Below, piece by piece: positions 1 to 64,000 of a stretch of DNA of 64,000 bases. The DNA comes from Planctomycetota bacterium. Lineage in GTDB: Bacteria > Planctomycetota > B15-G4 > SIAN01. The stretch spans positions 64,001 through 128,000 of the forward strand of contig JANNXA010000033.1 in NCBI GenBank assembly GCA_031409275.1, read 5' to 3'. Positions within the stretch are counted from its first letter, which is position 1. Every line of letters starts with the position of its first letter. The position numbers and the translations under genes were made by a program. The notes under the pieces were generated by a model. That model made no database searches and was not told where the DNA came from. It saw nothing but the letters and a program-made list of their open reading frames with translations.

Positions 1-1
1 C

Positions 2-610
2 AAGCGCGAGTGCGTCGTCATCGACGCCGCGTGGAACATCGACGCGATCGTGCGCGCGGCCGAGGCCGACGGCATGCGGATCGTCGGCGCGCTCGCGACC
101 CACTACCACCAGGACCACGTCGGCGGTGACCTCTTCGGCCACACCATCGAGGGGCTGGCCGCCCTGCTCGAGCGCGTGCAGGTTCCCGTCCACGTCCAGC
201 GTCACGAGGCCGACGGCATCGCCAAGGTGACCGGCGTTTCGCGCAAGGAACTCATCCTCCACGACGGCGGCGACGAGATCGCGGTGGGCGACGTGACGGT
301 GAAGCTGCTCCACACCCCGGGCCACACGCCCGGAAGCCAGTGCTTCCTGTGCGCTGGCCATCTGCTGTCGGGCGACACGCTGTTCATCCGTGGTTGCGGT
401 CGCGTCGATTTGCCCGGCGGCGATCCCGAGCAGATGTGGAAGAGCCTGAACGGCGTGCTGCGCAAGTTGCCGCCCGAAACGGTCCTTCATCCCGGCCATC
501 AGTACGGGCCGATCGACGCGTCGACGCTCGCCGACGAGTTCCGCGAGAATCCCTACATGAACATCCCGAAGCTCACGGACTGGCTGGCGACGATGGGGCG
601 CGGCGCGTGA
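2..610 (+). CDS. MBL-fold metallo-hydrolase (glyoxalase II-like), 5'-truncated by window edge
   Basis: THYHQDH (HxHxDH), HTPGHTPG, SGDTLF and PGH motifs; frame open from base 2 (KRECVVIDAAWN...). Confidence 0.9.
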   Translation, partial: KRECVVIDAAWNIDAIVRAAEADGMRIVGALATHYHQDHVGGDLFGHTIEGLAALLERVQVPVHVQRHEADGIAKVTGVSRKELILHDGGDEIAVGDVTVKLLHTPGHTPGSQCFLCAGHLLSGDTLFIRGCGRVDLPGGDPEQMWKSLNGVLRKLPPETVLHPGHQYGPIDASTLADEFRENPYMNIPKLTDWLATMGRGA

Positions 611-1563
611 CGGCAGCGGCGACGGGTGAGATCGCGCTTGAGCTCGAACGCGTCGCCAAGGTCTGGCGCGGCGGCGCGGCGCTGACCGACGTCGATCTCG
701 TCGTGCCGCGCGGCGCCGTGGTCGGGCTGGTCGGGCCAAGCGGCGCCGGCAAGACCACCGCGATGCGTGTCGGCCTCGGCCTGCTGACGCCCGATCGCGG
801 TCGCGCGCTCGTCTTCGGCGGACCGGCCGCCGAGCTGGCGCGCCATTCCGGTCGCATCGGCCTGCTGCTCGATGGGCCCGCCCTCGAACGTGGCCTCACC
901 GTCGCCGACAACCTCGCGCTGCACGCGCTGCGCCACGGTCGCCCGCCGGTTGACGCGCGACCGCTGCTAGATCGTCTCGGCCTCACGCGCCTTGCGCCGC
1001 GTCGCGCCGGTCGCCTGTCGCAAGGCGAGGCGATTCGCGTGGCGTTGGTCCGCTCGCTGCTGCTCGCCCCCGACCTCGTGGTGCTCGACGAACCGGTCGC
1101 CCATCTCGATCCGGCGCTGGCGGCGACGGCGCTCGACCTCTGTGCCGAGGCGGCGCGCACGCGCGGCGCGGCGCTGCTGGTGTCGAGCCATCAGCTCGCG
1201 GAGCTCGAGCGGGTGGCGACGCACCTCGTGCTGCTGCATCGCGGCCGCGTGCTGCTCCAGGGCGATCTGCCGACGCTGCTGGCCACGATCGCTCCGGCGC
1301 TGCGCATCGCCGCGCGGCCGCGCGACGGCGCGCACGCTGTGCTGCAGCGCCATTCCGGAGTGCGCCGCGTCGACCCGCTGCGACTCGACGGCGTCGATCT
1401 GCTGCGCGCCGAACTGGTGGCCGCCGACGTCGCGGCCAGCGTAAACGCGGCGCTGCATGCCGCCGGCATCGAGGTCGCCGCGCTGGCGCCGGAGCGGCCC
1501 ACGCTCGACGAGCTGTTCCGTCGCGCGCTCGCGGCCGCCGCCGTGAATGAGGCCGCGGCATGA
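607..1563 (+). CDS. ABC transporter ATP-binding protein
   Basis: Walker A GPSGAGKT, signature LSQGE, Walker B VVLDE, H-loop SSH; GTG start overlaps upstream TGA (GTGA). Confidence 0.92.
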   Translation: MTAAATGEIALELERVAKVWRGGAALTDVDLVVPRGAVVGLVGPSGAGKTTAMRVGLGLLTPDRGRALVFGGPAAELARHSGRIGLLLDGPALERGLTVADNLALHALRHGRPPVDARPLLDRLGLTRLAPRRAGRLSQGEAIRVALVRSLLLAPDLVVLDEPVAHLDPALAATALDLCAEAARTRGAALLVSSHQLAELERVATHLVLLHRGRVLLQGDLPTLLATIAPALRIAARPRDGAHAVLQRHSGVRRVDPLRLDGVDLLRAELVAADVAASVNAALHAAGIEVAALAPERPTLDELFRRALAAAAVNEAAA

Positions 1564-2408
1564 GTTGCCTCGCGATCCTGCGCGCCGAGCTCTTCCGTCT
1601 CTCGCGCACGCGCGGCGGGCGCATCGGTCTGCTGGTGCCGGCCGCGCTTGGCGCGGGCCAGGTGCTGCTGGTCGATCTGCTCGACTCGATGAAGGCCGCG
1701 CGGGCCGCCGCCGAGAGCGGCGCGGTCGACGTGCCGCTTTCGCCGGCGTTCGGCCTCTTCGCCGATGGGCTCGGCGGACTCGGGGCGATGGCGTTGGTGA
1801 TGATCGCATTGCTGACCGGCGCCTTCTCGGTCGTGCGCGAGCGCGACCAGGGCAGCTTCGCGCTGCTGGTGCTGGCCCGATCGCGCGGCTCGGTCGTCGT
1901 CGGCAAGGCGCTGGGGACCTGCCTCTACGTGATCGTCGCCTTCATGGCGCTGCTGCTCGCGTCGATGGGCGCGGCCGCGTTGCGCCATGACTTCACCGCC
2001 ATCGTCGAAGATGGCTACGAGATGGCCAGCGCCAGCGAACAGTGGCTCGAAGTTGCGCGCGCGGTCGGTGCTGGTCTCCCGGCGATCCTCTGCTGCGCCT
2101 GCTTCGGCGTGCTGGTGTCGGCCGTCACCGCCGGGGTCGGTGCGGCTGCGGTCGGCGCGGTCGTCCCCTTCACGCTGCTGGCCCTGTTCCAGAGCACGCT
2201 CGGCGGCGCGGCCGAGCGCCTCTTCATCACCTATGCGCCCTTCTTCAGCGAACGCGCGCCGCTCACCCGTTTGTCGAAGGTCGCGCGCGCCTTCTCCGAC
2301 ACCCATTGGGAGAGCGGCGAGCTCTTGCGCGCGACACTGGTGCCGAGCGTCGAAGCGGTCGTTTGCCTGGCGCTCGCCTGGCTGGTGACGCGGCGGCGCA
2401 GCGCGTGA
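1560..2408 (+). CDS. ABC-2 type transporter permease
   Basis: N-terminal 'LRAELFRL', 'RERDQGS..LLVLARSRGSVVVGK' motif, ~6 hydrophobic segments; ATGA overlap with ATPase gene. Confidence 0.85.
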   Translation: MSCLAILRAELFRLSRTRGGRIGLLVPAALGAGQVLLVDLLDSMKAARAAAESGAVDVPLSPAFGLFADGLGGLGAMALVMIALLTGAFSVVRERDQGSFALLVLARSRGSVVVGKALGTCLYVIVAFMALLLASMGAAALRHDFTAIVEDGYEMASASEQWLEVARAVGAGLPAILCCACFGVLVSAVTAGVGAAAVGAVVPFTLLALFQSTLGGAAERLFITYAPFFSERAPLTRLSKVARAFSDTHWESGELLRATLVPSVEAVVCLALAWLVTRRRSA

Positions 2409-3007
2409 GCGCGCGCAAGCGAAAGAGCGGCGCTGCGCCCGCGATCGCGGAGTCGATCGTGCCGCTCACGCCCGATCGCTGGGCCGATTTCGCCAAGCTG
2501 TTCGGCGCGCGTGGGGCGTGCGGCGGCTGCTGGTGCATGAACTGGCGACTTCAAGCGCGCGAGTTCGAGGCGGGCAAAGGCGATTCGAACCGCCGCGCGA
2601 TGCAGCGAAGAGTGAAGCGCGGTCGGCCGCCGGGGTTGCTGGCCTATCACGGCGACGAACCGGTGGGGTGGGTCTCGGTGGCACCGCGCGGCGAGTTCGT
2701 GAGGCTCGAGAAATCGCGCGTGCTGGCGCCTCTGGATCACCTCGCGGTCTGGTCGGTGAGCTGTCTCTACCTGGCCAAAGACGTGCGCCGGCAGGGGTTG
2801 TCGAGCCGCCTGCTGCGGGCGGCCGCCGACTTCGCCTTTGCGCACGGTGCGCCTGCCGTCGAGGGTTATCCCGTCGTGCCCAGCGAGGACACGATTCCGG
2901 ACGTCTTCGCATGGACCGGGATCGCCGCCTCGTTCGACCAAGCGGGCTGGAAGCGGGCGGGCGGTCGCTCGCGTGCGCGACCGATCTACCGCGTCACGCG
3001 AGGCTGA
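2405..3007 (+). CDS. GNAT-family N-acetyltransferase
   Basis: LFGARGACGGCWCM, GLLAYHGDEPVGW, acetyl-CoA motif RRQGLS..LL, VEGYP; GTGA overlap. Confidence 0.85.
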   Translation: MSARKRKSGAAPAIAESIVPLTPDRWADFAKLFGARGACGGCWCMNWRLQAREFEAGKGDSNRRAMQRRVKRGRPPGLLAYHGDEPVGWVSVAPRGEFVRLEKSRVLAPLDHLAVWSVSCLYLAKDVRRQGLSSRLLRAAADFAFAHGAPAVEGYPVVPSEDTIPDVFAWTGIAASFDQAGWKRAGGRSRARPIYRVTRG

Positions 3008-3028
3008 GCGGGAGGCCCGCCCGGCGCT

Positions 3029-6000
3029 TCAGCGCGCGGCCGCTTCCGCCGCGAACTTCGCCGCAAGGTCGGGGCGGCTGAGGCCGCGATAGAGGTTGGC
3101 CAGCGCGCCGGCGAGCCGCCTGGTCTCGACGTCGTGTGGGCCGCGAGCGGCGGCGACGATCTGATGCGCCTCGAGCAGCAACGGCTCCGCGGTCGCCAGA
3201 TCGCCACGCTGCTGCGCGAGCGCCGCAAGGTTGCCGACCCAGGTTCCGAGCGCGGGATCGTCGGGGCGAACGACGTGGCGTCCGATGGCGACCGCCTCCT
3301 CGAAACACTGCCGCGCCGGTTCCGACTCGTTGCGGAAGAAGTGCCAGGCGCCGACGTTGTTCAGGCTCCACGCGAGCAACGCGTGCTCTCCGCCGAAACG
3401 GGCGCGGCGAGTCGCCAGCGCTTCCTGGAGCAGCGGTCCCGCCTCGGCGAAGCGGTGCCGCTCGATGAGGAACCAGCCGAAGTTGTCGAGCGTCATCGCG
3501 AGGTCGAGACTCTGATCGCCTGCGCGTTCGCGTTGAAGGGCCAGCGCGGCGCGATAGAGAGGCTCGGCCTCGTCGGGGAGACCGCGTGCACGCAGCACTT
3601 CGGCGAGCATGCGTTGCGCGCGCGCGAGCTCATCGTCGCCGGCCTGCGCCGACACGCACTCCTGCAAGGACTCCTCCGCGGCGGCCTCGTCGCCTTTGCG
3701 ATGGAGGATCCATGCGAGGGTCGCTCGTCCGTGGCGCGAGTGCACGTCCTCTTCATCGAGGCGCTCCTCGTGGATCGCGATCGCCTCGCGCGCGAGCGGT
3801 TCGGCCGCATCGAATGCGCCCCGTTCGAGCTCGATCCAGGCGAGTCGCAGCAGGCTGCTGGCGAGATCGAGGGGATCGAGCGCGGAGAGCTTGCGTTGGA
3901 TCGCGAGCGCCTCGTTGGCGACGCTCGCTGCCTCTTCGAGGCGACCGCGTGCGAGCAGCGCCGAACCGAGGTTCGAGAGGACGATGGCCGTGCTGGCGTG
4001 GTTGCGCCCGACCAGACCGTCGTAGATCACGAGCGCGGCGCGCAGACGCTCCTCGGCGTCCACGGGGTCGCCCGCGGCAAGCGCGAGTACCCCGAGACCG
4101 CTCTGCACACGGGCGACGGCGAAGCTCGCCGTGCCTTCGATTGCGGGCAGCAACGCCTTGGCCTGCGCGCGAAGCGCTGCCGCAGCCGCGGGGCCTTCCT
4201 GCGCACTGACCACGTTCGCCAACTCGGTGAGCGCGACGAGCGCATCGGGGCTCGTGTCGCCGAGGAGGCGACCGTACACGCTGTGCGCCTCCTCGAATCC
4301 GTCCCGCGCCGCGTCGAGACGCCCCCGTTTCCGTGCGAGGGTCGCGAGCTCGGAGGCGGTCTCCGCGACTTTCAGCAGCTTCGGCGCGCCCTGCGCGACG
4401 CTGATCGAGTGCGCCTCGCCCAGATGGCGCTCCGCCTCGTCGACGCGTCCCTGCGCCGCTTCGAGCTGGCCGAGCGCGGTGAGGCTGCGAACGATCTCGT
4501 CGGTCGTCCCGACGCGGCGCCACAGTTCGATCGCGCGACGGAACATCGGCTCCGCCGCAGCGCTGTCGCCGCGGGCGGCACGCACCTGCGCCAGGTTCTT
4601 GAGCGCGATGGCGAGGAGCGACGGGTCGGCGTCCGGCTGTCGCTCGAGCCACTCGACCACCTTCGTGTCGAGCTCCTCCGCGCGCGTGAGGTCGCCTCGC
4701 AAGAAGCAGGTGTTGGCGAGGTCGGTCATGCTCGACGCGACGGCGATGTTGATCGAAGGATGCAGCTCGCCGTTCAGGGCGAGCGCGCGCTCGAAGTGAC
4801 GCGCCGCATCGTCGAGCTGCCCGACGCTCGCGCAGGCGCGGCCGATCACCGTCCGCAGCGCGGCCTCGACCTCCGGCTCGCCGATCTCCTCGTGGTCGAG
4901 TTCCGCCGCCGCGGCGTCGAGCACTTCGCGGACGGAGACGATGCGCCCGCGCGCCCGCTCCGGATCGAGCGACGAGAACATCCTCTGCACGAAGAGGTCG
5001 ATGCGGGTGCGCTTGTCGGCGTCGCGGACGGCGCGTCGCCACGCGGTGGTCGAAACGACGGCCGCGGCCACGACGACCAACAGCACGGTGGCGGCCGCGG
5101 CGAAGCGGAGCTTGTGGCGTCGGACCATCGTGCGCAGCAGGTAGCCGAAGCGGCCGCGCTTCGCCTCGACCGCCTCACCGCGCAACCAGCGCTCGAGGTC
5201 GCGGCCGAGGTCGCGCGCCGACTCGTAGCGACGCTCGGCGTCCTTGGCGAGGGCGCGTCGCAAGATGGCAGCCAGCTCATCGTCGAGATCGCGCGGGATC
5301 TCCGGCTCGCGTTCGAGGATCGACTGCACCACGTCGGCAAGCGCGCCATCGACGCGGTAGGGAAGGCCACCGACGACGAGCTCGAAGAGAAGCACTCCGA
5401 GCGAGTAGACGTCGCTGCGCACATCGACGAGTCCGGGGTCGCCGCGCAGCTGCTCTGGCGCCGCATAGGCGAGCGTGCCAAGGAACCAGCCGGCGCGCGT
5501 CACCGCTTCGGGCGTGGTGGCGGGATCATCGGCGATCGCCTTGGCGAGCCCGAAGTCGAGGACTCGCGGCTCGCCGTTCGCATCGACCAGCACGTTGCCC
5601 GGCTTCAGGTCGCGATGGATCACCCCACGTTGGTGGGCGTAGTGAACCGCGGCGATGATCTTCAGGAAGAACTCGGTCGCGGCGCGTGCGCTCCACGACT
5701 CCTCGCGGCGCGCCTGCGCGAAGCGGTCGAGCGCGACGCCCTCGACGAGCTCCATGGTGAAGTAGCGTCGGCGGTCGCGCGTCTCGCCGCGGTCGTAGAC
5801 GGTCACGATGTTGGGATGGCGCAGGCCGACGACGGTGGCGATCTCGCGCTCGAAGCGTGCGAGCTGGAGCGCGGTCGCGAGCGTGCCGTCGAGGAGCACC
5901 TTGAGCGCGACCTTGCGTCCGGTGGAGAGCTGGATCGCCGCGAATACGACCCCTTGGCCGCCGCGATGGAGCTCGGCGAGCACGCGGTAGCCATCGACCT

Positions 6001-6220
6001 CGGGTCTCGCGATCGGCGCCGGTTCCGGCGCGGCAGGCGCCACGTGCTTCGAGGCGCGCGCTGCGGCGCCGATGTCGGCAAGCAGGCGGTTGTCGGCGCG
6101 GATCGCAGCGGATCGGGTGCGGCAGTCGTCGCACGTCTCGACATGACGATGCAGTTCGACCGCCGGCGTCGCGGCCGCGACGTACTCCTCGAGCGCTTCG
6201 ATCCCGGGGCATTTCGCCAT
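3029..6220 (-). CDS. Membrane Ser/Thr protein kinase with N-terminal zinc-finger (ZAS-like) motif and C-terminal TPR repeats
   Basis: RGGQGVV, VALK, HRDLKPGN, DFGLAK, APEQ, DVYSLG; HVETCDDC near N-terminus; TM segment FAAAATVLLVVVAAAVV; many TPR-like repeats. Confidence 0.93.
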   Translation of the reverse strand: MAKCPGIEALEEYVAAATPAVELHRHVETCDDCRTRSAAIRADNRLLADIGAAARASKHVAPAAPEPAPIARPEVDGYRVLAELHRGGQGVVFAAIQLSTGRKVALKVLLDGTLATALQLARFEREIATVVGLRHPNIVTVYDRGETRDRRRYFTMELVEGVALDRFAQARREESWSARAATEFFLKIIAAVHYAHQRGVIHRDLKPGNVLVDANGEPRVLDFGLAKAIADDPATTPEAVTRAGWFLGTLAYAAPEQLRGDPGLVDVRSDVYSLGVLLFELVVGGLPYRVDGALADVVQSILEREPEIPRDLDDELAAILRRALAKDAERRYESARDLGRDLERWLRGEAVEAKRGRFGYLLRTMVRRHKLRFAAAATVLLVVVAAAVVSTTAWRRAVRDADKRTRIDLFVQRMFSSLDPERARGRIVSVREVLDAAAAELDHEEIGEPEVEAALRTVIGRACASVGQLDDAARHFERALALNGELHPSINIAVASSMTDLANTCFLRGDLTRAEELDTKVVEWLERQPDADPSLLAIALKNLAQVRAARGDSAAAEPMFRRAIELWRRVGTTDEIVRSLTALGQLEAAQGRVDEAERHLGEAHSISVAQGAPKLLKVAETASELATLARKRGRLDAARDGFEEAHSVYGRLLGDTSPDALVALTELANVVSAQEGPAAAAALRAQAKALLPAIEGTASFAVARVQSGLGVLALAAGDPVDAEERLRAALVIYDGLVGRNHASTAIVLSNLGSALLARGRLEEAASVANEALAIQRKLSALDPLDLASSLLRLAWIELERGAFDAAEPLAREAIAIHEERLDEEDVHSRHGRATLAWILHRKGDEAAAEESLQECVSAQAGDDELARAQRMLAEVLRARGLPDEAEPLYRAALALQRERAGDQSLDLAMTLDNFGWFLIERHRFAEAGPLLQEALATRRARFGGEHALLAWSLNNVGAWHFFRNESEPARQCFEEAVAIGRHVVRPDDPALGTWVGNLAALAQQRGDLATAEPLLLEAHQIVAAARGPHDVETRRLAGALANLYRGLSRPDLAAKFAAEAAAR

Positions 6221-6232
6221 GGCGGCGCCTCG

Positions 6233-6817
6233 CTACCAGTCGGTTTCGAGGCGGGCGAGGATCTCGCGCAGGCTGGCTAGCGCGCGGTGCTTGGCGGTGT
6301 AGACCGCGCCTTTCGTCATGCCCAGTTCGGCCGCGACCTCCGCGACCGGGCGCTCTTCGAGGGCGAGCAGCTCGAGGACGCGAATGGTCGGCTCGTCGGT
6401 CTTCGTGCTCGAGCGAAGTTCGGCGAAGGCTTGCCGCAGCAGCGCGCGTTGCCACTCTTCGGCGAAGAAGCGCTCGAGGTCCGCATCCCCGGCCATTTCT
6501 CCCAGCGCCGACTCGCCGCGCATGGCATCGAACCGTGCCCGGTCGCGACGCACTTCGGAAGCGCAGTTGCGCGCGATGCCGAAGATCCACGACCGCAGCC
6601 GACCGCGCTCGCGGTCGTAGCGGCCGGCGCGGTACTCCTCGGCGAAGCGGACCAGCGCCGCCTGCGCGAGTTCGTCGGCATCGGCGGGTTGGAACCCCAG
6701 CCGCGCGGCGAAGGCGATGATGACCGGACGGTAGCGGGCGTCGAACTCGTTCCAGATCGCGTGGTTGCCCGGGTCGGCAAGCCCTGCGAGTAGGACTGAA
6801 TTCGTCTTCGCGAGCAT
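6233..6817 (-). CDS. ECF RNA polymerase sigma factor (kinase-associated type)
   Basis: MLAKTNSVLL..., region 2 'DADELAQ', 'YDRERGRLRSWIFGIARN', region 4 'VAEVAAELGMTKGAVYTAKHR'; 12 bp upstream of the kinase gene. Confidence 0.9.
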   Translation of the reverse strand: MLAKTNSVLLAGLADPGNHAIWNEFDARYRPVIIAFAARLGFQPADADELAQAALVRFAEEYRAGRYDRERGRLRSWIFGIARNCASEVRRDRARFDAMRGESALGEMAGDADLERFFAEEWQRALLRQAFAELRSSTKTDEPTIRVLELLALEERPVAEVAAELGMTKGAVYTAKHRALASLREILARLETDW

Positions 6818-6840
6818 GCTGCGCCCCTGGCCACGGTGGA

Positions 6841-6846
6841 ATTCTA
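6841..6846 (-). promoter_or_regulatory. Putative -10 box (TAGAAT) of the ECF sigma gene
   Basis: TAGAAT on the minus strand 23 nt before the ATG; changed to TGGAGA in the duplicated copy. Confidence 0.45.
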
Positions 6847-6929
6847 GCCCGCTTTTCGACCCACCTGTAAGAAGCGGGTCGCGCGGCGACAAATCGGACA
6901 GGAAGACCTCTCCTGTTCCGGAGTCCGCC

Positions 6930-8738
6930 ATGCGCCGCCACTCTGCTCCATCGATACTCGCCCTGAACCTCGGCTCGAACGAAGACGCCGACCGGCCGCC
7001 GACGACAAAGCGCCGCACCCTTCGGGCGCTCGCGTGCCTCGCGATCGCGGTTGCGTCGCTTCCCGGTTGCAGCCGAAGCGGCGCGGCCTCGGGCTCGGGC
7101 TCGGGGCTGCGAGTCGAAGGGCAGTTCATCGACTCGCCGGTCAAAGGACTGCACTACTCGACGAGTTCAGGCGACGGCGAGACGGGCGCGGGCGGTTCGT
7201 TCTCCTATCGGCCGGGCGAGAAGATCACCTTCTCGGTCGGTGCGACGGTGATCGGCGAGACCGTCCCGGCGAAGGCGACGATGACACTGCTCGATCTCGT
7301 GCCGGGAGCGACCCTCCCGACCACGAAGCCGCAGATGAACCGGCTGCTCGCGAAGTACCACGACAGCGTCGTGATCGATCCGGTCATCGCTCCGCAGATG
7401 CGCTTGCTGAACGTGCTCTCCTTCCTCCACTCGATCGATGAGGACAAGGATCCCGCCAAGGGCATCGTGATCAGTCCCGGGCTCGCGAAACTGTTCGCGG
7501 CGGAGGCGATCGACCTCGATCGGCCATCGGGCAAGTTCGAGGACGACCGCAGCTTCCGACGCCTGCTCTACTCGGCGTCCAACGAGGGCTTCATCGTCTC
7601 GGCGCGAAGAGTCCCGCCATTGCTCGCGCTGGAGCGTTTCGCGGCGACGCTTGGGATCGAGTCCAAGCTGTATGTGACGACGACCCTTTCAGTTGACTAC
7701 ACAGGGGATGGCGTGATCGAGTTGACGCGATCGGCACCCATCGATTCGCGTGGCTTCGTCATCAGCGTTTCGTATGACTCCGACCAAGATGGCACGCCAG
7801 ATAGCACAGTCTCGAACTTCTACGATGATTTCGGCAGTACGCTCGGCTACTCGAGCGACTCCAACCAAGATGGCAAGGTGGACTCGACCTCGTCCCTGCA
7901 GTACGACATTCACGGGAACCTCCTGAGAGAGGAACGGGACAACGATGCGGATGGCAAGGCCGACAACATTTACGCCTATGCGTACGACGCGAATGGCAAC
8001 GAGACGCGACGCGAGGAGGACTACGACGGGGATGGGAAGCTCGAAAAGTCCTGCAACTACGATTACGACTCCGACGGCAATCTGACAGATTGGGATTGCG
8101 ACTACGACAATGATGGCAAGCCCGACGCGACGTTCCACGCGGAGTACGACGAGCAGGGCAATCAGACGTTGGCGATCCAAGACGAGAACAACGACGGGAT
8201 CACGGACGACTATGAGGCAACGTCCTACAACAGCCGAGGGCAGATCACTCGCCATGAGGTCGATGCGGACAGCGACGGTTTCCCGGACGAGATCGAAGAG
8301 TTCGAATACGATGCCGACGGCCTGCTGGTCGGCGAGCAACATGACTTCGATGGCGAGGGGCAGCTCCAGGACGTCTACACGTTCACCTACGACGCGCACG
8401 GCAAGTTGACGCTCAGGACGTTCGACGAAGATGGCGACGGGGTGATCGGTCAGATCGATTCCTTTGAATACGACGCCGATGGGAACGTCGTCCACACCCA
8501 GACCGATGTTCCGGGTTCCGGTGTGCGCTATGTAGTCGAGCTTCGGTACGACTCGCTCGGCGGCCTCGCAAGCGTCACCTCGGATTCCGACGGCAACGGC
8601 GTAGTGGAAAGGAACGACACCTGGACCTACGACGTCGACGGCCGACTCCTCCGATACGACGCCTTCGTCGGCGGCGTCCCCCAGTACGCCGAGATCACGA
8701 CACAGAGCAGCGTCGGGTACTTCGGCTACAGGCCCTGA
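6930..8738 (+). CDS. Putative lipoprotein: N-terminal beta-sandwich-like domain plus ~23-aa YD/DxDxDG calcium-binding repeats (paralog 1)
   Basis: GGAG RBS; lipobox-like ASLPGC; 'GQFIDSPVKGLHY..GE.ITFSVG' domain; repeats like YAYDANGNETRREEDYDGDGKLE. Confidence 0.85.
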   Translation: MRRHSAPSILALNLGSNEDADRPPTTKRRTLRALACLAIAVASLPGCSRSGAASGSGSGLRVEGQFIDSPVKGLHYSTSSGDGETGAGGSFSYRPGEKITFSVGATVIGETVPAKATMTLLDLVPGATLPTTKPQMNRLLAKYHDSVVIDPVIAPQMRLLNVLSFLHSIDEDKDPAKGIVISPGLAKLFAAEAIDLDRPSGKFEDDRSFRRLLYSASNEGFIVSARRVPPLLALERFAATLGIESKLYVTTTLSVDYTGDGVIELTRSAPIDSRGFVISVSYDSDQDGTPDSTVSNFYDDFGSTLGYSSDSNQDGKVDSTSSLQYDIHGNLLREERDNDADGKADNIYAYAYDANGNETRREEDYDGDGKLEKSCNYDYDSDGNLTDWDCDYDNDGKPDATFHAEYDEQGNQTLAIQDENNDGITDDYEATSYNSRGQITRHEVDADSDGFPDEIEEFEYDADGLLVGEQHDFDGEGQLQDVYTFTYDAHGKLTLRTFDEDGDGVIGQIDSFEYDADGNVVHTQTDVPGSGVRYVVELRYDSLGGLASVTSDSDGNGVVERNDTWTYDVDGRLLRYDAFVGGVPQYAEITTQSSVGYFGYRP

Positions 8739-8756
8739 GCGACGCTCTGCCGGCCA

Positions 8757-8820
8757 ACGTCCCACCTCTCGCGCTCCCCAGCTCGCGGCGCGTGGCGCAC
8801 TCGATGCGCGAGGTCGATGA
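8757..8820 (+). pseudogene. Degenerate copy of the hisS promoter/leader up to its start codon
   Basis: TCTCGCGC..CCAG..GCGGCGC..CTCGATGCGCGAGG..CGATGA matches 10941-11008; TACAAT box decayed. Confidence 0.7.
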
Positions 8821-8934
8821 AGCGCCAGTGGCGCCTGCGCGAGTTCGTCAGCGGGCGTCGAACTCGCTCCAGATCGCGTGGTTGCCCGGGTCGGCAAGCC
8901 CTGCGAGCAGGACTGAATTCGTCTTCGCGAGCAT
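8819..8934 (-). pseudogene. Remnant of the ECF sigma factor 5' end
   Basis: Begins ATGCTCGCGAAGACGAATTCAGTC as at 6817; carries a 56-bp deletion (6677-6732 equivalent) and ends at the duplication junction. Confidence 0.85.
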
Positions 8935-9046
8935 GCTGCGCCCCTAGCCGCGGCGGATCTCCAGCCCGCTTCTCGGCTCACCTGTAAGAAGCGGGTCGCG
9001 CGGCGACAAACCGAACCGGAAGACCTCTCCTGTTTCGGAGTCCGCC

Positions 9047-10843
9047 ATGCGCCACCATCCTGCTCCATCGACGCTCACCCTGAACGCAACCTCGAACCGC
9101 GCCGCCGATCGGCCGCGCTCGACGACTCGCCTCACCCTTCGGGCACTTGCGTGCCTCGTCATCGCCGTGGCGTGGTTCCCCGGCTGCACTCGCGGCGGAG
9201 CCGCGGCTTCGGGCTTGCGACTCCAAGGGCGCTTCATCGACTCGCCGGTCAAGGGACTGCATTACGCGACGAGATCGGGCGTTGGCGAGACGGGCGCCGA
9301 CGGGTCGTTCTTCTTTCGGGCGGGCGAGAAGATCACCTTCTCGGTCGGTGCGACGGTGCTTGGCGAAACCGTCCCGGCGAAGGCGACGATGACGCCGCTC
9401 GATCTCGTGCCGGGAGCGACCATCCCGACCACGAAACTGCAGATGAATCGGTTGTTCGCCAAGTACTCCGACGACGTCGTGATCGATCCGGTGATCTCGT
9501 CGCAACTGCGCTTGCTGAACGTGCTCTCTTTCCTCCAGTCGATTGACGAGGACAAGAATCCCGACAAGAGCATCGTAATCAGCCCCGGCCTCGCGAAGCT
9601 GTTCGCGGCGGAGGCGATCGACCTCGATCAGTCATCGGGCAAGTTCGAGGAAGATCGCCGCTTCCGACGCCTGCTCTATTCGGCATCCAACGAGGGTTTC
9701 ATCGTCTCGGCGCGTCGGATCCCGCCACTGCTCGCGCTGGAGCACTTTGCGGCGACGCTCGGCATCGAGTCCAGGTTGTCGGTAACGACGATCGTTGAAT
9801 TCGACTACGCCGCGGACGGACAGATCGACTACACGACTTGGTCGCCCCTCGATGCTCGTGGCTTCGTCGCCAGCGTCGCGCGCGACAACACTGGCGATGG
9901 CGTACCCGACCAGAAGGTCACCAACGTCTACGATGATTTTGGCTACTTGATCAGCGATTCGAACGACTTCGACGACGACGGCAAGCCGGACGCGACCTCG
10001 TCGCGACAGTACGACATTCACGGGAACCTCTTGAGAGAGGAGTGGGACTACGACGCGGACGGGAAGCAAGACAAGATCGAAGATCATGCGTATGACGCGA
10101 ATGGCAACGAGATTCGTTTCGAGCAGGACTACGACGGAAACGGGACTCTGGAAAAAGCCTGCAACTACAGTTACGACGCTGACGGCAACCGGATGGACTG
10201 GGATTGCGACGAGAACGGCGACGGGAAGCCCGACGCGACATTCCACGCCGAGTACGACGCGCGAGGCAATCGGACGGTGGAGATCCATGATGAGAACAAC
10301 GACGGGATCACCGACTACCTTGAGTCGATCTCCTACAACGACCGCGGGCAGATCACCCGCCATGAGTTCGATGAGGACGGCAACGGTACGGATGAGCTCA
10401 TCGAGTTCGACTATGACGCAGCCGGCCTGCGGGTCGCGGAGCAACATGACTTTGGGGGAGAAGGGCAGATCCAGGACGTCTACACATTCGCCTACGACGA
10501 GCGTGGAAACCTGACGCGTCTGACCTATGACTCGGACGGCGATGGAGTGATTGGGATCATTGACTCCAATGAGTACGACGCCGACGGAAACGTCGTCTAC
10601 CATTCGACCGAGGTTCCAGGCTCCAGTGCCGGCTACACCATCGCGAGTCGATACGACCCGCTCCACGGCCTCGCCGTCGTCATCACGGATCGTGACGGTG
10701 ACGGTGTGACGGACTGGGTCGAAACCTGGACTTACGACGCCGATGGCCGACTCCTCCGATACGAAATCGCCGTCGACGGTGTCCCCAGTTACGCCGAGAT
10801 CACGACACAGAGCGGCGTCGGGTACTTCGGCTACACGCCCTGA
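9047..10843 (+). CDS. Putative lipoprotein with YD/DxDxDG repeats (paralog 2)
   Basis: GGAG RBS; lipobox-like AWFPGC; same architecture as 6930-8738; ends GYFGYTP versus GYFGYRP. Confidence 0.85.
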   Translation: MRHHPAPSTLTLNATSNRAADRPRSTTRLTLRALACLVIAVAWFPGCTRGGAAASGLRLQGRFIDSPVKGLHYATRSGVGETGADGSFFFRAGEKITFSVGATVLGETVPAKATMTPLDLVPGATIPTTKLQMNRLFAKYSDDVVIDPVISSQLRLLNVLSFLQSIDEDKNPDKSIVISPGLAKLFAAEAIDLDQSSGKFEEDRRFRRLLYSASNEGFIVSARRIPPLLALEHFAATLGIESRLSVTTIVEFDYAADGQIDYTTWSPLDARGFVASVARDNTGDGVPDQKVTNVYDDFGYLISDSNDFDDDGKPDATSSRQYDIHGNLLREEWDYDADGKQDKIEDHAYDANGNEIRFEQDYDGNGTLEKACNYSYDADGNRMDWDCDENGDGKPDATFHAEYDARGNRTVEIHDENNDGITDYLESISYNDRGQITRHEFDEDGNGTDELIEFDYDAAGLRVAEQHDFGGEGQIQDVYTFAYDERGNLTRLTYDSDGDGVIGIIDSNEYDADGNVVYHSTEVPGSSAGYTIASRYDPLHGLAVVITDRDGDGVTDWVETWTYDADGRLLRYEIAVDGVPSYAEITTQSGVGYFGYTP

Positions 10844-11004
10844 GCGACGCTCTGCCGGCCGACTCCTTCGGTCGCTGGAGTTCGAGCCAGCGACCGATGG
10901 GCCCCATTCGGCGGCCGCGAGCCGCCGTTTCCACGGGGCGACGCCCTACAATCTCGCGCCTCCAGTTTGCGGCGCTTGTCGCCGCTCGATGCGCGAGGCG
11001 TCCG

Positions 11005-12375
11005 ATGAGCCAGATCTCGACCAAGCCCCCGAGCGGCATGCGCGACTTCCTCGCGCCCGACCTCGCGCGCCGCCGCCACGTGATCGGCGTCATCGCGCGC
11101 GTCTACGAGTCCTTCGGCTTCGTGCCGCTCGAGACGCCGACGATCGAGAACCTCTCGACGCTGCTCGGCAAGTACGGTCCTGAAGGCGATCAGCTCCTCT
11201 ATCGGCTGCTCCATCGGCGCGAGCGGCTCGCCCGCGCGCTCGAGGCGAAGGCGGATGGCAGCGGCCCGACCGAGCTCGACCTTTCCGACGAGGGGCTGCG
11301 TTACGACCTCACCGTCCCGCTCGCGCGCGTCGTCGCCAACTACGGCGAGCTGCCCGCCTTCTACAAGCGCTACCAGATCCAGCCGGTCTGGCGTGCCGAT
11401 CGGCCGGCGAAGGGGCGCTTCCGCGAGTTCTTCCAGTGCGACGTCGACGTCTGCGGGACGAAGTCGCTGGTCGCCGACGCCGAGGTCTGCGGCGCGGTGG
11501 CGACTGTCCTGCGCGAGCTTGGCTTCGGTCATGACTCCGCGGGCTTCCAGATCCACGTGAACCACCGCGAGCTGCTGCGCGCGATGGTGGCGGAAGCGGG
11601 CATCGCCGCGGAGAAGGAGGGGCAGGCGCTCATCGCGCTCGACAAGCTCGACAAGATCGGCGCCGATGGCGTGAAAGCGGAGCTGATCGAGAAGGGGATC
11701 GCGGCCGAGGCGGCGGCGAAGCTGCTGGGCATGAGCGTCGACGCTCGCGAACTCCCCGAGCAGGCGCTTCGTGCCTGGGCGACCGGCTCGTCACTGGACG
11801 GAGCGAGGGCCGCGAAGGAAATCCAGGAGCTGCTCGCCATCGCCGCCTCCGGCCCTGCCGGTGCTCACCTCGTCTTCGATCCGACGCTCGCGCGTGGCCT
11901 CTCCTACTACACCGGACCGATCTTCGAGATCACCTGCGCCGGCCTCGCCGGCTCGATGGGCGGCGGCGGTCGCTACGACGGGTTGATCGGGATGTTCACG
12001 AAGCGGCAGATCCCGGCGGTCGGCTTTTCGCTCGGGCTCGAGCGGGTGCTGCTGGTGATGGAGGAGCGCGGCATGTTCCCGCCGCTCCCCGCTGGACCGC
12101 AGCTGCTGTTGTGCCGCTTTCCCGACATCGCGGCTTCGCAAGCCGTCGCGGTCGCGTCGCAGCTGCGTGCGGCCGGCCTGCGCGTCGAGCTCTACGCCGA
12201 TACTCCCGCGCTTGGCAAGCAGCTCCAGTACGCGAACACCATCGGCGCGCCATTCGCCGCCATCCTCGGCAGCAACGAGCTCGCGCAGCAGTCGCTCACG
12301 TTGAAGAAGCTCTCGACCGGCGAGCAGAAGACGCTGTCGATCGCGGACGTGGCAGCGTTCGTCAACGGGGGGTGA
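11005..12375 (+). CDS. hisS: Histidine--tRNA ligase
   Basis: PSGMRDF, LRYDLTVP, WRADRPAKGRFREFFQCDVD, LARGLSYYTG, GGGRYDGL, GFSLGLER, anticodon-binding C-terminal domain; TACAAT at 10947-10952. Confidence 0.97.
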   Translation: MSQISTKPPSGMRDFLAPDLARRRHVIGVIARVYESFGFVPLETPTIENLSTLLGKYGPEGDQLLYRLLHRRERLARALEAKADGSGPTELDLSDEGLRYDLTVPLARVVANYGELPAFYKRYQIQPVWRADRPAKGRFREFFQCDVDVCGTKSLVADAEVCGAVATVLRELGFGHDSAGFQIHVNHRELLRAMVAEAGIAAEKEGQALIALDKLDKIGADGVKAELIEKGIAAEAAAKLLGMSVDARELPEQALRAWATGSSLDGARAAKEIQELLAIAASGPAGAHLVFDPTLARGLSYYTGPIFEITCAGLAGSMGGGGRYDGLIGMFTKRQIPAVGFSLGLERVLLVMEERGMFPPLPAGPQLLLCRFPDIAASQAVAVASQLRAAGLRVELYADTPALGKQLQYANTIGAPFAAILGSNELAQQSLTLKKLSTGEQKTLSIADVAAFVNGG

Positions 12376-12399
12376 GTCGAGCGCGACCCATCCCGGCCT

Positions 12400-12639
12400 T
12401 CACGCCGATCGGCTGCACCAGCGCGCGCGCAGCCGCGTCCACCAATCGGGCGATCGATGAGACGCGCGTCCCCGGATCTCGAGCCACGGCGCCTGCGTCA
12501 GCTGCGTCATTCCCGATCGACGCTTCGCCGATTCAACGGCGCGTCGCAGCGACTCGGCGTCCTGCGCCTCGTACCAGATGTAGTTGCTGTCGTAGTCCTC
12601 CGCTTCCGGGGCACCATCCGACACGAAGAGGAAGGGCAT
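12400..12639 (-). CDS. Small hypothetical protein
   Basis: GGAGG RBS before ATG (MPFLFVSDG...); GC3-rich codons in the 5' half. Confidence 0.4.
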   Translation of the reverse strand: MPFLFVSDGAPEAEDYDSNYIWYEAQDAESLRRAVESAKRRSGMTQLTQAPWLEIRGRASHRSPDWWTRLRARWCSRSA

Positions 12640-12810
12640 CGTCGCCTCCATTCACCGTCCCGACCGCGCGGCTCTGAACCACGAGCGCAAGGTCTAGACG
12701 GTGCGCGCGACCGCCATGCGTCGCCGCGCGTGAAGCTCCGATGAAGGCGAAAGAATGGCGCGACGCCTCAGCGCGCGCGAACTCGGCGAAGCAGCGAGAT
12801 TCGCGCGCGG

Positions 12811-13173
12811 TCAGGCCTCCACGAGCACGGTGAAGCCGCCGTACACCATGCGCTTGACGTCGAAGGGCATCTTCTTCGGGTCCATGAACTTCGTGAGGCG
12901 CGGGTCCTCCATGACGCTCGCGTTGACGCGATCGCGGTGGCTGCGCGACTTGAACGTGACCCATGCGAAGACGATCGCCTCGTTCGGCTTCGCCTTCAGT
13001 GTTCGCGTGAACGAGACGCCAAACGGCACGTCGAGCTGCTCGCCGATGCATTCGCGGTAATCGAGCGCGCCGTGATCGCGCCACACCTTCGACGCCGCGC
13101 GCGCCATGCGCTTGTAGGCCGCGAGGTTCTTCTTCGGCAGGGGCAGGACGTAACCATCGACGTAGCGGGCCAT
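12811..13173 (-). CDS. DUF1428 (YbaA-like) protein
   Basis: MARYVDGYVLPLPKKNLAAY...WRDHGALDYREC...MPFDVKRMVYGGF pattern. Confidence 0.9.
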   Translation of the reverse strand: MARYVDGYVLPLPKKNLAAYKRMARAASKVWRDHGALDYRECIGEQLDVPFGVSFTRTLKAKPNEAIVFAWVTFKSRSHRDRVNASVMEDPRLTKFMDPKKMPFDVKRMVYGGFTVLVEA

Positions 13174-13320
13174 CGGAGAGTTCCTTCGATTCAAGGGCGC
13201 TGAGGCGTCAGCGCAATCGCGAGGAGGCTAGCCGCACGACTCCCGCCGTCGACAGGCTGCCGCATCGATGGGCCGGGCAGATCGCTGGGAGAGCCCATAC
13301 TTCTCCTGGAGCACCTGACC

Positions 13321-16269
13321 ATGCAACGCCCGCTCGTCGCACTGCACGTCGTTTCTCTCGTCGCCGCCGCTGCGCTCGCTTCACCTGCCCGCGGCCAATC
13401 GATCCGCAACGGCCGCTACGCCGTGCGCCTTGATCCGATCGGTGTCCTCACGCGGCCGCCGGATGAAGGGCTCGTCACCACCTACGGTCCGCGGGTCGAG
13501 TGCCTGCCAGGGACGACCGAGTGTTTCGGTCTCGCGTACGACTCGAGCACGGGACACGTGAGCGCGGTGGGAGCGGGACCGACCGGCGACGATTCGCAGC
13601 GGATCCCGGTCCGTTCCGTCTCGAGCCGCTTCACCGTGACGGACGCCGTGATGGTCGGGCGAGTCGGTGCGGTCGAGATCGTGCACCGTTTCTATTTCTG
13701 CCCGTTCACCGAGAGCCTCATCGTCGGCGTCACGCTCTCGAACACGGGCAGCGCCCCGCTCCATGACGTCGTCTATTCGCGCGAGTGGCGCAGCTCCTCC
13801 CTGGTCGGAGGCACCTTCCCGCCGGAGCTCGACTCCGCGTTGCCGCCGGCGCCGGGCAATGTCTGGCGCATGGCGTTCGAGCTCCACGAGCTGCCCGTCG
13901 GCGCGACCGTCGGGCGCGGGTTGGTGTTGGTTCCGGCCAGCCGTTCGACCAGCTCGAAGCTCGGGCCGTCCGCGGACGACGTGCCGCTTCGGCAGTGGAC
14001 CAACGCGAGCTTTCCCGCCGGCCTGAACTTCGGCGCGGCGCTCGGGATCAGCTTCGGTGACTACGACCAGGATGGTTGGAGCGACGTCGTGGTCGCCACC
14101 GAGCGGCGCATCTGGCGCAACCTTGCCGGCGTCGACTGGAAGGAACAGGTCGATCTCTCGCCGTGGATGGACGCTGGCCAGCGCTACAGCGCCGCGCTCT
14201 TCGACTACGACAACGACGGGCGAGTCGACCTCGCCGACGAACCGCGTGGCGGCGGCTGCCTGCAGCTGCTCCACTCGCTTGGCGGCGATCTCTTCGAGGA
14301 GGTCGCCGGCGACCCCGACATCGTCGACGACCGGCCATGCATGGCGTGGTGCGAGACCAACTCGGTCGCCGATGTCGACGGCATCTCCCGCTTCACCGAG
14401 CGCGTCGCAGCCGCGGGGCTGCGCAATCCCGCCGATCCGCGCTCGGTTCCCGAGGGCGCCGGATTCGCCGATGTCGATGACGACGGTGACGTCGATCTCT
14501 ACGCCTGCATCTCGCTCTATCGCAACGTCTCGAAGGCGAAGGATCCTCGCTTCGAGCTGCTCAGTCCGGCGAGCTCGGGGATCACGATGAACGGTGATGC
14601 CGAGGAAGGCGGCGGCTTCTTCGACTACGACATGGACGGCGACATCGACCTCTGCATCGCCCACGTGGACCCTCGCCGCGGCATTCGCATGTACGAGAAC
14701 CGCGGCGACGGGATGCTCGAGCTGCAGGCGAAGAGCCTCTTCGATTCCGCCGACACGGGGCTTGGATTGGGGCTTTCCTTCGAGGATTGGGACAACGACG
14801 GCGACATCGACGTGACCAGCAGCGAGGTCTTCCGTCGCAATCAGTTCATCGAATCGGGCGGCACTCGTCACTTCACGGTGGCGACCCACAGCATCCCGCC
14901 CGATCACATCACCAACGCGACCCCGGCCTGGGGCGACTGGGATCAAGACGGCGACATCGACAGCGCGCTGGCGAACTACCTCGAGGTCGCGCGCCTCTAC
15001 GACAACACCCTCTACGACGCGACGACACCACCCGAGGTCCGTCGCCATCTGCGCGTTCGCGTCGTGCGCGACTCGGCGGCGCACGAAAGTCGTCTCGACC
15101 TCGGGCGGCTACCTGAACCAAGGCGAGTACGCCGTCCAACTGGCGTTGCCGACCGATCCCGATCCCGACCCGGCGAAGGACGTCCACTTCGAGGTGATCG
15201 TCGACTTCAAGGGCAACGCGCAGCAGGGGACGGTGCGCGTCGATCGCCACGTCAATCCGGTGCTGGGCGATCTCGACCTCGCGCAGTTGCACGATCGCCA
15301 GATCGTGATCGATCGCAGCGGGCGAGTCCGGATCGACGGTTGCGATTTCCGGCCCGCCGCGGCGATGCAACCGTTGACGACGGTGAATGGCAGCCTCGTG
15401 CTGTCGGCCGTCGACGCCGCCCTTCCCGTCCCGATCGCCGCGCCCGGCAGCGACTGGTTCGTCGGGATGGAGATCGACACGTTCGCCGCGACGCTCCCGC
15501 AGCGCATCGAGGAGGTGGTGATCGATGGCAAGGTCGCCGCCGCCGTCGATTGCGGCGGCACGAACGCGAACCTCTTCGTCTGGGACGTGACCGATCCGCT
15601 GCAGCCGGGCTTGCGGCCGGTGGTTTGAGTGCGGCGCCGATTCGCGCGCGCAACCATCGCAACGGCTACGCGATCGACGCGACGCTGCAGCCGGGGCGCA
15701 TCTATCGACTGGCGGCGCGTGTGCAGACGCTGCGCTCGACGCCATTCGCGGGGCCGCGGCTCGATGGCGCGTTGACGACGCGGGGCAGCCTGTCGTTCAA
15801 GGACCCTTCGCCCTGCAGCGGCGCGGCGATCGTTGCGGCGAGCGTCGATCCGACGCAGCTCTTCCTGACGATTCGCTTTCGCGACGAGCCGGCAGGAGCC
15901 TGGGCCGACTTCGGTCATGCGCTGGCAGGGACGAATGGCCCGCCGCTGCTGACGATGAGCGGCGATCTGCGCCCGTTGTCGGTGGTCACCGCAGACGTCA
16001 GCGGCGCGCTCGCCAACGCGCCGCTCTTCCTGGTGGTCGGGCTCACGCCGACGTGCGTTCCGTTCGCGAGCGGTGTCCTCGTGCCGGCGCCCGACATCGT
16101 GCTGGCGAACCTGGTGACCGACGCGACCGGACGCCTCTCCTATTCCGACTGCGTCGCGGACGACATCGCTTCGGGCGAGAGTTTCTTCGTGCAGGCGCTG
16201 CTGCTCGATCCGGGTGCGCCGCGCGGCGTGGCGCTCACGAACGCCATGGTCGGGACGACGCCGAACTGA
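13321..16269 (+). CDS. Secreted FG-GAP/ASPIC-UnbV (CRTAC1-like) protein, apparently with two compensating frameshifts and internal deletions
   Basis: Signal peptide; repeats GDYDQDGWSD, FDYDNDGRVD, FDYDMDGDID, GDWDQDGDID; the ASPIC-like 'SGGYLNQ' segment lies in the +1 frame from ~15086 to ~15610. Confidence 0.7.
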   Translation: MQRPLVALHVVSLVAAAALASPARGQSIRNGRYAVRLDPIGVLTRPPDEGLVTTYGPRVECLPGTTECFGLAYDSSTGHVSAVGAGPTGDDSQRIPVRSVSSRFTVTDAVMVGRVGAVEIVHRFYFCPFTESLIVGVTLSNTGSAPLHDVVYSREWRSSSLVGGTFPPELDSALPPAPGNVWRMAFELHELPVGATVGRGLVLVPASRSTSSKLGPSADDVPLRQWTNASFPAGLNFGAALGISFGDYDQDGWSDVVVATERRIWRNLAGVDWKEQVDLSPWMDAGQRYSAALFDYDNDGRVDLADEPRGGGCLQLLHSLGGDLFEEVAGDPDIVDDRPCMAWCETNSVADVDGISRFTERVAAAGLRNPADPRSVPEGAGFADVDDDGDVDLYACISLYRNVSKAKDPRFELLSPASSGITMNGDAEEGGGFFDYDMDGDIDLCIAHVDPRRGIRMYENRGDGMLELQAKSLFDSADTGLGLGLSFEDWDNDGDIDVTSSEVFRRNQFIESGGTRHFTVATHSIPPDHITNATPAWGDWDQDGDIDSALANYLEVARLYDNTLYDATTPPEVRRHLRVRVVRDSAAHESRLDLGRLPEPRRVRRPTGVADRSRSRPGEGRPLRGDRRLQGQRAAGDGARRSPRQSGAGRSRPRAVARSPDRDRSQRASPDRRLRFPARRGDATVDDGEWQPRAVGRRRRPSRPDRRARQRLVRRDGDRHVRRDAPAAHRGGGDRWQGRRRRRLRRHEREPLRLGRDRSAAAGLAAGGLSAAPIRARNHRNGYAIDATLQPGRIYRLAARVQTLRSTPFAGPRLDGALTTRGSLSFKDPSPCSGAAIVAASVDPTQLFLTIRFRDEPAGAWADFGHALAGTNGPPLLTMSGDLRPLSVVTADVSGALANAPLFLVVGLTPTCVPFASGVLVPAPDIVLANLVTDATGRLSYSDCVADDIASGESFFVQALLLDPGAPRGVALTNAMVGTTPN

Positions 16270-16287
16270 CTTCGGCTGCCGGCAGCT

Positions 16288-17373
16288 CTAGGCGGCGCCG
16301 CTCGCCTTGCGCAGCGCCGCGACATCGGCGGGGCTCCACAGCTCGGCGGTCCGCTCCTCCCAACTCGGCAGCGGCGCGAGGCGGTGGCTTGGCGTCGGCT
16401 CGTACCAGAACGCGGCGCAACTCCAGTCGTCGTAGCTCTCGCAGAGCTTTCCGTCCTTGAGGCCCAACTGCTGCACGGTGACGCGCGCCTCCTTCTGCCA
16501 GAGCACCGGATCGGGCAGATGCCAGCGATAGAGCGACGCGAAGCGACCCGAATGGAGCGTCGCGCCGTGATAGAGCGAGGCGCGCGGCGGCTGCCCGTGC
16601 GCGAGCCCTGACCAGTCGTCCGCACCGGGGCCGCACAACGTCGGGAAGGCGGAGTCGCCGTCGACGAAGACCTTCACTTCGCCCTCGCCCCAGAAGAAGT
16701 CGTGCAGCGCGCGCACGCCCAGCACCGCACCGAGGAAGCGGCCGCGCCCCTGGCGCAGCGGCAGGATCTCGAAGTCGCGACCGAGTGTGGTCGGGTTCTC
16801 GCGCCGGAAGGCGACGTGCAGGCGACCCACGGTGGATTCGTGCGGATCGCCGAGCGTGGCGGCGATCTGGAACGCGAACGGCAGCGGATGATCGCCGTCG
16901 TTGGCGATGGTGAGCCGCGCCCGCGTGCGAAACGGCTGCGGCAGCCACAGATGGAACGACCCCTGCACGTCGACCGAATGGACGGCGGTCGTGCAGGGCA
17001 CCGGTTGTCCGTGGGCGAAGCCCATCAGGTCGCCGAGCGGGCACTCGATGCTCGGATGCTCCTGGTCATCCCACCAGGCGCGCAACACGAGGCTGCGCAG
17101 CGCGAGTGGCGTCGGTTGCGTTGCGCACCAGAGGTCGCGCAGCGTGCCGGGGCCCTCGACGTCCGCGAGCTGCAGCGACTCGCCCGGTTGCAGCAAGCGT
17201 GCCGGCGCTCCCTTGCGACCGACGCCGAGATGGCTCGCGGCGCGTCCGCCCATGCCGGGGGCGCCGTTCTGGTTCTCGAAGTTGATCCAGCGCGTCTGGA
17301 GCTTGGGATCGAGCAGGTAGGGATGCACGGGGGGCCCTGAGCCGAAGGGAACCGATCGTCGTCGGGGTGCCAT
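16288..17373 (-). CDS. DUF2961 / GH172-like protein (start may be GTG at 17328)
   Basis: INFENQNGAPGMGG, LADVEGPG, WDDQEHPSIECPLGD, WGEGEVKVFVDGD, YRWHLPDPV, DDWSCAAFWY. Confidence 0.8.
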   Translation of the reverse strand: MAPRRRSVPFGSGPPVHPYLLDPKLQTRWINFENQNGAPGMGGRAASHLGVGRKGAPARLLQPGESLQLADVEGPGTLRDLWCATQPTPLALRSLVLRAWWDDQEHPSIECPLGDLMGFAHGQPVPCTTAVHSVDVQGSFHLWLPQPFRTRARLTIANDGDHPLPFAFQIAATLGDPHESTVGRLHVAFRRENPTTLGRDFEILPLRQGRGRFLGAVLGVRALHDFFWGEGEVKVFVDGDSAFPTLCGPGADDWSGLAHGQPPRASLYHGATLHSGRFASLYRWHLPDPVLWQKEARVTVQQLGLKDGKLCESYDDWSCAAFWYEPTPSHRLAPLPSWEERTAELWSPADVAALRKASGAA

Positions 17374-17485
17374 TTTCCGCCAGCGGGGTGGCTGGGGGGT
17401 ACGCGCGAACGCGCACGCCGCCCGGAAGAGTCTTCCCGACGATCGGCGTGAGCCTCGGACGAACGGGAGGCGCCGGCGGGGGTGG

Positions 17486-18418
17486 TCAGCCCTGCCCGCC
17501 GTTCAGCACCTCGAGATGCTCCGCCACCGAAGCGGCGAGCGACCCGAGCTCGTACCCGCCCTCGAGAAGGGAAACGAGCCGGCCGTCGCACCGCTCGTCG
17601 GCCAGCGCGACGCACGCTGCGGTCAGGTGGCGGTAGCTCTCGGTCGTGAGCTCCTGCGTCGAGGAGCGATCGGCGTGATGCGCGCCGAACCCCGCGGAGA
17701 GCAGCAGGAACTGCGGTGCGAAGCGGCGAAGCGCCGGTGCGATCTCATCGTGGATCGCTGCGAGCCACTCGCGCTCGCCGGAACGAGGCGCCAGCGGGCA
17801 GTTCCTGGTGAAGTCGTCGCAGGCACGGCTGTCAGGGTCCGGGTCGGATTCGTGAACGCTCGCATAGAAGAACGAGCGGTCACCGGCGAGCGCGCGCTGA
17901 GTGCCGAGCCCGGGCTGCGCGTCGAAGTCGACGATCGCGACGCGTTCGACGCCGAGGCGATCGCGCAGCACGCGCGCCGCGATGGCGGCCTGATTGAAGA
18001 TGCAGTGGCCGCGAGCGAGCGTTGGCTCGGCGAGATGGCCCGGGGGGCGGCAGGCGACGAAGGCGTTCTTCCACTCGCCGCGAAGCACGCGCTCGCTCGC
18101 CTCGATGGCGCCGCCGACGGAGAGGCGCGCGGCGCGAAGAGTCCCCGCGACGATCACCGCCTGCTCGTCGAGCACGGTAGGGGCGATCTTCAGCGCGGCG
18201 CCCACGCGTTCGACGTAGGCCGGAGGGTGCACGCGCTCGATGTCAGCGCGACGAGCCATCTCCGGCTCGTGCAACCGCAACCGCTTCAGCAGTCCGGAGC
18301 TCGAGATCGTTGCCAGGATCATCTGCACTCGATCCGGGCGGTCAGGATGCTCCGGCCCCGGGTCGTGCCGGTGGGAATCGGGGTGGGCGACGAATCCGGT
18401 CGGGACGTTCGTGGGCAT
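17486..18418 (-). CDS. Histone deacetylase / AcuC-family protein with degenerate active site
   Basis: HPDRPDR, RPPGHLA, CIFNQAAIAA, VAIVDFDAQPGLGTQ, LSAGFGAH, LEGGY; GAGGGA RBS. Confidence 0.85.
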   Translation of the reverse strand: MPTNVPTGFVAHPDSHRHDPGPEHPDRPDRVQMILATISSSGLLKRLRLHEPEMARRADIERVHPPAYVERVGAALKIAPTVLDEQAVIVAGTLRAARLSVGGAIEASERVLRGEWKNAFVACRPPGHLAEPTLARGHCIFNQAAIAARVLRDRLGVERVAIVDFDAQPGLGTQRALAGDRSFFYASVHESDPDPDSRACDDFTRNCPLAPRSGEREWLAAIHDEIAPALRRFAPQFLLLSAGFGAHHADRSSTQELTTESYRHLTAACVALADERCDGRLVSLLEGGYELGSLAASVAEHLEVLNGGQG

Positions 18419-18531
18419 CGATCCCTCGCTTGGGGGTTCACGGCGGAAGCTCCACGCGTCGCGCGACGACATGGGTGCGATTCGACGCTCGCGAACGCGC
18501 GGCCAGTCGCGCCTCGGTGAAGCGTCGTCAA

Positions 18532-18606
18532 GGTGGGGTCAATCACCCTGAATCGTGGGTCAATCGCACTGCCCGAATGATGAATGGGTGGGTTGATCCA
18601 CCCATT
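18532..18606. promoter_or_regulatory. Three related palindromic operator-like sites upstream of the nar-act operon
   Basis: GGGTCAATC at 18536 and 18557, GGGTTGATC at 18590; perfect IR AATGGGTGG-N6-CCACCCATT at 18583-18606. Confidence 0.55.
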
Positions 18607-18704
18607 TCCGGGCTCTCTCGCCAGCGCTCGCCGCGCCAGCGCGGCGTTTCGATCAGCGGCACCGCCATTGCCTAGCACCAACACCACTCTGGGAGGCGGA
18701 GAGC

Positions 18705-19550
18705 ATGCGGCGATCGATCTTGCTGGGACTCCTGACGATCGGGCTGGCCGCATGGTGCCCCGTCGCGCAAGCCCAGGCCCCGTCCGAGGAGACGATCGCC
18801 TACTTCCAACAGAACTGCACCAGCTGCCACACGATCGGCGGCGGGCGGTTGGCGGGTCCCGACCTCAAGGGCGCGCTCCAGCGACGCGATCGGGACTGGC
18901 TGGTGAAGTTCACCCTCGATCCGAAGTCGGTGATCGACTCGGGCGACGCCTACGCGCAGAACCTCCTCAAGGAGGCGCGCGGCGTGGTGATGCCGGCGAT
19001 CCCGACGATGACACGCGATCGAGCGGGGCGATTGATCGACATGATCGAGGCGGAGTCGAAGCTCGAACGCTCGCAGTTCGCAGGCACGCAGATCAGCGAA
19101 AGGCCGCTCACCGCCGCCGACGCTGAACTGGGCGCACGCCTCTTCCGCGGCACGCAGCGATTCGCGCGCGGCTCCCCGGCCTGCATCGGGTGCCACACGA
19201 CTCGCGAGATCGGCGGGCTCGGGGGCGGCGTCCTCGGCCCGGACCTCACGGCAGCGTACTCGCGGATCGAGGGTCGCAAGGCGTTGGCGGCGTGGCTCTC
19301 GTCACCGCCGTCTCTGACGATGGCGCCCGTCTACCGTCGCAGCCCGCTCGACCCGGACGAGGTGCTCGCCGTGGTCGCGTACCTGCAAGTCGTGGCCGAG
19401 CAGGGCGCACCCCCCGATCCGCCGCCGACGCTCGCGCTGGTTCTGTCGGGTTGCGGCGGCGCCGGCCTCGTGATCTTCCTGTTCGATTTCCTTTGGCGGG
19501 GGCGCTTCCGTGATGTGCGCCGCTCGCTGGTAGAGCGGGGACGTGCATGA
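18705..19550 (+). CDS. Membrane-anchored periplasmic dihaem cytochrome c (NarC-like)
   Basis: Signal peptide, CTSCH..GPDL..M and CIGCH..GPDL..M, C-terminal TM helix; ATGA overlap with narG. Confidence 0.88.
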
Positions 19551-22500
19551 ACTTCGACGGCAAGCATCCCTTCATCGACGATCGAGTCGATGCCGGCGCG
19601 CGACAGTGGGAGGAGTTCTATCGCAACCGCTGGCAGCACGACAAAGTCGTGCGCAGCACGCACGGCGTCAACTGCACCGGATCGTGCTCGTGGCAGATCC
19701 ACGTCAAGGACGGGATCGTCACCTGGGAGATGCAGGGGCTCGACTACCCGCGCATCTCGTCCGAGATCCCGCCCTACGAGCCGCGCGGATGCCAGCGCGG
19801 GATCTCCTACTCGTGGTACCTCTATTCGCCGATGCGGGTGAAGCACCCGTACATCCGCGGCGCGCTGCTCGATCTCTGGAAGGAAGCGCGCGCGCAGCAT
19901 GACGATCCGGTCGATGCATGGCGCAGCCTCGTCGACGACCCGGTCAAGCGGGCGCGCTGGCAGCGGGCGCGCGGCAAGGGAGGTTTGCGTCGCGCGAGCT
20001 GGGAGACGGCCCTCGACATCGTCTCCGCTTCGGCGATCCACACGATCCAGCGCCACGGGCCCGATCGAATCGCCGGCTTCTCCCCGATTCCCGCGATGTC
20101 GATGCTCTCGTATGCGGCCGGCGCGCGAATGCTGCAGTTGATGGGCGGCGTGAGCCTGTCGTTCTACGACCGGTACTGCGACCTGCCGAGCGCGTCGCCC
20201 GAGACCTGGGGCGAACAAACCGACGTCAACGAGTCGGCCGACTGGTTCCACGCCAAGATGATCGCCGTCTGCGGCTCGAACCTGAACATGACCCGCACGC
20301 CGGACGTGCACTTCGCCGCCGAGGCGCGCACGAACGGCAGCAAGATGGTCGTCTTCTCGCCGGACTTCTCGCAGGTCTCGAAGTTCGCGGACGAGTGGAT
20401 CGCGGTCAACGCGGGGCAGGACGGCGCGTGGTGGATGGCGGTGAATCACGTCATCCTGAAGGAGTTCCACCACGATCGCGCGTGCAAGCCGTTCCTCGAC
20501 CACGTGCGCGGCTTCTCCGATGCGCCGTTCCTCATCGAGTTGATCACGACACCCGCGGGCACCCGTCCCGGTCGGATGGTGCCGGCCGGTCGCCTCGAGC
20601 GCTACGCCGCCGAGGACAACGGCGACTGGAAGTTCCTCCAGTGGGATCGCACCAGCGGCGAGCCCCGGATGCCACTCGGCAGCGTCGGCCATCGCTGGTC
20701 GAAAGAGAAGGGCAAGTGGAACCTGCAGCCGAAGGACGGGCGTGACGGCAGCGGCATCGATGCGGAGCTCTCGTTCCTCGGCGCCGGGGACGGCGTCGAG
20801 ATGGTGGAGTTCGACGACTTCGGCGGCGACACGACCCTGACACGCGGAGTGCCGTACAAGGTCCTGCAGACCAAGGGCGGTCCGATCAAGGTCGCGACGA
20901 TCTACGACGTCTTGATGGCGCAGTACGGCGTTCCGCGCGGCCTGCCGGGCGCCTACCCCACGAGCTACGACGACGAGACGTCACCCTACACGCCCGCCTG
21001 GTCGGAGAAGTACACCGGGATCGATCGCAAGACGTTGCTGCGGTTCGCGCGCGAGTGGGCGTCGACGGCCGAATCCACCGGCGGCAAGTGCAGCGTGATC
21101 ATCGGTGCAGGCATCAACCACTGGTACCACGCCAACCTCATGTACCGGGCAGCCATCCACGCCCTGGTCTTCTGTGGTTGTGTGGGCGTGAACGGCGGCG
21201 GCCTCGCCCACTACGTCGGCCAGGAGAAGCTCGCGCCGATGGAGCCGTGGTCGGCGATCGCGTTCGCGAAGGACTGGTATCCGTCCTCGCGCCTGCAGAA
21301 CACGCCGAGCTGGCACTACGTGCACAGCGATCAGTGGCGCTACGAGAAGAACTTCAGCGACTACTCGGCGACGCCGCACGCCAACGAGGAGGGCAGTTTC
21401 GTCACCGGTCATTCGATCGACCAGAACGTGCGCGCGGTGCGCAACGGGTGGTTGCCCTTCTATCCGCAGTTCACCTGCAATCCGCTCGACGTCACGAAGG
21501 CCGCCGAGAAGGCGGGCGCCACCGATGAAGCGGGCGTGGTGCGCCACGTCGTCGATCGCCTGAAGTCACGCGACCTCAAGTTCGCGATCGAGGATCCGGA
21601 CGCCCCGGAGTCGTGGCCTCGGCTCTGGTTCATCTGGCGCGGCAACGCGCTCATGTCGTCGGCGAAGGGGCACGAGTACTTCCTCAAGCACTATCTCGGC
21701 ACGCACCACAACGACATCGCGGAAGACCTCGCCGAAGGCTCGGTGAAGGAGGTCACTTGGCGCAGCCCCGCGCCCGAAGGGAAGCTCGACCTCGTCGTCG
21801 ACCTGAACTTCCGGATGGACACCACGGCCCTCTACTCCGACGTGATCCTCCCGGCGGCCACGTGGTACGAGAAGGCTGACCTCAACTCGACGGACATGCA
21901 CAGTTTCATCCACCCGCTGTCGGCAGCCGTGCCGCCTTGCTGGGAGTCGAAGAGCGACTGGGACATCTTCCGAGCCATCTCGAAGCGCTTTTCCGAACTG
22001 GCGGTGAAGCACTTTCCGGGACCGGTCAAGGACCTCGTCGCGGCGCCGCTCGCGCACGACACGCCGGCCGAGATCGCGCAGCGCGATCCAAAGGATTGGA
22101 GCCGCGGCGAGTGCGACGCGGTGCCGGGCAAGACGATGCCGTCGTTCAAGGTGGTCGAGCGCGACTACCGGAAGCTCTACCAGCAATTCATCGCCCTCGG
22201 ACCGAAGGTGCGCGAGAACGGGCTGGGCGCCCACGGAACGCACTACAAAGTCGATGACGTCTACGACGAGATGGTGGCGACCGGGCCCGTGACGCGGGTC
22301 GATGACCGACTCCACCCTTCGCTCGAGGATGCCACCCAGGCCTGCGACGTCGTGCTGGGGATGGCGAGCGTCACCAACGGCGAGCTCGCCTGGCGTTCCT
22401 ACAAGGCCATGGAAGAGAAGGTCGGCCTGCCGCTCGCGGATCTCGCCGCCGGGAACCGCGGTGCGCGCCTGCGCTACAAGGACCTGCAGGCGCAACCGCG

Positions 22501-23188
22501 CCGGCTGCTGAACAGCCCGATGTGGTCGGGGCTCGTCGACAACGGCCGCACCTATGCGCCGTTCACCTACAACCGCGAGCGGCTCGTTCCGTGGCGCACG
22601 CTGACCGGGCGCCAGCATCTCTACCTCGACCACGAGGCGTACCTGCAGGCCGGCGAGCACCTGCCGACCTACAAGCAGAAGCTGCTGCCCGCGCAGTACG
22701 CCGACTTGCGCTTCAGCAAGGACGACGGCGGCGCGGTGATGCTGAACTACCTCACGCCGCACGGCAAATGGCACATCCACTCGACGTACGGCGAGACCGA
22801 GAGGATGACGACGCTGTCGCGCGGCTGCGAGCCGCTGTGGCTCAGCCTGAAGGACGCGGACGCGATCGGCATCGCGGACAACGACTGGGTCGAAGTGCAC
22901 AACGACAACGGCGTGGTCGTCACGCGCGCCGTCGTCAGCGCCCGCATCCCGTCCGGGATCTGCATCCAATACCACAGCCCGGAGCGCACGTGCGGCGTGC
23001 CGCGATCGCCGTCTCGAAATGGCCGGCGTGCAGGCGGCCACAACAGCCTGACACGCACCCGGCTCAAGCCGAACCTGATGATCGGCGGCTACGGGCAGTT
23101 CACCTACCACTTCAACTACTGGGGCCCGATCGGCTGCAACCGCGACACGCATGTTCTGGTGCGTCGGCTGCCCGAGCTGCGCTGGTAG
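19547..23188 (+). CDS. narG: Nitrate reductase / nitrite oxidoreductase alpha subunit (cytoplasm-facing, no Tat signal)
   Basis: [14 protein letters not shown] (FS0), [21 protein letters not shown] Mo-ligand Asp, [28 protein letters not shown]. Confidence 0.97.
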
Positions 23189-23219
23189 CGAGTCGGTCAA
23201 AAGGGCGGAGAGAAGAGAC

Positions 23220-24713
23220 ATGGACGTCCGTTCGCAGATCGCGATGGTGTTCCACCTGGACAAGTGCATCGGATGCCACACGTGCAGCATCGCGTGCAAG
23301 AACATCTGGACCGACCGAGAAGGCACGGAGTACATGTGGTGGAACAACGTCGAGACGAAGCCGGGCACGGGCTTCCCGACGCAGTGGGAGAACCAGGAGA
23401 AGTACAAGGGCGGCTGGGAGAGCGACGGCGAGAAGCTGCGGCTGCGATCGAACGGCAAGGCCCGGATCGTCCCGAACATCTTCCACAACCCGAACCTGCC
23501 GAGCCTCGACGACTACTACGAGCCGTGGACGTATCGCTACTCCGATCTCTTCCAGGCACCCGAGGGCGACGACCAGCCGACCGCCATCCCGATCTCGAAG
23601 ATCACCGGCGAACCGATCGAAGTGAAGTCGGGCCCGAACTGGGACGATGATCTCGGCGGCTCGCGGATCTACGCCCAGGGCGATCCGAACATGCAGAAGC
23701 TGTCGCCACATCTGCAGGAGCAGATGCTCGCGATCGAGCGGCTGGTGTTCTTCTACTTGCCGCGCATCTGCAACCACTGCCTGAACCCGTCGTGCGTCGC
23801 GGCGTGCCCCGCTGGCGCGCTCTACAAGCGGGGTGAGGACGGCATCGTCCTCCTCAACCAGGATCGCTGCCGTGGCTGGCGCGCGTGCGTGTCGGCCTGC
23901 CCCTACAAGAAGACCTACTACAACTGGAAGACGGGCAAGTCCGAGAAGTGCATCCTCTGCTTCCCGCGGCTCGAAAGCGGCCAGGCGCCAGCGTGCTTCC
24001 ACTCGTGCGTCGGCCGCATCCGCTACCTCGGCAACGTCCTGTACGACGCCGATCGATTGCTCGAGCTGGCGAACAAGCCGGATCATGAGCTCGTCGACGC
24101 CCAGCGCGAGATGCTGCTCGACCCGCACGATCCGAAAGTGATCGATGCCGCGCGCAAGAACGGGATCCACGAAGGGATCATCGAGTCGGCGCAGAGATCA
24201 CCGGTCGACAAGTTCGTTCGCGTCTGGAAGATCGCCCTGCCGCCGCACGTCGAGTTCCGGACGTTCCCGATGCTCTTCTACGTCCCGCCGTTGCTGCCAG
24301 TCATGGCCGCCAAGGTCGACGGCAAGCTCGACAACCAGACGGTCGGGATGTTCGGGGACATCGAGAAGGCGCGAGCGCCGATCCAGTACCTCGCCAGCCT
24401 CTTCAGCGCCGGCAACGAGGGGAAGCTCCGCTACGCGTTGAAGAAGCAGGTGGCGGTTCGCCTCCTTCGCCGCCACCTCACCGTCGGCGACGTCAGTCGC
24501 CAGACCGTCGACTTCGCGCTGGCGGAGGCCGACTGCACCGAGAGCGAGGCGAACGAGATCTACCGTCTCACGGCGCTCGCGACGGAAGACGATCGCTTCG
24601 TCATCCCGCCGTTCCAGCGCGAGATGGCGATCGAGATGGTCGAGGATCCGCAGGAGTGGAAGCAGTCGGCAGGCTTCGGCTACCGGCAGTCGCCGCAGGA
24701 AAGGAGACTGTGA
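23220..24713 (+). CDS. narH: Nitrate reductase / nitrite oxidoreductase beta subunit
   Basis: LDKCIGCHTCSIACK, PRICNHCLNPSCVAACP, CRGWRACVSACPY, EKCILCFPR, CVGRIRY. Confidence 0.97.
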   Translation: MDVRSQIAMVFHLDKCIGCHTCSIACKNIWTDREGTEYMWWNNVETKPGTGFPTQWENQEKYKGGWESDGEKLRLRSNGKARIVPNIFHNPNLPSLDDYYEPWTYRYSDLFQAPEGDDQPTAIPISKITGEPIEVKSGPNWDDDLGGSRIYAQGDPNMQKLSPHLQEQMLAIERLVFFYLPRICNHCLNPSCVAACPAGALYKRGEDGIVLLNQDRCRGWRACVSACPYKKTYYNWKTGKSEKCILCFPRLESGQAPACFHSCVGRIRYLGNVLYDADRLLELANKPDHELVDAQREMLLDPHDPKVIDAARKNGIHEGIIESAQRSPVDKFVRVWKIALPPHVEFRTFPMLFYVPPLLPVMAAKVDGKLDNQTVGMFGDIEKARAPIQYLASLFSAGNEGKLRYALKKQVAVRLLRRHLTVGDVSRQTVDFALAEADCTESEANEIYRLTALATEDDRFVIPPFQREMAIEMVEDPQEWKQSAGFGYRQSPQERRL

Positions 24714-24714
24714 C

Positions 24715-25308
24715 ATGGAGGCCATGCTCGATCGCGCCTTGTTGCCAGCTCTGGCCGAACTCCTCGACTATCCGGGAGTGGATCCGCGCGCACAGCTCGC
24801 GGCAGCCAGGCAGCTCGCGGATTCCCTCGCGCCGGAGGCACGTGCCGAGCTGATCGCGTTCGTCGACTGGGCGGAAAGCCGCCCGAACGGTGAGCTCGAG
24901 GAGATCTACGCCGCGACTTTCGACTCGAGCGAGACCTGCGCGCTCGAGCTCGGGTGGCATGTCTACGGCGAAACCTATCCGCGCGGGATCTTCCTGGTCG
25001 AGATGCGGCAGCGGCTGCGAGAGGCCGGCATCGACGAGCGCAGCGAGCTTCCCGACCACCTGTCGCAGGTGTTGCGTTGGCTGGCATGCGCCGACTTCAA
25101 GCAGGGGCACGGCGAAGCGGCGCGGGTCGCACGGATGGTCGTGATCCCCGCCGTTCGCGCGATCGTCGCCGGACTCGAGCAGGCGCATAGCCCCTACGCG
25201 CCGCTGCTCCGCGCCGCCGGCTTCGCGCTCCATCCGAAGTTCCTCGAGCAGACGGCGGCGCAGCGCCCCGAGCCGGCCTCGCCCGAACTCGAAGGAGGCT
25301 GCTCGTGA
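24715..25308 (+). CDS. narJ: Nitrate reductase molybdenum cofactor assembly chaperone
   Basis: LLDYP, LEEIYAATFD, GETYPRG, SELPDHL; lies between narH and narI. Confidence 0.9.
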   Translation: MEAMLDRALLPALAELLDYPGVDPRAQLAAARQLADSLAPEARAELIAFVDWAESRPNGELEEIYAATFDSSETCALELGWHVYGETYPRGIFLVEMRQRLREAGIDERSELPDHLSQVLRWLACADFKQGHGEAARVARMVVIPAVRAIVAGLEQAHSPYAPLLRAAGFALHPKFLEQTAAQRPEPASPELEGGCS

Positions 25309-25994
25309 ATGACTACGTCTTGTTCGCGATCCTGCCCTACATCTCGATGGTGCTGTTCTTCGTCGTGACGATCCAGCGCTACCGGCAACGCAAGTTCACC
25401 TACTCGAGCCTGTCGTCCCAGTTCCTGGAGAACCGGCACCACTTCTTCGGATCGGTGCCGTTCCACTACGGGATCCTGGTGGTGCTCGCCGTGCACGTCC
25501 TGGCCTTCACCGCGCCGGACCTGGTGCTCGGCTGGAACGCGCGGCCGCTGCGACTCTGGGTCGGCGAGCTGACGGTCCTGGCGTTCGCCGTCCTCACACT
25601 GGTCGGATTGGCGAATCTCGTCATCCGCCGCATCACCCACCGGTTGGCCAAGCGCGTCACGACGCTCGGTGACTGGGGCGTCTACCTGCTGCTCGGAGTG
25701 CAGGTCGCTTCCGGCATCGGCGTCGCCGTCTTCCACGGCTGGGGCTCGTCGTGGTTCGCCACGTCCGCGACGCCGTGGCTGTGGTCGTTGATGAAGCTCC
25801 AGCCGGACATCAGCTTCGTCGCGCCGCTGCCGTGGCTCGTGAAGCTCCACATCGTCAACGCCTTCCTCCTCATCGCGTACTTCCCGTTCACGCGGCTCGT
25901 GCACGTGCTGGTCCTTCCCAATCCCTACCTGTGGCGCAAGGAGCAGGTCGTGGTGTGGAACCGTGATCGACGCACGACGCGCGCGGTCGAGTGA
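25305..25994 (+). CDS. narI: Respiratory nitrate reductase gamma subunit (dihaem b membrane anchor)
   Basis: SSLSSQFLE, FHYGIL..H, KLHI..PFTRLVH with four haem-ligand His; 5 TM segments. Confidence 0.95.
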   Translation: MNDYVLFAILPYISMVLFFVVTIQRYRQRKFTYSSLSSQFLENRHHFFGSVPFHYGILVVLAVHVLAFTAPDLVLGWNARPLRLWVGELTVLAFAVLTLVGLANLVIRRITHRLAKRVTTLGDWGVYLLLGVQVASGIGVAVFHGWGSSWFATSATPWLWSLMKLQPDISFVAPLPWLVKLHIVNAFLLIAYFPFTRLVHVLVLPNPYLWRKEQVVVWNRDRRTTRAVE

Positions 25995-26004
25995 GGAGTC
26001 CTCC

Positions 26005-27615
26005 ATGAGCACCTCCGTCGTCGATCCGTCACCTCCTGGCGCGGCCGTCCGCGGTGCCGCTGCATCGCCGCGCCTCGGGCGCTGGCGCACGTTCGAGCGG
26101 TTCAACCCTGACGACGCGGCTTCCTGGGAATCCGGCGGTCGGCGCGCGGCGCTGCGCAATCTCCTGATCAGCGTCCCGTGCCTCCTCTGCGGCTTCGCCG
26201 TCTGGGGCTACTGGTCGATCATCACCGTGCAGATGCAGAACCTCGGGTTCCCGTTCCGCAAGGAGCAGCTCTACACGCTCTCTGCGATCGCCGGGCTCGC
26301 GGGCGCGACGTTGCGCATTCCCAACTCGTTCTTCGTCGCGTTGGCGGGAGGGCGCAATGCGGTGGCCGCGACGACGGCACTGCTGCTCCTGCCGTCCATC
26401 GGCGCCGGCGTCGCGCTGCGCGATCCGCAGACTCCCTACAGCTGGTTCGTGATCCTCGCGGCGCTGTCGGGCATCGGCGGCGGCGCCTTCGCCTCCTCGA
26501 TGTCGAACATCTCGTTCTTCTTCCCGAAGCGCATGCAAGGCACCGCGCTGGGCGTCAACGCCGGGATCGGCAACCTCGGCGTGAGCCTGATGCAAGTGCT
26601 GCTGCCCTTCGTGATGGGCTTCGCGCTGTTCGGCGCCATCTCCGGTGATGGCCTTCCGTTGCCCGGGGCGGAGACTCCGACGCTGATCTGGCTCCAGAAC
26701 TGCGGATTGGTCTGGGTTCCAGGACTGGTCGTGCTCGCGATCGCCGCGTGGTTCGGCATGAACAACCTGCCGCAGCATGCCGCCGGCCATCCGCTCGGCG
26801 CCGTGGCGAAGATGCTCTGGCTCACGCTGCTCGGATTCGCTGCCGCGGCCGCGGGGCTCACGCTGCTCCTGATCGTCGGATGGAGCATGTGGATCGTCCT
26901 GCCGTTCACGATCATGCTGACCCTCGTGCTGATGCGATTCGCGACGCCTGCTCCCGTTCGGACGCGGCTGCGATCCCAGTTCGCGATCTTCCGCGAGAAG
27001 CACACCTGGGTGATGTCGTGGCTCTACACCATGACGTTCGGCTCGTTCATCGGGTACTCCTTCGCGTTCCCGAAGCTGATCCAGGATGTGTTCGGGACGC
27101 TCCCCGACGGGACCAAGAACCCGTTCGCGCCCAGTCCGCTGAAGTACGCGTGGCTGGGGGCGTTGGTCGGTTCGCTGATCCGTCCGCTCGGTGGATGGCT
27201 CTCGGACAAGTTCGGCGGGGCGCGCGTCACGCAGTGGGACACGGTCGTGATGATCGGCGCCGCGCTCGGCGTCGCGCACTACGTCAAGCTGGCCGGCGGC
27301 TCGCCGCATCCGGAGGAGTACTTCACTCCCTTCCTGCTGCTCTTCCTGCTGCTCTTCGTGACCACGGGAATCGGCAACGGCTCGACGTTCCGGATGATTC
27401 CGATCATCTTCAAGCCCGATCTGGCCGGCCCGATCCTCGGCTGGACATCGGCGATCGCCGCGTACGGCGCGTACATCGTCCCGAAGGTCTTCGGTGCCCA
27501 GATCCAGGCCAAGACCCCGCACTACGCGCTGTGGGGTTTCGCGATCTACTACGCCACCTGCCTCGCGGTGAACTGGTGGTACTACGCGCGGCGCGGCGCC
27601 GAAAGGCCGTGCTGA
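26005..27615 (+). CDS. narK: NarK-family nitrate/nitrite MFS transporter (NarK2-like)
   Basis: RNLLIS, GATLRIP, GGGAFASSMSNISFFFPK, GxNAGIGNLG, TFGSFIGYS, GIGNGSTF nitrate signatures. Confidence 0.93.
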   Translation: MSTSVVDPSPPGAAVRGAAASPRLGRWRTFERFNPDDAASWESGGRRAALRNLLISVPCLLCGFAVWGYWSIITVQMQNLGFPFRKEQLYTLSAIAGLAGATLRIPNSFFVALAGGRNAVAATTALLLLPSIGAGVALRDPQTPYSWFVILAALSGIGGGAFASSMSNISFFFPKRMQGTALGVNAGIGNLGVSLMQVLLPFVMGFALFGAISGDGLPLPGAETPTLIWLQNCGLVWVPGLVVLAIAAWFGMNNLPQHAAGHPLGAVAKMLWLTLLGFAAAAAGLTLLLIVGWSMWIVLPFTIMLTLVLMRFATPAPVRTRLRSQFAIFREKHTWVMSWLYTMTFGSFIGYSFAFPKLIQDVFGTLPDGTKNPFAPSPLKYAWLGALVGSLIRPLGGWLSDKFGGARVTQWDTVVMIGAALGVAHYVKLAGGSPHPEEYFTPFLLLFLLLFVTTGIGNGSTFRMIPIIFKPDLAGPILGWTSAIAAYGAYIVPKVFGAQIQAKTPHYALWGFAIYYATCLAVNWWYYARRGAERPC

Positions 27616-27616
27616 G

Positions 27617-28270
27617 ATGCTGGCGCGGTCGCTTCGCATCCTTGCACTCGTGGCGGTCGTCTTCGGTGGCGCCGCGATGATCTTCGCCGGCGATGTGCGC
27701 GGCGTCGGCGACCACACGGGCTTCGCGCCGAGCCAGCCGATCGCGTTCTCGCATCGACTTCACGCCGGCGAGCTGCAGGTGCAGTGCCTCTACTGTCATG
27801 CCGGCGCGGAGCGGAGCCGGCATGCCGGCCTGCCCGAGGCGAGCCTCTGCATGAACTGCCACCAGAGCGTGACCGCGCCGCGCGATCGCGTGCTCGAGGA
27901 GCAGGCGGCGGCGGCGGCGCAGGGGCGCGAGCCGAAGCTCGTCTTCTCGTCCGAGATCGCGAAGGTCTACGCGGCGCTCGGACTCGACTCCTTCGGGAAG
28001 CGCGATCCGGCGCAGGAGCCGCGGCCCATCGAGTGGGTCCGCGTCCATCACCTGCCGGACTTCGTCTACTTCGATCACCGACCCCACGTGCTGCGCGGCG
28101 TCGCGTGCGAGACCTGCCACGGGCCGGTTCAGAGCATGGACCGGGTGCGGCAGGAAGCGTCGCTCTCGATGGGCTGGTGCATGGAGTGCCATCGGGCCAG
28201 CCGTGTGACTCTGCGGCCGGAGCTTCCGGCGCAGCCGGTCTCGACCGATTGCACGACATGCCATTTCTAG
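27617..28270 (+). CDS. actA: Alternative complex III pentahaem cytochrome c subunit
   Basis: N-terminal TM, PSQPIAFSHRLHAG, five CxxCH (CLYCH, CMNCH, CETCH, CMECH, CTTCH), WVRVHHLPDFVYFDH. Confidence 0.92.
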   Translation: MLARSLRILALVAVVFGGAAMIFAGDVRGVGDHTGFAPSQPIAFSHRLHAGELQVQCLYCHAGAERSRHAGLPEASLCMNCHQSVTAPRDRVLEEQAAAAAQGREPKLVFSSEIAKVYAALGLDSFGKRDPAQEPRPIEWVRVHHLPDFVYFDHRPHVLRGVACETCHGPVQSMDRVRQEASLSMGWCMECHRASRVTLRPELPAQPVSTDCTTCHF

Positions 28271-28277
28271 GAGCAGC

Positions 28278-31200
28278 ATGATGGACGGCGATCGGCCCGG
28301 TCGGCCGTGGCGAAGCCTCTCCGAGCTGGACGGCACATTCGTTCCGTTCGACCCGAACGCCGACGTCCGTCGCGAGTGGTTCGACTTGCCGACCGAGCTC
28401 GTCGATGGAATCACACCGTCGCGCCGCTCCTTCCTCAAACTCGCGGGTTTCGGTTTCGCGGGCGCCGCGCTCTCCGCTTGCAGCCGCGCCCCGATCGAGA
28501 AGGCGATCCCGCTCTTGGTGCGACCCGAGACGATCGTCCCGGGCAAGTCGTACTGGATGGCGACGACCTGTGCCGGCTGTCCGGCTGGTTGCGGCGTCCT
28601 CGCGAAGTGTCGGGACGGCCGTCCGATCAAGCTCGAGGGCAATCCGCAGCAGTCGATCGGCCGTGGCGGTCTCTGCGCGGTCGGTCAGGCGCAGCTCCTT
28701 TCGCTGTACGACGCGAAGCGGTTGACGGGCGCCCGGCACGCCGGCGATGCGCTGGAATTCTCCGCCGCCGACACGGAGCTCCGCGCACGCCTCGACGAGG
28801 TGCGCGCGCGCGGCGGCGCCGTGCGAGTGTTGACTGGCACCGAGACGTCGCCGAGCACGCGTGCCGCCATCGACCGCTTCGTGGGCAGCTTTCGCGACGG
28901 GAGGCATGTCGCGTACGACGCGCTCTCGAGCTCGGCGCTGCTCGACGCGCACGCGGCCACGCACGGTGTGCGCGCGCTGCCACGCATTCGGCTCGAACGC
29001 GCGCGGCGGATCGTCGCGATCGAGGCGGACTTCCTCGGCACCTGGATCTCGCCGGTCGAGTACACGTTGGGCCGACGCATGGCGCGCGATCCCGAGCGGC
29101 CTGCCGAGTTCGCGCGCCACGTGCAGATCGAGTCGGCGATGTCGCTGTCCGGCAGCGTCGCCGATCGACGGCTGGCGCTTGCGCCGTGGCAGGTCGGCGC
29201 CGCCGTCGGCGAACTGGCCCGGCATGTCGCTGCTCGCGCCGGCGTGAAGTTGCCGATCGAGCTGCCGCCGTTCGACGATCCGATGGCAGCGCAGTTGGAA
29301 GCGATCGCCGCTGATCTGTTCGATCATCACGGACGCGCGGTCGTGCTCTGCGGCAGCGGCGACGTCGCGGTGCAGAAGCTCGTGAACTGGGTGAACGAGC
29401 AGATCGGGGCCTACGGCACGATCCTCGACCTCGCAGCGCCGTCGTTCCAGCGCCTCGGCGACGAACGCGCGCTTGCGACGCTGCGACGCGAGCTCGACGA
29501 GGGAAAGGTCGAAGTCCTCGTGATCGCGGGCGTGAACCCGGCGTACGACTTCCCCGATGCGAGTGCCTTCCGCGAGTCGGTGGGCCGGGTCGGGCTCGTG
29601 GTCTGCTGTGCGACTCACGAAGACGAGACGACGGCGCTTGCGCATTGGGTGCTGGCGCTGCCGCACTTCCTCGAGACGTGGAACGATGCCGAGCCGGTCG
29701 CGGGTCTGCTCGCCCTGACGCAGCCGACGGTGCCGCCGCTCAAGGCCGCGCGCACGTTGCGCCAGACGCTCGCGAGCTGGCTTGGCGATGCGCGCGACGA
29801 TCACGCGTTGGTGCGCGATCACCATCAGGAGTGGTTGGCGGCTCACGAGATCACCGGGCCGACGTTCGAGCAGTCGTTGCACGAGGGGTTCTTCGAAGTC
29901 GCGCAGAACGCCGCAACGACCGCTGCCGCGAGCCGACCCTTCCGCGCCGCAGCGCTCGAAGTTCCGGCGGTGGGGGCGCTGCCACCGGAGGGGGCGCTTG
30001 CGCCGGTGCTGCACGCGCAGGTCGGGATGCCGGACGGCCGCCACGCGCATAACCCGTGGCTGCACGAGCTCCCCGATCCGATCACCAAGGTCGTCTGGGA
30101 CAACGTGGCCGCGGTTGCTCCCGCGACGGCGCAACGGCTCGGAGTGACCACCGGCGATGTGGTGCGAATCACCGCCGTCGGTGGCCAGGCCGTCGTCGAG
30201 CTGCCGCTCCTGGTGCAGCCGGGAATGCACCCAGGCGCGGTGGCGATCGCGCGCTTCTACGGAAGGCGCGGGACCGATCGATTCACGCGCGTGGGGCCGC
30301 AGTGGCTCGAGGCGAAGGCGACCGTCGCGCCAGGTGGCGTCGTCGGCGTCGACGTGTCGATGTTGCGCGAAGCGTCCGCGGTGGAGCTCTCGGCCACCGG
30401 GCGTCGGGTGAAGCTCGCCTGCACGCAAGACCACCATTCGCTCACCGTGCCGGAGCACCTCGCGCCGGAGGGCGGCGAAGTGCGTGACGCGGTACGCGAA
30501 GTCACGCTGGCCACGCTCCTTGCGCATCCGCAACACGCGCTCGAGCGCGAGACGACGGAGGGCGCGGAGCTCTGGCCGGAAGACCACCTTCATGCCGGCC
30601 CGCAGTGGGGCATGGCGATCGACCTTTCGGCATGCACCGGCTGCTCCGCGTGCGTGGTCGGCTGCCAGGCCGAGAACAACGTTCCGGTGGTCGGCAGGGA
30701 CGAGGTGCGTCGCCATCGAGAGATGCACTGGATCCGCATCGACCGCTACTGGCAGGGCGAAGCGGAAGATCCACGCGCGCTGCATCAGCCGATGATGTGC
30801 CAGCAGTGCGGACATGCGCCGTGCGAGACGGTCTGTCCGGTGTTGGCAACGGTTCACTCGACCGAGGGCCTGAACCAGCAGATCTACAACCGCTGCGTCG
30901 GCACGCGCTACTGCGCCAACAACTGCCCGTACAAGGTCCGCCGCTTCAACTGGTTCGACTATCCGCACGAAGACCGGTTGCAGAACCTGGCGCTCAATCC
31001 CGACGTCGCCATCCGCAGCCGCGGCGTGATGGAGAAGTGCAGCTTCTGCGTGCAGCGCATCCTCGAGGCCAAGTTGACGGCCAAAGAAGAGGGGCGCAGC
31101 GTGCGCGACGGAGACGTTCAGTCGGCATGCCAGCAGAGCTGCCCGGCCCAGGCGATCGTCTTCGGCGACCTGTCCGATCCAGCGAGCCGCGTCTCGCGCC

Positions 31201-31299
31201 TCGCGCAGAACGGGCGCAGCTACCGCGTGCTCGAGGAGCTGAACGTGAAGCCGGTGGTGAACTACCTCGCCGTGGTTCGCGATCAAGAGGAGCGGCGCG

Positions 31300-31310
<11 letters not shown>
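28278..31310 (+). CDS. actB: Alternative complex III fused molybdopterin-oxidoreductase-like/Fe-S subunit
   Basis: Tat-lipoprotein SRRSFLK...LSAC; GRPIKLEGNP; CTGCSACVVGCQAENN, MCQQCGHAPCETVCP, YNRCVGTRYCANNCPY, RGVMEKCSFCVQR. Confidence 0.93.
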
Positions 31311-32663
<1,353 letters not shown>

Positions 32664-32667
<4 letters not shown>

Positions 32668-33209
32668 GTCGCCGCGTGCACGTCGCGCTCTTCGAGGACG
32701 GAGCAGAGCTGGTGGCTGCGGCGAACGCGTGCAGCCGCCTCCGGATCCCGATCGTCGACGCCTATCTGCCGTTTCCGGTGCATGGGCTCGACGAGGCGAT
32801 GGGGCTGCGGCGCTCCCGATTGCCGCTCGTCTGCTTCGGCGGCGGGCTGGTCGGCCTGTCGCTCGGTCTCGCGCTGCAGTACTGGACGTCCGCCGTCGAC
32901 TGGCCTCTGAACGTCGGCGGCAAGCCGTTCCAGTCGTTCCCTGCGTTCGTGCCGGTGGCGTTCGAACTCATGGTCCTGTGCGCTGGTCTCGCGACTGCAG
33001 GCGCGCTGTTCGTGCGCTCGCGTTTGCTGCCCGGCCATGTCGGCGTGGTCGTCGATCCTCGCGTCAGCGACGACCGCTTCGTGCTGGTCGTCGCTCCGGC
33101 GGGCGCGTCGATCCGGGCCGCTGACCTGCGCGCATTGCTGATGGAGCATGGCGCGATCGAGTGCCGCGAGCAGATCGTCACCGATCGTCACGTGGAGGCG
33201 CGGTCATGA
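32664..33209 (+). CDS. actD: Alternative complex III subunit D (DUF3341)
   Basis: DAYLPFPVHGLDEAMG, DWPLNVGGKP, PAFVPVAFEL, DPRVSDDRF; two TM helices. Confidence 0.92.
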
Positions 33210-33784
33210 GCGAGTGGAAGCGCACCGGATGGGTGCTCGTCCTCGCGGCGGCGGCGCTCGCGGCGCTCCGCGCGCTGACGGTCGTCAACTCCGATCGCCG
33301 CGGCCTCGAGTTCTTCCCCGACATGGCGCGCTCCTGCGCTGCCGAGTCCTACGCGCCGAGCGATCTGCTGCCAGGCGGCACGACGCAGCAGCCGCTCGTC
33401 GTCGGAACCGTCGTGCGCGGCAGCGAACCGTTCCCGTTCGAGCCGACGCCGGCGGGCGCGATCGCTGCGGGCGAACAGCTCGCCAATCCGTTTCGCGCGG
33501 ACGATGCGGCGGCGCGCGCGCGTGGCGCCGACCGCTTCGCGAACTTCTGCGTGGTGTGCCATGGCGCCGATGGCCTCGGGCGCGGTCCGGCAGTCGCGCG
33601 CGGCATGCCGCCGCCGCCGTCGTTGCTGGCCGACCGCACGCGCGCGCTCCGCGACGGCCAGTTGTTCCACGTGCTGACTTGCGGTCAGGGCGGCATGGCG
33701 AGCTATGCCGCGGTCCTTACTCCCGCGGATCGCTGGAAGCTGATCCTGCATGTGCGCGCGCTGCAGGCTGGAGGCGCGCCATGA
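33206..33784 (+). CDS. actE: Alternative complex III monohaem cytochrome c subunit
   Basis: EFFPDM, VGTVVRG, LANP, CVVCHG, DGQLFHVLT.G.G.M.SYA, DRW. Confidence 0.9.
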   Translation: MSEWKRTGWVLVLAAAALAALRALTVVNSDRRGLEFFPDMARSCAAESYAPSDLLPGGTTQQPLVVGTVVRGSEPFPFEPTPAGAIAAGEQLANPFRADDAAARARGADRFANFCVVCHGADGLGRGPAVARGMPPPPSLLADRTRALRDGQLFHVLTCGQGGMASYAAVLTPADRWKLILHVRALQAGGAP

Positions 33785-34950
33785 ATCCGTCTGGCAGCGA
33801 TCCGCTTGCGCGCGCTTCGCGCCGACTGCTCCTGGTCGGGGCGATCGCCGGGACCGTGCTCCTCGCGGGGTTCTTCGTCGATCCTCGCCGTGCGTGGACC
33901 GGCTGGTTGCTCGGCTTCCTGGCGGCAACGTGCCTCGCGTTGGCCGGGCCGCTCTTCCTTTCGCTGTTGCGAGTTTCGGGCGCGCGCTGGGCCACCGCGT
34001 TGACTCCGGTGCCGCTGGCGATGGGGAGGCTGCTCCCATGGGCAGGGCTCGCCGGAGTCGTCCTCCTGTTGGGGGTGCCGACGCTCTACGAATGGGCTCA
34101 CGGACATGGCCACGACGAGTTGCTGGCGCGCAAGGCCGCATGGTTGAACGTCCCCGCTTTCTCGGCGCGCCTGGTCGGGTGTTTCGCCGTCTGGCTGCTC
34201 TTCGAGCGCGTGCTTCGACGCAGCGAACGGAGCCCGTCCGACGCAGGGCGCCGGCAGAAGCTCGCCGCCGCCTTCATCGCGACGTTCGCGATCACGTGGT
34301 CGGTCGCGAGCATCGACTGGGTCGCATCGCTCGAGCCGCACTGGTCGAGCACGATCTTCGCGCTGCGCACCGCCACGGCGCTCGTGCTGCTCGGTCTCGC
34401 GTCCGCAACGCTGCTGGTGCTGCTCGCACGACACCACGGACCGGTCGCCGGTCGCGTCACCGCGGCCCATGTCCACGATCTCGGCAAGCTGCTGCTCTCC
34501 TTCAGCGTGCTGTGGGTCTACATCTGGTTCTGCCAGTACATGTTGATCTGGTACTCCGACCTCCCCGAAGAGGCCGTCTACTACACGCGCCGAGCGACGT
34601 CAGGCTGGCGCGCAGCCAGTTGGGCGAGCCTCTTGCTGCTCTTCTTCCTGCCGTTCCTCGCGCTGCTGTTCGAGCGTGCGCGCCGCAGCCCTGAGGTGCT
34701 CGTCCGCGTGGCATGCGTGCTGCTGGTCGGGGTGGCGCTCGATCTCTGTGTCATGGTCGGGCCCGCGAACTCGCAAGCGGGGCAGTCCATCGGCTGGCCC
34801 GAGCTCGCGGGGCTGCTTTGCGGCTTCGCGCTCTCCTTCGGCGTGATGGTGCGTGCACTTCGCCGCCTCGCGCTCGAACCAGGCCAGGCCGCGTGCCCGC
34901 AGGCCGATGCCGTCACCCGGATCGAGGTTGGGCACTCCCACGCGCACTGA
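33781..34950 (+). CDS. actF: Alternative complex III membrane subunit F
   Basis: LYEW, KAAWLN, DWVASLEPHWSSTIF, HDLGKLL, WVYIWFCQYMLIWYSDLPEE; ~10 TM segments. Confidence 0.92.
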   Translation: MNPSGSDPLARASRRLLLVGAIAGTVLLAGFFVDPRRAWTGWLLGFLAATCLALAGPLFLSLLRVSGARWATALTPVPLAMGRLLPWAGLAGVVLLLGVPTLYEWAHGHGHDELLARKAAWLNVPAFSARLVGCFAVWLLFERVLRRSERSPSDAGRRQKLAAAFIATFAITWSVASIDWVASLEPHWSSTIFALRTATALVLLGLASATLLVLLARHHGPVAGRVTAAHVHDLGKLLLSFSVLWVYIWFCQYMLIWYSDLPEEAVYYTRRATSGWRAASWASLLLLFFLPFLALLFERARRSPEVLVRVACVLLVGVALDLCVMVGPANSQAGQSIGWPELAGLLCGFALSFGVMVRALRRLALEPGQAACPQADAVTRIEVGHSHAH

Positions 34951-35123
34951 CCGTGCGCCGGATTCGGGATGTGGTCCGAGTTCGGGAAGCGGCGCGCGCT
35001 CGGCGCGATTCGCCGGGGAGTCGTGCCCGAAGACCGGGTGGCAGCACCTCGATGGCAGGGCGTGCCGCGAGTCGGTCCATGGGTTGCGGTCGAGGCACCC
35101 ACCATTCACAGGAGAAGAACTCG

Positions 35124-36611
35124 ATGAGTCGAGCACCCCAACGCAAGCTCTCCCGACCGTTGATCGAACTCGCCGTCGGAGCGGCTTGCCTGTTGCAAGT
35201 GCCAGCGACGGGAGTCGTCCCTCAAGCCGCGCCGCCGGCGCCCGCGAAGCCACTCATCGAGATCGGCTGGGGTGACCACCCGCTGCGGATCGAGGGTTGG
35301 GAAGGACTCAAGTTCTGGATGGAGGGACGGTGGCGCGTCGAGCAGTGGCGTCACCTGGAGAAGCCGGGGCAGGACGGCAGCTACAACTACGAGCACACTC
35401 GCGTGCGCCAGGGCTTGTCGCAGACGCTCGGTCCAGTCGAGCTTGGCTTCGAGTGGCAGGCCGTGAACCTGTTCGGCGTCGACCCCCGCGTCCCGGCGGG
35501 CCCCGGCAAGAACTATCGCGACGCAAACAGCGGCGGCTCGCCGCAGTCGCTGTCGATTCGCCAGCTGTACGGCGCCCTCGATGTCGGGGGCCCGAAGCTG
35601 CGCGTCGGACGTCAGCTCTACGAGGACTCCGGCGGCATCAAGTGCGACGATCCGAGTTTCCAGTACGTGCGCGATCGCGGCAATGCGCGCCTGGTGGGAA
35701 CGCTCGATTGGCCGGCCAGCGGCCGGACGTTCGACGGCGTGTCGATCGGCAGCGACAGCGCCAAGTGGCTTCTGCGAGGCATCGGTTTCGAGGCCAATGA
35801 GGGCGCCTTCGACATCGACGATTCCGGCGACTCGCTCGCCGATGTCCGCATCGCGGGCGTCGAGGTCGTGAGCAAGGTCGGGACGCTGGTCCCCAACACG
35901 GAGCTACGCGCCTTCGGTTTCGACTTCCGTGACGATCGCGCGCCGACGACAGCCAAGTTCGGAGACGACCTGCAAGCCGATCTCGTCGGCGTCCAGGCGG
36001 CGTCCCGGATCAAGCTCGGGCCCGGCGCGGTCGATGGCTGGTTCTGGGCGGCACACGAATCGGGTGACGCGGGCACGCGCTCGTTGCGCGCCGGAGCGTG
36101 GATCGCCGAGGCGGGGTATCGCTTCGAGGAAGCTCCGCTGCGTCCTTGGTTGCGCATCGGCCAAGCGCGAGCCCAGGGCGATGCAAGCACGTCCGATGGC
36201 ACCGTCTCGAACTTCTACAACGGGTTGCCGACGAACCACACCTACTACGGCTACGCCGACCTGTTCGGCTTCACGAACCTGCGTGATACGTACGTCGACC
36301 TCCTTCTCGATCCTCATCCGCAGGTGCGCTTCGTGGCGGGCTGGCACGCCTTCGCGTTGCAGCACGAGAAGGGCGGGATCGTCTCCGGAAGCGGTCCGTT
36401 CACTCAAGGGTCGTTCGGCTACGCGACGCTTCCTGCGACATCACGCAACCTCGGCCGCGAGCTCGACCTGACGCTGCGTGCGACGTCTCCCGGGAAGCGG
36501 GTGTTCGCGCTGCTCGGATGGAGTCGATTCTGGGGCGGTACGGCCTACGAGCGCGCCTTCACGCGAGCGGACGTCTCCTTCACCTACCTCGAAGTGGGGT
36601 TCAAGTTCTGA
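35124..36611 (+). CDS. Alginate-export-family outer-membrane beta-barrel (putative anion porin)
   Basis: Signal peptide, LRVGRQ, RLVGTLDW..GRTFDGV, amphipathic strands, LGRELDL, terminal YLEVGFKF; CAGGAG RBS. Confidence 0.8.
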   Translation: MSRAPQRKLSRPLIELAVGAACLLQVPATGVVPQAAPPAPAKPLIEIGWGDHPLRIEGWEGLKFWMEGRWRVEQWRHLEKPGQDGSYNYEHTRVRQGLSQTLGPVELGFEWQAVNLFGVDPRVPAGPGKNYRDANSGGSPQSLSIRQLYGALDVGGPKLRVGRQLYEDSGGIKCDDPSFQYVRDRGNARLVGTLDWPASGRTFDGVSIGSDSAKWLLRGIGFEANEGAFDIDDSGDSLADVRIAGVEVVSKVGTLVPNTELRAFGFDFRDDRAPTTAKFGDDLQADLVGVQAASRIKLGPGAVDGWFWAAHESGDAGTRSLRAGAWIAEAGYRFEEAPLRPWLRIGQARAQGDASTSDGTVSNFYNGLPTNHTYYGYADLFGFTNLRDTYVDLLLDPHPQVRFVAGWHAFALQHEKGGIVSGSGPFTQGSFGYATLPATSRNLGRELDLTLRATSPGKRVFALLGWSRFWGGTAYERAFTRADVSFTYLEVGFKF

Positions 36612-36672
36612 GCGCCGGAGCGTCTGAACGAGGCTGCACCACGGCTGACTCACCTCGACCGGAGAGTTCCCA

Positions 36673-38190
36673 GTGAACCGACGCCGCGTCCCTGAACTCA
36701 TCGACTTCGCGCAGGAACGCATCCGCAACCTGCACTTCACCTGGATCGCGTTCTTCATCTCCTTCTACATGTGGTTCAACATGGCGCCGCTCGCGACGAC
36801 CATGTTGCGCGAAGAGGGCGGAGACGGCGGTTGGCTCACGCCCGGTCACATCAAGTTGCTGGCGATCTGCAACGTCGCGCTGACGATTCCTGCGCGCATC
36901 ATCGTCGGCGCGCTGATCGACCGCTTCGGGCCGCGGCGCTGCTTCGCATGGCTGCTCATGCTCACCGCGATCCCCACGGTCACCTTCGCGCTCGGCAACT
37001 CGTTCACTCAGCTGCTGATCTCGCGCCTGCTGATGAGCACGACTGGCGCGAGCTTCGTCATCGGCATTCGCATGGTGGCGCAGTGGTTCCCGCCGAAGAC
37101 GATGGGCCGTGCCGAGGGGTTCTATGCGGGGTGGGGGAACTTCGGCTCGGCATGGGCCGCGATGACGCTGCCGTGGGTCGCGCTTGAACTCTTCGGCGGC
37201 GGGCACAGCGGCTGGCGCTACGCGCTGGCAGCGAACGGCGTGGTCGCGTTCGGCTATGGCATCGCCTACCTCTTCCTCGTCCGCGACATGCCGGAAGGCA
37301 AGAAGTTCGTCGGGGTTCACAAGGCCCAGCCCCTTCTGGTCAGCAGCCGCTGGGATCTGGTCCAGTACATCCTCTGGTCGTTCCCGTTGGTGGGGGCGCT
37401 CGGTTTCCTTGCGTGGCGGTCGGCCGGAATCCCGCTGGGCAACGGCGGCAGCGAGCGTGTTCTTTCCAGCAACATGCTGTGGCTGACGTATGGCGTGCTC
37501 GCGCTCGTCTTCATCGTGCACGTGCTGAAGAGCGTGCAGGTCAACCTCCCGCACTTGCGCGGCGGCGTCCCGGCCGACATGCGCGTGCACTTCCCGAGTG
37601 TCGCGGCGCTCAATACCACGTACTTCGCGAACTTCGGTGCCGAGCTCGCGGTCGTGTCGATGCTGCCGGCGTTCTTCGAGAAGACCTTCACGATTTCTCC
37701 CACCGTCGCAGGGCTCGTCGCTTCCTCGTTCGCCTTCGTGAACCTGTTCGCTCGACCGCTGGGCGGCCTGTTGTCGGACAACCTGAAGAACCGCAAGTGG
37801 ACCATCGTCCTCTACATGGTCGGCATCGCCGTCGGCTTCTTCGGGATGGCCTTCATCGACGGTGGCTGGCCGCTGTGGCTGGCGGTCGCGCTGACGATCG
37901 GATGCTCGATGTTCGTTCAGGGCGCCGAGGGAGCGACCTTCGCGATCATTCCGATGATCAACAAACGCATGACGGGCCAGATCGCCGGGATGGCAGGCGC
38001 CTACGGCAATGTCGGCGCGGTCGTCTATCTCGTGCTGCTGACGATGGTCGAGTCGAAGACCTTCTTCCTGCTGCTCGCGGCCGGCGCGGCAGTCAGCGTG
38101 GTCGCATGCATGCTCTGGCTGCGTGAACCCGAGGGCTCGTTCGTCGACGAAGCGGAGGCCGCCGCCGCCGAATCGGGATCAGGACACTAG
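36673..38190 (+). CDS. narK: Second NarK/NasA-family nitrate MFS transporter (NarK1/Nrt2-like)
   Basis: LHFTWIAFF, IPARIIVG, GASFVIGIRMVAQWFP, AEGFYAGWGNFG, FGAELA, FARPLGG, AGAYGNVG. Confidence 0.9.
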   Translation: MNRRRVPELIDFAQERIRNLHFTWIAFFISFYMWFNMAPLATTMLREEGGDGGWLTPGHIKLLAICNVALTIPARIIVGALIDRFGPRRCFAWLLMLTAIPTVTFALGNSFTQLLISRLLMSTTGASFVIGIRMVAQWFPPKTMGRAEGFYAGWGNFGSAWAAMTLPWVALELFGGGHSGWRYALAANGVVAFGYGIAYLFLVRDMPEGKKFVGVHKAQPLLVSSRWDLVQYILWSFPLVGALGFLAWRSAGIPLGNGGSERVLSSNMLWLTYGVLALVFIVHVLKSVQVNLPHLRGGVPADMRVHFPSVAALNTTYFANFGAELAVVSMLPAFFEKTFTISPTVAGLVASSFAFVNLFARPLGGLLSDNLKNRKWTIVLYMVGIAVGFFGMAFIDGGWPLWLAVALTIGCSMFVQGAEGATFAIIPMINKRMTGQIAGMAGAYGNVGAVVYLVLLTMVESKTFFLLLAAGAAVSVVACMLWLREPEGSFVDEAEAAAAESGSGH

Positions 38191-38323
38191 AGCCGATCCC
38201 GGTCGGTGCGACCGAGCTCCGCGCCGCGCCGACCCCGACGATGCGAGGCGGAACGAAGCGGATGCGGCTTCGCCGCAAGCACGGTGACCGAGCGTCTCTA
38301 CCGGGATGGGCTCTTGGAGGACG

Positions 38324-39424
38324 CTACAGCCCGAACACGCGTCCGTCGTCGAGCACGTGCATGCCGGCGGCGAGCACGGCCTGCCAGGCGGAGCCGTCGA
38401 CGGTAGCGGCGGCGTTGGTGTGGTTCAGGTGGGTGAAGAAGAGCTTCTCGCGAGCGGCGGCGGGGAGCCGCGCAAATCGCTCGAGTGACTCGCGGATGAA
38501 GGGATGCGGGATCTCCTTCATGCTGCGGCCGGCGATCTCGCCATCGGCGAAGAAGCAGCCGTCGATGAGCGCGATGTCGGCCGCCGCCAACGCCTGCTCG
38601 ATGGTCCTGATGCCCCCGTTGCGCTCGGCACCGGCGGGCGGCGTCCAGGCCTCGAACGCTTCCCATTTGTCGATGTCGGGCAGGTAGAGCAGGTCGCGGT
38701 GGGGGCCGTCGATCACGAAGCCGACGGTGTCGGAGAACTCGTCGCGATGCGGCACTCGAAAACAGCGCACGCGCAGGTTGGGGGCGAGTTCGATGGCGAC
38801 TTCCGGGTCGAGCTCGTTTAGCGCCAGGCGCCCTTCGTCGACCATCAGCTTCCACGGACCGTTCGTGCGCAGGAAGTCGGCGAAGCGCGGCGTGACGAAG
38901 GTCGGCAGCTCCTTCACCGCGAACGCCTCGCGACCGAGTTCGAGCAGGCCCCCGTAGTGGCCCATGTGGGCGTGCGTCAGGAAGATGCCATCGAAGAGCG
39001 GCGGCCGCGGACCTTCCATCACGCGCGTCGTCGGGTGGCCGCGCGCGGCATCCATCTGCGCGCGCAGGTCCGGCGTGCAATCGAACAGCCAACGGCGGCC
39101 ATCGCGTGGATCGCACAGGAGCAGCGACGTGACCCGCCGCGCACGCGTCGGATCGCGCCGCGCCTCGCGGCAGCAGCCGCGCTCGCAGCCGAGGTGAGGC
39201 AGCCCACCATCCTGCGCGGTCCCGAGCACCAGCACGTAGGGAGCGTCGGAAGGGAGCGGTTCGTCGAGCGGCGCCGGCGCGACCGCGCTCGAATCGGTCG
39301 CGCTCGTCGCGCTGTTCGCTGCGCTGTTCGCCGCGTGGTTCGAGCCCGTGCAGCCCTGCAGCGGGGCGAACAGCGCAGCACCGAGCGCGGCGATGCATGC
39401 GACGAGCGCCGCCGCGCCTTTCAC
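38324..39424 (-). CDS. PqqB-like MBL-fold metallo-hydrolase, putative lipoprotein
   Basis: VLGTAQDGGLPHLGCERGCC, FDCTPDL, LTHAHMGH, VPHRDEFSDT, YLPDIDKW, IPHP, THLNHTN; lipobox-like LQGC. Confidence 0.85.
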   Translation of the reverse strand: MKGAAALVACIAALGAALFAPLQGCTGSNHAANSAANSATSATDSSAVAPAPLDEPLPSDAPYVLVLGTAQDGGLPHLGCERGCCREARRDPTRARRVTSLLLCDPRDGRRWLFDCTPDLRAQMDAARGHPTTRVMEGPRPPLFDGIFLTHAHMGHYGGLLELGREAFAVKELPTFVTPRFADFLRTNGPWKLMVDEGRLALNELDPEVAIELAPNLRVRCFRVPHRDEFSDTVGFVIDGPHRDLLYLPDIDKWEAFEAWTPPAGAERNGGIRTIEQALAAADIALIDGCFFADGEIAGRSMKEIPHPFIRESLERFARLPAAAREKLFFTHLNHTNAAATVDGSAWQAVLAAGMHVLDDGRVFGL

Positions 39425-40656
39425 TTCGCCGTCGCCGCGGGATCCGCCGCCGTCGTCACGGCCACCGGCGTGTCGAGCCAGCCGGCGGGTGCGCGGCTCA
39501 GTGCCAGCAGCGAGAACGCGGTGCCGTAGTGGTAGTGGTAGTTGTAGAGCGGGTAGTCCCAGAACGACCCGTCGGGTTGCCGGCAGTAGAGGACGCCGCG
39601 CGCGAGCGAGGGGTAGAGCTCTTGTTGCGCCTCGATCGGCAGCTTCTCGGCCAGCACGAGCGATGCGTAGTAGAAACCGTAGAGATAGAAGTAGCCGCTG
39701 ATGCTGTACCACGCCTCGTGTGGCACGGGTCGCCGTACGGCGATCTGCTGGAAACCCACATATCGGTTGACCAGGTTGTCGACGGCGTCGTGCCATGCGA
39801 CCTTGCGGCGCGGTGCGTGATCGAACGCGGCCAGCGCGTAGAGATTGCCGGGGGTGCGGCACGCCGAGCCCTTCGGCTCGTTGATGCCGCGCCGCGGCAT
39901 CTGCCACAGGTAGCGGCCGTAGAGGAACGACCCCTCTGGCGTCTGTCCGGCGGCGAGCCGATCGAGCGCCTTCTTCACCAGACCGGCCGGCGCCGCCTCA
40001 CCCAACCGCTGCGCGCGCTCGATGCCGATCAGCACGGTGGCGGTGGTGAAGGTCATCTCCGAGTCGCTCGGCGGAATCGACTGCAGGTCGAAGTCGAGGT
40101 AGCTGAAGCCGCCGTCGAGGATCTGGTAGCTCGGCAGGCGGTCGAGCATCGAGCGGCACGCCGCCTTCACCGCCGGCAGGCGAGTGTCATCAGGGTGGCG
40201 CAGACCCCACTCCCCCAGCGCCTGCAGGCCGTAGCCAAGCGCCCAGGTGTTGTAGAACTCCATCCCGTTCGGGCGCCCGACCTTGTGATTCGCGAGCAGG
40301 AAGTCGACCCCTTTGCTCGCGGCCGCCGCCGACGCGTCGCTGGGTCGCGCGCATTGGTCGAGCGCCATCACGCACAGCGCCGAGGTTGCGACGTGGAACG
40401 CCTCGAGCGAGCCCGGCACCGTCGCGAGGATCTCCCAACCGCGTGCGGTGTGGTGCGTCCCGAAACCGCCGTCCGCGTTCTGGTTGGCGACCAGCCAGTC
40501 GCGCCCGGTGTCGATCGCGTTCACCACTTCGCGACGAAGCGCTTCGCCGGTCAGCGCGGCCGCCGCCGGACCGAAGCCCTGGCCGACCTTCGTGTCGACG
40601 GCGCTGGCGCCATCCCCGACGGGCAGCGCCAGCGCGAGGAGCAGTGCGGCGTTCAC
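39421..40656 (-). CDS. Secreted prenyltransferase/squalene-cyclase-repeat protein
   Basis: Signal peptide; QW-like repeats WLVANQNADGGF, YQILDGGF, GQTPEGSF, CRQPDGSFW; GTGA overlaps at both ends. Confidence 0.78.
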   Translation of the reverse strand: MNAALLLALALPVGDGASAVDTKVGQGFGPAAAALTGEALRREVVNAIDTGRDWLVANQNADGGFGTHHTARGWEILATVPGSLEAFHVATSALCVMALDQCARPSDASAAAASKGVDFLLANHKVGRPNGMEFYNTWALGYGLQALGEWGLRHPDDTRLPAVKAACRSMLDRLPSYQILDGGFSYLDFDLQSIPPSDSEMTFTTATVLIGIERAQRLGEAAPAGLVKKALDRLAAGQTPEGSFLYGRYLWQMPRRGINEPKGSACRTPGNLYALAAFDHAPRRKVAWHDAVDNLVNRYVGFQQIAVRRPVPHEAWYSISGYFYLYGFYYASLVLAEKLPIEAQQELYPSLARGVLYCRQPDGSFWDYPLYNYHYHYGTAFSLLALSRAPAGWLDTPVAVTTAADPAATAK

Positions 40657-41879
40657 GTGCCGACCTTCGCTGCCGCCTCGATCACCACGGTGCAGCGCAT
40701 GCCGGCGACGAAGCTCGGTTCGGTGGCGTCGAGTTCGACGCTGCCGTCGTAGCTGTTCTCGCCCGCGGCGGCGCTGCGCGGACTCGGGAAGCGCTCGTAG
40801 CGCAGCCGTCCCACCATCGAACGCGCGCCATCGGCCGTGGGCGTGACTTTCACCGCCATCCCCTGCGTCAGCTTGAGGACGTGCGATTCGGGGATGTCGA
40901 GCGCCACCACCATCGCGCCCGGCTTCGCCACGGTGAAGAAGGTGCCGCGCGCGGCGAGCGATCCGCCGACGACATGGCGCGAAGGCGCGCGACCGGGCTT
41001 GTAGTCGTCGATGGCGCCGTGCAGCACGATGCCGGCCTGCGACGCGCGCAGGGTGAGCCGTTCGCGGTCGCGGCGCAGCTGCTCGACACGGTCGCGCGCC
41101 GCCTTCAGTTCCGGCTCGAGCCGGGAGAGCTGGTCGTCGCGGCTGCGCTTCTCCATCTCGAGTTGCCGCACCAGTCGCTCGCGCCCGGTTCGTGCGTCGC
41201 GGACCGCGCGCTTCTTCTGCTTCAGCGTCTGCGGATCGCCGACCTCCTCGTCGATGCGACGGCGCGCCTTCTGCAGCTCGTAGCCGATCTCGCTGCGCGC
41301 GAGCTGGCGGCGCGCCCGCTTCAGCACGATCTCTTCTGTGGCATCGGTGAGCTCGTCGGCGGTGTACATCTTCTCGAGCTGCGCGAGCTCGTCGCGCTGA
41401 TCCTCGAGCCCATCCTGCGTGTAGCCGTCGTTCAGCTCGATGCCGCGCCGCTTGAGCTCGATCTCCGTCTTTTCCCACAGATCGAGCGCCTTCTCGGCGT
41501 CCTCGATCGCGTCCGCCGCATCGGCGAGGCGCACGTCGAAGGCCTCGATCTCGAGCCGCGCCGATTCGCGCGTGTTCTGCTGGCGGATCTCGGTCGATCG
41601 CAGGTCGCGCTCCGCAGCGACGATCGCCTCGTCGATGGAGTCGAGTTTGCAGCGAGCCAACACATCGCCCGCGCGCACGGGGGTGCCATGCGCGACGACT
41701 TCAAGGAGCTCGAGCGGCCCCGAATAGGCTTCGAGCGCGAGCTTCACTTCGCTCGCTTCAGCGGGGACGAGCGTGCCCTGGCGTTCGAGCGGCTTCGGTG
41801 CTTCCTGCAGCGGCGCAGCGGCCAGCGGGATCGACAAGGCGCCGATGAGGGCGAAGCTCTTCCAACGGGTCGCGGACAC
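40653..41879 (-). CDS. HlyD/membrane-fusion-like periplasmic adaptor with long coiled coil
   Basis: GGAGGA RBS, signal peptide, lipoyl half-motifs HGTPVRAGDVL and LRASQAGIVLHG, IPESHV, FVAGM. Confidence 0.78.
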   Translation of the reverse strand: MSATRWKSFALIGALSIPLAAAPLQEAPKPLERQGTLVPAEASEVKLALEAYSGPLELLEVVAHGTPVRAGDVLARCKLDSIDEAIVAAERDLRSTEIRQQNTRESARLEIEAFDVRLADAADAIEDAEKALDLWEKTEIELKRRGIELNDGYTQDGLEDQRDELAQLEKMYTADELTDATEEIVLKRARRQLARSEIGYELQKARRRIDEEVGDPQTLKQKKRAVRDARTGRERLVRQLEMEKRSRDDQLSRLEPELKAARDRVEQLRRDRERLTLRASQAGIVLHGAIDDYKPGRAPSRHVVGGSLAARGTFFTVAKPGAMVVALDIPESHVLKLTQGMAVKVTPTADGARSMVGRLRYERFPSPRSAAAGENSYDGSVELDATEPSFVAGMRCTVVIEAAAKVGT

Positions 41880-42001
41880 GGGGAGTCCTCCATTCGAGTT
41901 GGACAGGATCGGCGCGCGGCGAGCGGCCGCATGCGGGCCGGTATGGTACGTCGGCCTCGACGACATGGGCTGCGCTGCAGTCGAACCAGGAGTGCGTGCG
42001 G

Positions 42002-42997
42002 ATGAACGTGCGGAAACTCCAAGTGGCGCTGATCGCGTCGCTACTGACGTCGGCGTGCATCACGGTGGCGCCGCCGCCCGAGGATGAAGGGCTGCCGAGC
42101 GCGCCGGCCTACGACGCGCTGCCGGCGAACGCGGCCACCGGTTCGCAAGGAGAGCCCTTCGTCGGACTCGAACTCGCCGAGGCGACCAGCGGCGGCCTTG
42201 ACGCCCTCGAGTTCCTCGCCGGTTTGCGTGTGGCGAACGTCGCGCCCGGCTCGCCCGCCGAAGCGGCGGGGCTGCGAGCGGGCGATCGCGTGCTGAGCGT
42301 CGATGGCATGAAGCTCGAGCGGCTCGACCAGTGGAGCGCGTTGCTGGCCAGCGTGGCTCCCGGTCGCACGTGGCGGATCGAGGCGGAGCGCGACGGCAAC
42401 GTCCGCGCGGCGACGCTCGAAGTCCGGCAGCGCTCGACGCCCGAGTTGCGGGCCACCGATCGCTTCGTCGAGCGGCGCCGGCTGCGTTGCACGGCGTCGA
42501 CCGTCGCGCTCGGCGCGGCGGCCAGCGGCACCGGCGCCGCGCGGACCGGCGCGCGGCTCGACGAGCTCGCCGACGACAGTCCGCTGCACGACGCCGGGAT
42601 CGAGCCGGGCGACACGCTGCTCGCGCTCGACGGCAAGGCGCTGACCGGGGCTGCCGACCTCTTCACGCGGGTCGCGGCGATGGCGCCGGGCAGCGAGGTC
42701 GAGCTCGTGGTCCAGTCGCGCGATGGCGGCGAGCGCCAGGTCGACCTCGATCTCTACGAGCCCGAGCGCCACCTGACCGCACTGCGGTTGTGGCCGCTGC
42801 TCGCCTGGAGCAAGACGCCGGATGAGCGCCGCAGCGAAGTGGTCGTGATCGACCTCTGGCTGATCTGGCTCTACAAACGGACCCACGATGGTCCCACCAC
42901 GCAGACCAGCGTGCTGCGTTTCATCTCGTGGGAGAGCGGGGTCGGGGCGTTGACCGAGGATGGCACCGACGCCGGCGCGGCGGGGGGCGGTCGATGA
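42002..42997 (+). CDS. PDZ-domain lipoprotein (two PDZ domains)
   Basis: Lipobox LLTSAC; VAPGSPAEAAGLRAGDRVLSVDG and DDSPLHDAGIEPGDTLLALDG. Confidence 0.82.
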   Translation: MNVRKLQVALIASLLTSACITVAPPPEDEGLPSAPAYDALPANAATGSQGEPFVGLELAEATSGGLDALEFLAGLRVANVAPGSPAEAAGLRAGDRVLSVDGMKLERLDQWSALLASVAPGRTWRIEAERDGNVRAATLEVRQRSTPELRATDRFVERRRLRCTASTVALGAAASGTGAARTGARLDELADDSPLHDAGIEPGDTLLALDGKALTGAADLFTRVAAMAPGSEVELVVQSRDGGERQVDLDLYEPERHLTALRLWPLLAWSKTPDERRSEVVVIDLWLIWLYKRTHDGPTTQTSVLRFISWESGVGALTEDGTDAGAAGGGR

Positions 42998-44520
42998 TGC
43001 TGGTGGCGCCGCCGATGGAGACGCCGACCTTCGTCGAGTCGCGCATCGACGTCGGCAGCGAGCGCTTCGAGTACCAGATGATCGACGTCGACGGCGATGC
43101 GCGCGTCGACCTGCTGGTGACGGTGGCGCTGGGCGGCGAGCGCAAGCTGCGCCTGTGGCGTCAACGCGCCGATGCGACGTTCCCTGCGACTCCCGATTGG
43201 CAGATCGCCGCGCCGCCCGATGTGGTCGCCTACTCGCTGCTCGAACTGCGGGACGAGCCGGGGCGCGAGCTGCTGCTGATGACGCGATCGGCGATCTACT
43301 CGCTTTCGACGACCAAGGAGGGGCTGCAGGGCAACGTCCGCCGCGAGCTCGACTTCTCCTTCTTCCCCGACCTGCCCGATCCCGATCGCCTTCCATGCTG
43401 GCGCCTCGTGATGGACCTCGACGGCGACGGCCGCGAGGAGTTGCTGGCGATGGTGGCGGGGGTGGGTCTGGGCACCCTGTTCGTCACCGGCCAGGGCAGC
43501 GAGCGTCGTCTCGAGCAGGGCGTCCTCCTCGGCTGCTACGAAGAGCCGATCCGCGCCGCGCGCGGGTCGTTCCGCTTCGGCTCCGGCGGCGTCGAGACGC
43601 AGCAAGGCGATCTTGGCACCAACCCCTCCCTCTTCCCCGGCGCGCGCAGTTCGAAGCCGGCGCTGGCGGGGGAGTTTTTGCTGGAACGACGGCGCCGATT
43701 CCAGCTGCCGCAGTTGCTCGACTTCGACGGCAACGGCACGGTCGAGCGCATCGACCTGCAGAGCGGTCAGTGGCACGTGGCGCCGGCGCTCTACATGGGC
43801 GAAGGCAAGTCGGACGCGGTGACGATCGAGCTGCCGGCGGCCGCGCGCGACGCCGACGAGCGCCTGTGGCTCGACGTCGATGGCGACGGGAAACGGGAGC
43901 TGGTCGCGTTCGAGACGAACGGCGACGACAAGCTCGCCATGACCTTCACGGCGACCCTCGATCCGGCGCATTCGCTGGCCGCGGTCATCGCGGAGACGCC
44001 GAGCGCGCGCGTGAAGCTCGCCGGGATGAGCGTCGACTTCGCGCTGGTCGATGTCGATCACGACGGCCGCCAGGACCTCACCGCGCGGGTGTTCGACATT
44101 CCGACCGGCCTCTCCACGCTGGCGACGGTGCGCCTCGACTCGGCGTTCCACGTCTTTCGCGGCGGAGCGGGCGCGACCTGGTCGAAGTCGCCCGACTTCT
44201 CCTTCGCGCGCACCTTCAAGCCCGAGCAGCTGGCGCGCGTGCAGGAGTCGCTCCTGCTCGACCTGCGCGGTGATTTCGATGCGGATGGCACGAACGACCT
44301 GGTGACGACTCAACTGGATGGCCGCGTCGAGATCCGCGCGGTGAAGAAGGAAGGGGAGAAGCTGGTGCTGGTGGAGCCGCCCTTCGCCTCGTTCCAGCCG
44401 CAAGCGCAGGTGACGCGGATCGAGACGTGGGACCTCAGCATGGATGGCGTCGCCGATCTCGTGCTGCGCCATGACCACGCGTTCACGATGTTCGTCTCGC
44501 GCGGCGGAGCCAAGCGATGA
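42994..44520 (+). CDS. FG-GAP/VCBS repeat protein
   Basis: DVDGDARVDL, DLDGDGREEL, DVDHDGRQDL, GDFDADGTNDL; ATGA overlap. Confidence 0.8.
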   Translation: MMLVAPPMETPTFVESRIDVGSERFEYQMIDVDGDARVDLLVTVALGGERKLRLWRQRADATFPATPDWQIAAPPDVVAYSLLELRDEPGRELLLMTRSAIYSLSTTKEGLQGNVRRELDFSFFPDLPDPDRLPCWRLVMDLDGDGREELLAMVAGVGLGTLFVTGQGSERRLEQGVLLGCYEEPIRAARGSFRFGSGGVETQQGDLGTNPSLFPGARSSKPALAGEFLLERRRRFQLPQLLDFDGNGTVERIDLQSGQWHVAPALYMGEGKSDAVTIELPAAARDADERLWLDVDGDGKRELVAFETNGDDKLAMTFTATLDPAHSLAAVIAETPSARVKLAGMSVDFALVDVDHDGRQDLTARVFDIPTGLSTLATVRLDSAFHVFRGGAGATWSKSPDFSFARTFKPEQLARVQESLLLDLRGDFDADGTNDLVTTQLDGRVEIRAVKKEGEKLVLVEPPFASFQPQAQVTRIETWDLSMDGVADLVLRHDHAFTMFVSRGGAKR

Positions 44521-46178
44521 GCGTGCTGCTGCTGGCGACGCTCCTGGCGCAGGCGCCTGCGACACTGGCACGCGGCGAGCCCGGCGTGCCGGTCGCGATC
44601 CAACGCGACACCGAGGGTCTCGCGCTCCTCGACTGGGATGGCGATGGCCGCCAGGAACTCCTGGTCGCGCGGTCGTACGAACTGGTCGTGGCGACGCTCG
44701 CGCGCGACGGCAAGTTGACGCCGATCCACACGATCGACCGCGGCCCTTCGCGCACGATCGCGTGGTGCATCGATGGCTCGACCCGTCCGGCGACGCTGCT
44801 CACGTTGCGCGAGGATGGTCGTCTGGAACGCCATCGCAAGGATGCGGCGGCGCAGGAGGCGGCGCGGGTCCCTGGCCTCGCGTTGCCCGGCGGCGTCTAC
44901 GCCTTCCCGTTCGCACGCGATCTCGACGGCGACGGCGACGTCGACTTCGCGCTGCCCGCCACCAACGGTCTCGAGCTGTGGTTCGTCGGCGCGGACGGCC
45001 TGGCGAAGCGTGGTCCGACGGTGCGCCATCGCGTCGACCAGTCGATGACGCTGGCGTCCCCCGAAGACGACTCGCCGTCGGTGGCGGCATCGATCGTGAT
45101 CCCCGCGTTCACCGTCGAGGATCAGAACGGCGATCGACGTCCCGACCTCGTCTTTCAGTCGAACGACCGTCTGCAGTTCTTCTGGAGCAAGCCCGACGGC
45201 TCGCTGCCCGAGGCACCGACGCTCGACGTCGACCTCGAGGAGCTGAGGAAAAAGCTCGATTCGGGCCCGCGCGGCGTGCTCGATCCGGCCAACCTCTTCA
45301 AGTTTTTCTCTGGCAGCGTCAGCGCCGAGGTGCGCGACCTCGACGGCGATGCTCGCGCCGACCTGCTGCTGCGGCAGGGTTCGAAGGTGTCGCTGTTCGC
45401 GGGCGGCGCGCAAGGGATCGATCGCAGCAAGGCGGCGCAGGTGCTGAAGGTCAGCGGCAACCTGCTGCTCGCCTTCGCGCGCGACGACAACGGCGACGGC
45501 AAGGAAGACCTCTGCCTGCTGCAGGTGGCCGATGTGTCGATCGGCCAGGTCCTGCTGTGGGTCATCGTCGGCGGCAACCTCGAGTTCGACCTCTTCACCT
45601 ACTTCCAGGAAGCGACGCTGCGCTTCAGCAAGAGCCCGTCGCGCCGCCGCCGCCTCGTGGTCGAGCTGCCGGCGCTGCTTGGCCTGCAAGAGGAGCTGCA
45701 AGACAGCCCGGTGGTGAAGCGGCTGGCGGGCGAGTTCCTGCGCGTGCCGATCGGGCTCGACCTCGACGGCGATGGAGTGCGCGGAGACGTGGCCGATCTG
45801 CAGCGCGATGGCGTCATCGCGCTGCATCGCGGGAAGACCGCGCTTGCCGCCGCGACCGATCCGAGCCTTGCGCTGCTGCGGCGCGAGCTGATCGCCCGCT
45901 TCGATCGCGTTGGCGATGGCAAGGAGGTCGTGAAGATCGAGCTGATGGAGCTGGTCGATTGGGTGCCGACGCCCGGCTCGGCGCTGCGCGCCGCCATCGC
46001 GGGCAAGACGCCGACGAGGCTCCTCGGCCTGCTCGACTCGAGCGCCTTCTCTCTCAGCGGTCGCACGCCGCAGACCGATCGCCTGCTGGTCGCAGCGGAC
46101 CTCGACGGCGACAAGAAGGACGACCTGCTCCTGCTCGATCGCGACCCGCTGACACTGGAAGTGTTCTGGGGGGAGTGA
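44517..46178 (+). CDS. FG-GAP/VCBS repeat protein
   Basis: Short signal peptide; DWDGDGRQEL, DLDGDGDVDF, DQNGDRRPDL, DLDGDKKDDLL; ATGA overlap. Confidence 0.8.
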   Translation: MSVLLLATLLAQAPATLARGEPGVPVAIQRDTEGLALLDWDGDGRQELLVARSYELVVATLARDGKLTPIHTIDRGPSRTIAWCIDGSTRPATLLTLREDGRLERHRKDAAAQEAARVPGLALPGGVYAFPFARDLDGDGDVDFALPATNGLELWFVGADGLAKRGPTVRHRVDQSMTLASPEDDSPSVAASIVIPAFTVEDQNGDRRPDLVFQSNDRLQFFWSKPDGSLPEAPTLDVDLEELRKKLDSGPRGVLDPANLFKFFSGSVSAEVRDLDGDARADLLLRQGSKVSLFAGGAQGIDRSKAAQVLKVSGNLLLAFARDDNGDGKEDLCLLQVADVSIGQVLLWVIVGGNLEFDLFTYFQEATLRFSKSPSRRRRLVVELPALLGLQEELQDSPVVKRLAGEFLRVPIGLDLDGDGVRGDVADLQRDGVIALHRGKTALAAATDPSLALLRRELIARFDRVGDGKEVVKIELMELVDWVPTPGSALRAAIAGKTPTRLLGLLDSSAFSLSGRTPQTDRLLVAADLDGDKKDDLLLLDRDPLTLEVFWGE

Positions 46179-46339
46179 GGGCGACGGATGGCCGATCGGC
46201 CCCGGGAGAGCGACCGCGTCAGCGCGCTCGGCCGGAATTGCGGTGACATCGCAACACGCTCTCGGATGGCAGGGGGAGCGAGCACGGGCGCGACCTTCGT
46301 GTCGCCGCGCCTCGCACCCTCTTCGTCATCGAGATCTTC

Positions 46340-47914
46340 ATGCGTATCGGAAGTAGTGGAAGCGGTCGATCGGCCTGGCTCAGCGCGCTCGCCGGTATCG
46401 CGATCGGACTTACGTCGCCGTCGTCGGCGCGCGGCCAGGCGAAGGAGCAGCACCTCCTGACGCCGGCGACCGGCACGCTCTACCAGGAGTTCGGCTCGAG
46501 CGTCGGAGTCAGCGGCGACGTGATGGTGGTCGGAACGCCGTTCGACAACACGAAGGCCTTCCAGGCGGGGACGACGTTCATCCATCGCTTCGATCCGGTC
46601 ATCGGCGCGTGGGTGCGCGAGCAGCAGCTCTTCGCCAGCGACTTCGAGTACGACGCGCGTTTCGGGACGGCCGTCGCCGTCGACGGCGACAAGGTCGTCG
46701 TGACCGCCAAGGGCAAGAACACCGTGAAGGGGGTCGACGCGGGACAGGCCTACGTCTTCCGCTACGACGCGGTCGCGAAGCGCTGGAACGAGGAGCAGAA
46801 GCTCGTCCCAGGCGGCGGCAAGACCGGCGACTGGTTCGGCTACTCGGTGGCCATCAGCGGCGATGACATCGTGGTCGGCGCGAACTACGCCGATGTCGGC
46901 ACGTTCGTCGATGCGGGCGCGGCCTATGTGTTCCGCTGGCAGGATCCGACCGTGAAGTGGATCGAAGAGGGGCAACTGATCGACTCGAATGCGTGGCACG
47001 GCGATCAGGCCGGCCGCTCGGTCGGCATCGACGGATCGACCGCAGTCGTCGCGTCGACGCTCTCCGATACCGGCGGCTGGCTCGACGCTGGCTCGGTCAG
47101 CGTCTTCACGCGGAACGGCTCGACGTGGAGCGAGACCGCCGAGCTCACGATCACCAACAACTACACCTACAACGACTTCGGCACCGCCGTCGCCATCAGC
47201 GGCGATCGCATCGTCGCGACGGCTCAGGGCGAGAACTACGGCACCACCATCGGAGCGGTCGGCTACTGCTACATCTTCGAACGGACCGGAGGCGCGTGGG
47301 GGCAGACCGCCCGACTCGCGAATCCGAACCTCGCGCCCTTCTCCTACTTCGGGAAGAGCGTCGCGATCCGCGGCGATCTCGTGGTGGTTGGCCATCCCGA
47401 CAACGACACGTCGAGTGCCATCGACTCGGGCGCCGCGTGGCTGTTCCGCTGGGGCAAGAAGACGGGGTGGGTTCCCGATGGCGAACTCATCGCCAGCGAC
47501 GGCGCCGCCGGCGACCGCTTCGGCGCGAGCGTTGCGCTCTCCGACGACACCATCGTCTGCGGCGCGCCGAAGAACGACACGGCGTCCGGCAGCGACTGGG
47601 GGGTGGCGTACGCCTATGCCGCCGCCGACCTCACGTTGACCCTGTCGCCGAGCCACCCGGCACCCGATCAGACCATCGACGGCGTGGTCTTCCGCGGCGC
47701 GCCGGGTGGACTCGTGCTCCTCGCCGTCGAGGAGATTTCCGGCGCGCCGCTCTTCCTCCCGTTGGTGCAGACCGTCTTCGCCGCCGACAACACCTTCACC
47801 TTCTCCGACAGTGCGCCGAACCCAGCGCTCGGCTTCCACGTCGGCGTGCGCGCCTACAAGATCGCGCCGACCGGCAAGCTGGTTGCTTCAGAACTCGCCT
47901 ACGTCGACCTCTGA
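46340..47914 (+). CDS. Secreted FG-GAP (integrin-alpha-like) beta-propeller protein with conserved C-terminal domain
   Basis: Signal peptide; seven repeats of the type FGYSVAISGD.IVVGA...DAGAAYVF; ~96-aa tail. Confidence 0.88.
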   Translation: MRIGSSGSGRSAWLSALAGIAIGLTSPSSARGQAKEQHLLTPATGTLYQEFGSSVGVSGDVMVVGTPFDNTKAFQAGTTFIHRFDPVIGAWVREQQLFASDFEYDARFGTAVAVDGDKVVVTAKGKNTVKGVDAGQAYVFRYDAVAKRWNEEQKLVPGGGKTGDWFGYSVAISGDDIVVGANYADVGTFVDAGAAYVFRWQDPTVKWIEEGQLIDSNAWHGDQAGRSVGIDGSTAVVASTLSDTGGWLDAGSVSVFTRNGSTWSETAELTITNNYTYNDFGTAVAISGDRIVATAQGENYGTTIGAVGYCYIFERTGGAWGQTARLANPNLAPFSYFGKSVAIRGDLVVVGHPDNDTSSAIDSGAAWLFRWGKKTGWVPDGELIASDGAAGDRFGASVALSDDTIVCGAPKNDTASGSDWGVAYAYAAADLTLTLSPSHPAPDQTIDGVVFRGAPGGLVLLAVEEISGAPLFLPLVQTVFAADNTFTFSDSAPNPALGFHVGVRAYKIAPTGKLVASELAYVDL

Positions 47915-48135
47915 GCGAGCAACGGCGGTCACGGGCGCGCCGACCGCAAAGCGACCCTGCCCTCGTTTCGAAACCGCGACCCCCGTGCCGAGCGTCCCCC
48001 GAGTGTCACGATCGGGGCGGATTGGCAGCGACCCCTCGCGCGCTCCTCAAGAGTGGCTACCTCTTCGTGTTGTCGCACGGCGGCGCGGGTTGCTTCGATG
48101 GCGCCGCTCCGAGCAGACCGCCGAGGGGACTCATC

Positions 48136-50907
48136 GTGAAGCACTTGAGCAAGTCGCGGCTCACCGGCGTTTCGGTGGCGTGGTTGGCTTTGGTCGCGAG
48201 CGCCGCCGCCGCGCCGCAACAGTCGCTCTGGACTGAGTACGGCGACATCCGGCGCGAACGCTTCGGGCAGTCGGTGGCGTGGCTCGACGATCTTGACGGC
48301 GACGGCGTGCGCGACTTCGCGGCGGGCGCGCCGACGTGGGACGCGTGGATCCAACCGGTGCCGCGTCACGGGATCGTGCGCATCTGCTCCGGCGCCGACG
48401 GCTCGCTGTTGCGCGAGCTGCGCGATGACGCGCACCACTCCTTCGGCTGGAAGGTTGCGAACGGCGGCGATCTCGACCGCGATGGACATGACGACGTGCT
48501 GATCGGTGCGCCGTACGACGGCAACGGCTCCGCCTTCGCGTACTCGAGCCAGTCGGGTGCGCGGTTGCTGGCGCTCGGCGACGCCGCGCCCGACGCTCGC
48601 TTGGATCTGTATGGGCTGGCCCTGGTCTCGCTCGGCCTGGTCGATGGCGATGACGTGCCGGACTTCGTGGTCGGCGTGCCAGGGGAGTTCGTGAATGGCC
48701 TCGCCGTTGGCCGGATCGAGCTGCGCTCGGGAGCCGACGGTGCGTTGCTACGTTCCCTCAATGGAGCAGACCTGTCGCTGTTCGGCAGCGAGCGGCAGCT
48801 CGACGCGGCGGGCGACGTCGATGGAGACGGCGCCGGCGATGTGCTGACCGCCGAGATCTTCTTCGCGCCAGACAACACGCCGAACTGCAACCTCGACGTC
48901 TGGTCAGGCGCCTCGTTCACCAGCCTCTTCCACGCAACGGTCACGTTGCCGCAGCGTCTCCAGTACGACCACGGTCCATGCGCGCGAGCCGTGGGCGATG
49001 TCGATGGTGATGGAACCGGCGACTTCGTCGTGTCGATGGTCGGGGCGTTCAGCACGGTCACCAGTCGTGCGGTCGTCGTCTCCGGTGCGACGGGGGCGGA
49101 GATCCGCGTGCTGACCGGCACCGCGGAATTCGGACAGAGTTGCGGCGGCGTCGGCGATGTCGATGGCGACGGATTGGCCGAGGTTGCGGTCACGCTCGGC
49201 TCGATCGAATACGGCGACGGCGATCTGCGGATCTTCAGAGGGAGCGACGGCTCGGAGCTTCGCACGATCCTCGAAGACAGCTTCCAGAGCCACGCCTTCG
49301 CGACTTCGTTCGATGCCAGCGTCGATGCCGACGGCGATGGCGTTCGCGATCTGCTGGTCGGCTCGCCTCCGTACTACAACCCGAGCAGCAGCCGGTACGG
49401 CGGTCCCGGTCGCGTCCAGCGTCGTTCGTTGCTCGACGGCTCGAAGCTCATCGCGCGTGACGGCGAGCCGACGGCTCTTCACGTGGCCGGTTCGGCGCTG
49501 CTGGTGGGCGATGTTGATGGCGATGGTCGGCTGGACGTGGTCGTGCGCGAAGTGGATGAGCTCGACTTCAACGATCCCGTGGAGCGCTTCTCGTTGCGCT
49601 CGGGAGCCGACGGCCACGAGCTGCAGTTCGCGACGCTGACGACGACCCCGATCGGCAGCTACCGCGGCACGATGCTGGCGATCCCCGATATCGATGGAGA
49701 TGGGCTCGTCGATTTCGCCTGCGCGCAGGTCGGAGGTGGCTGGCAGTTGGAGCTCCGATCGGGCGCGACGCTGCAGCTTCTGCAGTCGCTCGCCTTGTCG
49801 TCGAGCCCGTCACCCATGTTGCTCGTCGCCGCGGTTCAGCCAACGACCGGCGCGGTCGAGATCGGGGTGGGCTTGCCGACCGCCGATCATCCGCTTGGCT
49901 TCGCGGGTGTCGGTCGATTCGCGGTCTACGACGCGGTCAGCGGCGCGCTGCGCTTCGAGGTGTACGGCAAGACCGCGTTCCCCAACGAGGCGTTTGGGAC
50001 CTCGGTCGCCGCTGCCGGCGACGTCAACGGCGATGGCGTCGGCGACTGGGCGGTTGGCGGCCCGGGCAACGGGAAAGCCGCTCCGGGCTGCGGCCGGATG
50101 TCGGTCGTCTCCGGAGTCGACGGCAGCGGGCTCTACAACCTGTACGGAAGCGCTGGCCAAGGGCTGGGCACGCACTTGGCGATGCTCGCCGACTCTTCTG
50201 GCGACGGGTTGCCGGAACTCGCCGTGGTGTCGGTGCTCGGCACGGTGTCGGGGCGTGCCTTGGGCAAGGTCGAACTGATCGACAGCGCGAGCCGCACGGC
50301 CTACGCCACGCTGAACGGAACCGTCGCCGGCGAGTTCTTCCCGTCGTATCTGATCGCGTTCCCCGACCTTGATGGCGACGGGAGCGATGACCTGGCGTTC
50401 GTCGTGAGTGGCGGTGACGCCTTCCAGTTCCGCTCGGGGCGCGACTTGACGCTGATCCACCGCGTCACGAGCAGCCCGACGTACCCGCTCGCTCCGCCCC
50501 CGGTCGGCGTGACCGGCCGCATCCGGCGCGGCGGCGGACCGCTGGCCGTCAGCTGGTCAGAGTTGGACACGACCTTCGGCGAGTACGCCGGTCGCCTCGA
50601 CCTGCTTGAGCTCGATGACCTCTATCTCGAGGTCGAGCCGCGCAGCGCGCCAGCGGGTGCAACTGTCGAAGTCTGGGTGCGGCGCGGTCCGGCCGCAGTG
50701 GCGGCGGCGCTGATGCTCGAATCGATCGACGGCGCGCCGGTCGGCGTCCTGTTGGCGCTCGACGACTTCGATGGGGCGGGCGAGCTCGCGCTCGACGCGG
50801 TGATTCCACCGGGCCTTTCAGGACAGGAGTGGACGCTGCGTGGCTACGCCATCGGATGGAGCGGGAAGCTGGTGATCTCCCAGTCGAGCACCTTCACCTT
50901 CGAGTGA
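48136..50907 (+). CDS. Secreted integrin-alpha/FG-GAP repeat protein with conserved C-terminal domain
   Basis: GAGGGG RBS, GTG start, signal peptide; many FG.SVA..GDVDGDG..D..VGAP...SG.DG repeats. Confidence 0.88.
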   Translation: MKHLSKSRLTGVSVAWLALVASAAAAPQQSLWTEYGDIRRERFGQSVAWLDDLDGDGVRDFAAGAPTWDAWIQPVPRHGIVRICSGADGSLLRELRDDAHHSFGWKVANGGDLDRDGHDDVLIGAPYDGNGSAFAYSSQSGARLLALGDAAPDARLDLYGLALVSLGLVDGDDVPDFVVGVPGEFVNGLAVGRIELRSGADGALLRSLNGADLSLFGSERQLDAAGDVDGDGAGDVLTAEIFFAPDNTPNCNLDVWSGASFTSLFHATVTLPQRLQYDHGPCARAVGDVDGDGTGDFVVSMVGAFSTVTSRAVVVSGATGAEIRVLTGTAEFGQSCGGVGDVDGDGLAEVAVTLGSIEYGDGDLRIFRGSDGSELRTILEDSFQSHAFATSFDASVDADGDGVRDLLVGSPPYYNPSSSRYGGPGRVQRRSLLDGSKLIARDGEPTALHVAGSALLVGDVDGDGRLDVVVREVDELDFNDPVERFSLRSGADGHELQFATLTTTPIGSYRGTMLAIPDIDGDGLVDFACAQVGGGWQLELRSGATLQLLQSLALSSSPSPMLLVAAVQPTTGAVEIGVGLPTADHPLGFAGVGRFAVYDAVSGALRFEVYGKTAFPNEAFGTSVAAAGDVNGDGVGDWAVGGPGNGKAAPGCGRMSVVSGVDGSGLYNLYGSAGQGLGTHLAMLADSSGDGLPELAVVSVLGTVSGRALGKVELIDSASRTAYATLNGTVAGEFFPSYLIAFPDLDGDGSDDLAFVVSGGDAFQFRSGRDLTLIHRVTSSPTYPLAPPPVGVTGRIRRGGGPLAVSWSELDTTFGEYAGRLDLLELDDLYLEVEPRSAPAGATVEVWVRRGPAAVAAALMLESIDGAPVGVLLALDDFDGAGELALDAVIPPGLSGQEWTLRGYAIGWSGKLVISQSSTFTFE

Positions 50908-51063
50908 CCGACCGACGCGCTCGCTTGCGTGGCCCTGGCGCCCCGCGGATTGCGCGCTACATTCCCGCCTCGTGATCGCGCTGCCGCGAGTGGCGCGCGT
51001 TCGCAAGTGGTGTCGCCATCGCGCGACGCCGGTGCCTGTGCGAAGCCTGAATCGTCGCCGCGA

Positions 51064-51167
51064 GCTCGCCTTCGAGGCGAGCCATCGGAACGCCGCGTTT
51101 GCGGCGAAGGGAGGCGCTTCGAAAGCGCCGCGGCCCTTCCTCCGACGTCCCGGAACCTCCGGGCGTT
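51064..51167 (+). other. Compact multi-hairpin element in the methyltransferase leader (candidate cis-regulatory RNA)
   Basis: Four adjacent stems visible in the sequence (detailed in findings). Confidence 0.4.
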
Positions 51168-51200
51168 CCCCGACGCAGCCTTTACAGGACTTCACCTTCA

Positions 51201-51995
51201 ATGAGCTCGAACGTCGCAACTGCTTTGTCCGCGGACATCGTTCCCCACTGGTTTGAGACCTTCTTCCACGACATCGCGCTCGATCTGTGGCGCGCGGCCG
51301 CCTCTCCCGAACAGACACGCGCCGAAGTCGACTTCCTCGAGCGGGCGCTGCAGCTGACCCCGGGCGCGCGCGTGCTCGACGTGGCGTGCGGGCTCGGGCG
51401 CCATTCGATCGAGCTGGCGGCGCGCGGCCACCGGCCTCTTGGCGTCGACGTTTCACATGAAGCGCTCGCGCAAGCGCGCAAGGAGACCGCCGCGCGCGGC
51501 CACGTGGCCGAGTTCGTGCAGGGCGATCTGCGCGCGCTGTCGACCTGCTCCGCCGCGGCCGAGCCGTTCGCCGCCGCCTTCGCGCTCGGCAACAGCTTCG
51601 GCTACGTCGATCGCGTCGGCACGCAGGCGTTCCTGGCCGGCGTTGCGCGCTCGCTCCCACCGGGCGCTCGTTTCGTGATGGACAGCGGCTACGTCGCCGA
51701 AGCGCTGCTGCCTCACCTGCGCGACCGCGAGTGGGTCGCGATCGGCGACCTGCTCTTCCTCGAGGAGAACCGCTACGTCCTCGAGCAGGGGTGCGTCGAG
51801 ACGACCTACACCTTCCTGCGCGGCAGTGAACGAGTGACGCGCAAAGGCTGGCAGTGGGTCTTCACCCTGCGCGAGATCGGCGAGTTGCTGGCCGAGGCGG
51901 GCTTTCAGATCGAGCAGCGGTTGCAGTCGATCCACGGCGAGCCGTTCGCATTCGGGGCGCGCTACCTGCTGATCGTGGCGCGCAAGCGGCCGTGA
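51201..51995 (+). CDS. Class I SAM-dependent methyltransferase
   Basis: VLDVACGLGRH motif I, GVDVS, QGDLR, LGNSFGY, LPPGARFVMD; start could be TTG at 51225. Confidence 0.9.
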   Translation: MSSNVATALSADIVPHWFETFFHDIALDLWRAAASPEQTRAEVDFLERALQLTPGARVLDVACGLGRHSIELAARGHRPLGVDVSHEALAQARKETAARGHVAEFVQGDLRALSTCSAAAEPFAAAFALGNSFGYVDRVGTQAFLAGVARSLPPGARFVMDSGYVAEALLPHLRDREWVAIGDLLFLEENRYVLEQGCVETTYTFLRGSERVTRKGWQWVFTLREIGELLAEAGFQIEQRLQSIHGEPFAFGARYLLIVARKRP

Positions 51996-52004
51996 ATCAG
52001 CGGG

Positions 52005-52868
52005 CTACCCCGCGCGCAGCAGCCACGCTCCGACACATGCGCCGATCGGCAGCGCCACCGCCAGCACGAAGGTGCGGCGCGGTGAGCCGCTGCCGGTCGG
52101 CAGCAACGTGCTGCACCACGTGGCGCAGAGCAGCAGCGTGCTGCTGTTGCTGACGTAGCGCGCCGACCAGCAGTAGGCGAGCAGGCTCGCGAAGGCGAGC
52201 GTCGGCGTCGCGATGGCGCTGCGGGGCAGCGTCGCGGCGGGTCGCACCACCGACAGCAGCAGCGTGACCAGCAGCGCGGCGAAGAGCCCACCCGCGGCTC
52301 GTGCGAGCTTGTCGCTCTGGTCAGCGAAGCAGGCGACGGCCGTGGCGCTCGCCAGCACCATCGGCAAGAGCGAGCGCCACGCGGGTTGCGTTGCCGCGCG
52401 CGCTTCGCCGAGCAGCAGGTAGACGATCAGCACCAGGCCGGAGCCGAGGTAGACGACCTGCGCGTCGAGCGGCGACCAGTCGCCGGCGCGACCCGATGGG
52501 CGCACGATCCACCACGCCGTGCCGGCCACCAGCGCGAGGTGGAGCAGGAAGCGCAGCGCTGTCGCGGCTCCATGCGCCTCCTCGAAGAAGAGCAGCAGCA
52601 GCGTGGCCAACGTGAGCCATGCGCTCCACTGCCACCGTTCCGCGGGCGGCAGCATCGGGATGCCACCCAGGACGGTGTAGAGCGCTGCGACGAAGGCGAG
52701 CGCGAGCCCCGTGGCGATCGACCCGCCCCGCACCGAGCCGGTGCCGTCGATGGCGCGCCGAGAGGAGCCGATCGCCCCGATCGTCTGCATCAGCAGCGCC
52801 ACCCCAGCGGCGGCGCCAAGCGTGCGCAACCACTGCTGGACGATCAGGTCTTCGAGCCACTCGAACAT
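52005..52868 (-). CDS. Hypothetical integral membrane protein
   Basis: GAGGAG RBS, ~9-10 hydrophobic segments; directly follows yceI on the same strand. Confidence 0.7.
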   Translation of the reverse strand: MFEWLEDLIVQQWLRTLGAAAGVALLMQTIGAIGSSRRAIDGTGSVRGGSIATGLALAFVAALYTVLGGIPMLPPAERWQWSAWLTLATLLLLFFEEAHGAATALRFLLHLALVAGTAWWIVRPSGRAGDWSPLDAQVVYLGSGLVLIVYLLLGEARAATQPAWRSLLPMVLASATAVACFADQSDKLARAAGGLFAALLVTLLLSVVRPAATLPRSAIATPTLAFASLLAYCWSARYVSNSSTLLLCATWCSTLLPTGSGSPRRTFVLAVALPIGACVGAWLLRAG

Positions 52869-52905
52869 CGGCGCTCCTCGTCCGCGTGCAGCCGCGCGGC
52901 GTCGA

Positions 52906-53538
52906 TCAGCGCTTCTTCGCCTCGATGCTGATGACGACGTCGATGTCGCTGCCGAGCAGGTCGGGGAGGTAGTTCATTCCGAAGTCGGCGCGCTTCACCG
53001 TGAACTTCGCTTCGTAGCCCACCACGGTGCCCCACTGCGCGCCGGTGCTGGTGCCGATGTAATCGGCGATCACCGTCACGTTCTTGGTCACGCCGTGCAT
53101 GGTCAGCGGGCCGGTGATCTCGAACTTCCCGGCCCCCTTGTCGACCACCTTCTCCGACTCGAACTCGATGGTCTTGAACTCCTCGACGTTGAAGAAGTCG
53201 GGGCCGCGCAAGTGCTTGTCGCGGGCGTCCTTCGCCGCGTCCTCGACGCCGGCCTCGTCGTTCGTATCGATGCTCTTCGCGTCGATCTTGAGCGAGATCA
53301 TCGACTCGCTCGGCGTCTCGGCATCGAGGATGAGGCTGCCGCTCACGAGGTTGAAGCGGCCGTAGGAGTTGCTGGCGCCGAGGTGCCGGATTCGGAACAT
53401 CACCGCGGTGTGCACGTTGTCGATGTCGTAACGGCCGGATGCGGCGGGCGTCGCGGCCTGCGTCGAGGTGGCGGGCGGCGGCGGCATGGCAGCGAGCGAG
53501 GCGAGGGCCGTGGCCGCGAGGGCGAGCTTGGCGAGCAT
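52906..53538 (-). CDS. YceI-family periplasmic lipid/polyisoprenoid-binding protein
   Basis: AAGGAG RBS, signal peptide, IDNVHTAVMFRIRHLG, RDKHLRGPDFFNV, LTMHGVTK, RADFGM. Confidence 0.93.
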   Translation of the reverse strand: MLAKLALAATALASLAAMPPPPATSTQAATPAASGRYDIDNVHTAVMFRIRHLGASNSYGRFNLVSGSLILDAETPSESMISLKIDAKSIDTNDEAGVEDAAKDARDKHLRGPDFFNVEEFKTIEFESEKVVDKGAGKFEITGPLTMHGVTKNVTVIADYIGTSTGAQWGTVVGYEAKFTVKRADFGMNYLPDLLGSDIDVVISIEAKKR

Positions 53539-53652
53539 TCGATTCTCCTTCGGTGAGTGGACCGCACGCCGGGTGGATGCGCGACGCGGGATGGTAGCGC
53601 TCGTGTCTCCGCGGCCTTTCGGCTCCACGCCGGCACGGCTAGCGTGCTGTCG

Positions 53653-55374
53653 ATGAGCTCCTCCATCCCGCGCCTCGCGACCGCTCTGGCGCTCCTGTTC
53701 GCCTCCCATGTCGAAGCCGTCGCGCAAGGGGCGCCCGCGGCTCCGCGTCCCGGTCGCGGCAACCGTGCGGGACGTGGCGCGGTCGACTGGACGACCGCAC
53801 GTCAGGCACTGCTCGATGCGACGCCGCCGACCGAGACGCTCTTCTCCGATCTGCTGCAGGCGGTGTTCGAAGAGGCGACGCGTCGCAAGCTGCCGTCGAC
53901 GATGGAGAACCCCGACGCCAACTACTCGCCGGAGTACCTCGCGTTCCGTCAGGAGATGTACGGCGAGCTGCGAGAGCGGCCCGACCTTCGCACGTTCCTG
54001 CGCGGACTTGCGGGGCGAACGCCGAGCGGCGCCTTCGATTTTGTGGGCATCACCGCGGCCCTGATCCTGGCTGATGCTCCCGATGCCGAGGATCTCGACG
54101 CGCTGTTCGCCGGCTATCGCGCGACGCCGCCCGACAGCCGCGCGGGCGTTGCGCGCCAGCTCGGGCGTGCGGCGGGCACGTTGAAGCTCGCCGGACTTGC
54201 GCGCGCCGACGAGGTGATGGCGCAGCTGCGGCAAGACGCCGCGGCGGGGCGTCCAGGGCAGCGCGGCGCGGCCATCGAGGGGCTCTATCGCGCAGGCGCC
54301 ATCGAGGAAGCGCTCGGCGCGATCAAGCCGCTCCTGCTCTCCGAGGCGGACCCGACCGAGTCGGTGCCGTTGCTTGCGGCGTGCTCACGCCTGCTGCGAC
54401 GCACCGACGTCGACCCGTTCCTGCGTGCGCGTGCGGTGGCTGCCGCCAGTTCAGCCATCACGAAGCTGCTCGATTCGGACGAGCCGGTGCAGACGACGCA
54501 GGTGATTTCCGGTCAGGGTCGCACGCTGCGCGCCGCGATCAGCTTCCTGCAGGAGGTCGGCGGCGACGCCGAGTTCGAGCTGATGATGCGCTGCCTCGTC
54601 GAGCCGCGCGGGCCGCGGATGCTGGGCATGGATGGTCTTCAGAACCTGCGCTTCGCGCTGCAAAGCAAACGCGCGACGGTCAGCGCCGAGCTTGGACGGA
54701 AGCTCGATCGCCATTACCTGCAGACGGTGCTGGACGCCGGCAATCGGCTGTTCGCGCTCGAGGAAGAGCCGTTCCAGCCCGACGAGCAGCGCGCCTTCTT
54801 CGAGGCGCGCGACCTGCGCTACAACGCGCTCTCGTACCTGTGCGATCAGTTCCTGCGCGCGCCGGCGGTGAAGGAGCTGCTCGGCAGCGAGCCCGATCTG
54901 CCGGCGCTGCTCGCGACGTTCGTGCGGTCGAAGGAGGAGGTACGCGAAGAGGGCGGCGCCGCTGACGCGCCGTGGCTCGCGATCGCGGAGAAGGTCGAGA
55001 ATCGCGTGCTCGCGCTGCAGCTGCTGGCGCGCGTGCAACGCGAGTGGAACCGTGATCCGGCGGGGCTCGACCTCTTCGCCGAGTCGTATGCGCTGCTGTG
55101 CGTCGAGGTGCAGGCGCCGCTCCTGCCATTCGCCGAGATCGTGGCGTTTCGCCGCGCCCGCGCCCCAGGACTAGTCTTCGAGATCCCGATCGGCCGCGCG
55201 CCGTCCGACCCGTGGGTGAAGGGCGCTTGCTGCCAGGCGATCGCCAACCTCGGGTACATCGTGAGCACCGTTGCCGGCCGTGTCCGCATCGAAGCGGATG
55301 GCGAGAGCCCGTGGCCATGGCCTGACCCGGAGCCCGCGGGTTCCGAGGTCAAGGGCGTGCCAGGGGGCCGTTGA
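53653..55374 (+). CDS. Secreted alpha-helical hypothetical protein
   Basis: Signal peptide, GC3-rich coding pattern, helical HEAT-like composition; no recognised motif. Confidence 0.65.
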   Translation: MSSSIPRLATALALLFASHVEAVAQGAPAAPRPGRGNRAGRGAVDWTTARQALLDATPPTETLFSDLLQAVFEEATRRKLPSTMENPDANYSPEYLAFRQEMYGELRERPDLRTFLRGLAGRTPSGAFDFVGITAALILADAPDAEDLDALFAGYRATPPDSRAGVARQLGRAAGTLKLAGLARADEVMAQLRQDAAAGRPGQRGAAIEGLYRAGAIEEALGAIKPLLLSEADPTESVPLLAACSRLLRRTDVDPFLRARAVAAASSAITKLLDSDEPVQTTQVISGQGRTLRAAISFLQEVGGDAEFELMMRCLVEPRGPRMLGMDGLQNLRFALQSKRATVSAELGRKLDRHYLQTVLDAGNRLFALEEEPFQPDEQRAFFEARDLRYNALSYLCDQFLRAPAVKELLGSEPDLPALLATFVRSKEEVREEGGAADAPWLAIAEKVENRVLALQLLARVQREWNRDPAGLDLFAESYALLCVEVQAPLLPFAEIVAFRRARAPGLVFEIPIGRAPSDPWVKGACCQAIANLGYIVSTVAGRVRIEADGESPWPWPDPEPAGSEVKGVPGGR

Positions 55375-55476
55375 TCGCCCGAAGGCCGTCGACACGCTCG
55401 TCGTCGAGGCGCGTAGCGGCCCGCAAGTTGCAACCCGGCACGAGGCGAGTCGAACTCGCCTTGCGGAGCCGTTTCC

Positions 55477-56835
55477 GTGCCGCAATTCACCTCCCTGCCA
55501 CCGGGCCCGAGGTCGTCGTCGCTGACGCAGCTGCTTCGCTACGTCCCGCACCCCGCGGATTTCCTCGAGGCATGCGCTCGCGATTTCGGCGACCGCTTCA
55601 CTGTCCGCCTCGCCGGATTCGGGACGTTCGTGATGCTGGCGCGGCCGGCGGCGGTGCAGGAGGTGTTCCGCGCCGATCCGTCGCTGCTCCATTCCGGCGA
55701 GGCGAACGCATTCCTCGCGGCCACGGTCGGCTCGCGCTCGGTGCTGGTGCTGGACGAGACGGCGCACGCTGACCAACGCCGGGTCCTCGTGCCGCCGCTG
55801 CACGGATCGCGGATGCACGCTCACGTCGATCGGATGCGCGGGGCCACCGAGGCGTCGCTGCGCCTTTGGCCGCGCGACCGCCCCTTCGCCATCGAGCCGA
55901 GGATGCGCGACATCACGCTGCGCACCATCCTCGAAGTGGTGCTGGGGATCGAGGGGGAAGCGGTCGAGGGCGCTGCCACCCGTCGACTCGAAGCTGATTT
56001 CGTGCGGCTGCTGTCCTATTCGAGGATGCCGTACGCGTTGGTGCTCGCGAAGCTGGCTCCACACCAGTGGCTTAGGAAGCTGCCGTTCCTGCCCTACTAC
56101 CGCGAACTGCGCCGCATCGACGCCGCGCTCCACGACCATGTTCGTCGCCGTCGTGTCGCGATCGCGGATCGTGACAAGAGGGACATCCTCGCCGAACTGC
56201 TGCGCGCGCAGCATGCCGACAGCAGCTCGATCGACGATGCCGAGATCCGCGATGCGTTGATGACCATCCTCGTCGCAGGTCACGACACGACCGCGGTCGC
56301 CCTGGCGTGGATCTTCCAGCAACTCCTCGACCACGAGGAAGTCCTGGCGCGGTTGCGTGCGGAGCTCGATGAAGTGCTCGCCGGCGATCCGGTTCGCGCC
56401 GACCATCTGCCGCGACTCATCTACCTCGACGCCGTGGTACGCGAGTCGTTGCGGCGCCGCACGATCGTTCCATTCGTCACTCGTCGAGTGATGCAGCCGC
56501 TGCGCGTCGATGGCCACGACTACCCCGCGGGCGTCCATCTCTGCCCATGCTCGCTCCTCGTCCACCTCGATCCCGACCTCTATCCGGAGCCGAAGACCTT
56601 TCGCCCCGAACGCTTCCTCGAGCGCAAGTACGGGCCACACGAGTGGTTCCCGTTCGGTGGCGGTGAGCGGCTCTGCACCGGGATGGCCTTCGCGCTGACG
56701 CAGATCAAGGTCGTGCTGGCGACCGTGTGCCGCTCGGTCGAACTTCGCCGCGCTGACGGGGCCGTCTCGCATCCGGTCCGACGCGGGGTGCTCATCGCGC
56801 CGTCGGACGGCGTGCAAGTCGTCGCGCGGCGTTGA
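55477..56835 (+). CDS. Cytochrome P450
   Basis: I-helix AGHDTT, ExxR (ESLR), PERF (FRPERF), haem-thiolate PFGGGERLCTG. Confidence 0.95.
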   Translation: MPQFTSLPPGPRSSSLTQLLRYVPHPADFLEACARDFGDRFTVRLAGFGTFVMLARPAAVQEVFRADPSLLHSGEANAFLAATVGSRSVLVLDETAHADQRRVLVPPLHGSRMHAHVDRMRGATEASLRLWPRDRPFAIEPRMRDITLRTILEVVLGIEGEAVEGAATRRLEADFVRLLSYSRMPYALVLAKLAPHQWLRKLPFLPYYRELRRIDAALHDHVRRRRVAIADRDKRDILAELLRAQHADSSSIDDAEIRDALMTILVAGHDTTAVALAWIFQQLLDHEEVLARLRAELDEVLAGDPVRADHLPRLIYLDAVVRESLRRRTIVPFVTRRVMQPLRVDGHDYPAGVHLCPCSLLVHLDPDLYPEPKTFRPERFLERKYGPHEWFPFGGGERLCTGMAFALTQIKVVLATVCRSVELRRADGAVSHPVRRGVLIAPSDGVQVVARR

Positions 56836-56865
56836 TTGGCTCGGTAACGCCGACGAGTTCGTCGA

Positions 56866-57288
56866 TCAGCCGGGTCCGGTCGCGCCATGCGCCTGCAGGT
56901 ACGCCTCGAAATCCGGGTCACTCGCTCGATCGAGTACGAGGTGCTGCCATTCGGAGCGTTCGAACTCGAGCAGCCGCAAGTACCAGTCGGTCAAGATCTC
57001 TTCGCCGCCGCCCGCGGGCTCCCAACCATGCGGGGCGTCGGGCTTGCCGAGGAAGCCGGCGTGCAGCAACTCGGTCTCGCGCTGCCAGCGATCGATCAGC
57101 ACGTGCGCGTGCGATCGACCTTGGAAGACGACGACGAATCCGGCGCCGTCGACCTCGTTCGCATACGGACGCGAGTGCAATTCGAGGTCGATGAGGTTCG
57201 CAACGGCGCTCATCAGGCGCGGGCGAAGCGCGGGTCCTCCGCCCTGCACTCCGTAGAGCTTGAGCGCCGTATCGCGGACGGTGAGCAT
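56866..57288 (-). CDS. Hypothetical protein (start uncertain)
   Basis: Protein-like frame LKLYGV...GAGFVVV...FERSEWQHLVL...PDFEAYL with GC3-rich codons. Confidence 0.6.
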   Translation of the reverse strand: MLTVRDTALKLYGVQGGGPALRPRLMSAVANLIDLELHSRPYANEVDGAGFVVVFQGRSHAHVLIDRWQRETELLHAGFLGKPDAPHGWEPAGGGEEILTDWYLRLLEFERSEWQHLVLDRASDPDFEAYLQAHGATGPG

Positions 57289-57584
57289 TTGCGTGAAGCG
57301 CGAGAGTTCGGAGCGATCGCCATCACTTTCGGGATCGGAGCGGACGCGGCAACGATCGGCATGGGTTGCCTTCGGAGACGGGCCACGCACGACTTCCCCT
57401 CGCGTGATCCGCAAGCGACGCTGTCGCGGCCGCCCGGCGCCGTTTCGATTCGGGGTGGCCAGCGCGAACGCCGGACTTCCCCTTGGTGCCCGTTCCGAGC
57501 GATTCTCGGTCGCCGTGCTCGCGGCGTTCCCTCATCTGCAGTCGGCGCGCTGTTGCGCTCGGGCGCAGTGACGAGGGCAGACGT

Positions 57585-57926
57585 TCAAGCACCGCCATCG
57601 ACGGGAAAGACGTTCTCCTGCTCGACGCGGGCGATGCGCGTCTTGAAGGCGCGGTACCACTTCGAGCGCCCGGCCTGTTGCGCGATTTGATGCTCGCCGA
57701 CCGCCTTCCAGGCAGCGATCGCGGCGCGGCTGGCCCAATAGGAGACCGTGATGCCAAGCCCCCCTGCGTCGCGGGCACTTTCGATGCCCAGATACCCAGG
57801 CTGGCGAGCGGCGAGCGCGACCATCGCGTCGGCGGTCAGCGCGTAGCCAGCATCGATCTCGGTGCGCAACGAAGTGAAGATCACGGCGTAGTAGGGCGGC
57901 GGAGGGGTTCGGGCGAGTTCGGTCAT
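57585..57926 (-). CDS. Antibiotic biosynthesis monooxygenase (ABM) family protein
   Basis: TPPPPYYAVIFTS, QPGYLGIESAR, GITVSYW, H..AQ..GR..WY; GAGGG RBS. Confidence 0.9.
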   Translation of the reverse strand: MTELARTPPPPYYAVIFTSLRTEIDAGYALTADAMVALAARQPGYLGIESARDAGGLGITVSYWASRAAIAAWKAVGEHQIAQQAGRSKWYRAFKTRIARVEQENVFPVDGGA

Positions 57927-57982
57927 CGGGGTCCCTCGACAAGTGGGCGCACGTGGGGTTGATCTCTCTACCATCCCGAGCC

Positions 57983-58999
57983 GTGGAGCCAACTAGCGAC
58001 GACGAGACGTCCTTCGCGCCGCCGTGGTGGGCCGGCGGAACGCATCGGCAGACGTTGGCTGGGTACGTGCTGCGGCGTGTCCACTGCAACGCCCTGGGCA
58101 CGCGCGAACGATTGGCGACGTCGGACGATGACTTCGTCGTGCTCGAGTGGTTTGCGTTGCGTTCGAGCGCGCCTGGTCGAGTCGTGCCGTTGGTGTTGGC
58201 GCTGCACGGGCTCGAAGGGTCGAGTCGATCGGGCTACATCGTCTCGCTTGCGCGGTCCCTTGCCGCGGTGGGCGTCGAAACCGTCGCGCTCAACTTCCGC
58301 GGTTGCGGCGGCGAGCCGAACCGACTGCCGCGCGCCTATCACGCCGGCGAGACGGGCGACCTCGCCTTCGTGGTCGCCACGCTCGCGGCGCGCTTCCCGG
58401 GTCGGCCGCTCGGGGTCGTCGGCTTCTCGCTCGGCGGCAACGTGCTGCTGCGTTGGCTCGGTGAGGCAGGGGAGGCGGTTCACCCGGCGGTCGTCGCGGC
58501 GGCGGCGGTCTCGGTGCCGTTCGAGCTCGGGGTGGGCGCTGACCACTCGATGAGTGGAGCCGGTCGTCCGTATGCGTTGAGGCTGATCGCCGAACTGCAC
58601 TCGAAGGTGCGCGCGAAGTCGTCGCTGGTGGCAGGTCGAGTCGACGTCGAGCGGGCGCTGCGAGCCGCGACTTTCCGCGAGTTCGACGAAGCGTTCACTG
58701 CGCCGCTGCATGGATTCCGCGACGCCAACGACTACTACGCGCGATCGAGCTCGGGACCTTGGATCGACGGGGTCGCGGTGCCGACGCTGACGATCCACGC
58801 GCTCGACGATCCGTTCCTGCCGCGCGCCGCCGTGCCGCTGGCCGCGCTCCGTGCGAATCGCCGTTTCACCTTGCGGATCAGCGAGCGTGGCGGCCACGTC
58901 GGTTTCGTCGCCGGGACACCGTGGGCGCCGCGTTTCTACGCCGAAGAGACGCTCGCGCGCTTCTTCGCGTCACACTTCGATCGTCGCGGATCCAAGTAG
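57983..58999 (+). CDS. YheT-family alpha/beta hydrolase
   Basis: HRQT, LHGLEGSS, NFRGC, YHAGETGD, nucleophile GFSLGG, FD..FTAPLHGF, DDPF, GGHVGF. Confidence 0.92.
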   Translation: MEPTSDDETSFAPPWWAGGTHRQTLAGYVLRRVHCNALGTRERLATSDDDFVVLEWFALRSSAPGRVVPLVLALHGLEGSSRSGYIVSLARSLAAVGVETVALNFRGCGGEPNRLPRAYHAGETGDLAFVVATLAARFPGRPLGVVGFSLGGNVLLRWLGEAGEAVHPAVVAAAAVSVPFELGVGADHSMSGAGRPYALRLIAELHSKVRAKSSLVAGRVDVERALRAATFREFDEAFTAPLHGFRDANDYYARSSSGPWIDGVAVPTLTIHALDDPFLPRAAVPLAALRANRRFTLRISERGGHVGFVAGTPWAPRFYAEETLARFFASHFDRRGSK

Positions 59000-59014
59000 C
59001 CCGGCGCACACGCA

Positions 59015-59087
59015 AGGTGGCGGGGATCTTTCCACCACCGTTCCCGCACAGTGTGCGGATCAGGTGGCGGAAAAGTCCCCGCCACCT
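59015..59087. repeat. REP-doublet-like long inverted repeat between convergent genes
   Basis: AGGTGGCGGGGATCTTTCCACCACC and GGTGGCGGAAAAGTCCCCGCCACCT are near-perfect reverse complements and each is itself palindromic. Confidence 0.7.
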
Positions 59088-59106
59088 GTTCGGCGGTTGG
59101 GAGGCG

Positions 59107-60690
59107 CTACCAGTCGTCGCTGCGGAAGGGGGAGGCAGGGAGTCCGTCGCGGTTGTAGAGGTTCGCGCCGACGGGGTTCATCGAGAAGGCGTAGCGGACG
59201 GCGACAGGCGCCGGCACGTCGGGCGCAGAGACGACGACGTGCTCGCCGTCGATTCGAGCGTCGGCCCAGTGCCACACCTTGTCGGCTCCGGCGATCGCAA
59301 AGCGGGCGAGCTTGCCGTCGGTCTGTTCCTTCGCGTCGCCGCGCCCCGAACGCTGGCCGGCCATCAGACCGGCACCAACGTGGTCGAAATCGATGACCAG
59401 CAGTGCCCCTTTGGCGACGACCGAGCGAAACAACGGCCCCGACACGACGAGCTGCTTCTGGCCGTAGCAGTCGCGCAACGCCCATCGCGCGAGCCGCTCG
59501 CCGACGACCCGCTTGTCGTGCGGGTGGATGTCGTTCGCATCACCGGCATCGATCGTGACGCACATGCCCGTGCGTGGGATCGAGAGCGACTTCGTCTGTT
59601 CGCATCGGATCCGCGCCCAACCATCCCCGCCCGCAGGTGCCTCGTTGGGTTGCTGCCAGTTGGCGAGCTGCACCGAATAGAACGGCAGCTCCGGCTGGCG
59701 AAACACCTTGCGCCAACCGCCGACCAGGGCGCGCATCTTGTGGAAGTAGCTCTCGCCTTCGTCGCCGTTGCTTTCGCCCTGGTACCAGAGCACTCCTTTG
59801 AGGGCCATCGGCGCCAGCGGTGCCACCTTGGCGAAGTAGATCGAGAAGGGCGTTCGATTGAGGATCGGGAAGCTCGGAGCCGGCGGCGTTGCGGGCGGGA
59901 CGACGCCCTTCGCCATCGCGGTTCGCGCCGCTCGCGCCCACTGCTCGAAGCGGTCGATCTGCGGCACGAGCGCGTTCAGGTCGGCTTGCTGCTCGGCGAG
60001 CTTCGCGGCGCGGAACTCCGCGAGCTCGGTGATGGCGGCGAATCCATCGGGGTCGAGCCATGGCTCGATGTTGGTGCCGCCCCAGGCGACGTTCACCAAC
60101 CCCATCGGTACTGCCACGTCCTGTTGCACGCGCTTGGCGAAGAAGAAGCCGACCGCCGGGAACATGCCCACGGTCTGCGCCGTCGCCGCGAGCCACGGGT
60201 GAGCCACATGCTCGGCCGGCACATCCTCTTGCGGCTCGGTCGCCATGACGTAGCCGAACTTGATGCAACGGATGGTCGCTGCTTCGAGCTTGGAGAGATC
60301 CTCGTCGCAGCCACCGACTCCCCATTCCATGTTCGACTGGCCGCTGCACAACCAGACGTCGCCGACGAGCACGTCGTTCACCGTCACGCTGTTCTTGCCG
60401 GCGACGACCAACGGACGGCCGTCCGCAGAAGCCTGGAAGGCCGGAAGGGTGACCTTCCAAGCGCCTGACTTGGCGGTCGTCGCGCTCGCCTTCGCGCCCG
60501 CGAGCGTGACCTCGACCTTTTCGCCCGCGTCAGCGAAGCCCCAGACCACCAGCGGTTGATCGCGCTGCACGACCATGTGGTCGCCGAAGATTCGCGGCAG
60601 CCGGACGTCGGCCCAAGCGGTGGGAGCGAACAGGGCGAGCGACGCCGTGGTCGCGAGAATTGGCAGCACAGTGAAAGGCCAACGTCGCAT
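59107..60690 (-). CDS. Sialate O-acetylesterase (SASA/SGNH family), secreted
   Basis: Signal peptide, FGDHMVVQR, GDVWLCSGQSNM, WGGT, WYQGESN, DIHP, VRYA, LPASPFRSD. Confidence 0.93.
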   Translation of the reverse strand: MRRWPFTVLPILATTASLALFAPTAWADVRLPRIFGDHMVVQRDQPLVVWGFADAGEKVEVTLAGAKASATTAKSGAWKVTLPAFQASADGRPLVVAGKNSVTVNDVLVGDVWLCSGQSNMEWGVGGCDEDLSKLEAATIRCIKFGYVMATEPQEDVPAEHVAHPWLAATAQTVGMFPAVGFFFAKRVQQDVAVPMGLVNVAWGGTNIEPWLDPDGFAAITELAEFRAAKLAEQQADLNALVPQIDRFEQWARAARTAMAKGVVPPATPPAPSFPILNRTPFSIYFAKVAPLAPMALKGVLWYQGESNGDEGESYFHKMRALVGGWRKVFRQPELPFYSVQLANWQQPNEAPAGGDGWARIRCEQTKSLSIPRTGMCVTIDAGDANDIHPHDKRVVGERLARWALRDCYGQKQLVVSGPLFRSVVAKGALLVIDFDHVGAGLMAGQRSGRGDAKEQTDGKLARFAIAGADKVWHWADARIDGEHVVVSAPDVPAPVAVRYAFSMNPVGANLYNRDGLPASPFRSDDW

Positions 60691-61012
60691 CGGCAGGCTC
60701 CTGATTTCGTGATCCCGAGATCCGCTTCCGAGTTCTTGGCGACCGCCGCGCACGGCCTCGTTGCGCCGCCTCACCCGCTCTTCACGAAGTTGAAGTCGCC
60801 GGGGTGCTTCGCCCTGCACGAAGCTCGCAGGTAGCTTCATTCGCGAGCTTCAGGATCAGGAAGCTAGCGAGCGAGCGGCACCTCCGGCCGCCGAGCATCG
60901 CCGGAGAACGCGCCCGCGGCAGCGGAGCGCCTGGAAAGAGCCGCGGCAGGTCGCGCGGCCTATGCCGTTGCGACCTGCCGCGAGGGATCGATCGTTCGAA
61001 CGTGCCGCCGGC

Positions 61013-63484
61013 TCAGCTCGGTGGCCCGGCGGTGCCCTTCGGTTTGCGCGAAGCCATCCCGTAGAGGATCAACGCCAGCACGCCGAAGCAGCCGAACGCC
61101 CAGAAGTTGTGCTGATCGAGGAAGTGGCGCACGGTCATGGAGCGCGTGTTGCTGTCGACAAGCCAGCTCGGCGCCTGGTCGATGTGGAGCGTCTGCATCG
61201 CCTGGTCGACCGTCTCGTTCTCGGGGAAGAGCGTGTTCGCGAGGTGGATGCCGTACTGGCCCGAGAAGCGCGTCTCGTAGGTCACCTCGCGCGGAGCGGC
61301 CAGTGCGTCGCCGTTCGCGTCGTGCGTCATCGTGGTCGGTGCGCTCAGTGCGCAAGCGAGGATGCCCACCAGCGCGCCACCGGCGATCAGGCCGGAAGAG
61401 AAGAGCACGCCAGGCGAGCTCTCCTGGTCCGCTTCCGAGAGCTTCGTCTTGCGGTCCGCGAACTTGCGCGCCAGACCGCCGAGGAAGATCGCCGCCGAGG
61501 TCGCGATCGGGAGGTAGGCGCCGACCGCGAAGGGCAGCGCTGCGACACCACACAACTCCATCATCACGGCGATGCAGATGCCGATGATCACCAGCACCCA
61601 CGGCAGGTTGCCGCCCAGCACGCCGTCGATGATGAGCCGGAACAGCTGCGCCTTGGGAGCGTCGAACTTCGACTCGATGTCGCGCTCGACCGTCGTGCCA
61701 TCCGCAGCGAGCTGCTTGGTCTCGGTGCCACAGATGCCGGGATCGACGTAGAAGGCGATCGCGCCGTCCTTCACCAGGTACTTGCCGCGCGGGACGACGA
61801 CCGACTGGCCGCCCGCGGTCGCCTGGGTCTGCTCGGCGCGCACGTACATCACGTCGTACTCGACGTTGCGGAACGTCTTCTTGCCGCGGAACGCGAGGTC
61901 GTCGGGGTGGCCCTGCGAGGCGAGCTCCGTCACTCGCCCCTGCGTCGCGCTGAAGCCGGCGAACTCGGGGCGCGCGTGGTAGGTGGTGTAGTTGTCGTTC
62001 AGGAACATCAGCGTGAGGCCGATGACCGCCGAACTGGTCAGCACTCCCCACATGATCGCGGTCTGCTGCTTGCGCGGCGTGGCACCGACCAGGAAGCCCG
62101 TCTTCAGGTCCTGCGACGTCGTGCCGCCGTTGCTGGCGGCGACGCAGACCAATGCCGCGGTGCAGAGCGCCATCTCCTTGTAGGAGACGCCGGTCCGGCC
62201 GGCCGCGACGAAGAGCAGGCAGGTGATCAACAGCGTGGCGACCGTCATGCCGGAGATCGGGTTGCTGGAACTGCCGATCTCGCCGGTGATGCGGCTCGAC
62301 ACCGTCACGAAGAAGAAGCCGAAGAAGACGATGAGGATCGCCGACATCCAATCGATGCCGAGGATGTCGCGTCCGATCAGTCCCTTGTTGAACGCGAGGT
62401 TCGGCGCCCAGATCGCGAGCACCAGCGCGATGCTGCCGAACACGACGACGCTCATCGGCAGGTCGCGTTGCGTGCGCAGCGTCACCGCGCCCTTGTTCCC
62501 TCCGACGCCTGCGAGCCCGCGCGCGAACGCGCCGAGGATCGTCGGCAGCGCGCGTGCCAGCGAGATGAGCCCGCCCGCGGCGACGGCGCCGGCGCCGATG
62601 TAGAGGACGAAGGCGTTGCGCAGCTGTCCCGGCGTCATGTCGACCGCGCGCACATGGCCGCCGCCGACGAGCGGCGAGGTGAGCTCGGGGCCGAAGTACT
62701 GGATCGCCGGGATGAAGATCAGGAACGACATGATCCCGCCGGCGAGCATCACGAACGACGTGCGCCAGCCGATGATGAACCCGGTGCCGAGCAGCACGGG
62801 GTTGGTCTCGAAGCTGATCGAACCGCCTTTCAGGAGCGAGAAGGTCCGGTCGTTGAAGCTGATCTTGTCGAGGCCCCAGCTCGCGTACTCGGCGAAGAAC
62901 TTCCCGATGCGACCGAGGTAAGCCCACAGACCGCCGAGGAAGAGGCCTCCGAACAGCGCCGCGGCGGACGAGCCGCCCTTGTCGCCGACGATCAGCACCT
63001 GCGCGCACGCCGTGCCCTCCGGATAGAGCAGCTTGCCGTGCTCCTTCTCCATGAGGTTGTGTCGCAGCGGGATCATCATCAGGATGCCGAGCGCGCCGCC
63101 GAGCAGCGCGATGAGCGTGATGCGCAGCGTGTCCATGTCGAAGCCCATGAGGAGCAGCGACGGCAGGGTGAATGCCACACCCGCCGCCAGCGACTCGCCC
63201 GCGGACCCCGTGGTCTGGACGATGTTGTTCTTCAGGATCGTCGACTTGCCGAACGCGCGCAGGATCGTGATCGAGAGCACCGCGATCGGGATCGACGCCG
63301 AGGTCGTGAGGCCGACCTTCAGGCCGGCGTAGACCGAGGCCGCCGCGAAGAGGATCCCGAGGATCGAGCCGAGGACGATCGCTCCGATCGTCGACTCGGT
63401 CATCTGCGTTTCGGGCGCGACGTAGGGCTTGAAGGGGGCAGGCGCGTCCGCGGCGCCGACCGGGCTGCTCGGGTTCGAGTTCAT
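61013..63484 (-). CDS. OPT-family oligopeptide transporter
   Basis: YAGLKVGLTTSASIP, NNIVQTTGSAGES, YPEGTACA, GSSSNPISG, SQDLKTGFLVGATP, APKA. Confidence 0.94.
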   Translation of the reverse strand: MNSNPSSPVGAADAPAPFKPYVAPETQMTESTIGAIVLGSILGILFAAASVYAGLKVGLTTSASIPIAVLSITILRAFGKSTILKNNIVQTTGSAGESLAAGVAFTLPSLLLMGFDMDTLRITLIALLGGALGILMMIPLRHNLMEKEHGKLLYPEGTACAQVLIVGDKGGSSAAALFGGLFLGGLWAYLGRIGKFFAEYASWGLDKISFNDRTFSLLKGGSISFETNPVLLGTGFIIGWRTSFVMLAGGIMSFLIFIPAIQYFGPELTSPLVGGGHVRAVDMTPGQLRNAFVLYIGAGAVAAGGLISLARALPTILGAFARGLAGVGGNKGAVTLRTQRDLPMSVVVFGSIALVLAIWAPNLAFNKGLIGRDILGIDWMSAILIVFFGFFFVTVSSRITGEIGSSSNPISGMTVATLLITCLLFVAAGRTGVSYKEMALCTAALVCVAASNGGTTSQDLKTGFLVGATPRKQQTAIMWGVLTSSAVIGLTLMFLNDNYTTYHARPEFAGFSATQGRVTELASQGHPDDLAFRGKKTFRNVEYDVMYVRAEQTQATAGGQSVVVPRGKYLVKDGAIAFYVDPGICGTETKQLAADGTTVERDIESKFDAPKAQLFRLIIDGVLGGNLPWVLVIIGICIAVMMELCGVAALPFAVGAYLPIATSAAIFLGGLARKFADRKTKLSEADQESSPGVLFSSGLIAGGALVGILACALSAPTTMTHDANGDALAAPREVTYETRFSGQYGIHLANTLFPENETVDQAMQTLHIDQAPSWLVDSNTRSMTVRHFLDQHNFWAFGCFGVLALILYGMASRKPKGTAGPPS

Positions 63485-63600
63485 GGGGGCGGCATCATGC
63501 CCGCCGCCCCGGAGGAAGAAAGAAGAGCGCCGCCACGACGCGCCGGGACTGGCGCACGGAGTGCGAACGGTGGCGGGCTCGCGCCCCCCCTCGGCTCTTC

Positions 63601-63758
63601 GAGCGCCTAACAGGATGTCCGCTGCGTTCGACCGGCTGCGGCGACCCAGGACCTCGTCGACCTCGATCGGCGACTCTTCAGAGTCGCCTCCTTAGGCCTC
63701 CTCATCCTGGGCGGCCTCGCTCGGTCTCGGCGCGACGCGTCGATTTTGTCAGGCGCTC
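63601..63758. mobile_element. MITE-like ~158-bp palindromic element with terminal inverted repeats
   Basis: Ends GAGCGCCTAACAGGAT and ATTTTGTCAGGCGCTC; internal CCCAGGA/TCCTGGG; central GGCGACTCT-TC-AGAGTCGCC. Confidence 0.55.
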
Positions 63759-64000
63759 TACTGCTTCCCGGTCGGCGGCGTGCCCCTCTTCGGCGGCGCG
63801 AGGTAGCGGCGGCCGTTGTTGGGGTTGTCGCGGTCGAAGGCGAAAGCGTCGCGGTTGTCGAGGAAGTGCTGCACGTAATTGATCGGGATCGCGAAGTTCA
63901 GCCCCTCGCTGAACAACATCTTCCAGGCCACGACACCGACGACTTCGCCGTTCTTGTTGAACAGCGGGCCGCCGCTGTTGCCGGGATTCACCTGCGCGGT
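63758..64000 (-). CDS. Trypsin-like (S1C/HtrA-type) serine protease, C-terminal part only
   Basis: [21 protein letters not shown]....EGLNFAIP catalytic-Ser motif; runs off the window end. Confidence 0.88.

Follow-up and report, generated by a model that had tools for sequence, protein, structure and literature searches.

A NarC-type nitrate reductase and a complete alternative complex III in one recurrent gene run: a possible series arrangement in a planctomycete

Introduction

Membrane nitrate reductase is taught as taking its electrons straight from quinol, and gene clusters for the quinol-oxidising alternative complex III (ACIII) usually, though not universally, lie beside an oxidase. A variant nitrate reductase is known from Thermus thermophilus, where narCGHJIKT encodes a heterotetrameric NarCGHI with the dihaem cytochrome NarC first, followed by narGHJI and narK. 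In the available text of the reports on this system, contact between NarC and NarI and a need for NarC in maturation are shown in Thermus only (PMC7694296, PMC10609526), and NarC is proposed as a branch point to nitrite and NO reductases (PMC7694296). Thermus NarC has also been proposed to stand in for complex III.

Solved ACIIIs, those of Flavobacterium johnsoniae (6BTM), Rhodothermus marinus (6F0K), Roseiflexus (6LOD) and Chloroflexus (8K9E/9ILT), have six subunits and an ActB whose B1 domain is without cofactor. A mobile ActA haem domain was proposed as the electron shuttle out of F. johnsoniae ACIII (PMC8552683, available portion), and in the accessible part of one survey ActB counts as exclusively aerobic (PMC10100899). 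Proton pumping by ACIII is an open question in the available text of PMC7439408, with no H+/e- data as of that paper. Two further systems invite comparison. QrcABCD of Desulfovibrio, an ACIII relative built of a multihaem c cytochrome, a molybdoenzyme-like subunit, an Fe-S subunit and an NrfD-family anchor, reduces menaquinone electrogenically (PMC6303296, in the part available). The Nitrobacter-type NXR cluster, which runs nitrite to nitrate in an autotroph, combines NarG, NarH and NarI homologues with a periplasmic cytochrome c between the membrane haems and the periplasm, and electrons there pass from the NarI homologue to the NarC homologue (PMC7694296, available text). A nar-act operon is not described in the available portions of PMC10609526, PMC9270275, PMC9426454, PMC9386147, PMC10390337, PMC3362086 and PMC6303296; the surveys of Refojo and Yanyushin may mention it.

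Organization and integrity of the gene run

We analysed a 64,000-nucleotide stretch of DNA from a Planctomycetota bacterium (the window), which contains the following features.

18657..18671, + strand: sigma-54 (-24/-12) promoter-like site, 33 bp upstream of narC
18705..19550, + strand: narC, dihaem c cytochrome with N-terminal signal and C-terminal membrane anchor (2 CxxCH)
19547..23188, + strand: narG, nitrate reductase alpha subunit (TIGR01580, 1491 bits, cut-off 1084)
23220..24713, + strand: narH, Fe-S subunit (TIGR01660, 628 bits, cut-off 524)
24715..25308, + strand: narJ, chaperone (TIGR00684, above cut-off)
25305..25994, + strand: narI, dihaem b anchor (passes the NCBIfam cut-off)
26005..27615, + strand: first narK-type nitrate/nitrite transporter (TIGR00886, 278 bits, below the cut-off of 312; NarU subfamily match)
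27617..28270, + strand: actA, pentahaem cytochrome with N-terminal membrane helix (5 CxxCH; 6BTM_A, E 9e-47)
28278..31310, + strand: actB, fused B1-B2 with Tat-type signal (6F0K_B, E 2e-172; PF04879 above cut-off)
31300..32667, + strand: actC, quinol-site subunit (6BTM_C, E 4e-180)
32664..33209, + strand: actD (PF11821, E 3e-53, passes Pfam)
33206..33784, + strand: actE, monohaem c cytochrome (6BTM_E, E 1e-21; 1 CxxCH)
33781..34950, + strand: actF (6F0K_F, E 3e-41)
35124..36611, + strand: outer-membrane beta-barrel of the alginate-export family (PF13372, E 5e-27)
36673..38190, + strand: second narK-type nitrate/nitrite transporter (TIGR00886, 310 bits, cut-off 312)

A sequence-only reading of this DNA had claimed 14 co-oriented genes and no oxidase, and this description was borne out. 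All 14 + strand reading frames are intact, in the order narC-G-H-J-I-K-actA-B-C-D-E-F-porin-narK (window 18705..38190), with gaps, as that reading gave them, of -4, 31, 1, -4, 10, 1, 7, -11, -4, -4, -4, 173 and 61 bp. The same reading had named a break in coverage near the narK/actA junction (27616) as a warning sign. Depth is flat across this junction, and contigs from three of four sequencing runs (X1 21792-30749, X2 23331-30749 and X3 27540-28173) contain it with 0 differences, which rules out a mis-join; the four runs come from a single study that may be the source of this DNA and are not independent support.

We infer that the whole run forms one sigma-54 transcript, for which the -24/-12 site would act as promoter. 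With the consensus that we assumed, this site is the sole match in the window (both strands scanned), there are 22 matches genome-wide, and a match also precedes narC in 5 of the 8 relatives whose sequence extends 300 bp or more beyond the gene. No FNR box was found at up to 2 mismatches in nine regions upstream of narC, nor was a sigma-70 site found upstream of narC.

Subunits of the nitrate reductase and of ACIII

NarG, NarH, NarJ and NarI all score above their NCBIfam cut-offs. The layout is of the Thermus NarCGHI type, narC directly preceding narG with a 4-bp overlap, and the short NarG N-terminus and an Arg at the NarI position of E. coli residue 86 are likewise shared with Thermus. NarG matches its Thermus counterpart at 61% and NarC at 27%, and Thermus NarI is the best match to this NarI in the plasmid collection (42%). 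In contrast to the present run, act genes are absent within 9 kb of the Thermus nar locus; where NarC was proposed to replace complex III, here a complete equivalent of complex III follows. NarG also carries Arg in place of Trp209 in the FYDWYCDLP motif (codon CGG at 20171, with no alternative letter in the run contigs), close to the Asp of that motif, the Mo ligand, which is kept; the residue is Trp in all 17 other aligned rows.

The mobile monohaem domain proposed as the shuttle in F. johnsoniae ActA (6BTM_A 55-138) is matched by domain 1 of NarC (E 6e-14), whereas ActA lacks it here. We do not accept this likeness as proof of descent, since 2L4D matches domain 1 nearly as well.

All four haem ligands of NarI are present (E. 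coli His56, 66, 187 and 205), and we take His56 and His205 to serve the inner haem bP and His66 and His187 the outer haem bD, as in the E. coli structure. The quinol site of E. coli NarI is lined by Gly65 and Lys86; these positions hold Val and Arg in the present NarI, and Gly and Arg in that of Thermus. Val or Leu occupies the Gly65 position in the window and in 9/9 relatives of the same order; it is Ala in all 6 aligned nar operons without ACIII nearby, and still Gly in 40 of 48 nar-linked NarI, all of which have Arg86. Lys86Arg was rejected as a sign that the quinol site is lost because Thermus shares the Arg, and loss of Gly65 was rejected as ACIII-specific because Ala occurs without ACIII; only the bulky Val/Leu is specific. 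Given that Gly65 is mostly kept and that Arg86 is as in Thermus, NarI can probably still oxidise quinol itself.

The genes actABCDEF follow in order, each product being homologous to a solved ACIII subunit, and the best PDB matches of ActA, B, C, E and F are ACIII subunits. Haem counts agree with the solved complexes: five CxxCH motifs in ActA, here and in 53/53 relatives, and one in ActE, here and in 49/49; the N-terminus of ActE is hydrophobic, without a lipobox Cys. Also shared are the ActB fold (TM ~0.8) and the quinol and proton-path residues of ActC, namely His94, His136, Asp167, His241 and Arg389, all five of which occur in 97 of 98 rows, the remaining row being truncated (roles as quinol-site His/Asp and mid-passage His/His/Arg from the available text of PMC7439408). 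The run differs from the solved ACIIIs in having a separate ActC clade and no haem-copper oxidase beside the act cluster, COX1 matches being confined to contigs C18 and C55.

A further difference lies in ActB, which keeps a four-cysteine FS0-type motif (Cys98/101/105/133) that is absent from three aligned solved ActB proteins; an extra [4Fe-4S] cluster is predicted. The predicted model has a pLDDT of 84, and its five best fold matches are all ActB. The motif is kept in 39/39 nar loci, 9/9 loci without NarGH (see below) and 12/12 wider loci. It was rejected as a strict marker of nar linkage, being lost in all 6 nar-linked relatives of family f4 and present in four non-nar loci with at least 7 kb upstream (L051, L057, L061 and L066). 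With respect to QrcABCD, all Qrc models score below cut-off for this run, in which B1 and B2 form one protein and ActD, E and F are encoded as well.

Recurrence of the linkage and forms without NarGH

The linkage is not unique to this assembly, as the sequence-only reading had allowed it might be. Nor is it due to chance, as it recurs in relatives and in 41 of the 80 best ActC loci fetched, across 8 phyla; of the 60 loci that extend 7 kb or more upstream, 40 are nar-linked. Because loci were chosen by likeness to the query, these frequencies are biased. Among 60 relatives, 11 have NarG: six carry this ActC 7-9 kb from narG on a single contig, three more are broken by contig ends inside the operon, one is split into two loci (L103/L104) and one has only a distant ActC. 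In quick LG+G4 trees, an 85-row ActC clade (SH-aLRT 99) contains all 49 nar-linked rows, all 9 rows from loci without NarGH and none of the 12 oxidase-linked rows. Recurrence, and a clade free of oxidase-linked copies in this sample, support the earlier proposal of a dedicated, conserved module. NarC-type nar operons also occur without ACIII, in Thermus and in 7 loci. The beta-barrel gene appears accessory, with a PF13372 match in 1 of the 80 loci plus L104.

Nine of the 80 loci read narC-narI-actA directly, with NarGHJ gone. Their NarI keeps the bD ligands (His66 equivalent 8/8, His187 9/9) and has lost those of bP (His56 0/8, His205 0/9). In a class sample around the genome of locus L068, 23 of 30 NarI-like loci have this layout; all 23 NarI lack both bP ligands and 22 have both bD ligands. 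NarG was found in none of the 23 genomes of this sample with such loci and in none of 5 from the other set (one genome is common to both), in contrast to 6/6 class-sample genomes with a four-His NarI. A single origin of these forms was rejected (AU p 0.0004), and three or more separate lineages have narC-narI-actABCDEF but no longer NarGHJ. There are only 3 independent contrasts (4 when all branches are counted; sign test p 0.25). In four further cases (L063 and 3 of 59 longer NarI forms) NarI is fused to ActA, and all four lack the bP ligands and keep those of bD; Gly65 is kept in each, and lost in most unfused bD-only NarI.

Since NarC and haem bD are retained together where NarGHJ is gone, and the fusions repeat the pattern, they appear to travel with ACIII and are the likely plug by which it would feed electrons to nitrate. 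The sequence-only reading had tied ACIII to Nar through the periplasmic dihaem cytochrome; this part holds, as NarC stays with ACIII when NarGHJ is absent, but the reading missed the role of haem bD in the link.

Possible routes of electron flow

The reading that we favour, at about even odds, places the NarC-type nitrate reductase in series with its own ACIII. Menaquinol would be oxidised by ACIII; electrons would pass from ActA/ActE to NarC and the outer haem bD of NarI, and from bD they would traverse the membrane by way of haem bP and reach NarH and NarG, where nitrate would be reduced. NarC is also predicted to offer a side exit towards periplasmic acceptors, the only job that would be left to it in the NarGH-less forms. 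Our reasoning draws on gene content, order and conservation, on the retained catalytic and haem-ligand residues, and on the co-retention of NarC with the bD ligands; from these we infer physical contact, the direction of flow and any extra charge separation. The ActC clade free of oxidase-linked copies, the NarI-ActA fusions, the likeness of NarC domain 1 to the proposed shuttle domain, and Val or Leu in place of Gly65 in this order also favour it. Points against this reading are Gly65 in most nar-linked NarI together with the Thermus-like Arg86, the change of Gly65 to Ala in nar operons without ACIII nearby, Trp209Arg in NarG, the occurrence of Nar without ACIII, the L103/L104 split, the small number of contrasts and the biased choice of loci. 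In addition, a purely serial wire makes bD a dead end without bP, yet its ligands are kept, so bD would have another partner or a structural role. E. coli haem bD lies at about +20 mV. Against the +165 mV of ActE in R. marinus (PMC5928083), flow from high-potential c haems to bD would be uphill unless bD is retuned.

The rest of the genome (92.9% complete) leaves nitrate as the obvious sink, because each of the other visible outlets comes with bc-type genes and the searches for Nir, Nor, Nos and Nrf found none. No NrfA, NirK, NosZ or Nor-type COX1 homologue was detected, and the only cd1 match is a weak fragment, which leaves the earlier idea of feeding nitrite and NO reductases weak here. That reading had also foreseen trouble if this were the sole ACIII with its oxidase elsewhere. 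It is indeed the only complete ACIII in the assembly, no second ActD, E or F being found, and two oxidases do lie elsewhere; however, each of the two is preceded at 6-7 kb by cytochrome b (bc-type) genes. Contig C16 carries a separate four-gene cluster that is more Qrc-like.

It is also conceivable, though we think it rather unlikely, that two parallel branches share NarC, with NarI oxidising quinol for nitrate and ACIII feeding NarC, which at low oxygen would supply periplasmic acceptors such as a cbb3 oxidase, a peroxidase, N-oxide reductases or multihaem conduits. The branch role proposed for Thermus NarC (PMC7694296, available text) fits this, as do Gly65 in most nar-linked NarI and in the four fusions, the persistence of NarGH-less forms without a nitrate reductase, ccoN within the fetched stretch of L068 and of 2 of the 12 wider loci, a dihaem peroxidase-family gene upstream in L154, and 27 frames with at least four CxxCH motifs in this genome. 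The lack of Nir/Nor/Nos/Nrf finds and the bc-type genes of both oxidases speak against it, and it leaves the retained bD ligands and the NarI-ActA fusion unexplained.

Less probable still is a reverse, Qrc-like loop, in which low-potential periplasmic donors would reduce ActA or the extra ActB cluster, ActC would reduce menaquinone with cytoplasmic protons, and NarI would reoxidise it at bD, passing the electrons to nitrate or, in the NarGH-less forms, to NarC. Such a loop has its precedent in electrogenic menaquinone reduction by QrcABCD (PMC6303296, available part), would remove the redundancy of two quinol oxidases and explain bD without bP, and agrees with the FS0 counts above and with the menaquinone synthesis genes present in the genome. 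Yet ActC resembles quinol-oxidising ACIII (E 4e-180) far more than it does QrcD (E 4e-6), ActD, E and F are retained, FS0 is lost in family f4, Gly65 is lost in most unfused bD-only NarI, and there is no linked donor enzyme.

We doubt strongly that co-regulation alone, of two independent complexes under a common low-oxygen/nitrate promoter, accounts for the run; the shared sigma-54 site and the separate nar and act loci of one relative (L103/L104) would suit it, but three or more lineages keep NarC and a bD-only NarI together with ACIII, and fusions of NarI to ActA occur. Nitrite oxidation by Nar acting as a Nitrobacter-type NXR, with ACIII returning some electrons uphill to the quinone pool, recalls the similar Nitrobacter cluster (PMC7694296, available text) but is highly improbable, as RuBisCO was not found in the genome and NarG is close to that of Thermus.

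Returning to the series arrangement, we more tentatively envisage an ACIII-NarC-NarI-NarGH supercomplex that would conserve more charge for each nitrate reduced than does the Nar loop of textbooks, with bD as the junction of ACIII, the transmembrane path and NarC, and a fifth Fe-S cluster in ActB. Repeated loss of NarGH would then have left an ACIII of eight subunits, so far unrecognised and common in myxobacteria, whose b subunit holds a single haem. The ACIII-fed route to nitrate is possibly the more energy-efficient one. If true, the series link would alter the energy yield credited to nitrate respiration in many uncultured bacteria of freshwater, soil and sludge, and would offer an oxygen-free system for asking whether ACIII pumps protons.

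The NarGH-less form is found in genomes assembled as single contigs of 8-13 Mb, belonging to the same class as a Myxococcaceae record. This size is typical of cultured myxobacteria, so the NarC/bD link in that form may be testable genetically. Apparent fusions of ActB to ActC (L044), ActC to ActD (L021) and ActF to NarK (L093) were each seen in single MAG loci and may be frameshifts.

The nar-act operon

The nar-act operon is real and widespread, and is a new combination of known parts. The sequence-only reading had claimed fourteen co-oriented nar and act genes with tight spacing, and this holds: all reading frames are intact, and the intergenic gaps, recomputed from 5' to 3', are -4, 31, 1, -4, 10, 1, 7, -11, -4, -4, -4, 173 and 61 bp. 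The features discussed here are as follows.

18657-18671, upstream of narC: sigma-54-type site, the sole match in the window
18705-38190, + strand: narC-narG-narH-narJ-narI-narK-actA-actB-actC-actD-actE-actF-porin-narK, 14 intact ORFs

NarG, NarH, NarJ and NarI passed curated cut-offs in profile searches, and the best PDB or Pfam match of every Act protein was its counterpart in alternative complex III (ACIII). The porin is a barrel of the alginate-export type, and the run ends with another narK. Nor does read coverage break near the narK/actA junction (27616), an event that had been named as one that would refute the linkage; the junction lies inside contigs from three of four freshwater-sediment sequencing runs, with no differences and flat depth across it, all four runs being from one study that may be the source of the window's DNA.

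The pattern that we take to be the sigma-54 consensus has 22 matches genome-wide. A site of this type lies upstream of narC in five of the eight relatives with enough upstream sequence, and, of six relatives examined, four have an activator frame with GAFTGA immediately upstream and a fifth has part of such a frame. The run is probably transcribed as a single unit.

Both halves are known separately, as Thermus NarCGHI (PMC7694296 and PMC10609526) and as ACIII. In the accessible portions of the nar and ACIII literature (PMC10609526, PMC10100899, PMC9386147, PMC3534657, PMC9426454, PMC9270275, PMC7439408, PMC8552683, PMC5928083, PMC7694296, PMC3362086, PMC10390337, PMC6303296) we found no description of the joined operon.

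Distribution and phylogeny of ActC

NarG was present in 11 of 60 relatives. In six of these, window-type ActC shares a contig with NarG; three are broken by contig ends within the operon, one (G009) has separate loci (narCGHJI versus narK-narK-act-porin), and the last has no ActC except a distant one. One family among the relatives, f2, has ActC in 12/12 genomes and NarG in 0/12; each of the five lower-identity ActC loci fetched is oxidase-linked. In a GTDB scan, limited to the best 80 of 594 confirmed ActC matches from 25 of 64 parts, the nearest named ActC relatives were Planctomycetota, so that the window's host probably belongs there too. Among these 80 loci, 41, from eight named phyla, are nar-linked (their 10-kb flank fell short of narC); the remainder comprise two with narK at a contig edge, nine reading narC-narI-actABCDEF with narGHJ missing (NarGH-less), six oxidase-linked and 22 others, of which 16 had too little sequence for a decision. 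The linkage thus recurs beyond this assembly, in 41 of the 80 best loci and on the same contig in six relatives, with the caveat that the two sets may overlap and that both are biased towards the query. A tree of 98 ActC rows places every nar-linked and every NarGH-less row in a clade of 85 (SH-aLRT 99), which contains none of the 12 oxidase-linked rows. One locus (L094) has a second run, actC-actD-actF-coxA-coxB, divergent from its full actA-F cluster.

NarI in loci without NarGH

The NarI haem ligands, which we presume to be assigned as in E. coli, are His66 and His187 for the outer, periplasm-side haem (bD) and His56 and His205 for the inner haem (bP). All four are present in 48/48 nar-linked NarI. 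NarI of the nine NarGH-less loci keeps His66 (8/8, one row being truncated) and His187 (9/9) and lacks His56 (0/8) and His205 (0/9), five having a His one residue later. A second sample covered 121 genomes from the class to which L068's genome belongs and yielded 30 NarI-like loci, of which 23 are NarGH-less in layout; both bP His are missing in 23/23 and both bD His kept in 22/23. NarG was found in 0/23 genomes with this layout versus 6/6 with four-His NarI, and actA-F was complete in all 12 widened NarGH-less loci. NarGH-less rows amount to four changes on the tree, of which three are well-supported independent contrasts (p 0.25). A single origin was rejected (AU p 0.0004, for a 59-row subset with 51 rows left out). 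NarI-ActA fusions (L063 and three of 59 longer NarI forms) are all bP-less and keep bD, Gly65 and Arg86. We infer from these loci that NarC and the outer NarI haem are coupled functionally to ACIII and that bP serves NarGH.

In 11 of the other longer forms (within P0123-P0158), a four-His NarI is preceded by a fused monohaem cytochrome c that resembles NarC domain 1, and 36 of the 59 (within P0130-P0173) have a C-terminal Rieske domain and all four haem His; the latter are possibly a bc-like NarI module. No sigma-54-type pattern was found upstream in eight NarGH-less loci that were checked, nor in Thermus. In two NarGH-less loci a dihaem gene immediately precedes narC, at L154:5565-6860 (cytochrome c peroxidase/MauG family) and L152:13486-14682.

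Residues of the individual subunits

Window ActC keeps all five residues that PMC7439408 names for the quinol site and proton path in Roseiflexus. Window ActB keeps Cys98/101/105/133, missing in three aligned solved ActB, whose B1 domain is described as having no prosthetic group (PMC5928083). This FS0 motif is present in 39/39 nar loci, 9/9 NarGH-less and 0/6 oxidase-linked, and is lost in 6/6 nar-linked relatives of family f4; it is predicted to bind a cluster. An ActB model (pLDDT 84) had ActB chains as its best fold matches. Four loci (L051, L057, L061, L066), mostly Myxococcota records, have a motif-bearing ACIII with no nar, narC or oxidase match nearby.

NarC domain 1 has a match (E 6e-14) in the ActA of F. 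johnsoniae, to the monohaem domain proposed as an electron shuttle to the oxidase (PMC8552683), but 2L4D scores nearly equal. At the Gly65 position of NarI, the window and 9/9 relatives of its order have Val/Leu, 40/48 nar-linked rows have Gly and 6/6 ACIII-free nar operons have Ala. In NarG, Trp209Arg (20171-20173) is unique among 18 rows, the 17 others having Trp, and the run contigs agree. This Arg stands three residues before the Asp ligand, and the window's NarG may be impaired.

A possible electron path and its alternatives

We favor, at about an even chance, an arrangement in which ACIII works in series with nitrate reductase. Menaquinol would be oxidised at ActC, and its electrons would pass via ActB to the haems of ActA/ActE and on to NarC and bD; from there bP, NarH and NarG would carry them to nitrate, and NarC would also serve as a side outlet. 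Menaquinol lies at about -70 mV and nitrate at about +420 mV, a span that would allow more charge to be separated than in Nar's own loop, but only with b haems at higher potentials than those of E. coli. The comparative evidence points to a physical or electronic link between NarC/NarI and ACIII; parallel branches sharing NarC are a tentative second choice, and co-regulation of the two complexes and nothing further is quite improbable. A Qrc-like reverse loop is unlikely, if somewhat less so than co-regulation. Nitrite oxidation is very improbable.

The window's own genome (5.59 Mb, 92.9% complete) has menaquinone synthesis genes, and in it no NrfA, NosZ or RuBisCO was found and NirK and cd1 models gave nothing beyond weak fragments. 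The window's ACIII is its only complete one; a second, oxidase-linked copy was not found. Contig C16 (L003:6989-13800) carries a tetrahaem cytochrome and a Qrc-like cluster of four genes (pentahaem c, molybdoenzyme-like, Fe-S, NrfD-like) that lacks ActD/E/F. The concern that the partner oxidase lies elsewhere stands in part: a COX1 search gave two matches, an aa3-like (C18) and a cbb3-like oxidase (C55), but cytochrome b genes lie 6-7 kb upstream of both. C27 carries a Rieske and cytochrome b-c pair.

Upstream of ccoP-N-O on C55 (L002:6151-8858) is a cytochrome b over two frames, then an octahaem cytochrome that weakly matches hydrazine dehydrogenase. Contigs C28, C30, C33, C43 and C20 hold 27 frames with at least four CxxCH (maximum 23), some possibly spurious, which suggests extracellular electron transfer. 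In the window itself, 6765-8738 and 9047-10843 encode tandem RHS-repeat proteins with a common N-terminal domain, and 13321-16269 encodes an FG-GAP protein that looks off-frame in its middle, at about residues 600-770, possibly through frameshifts.
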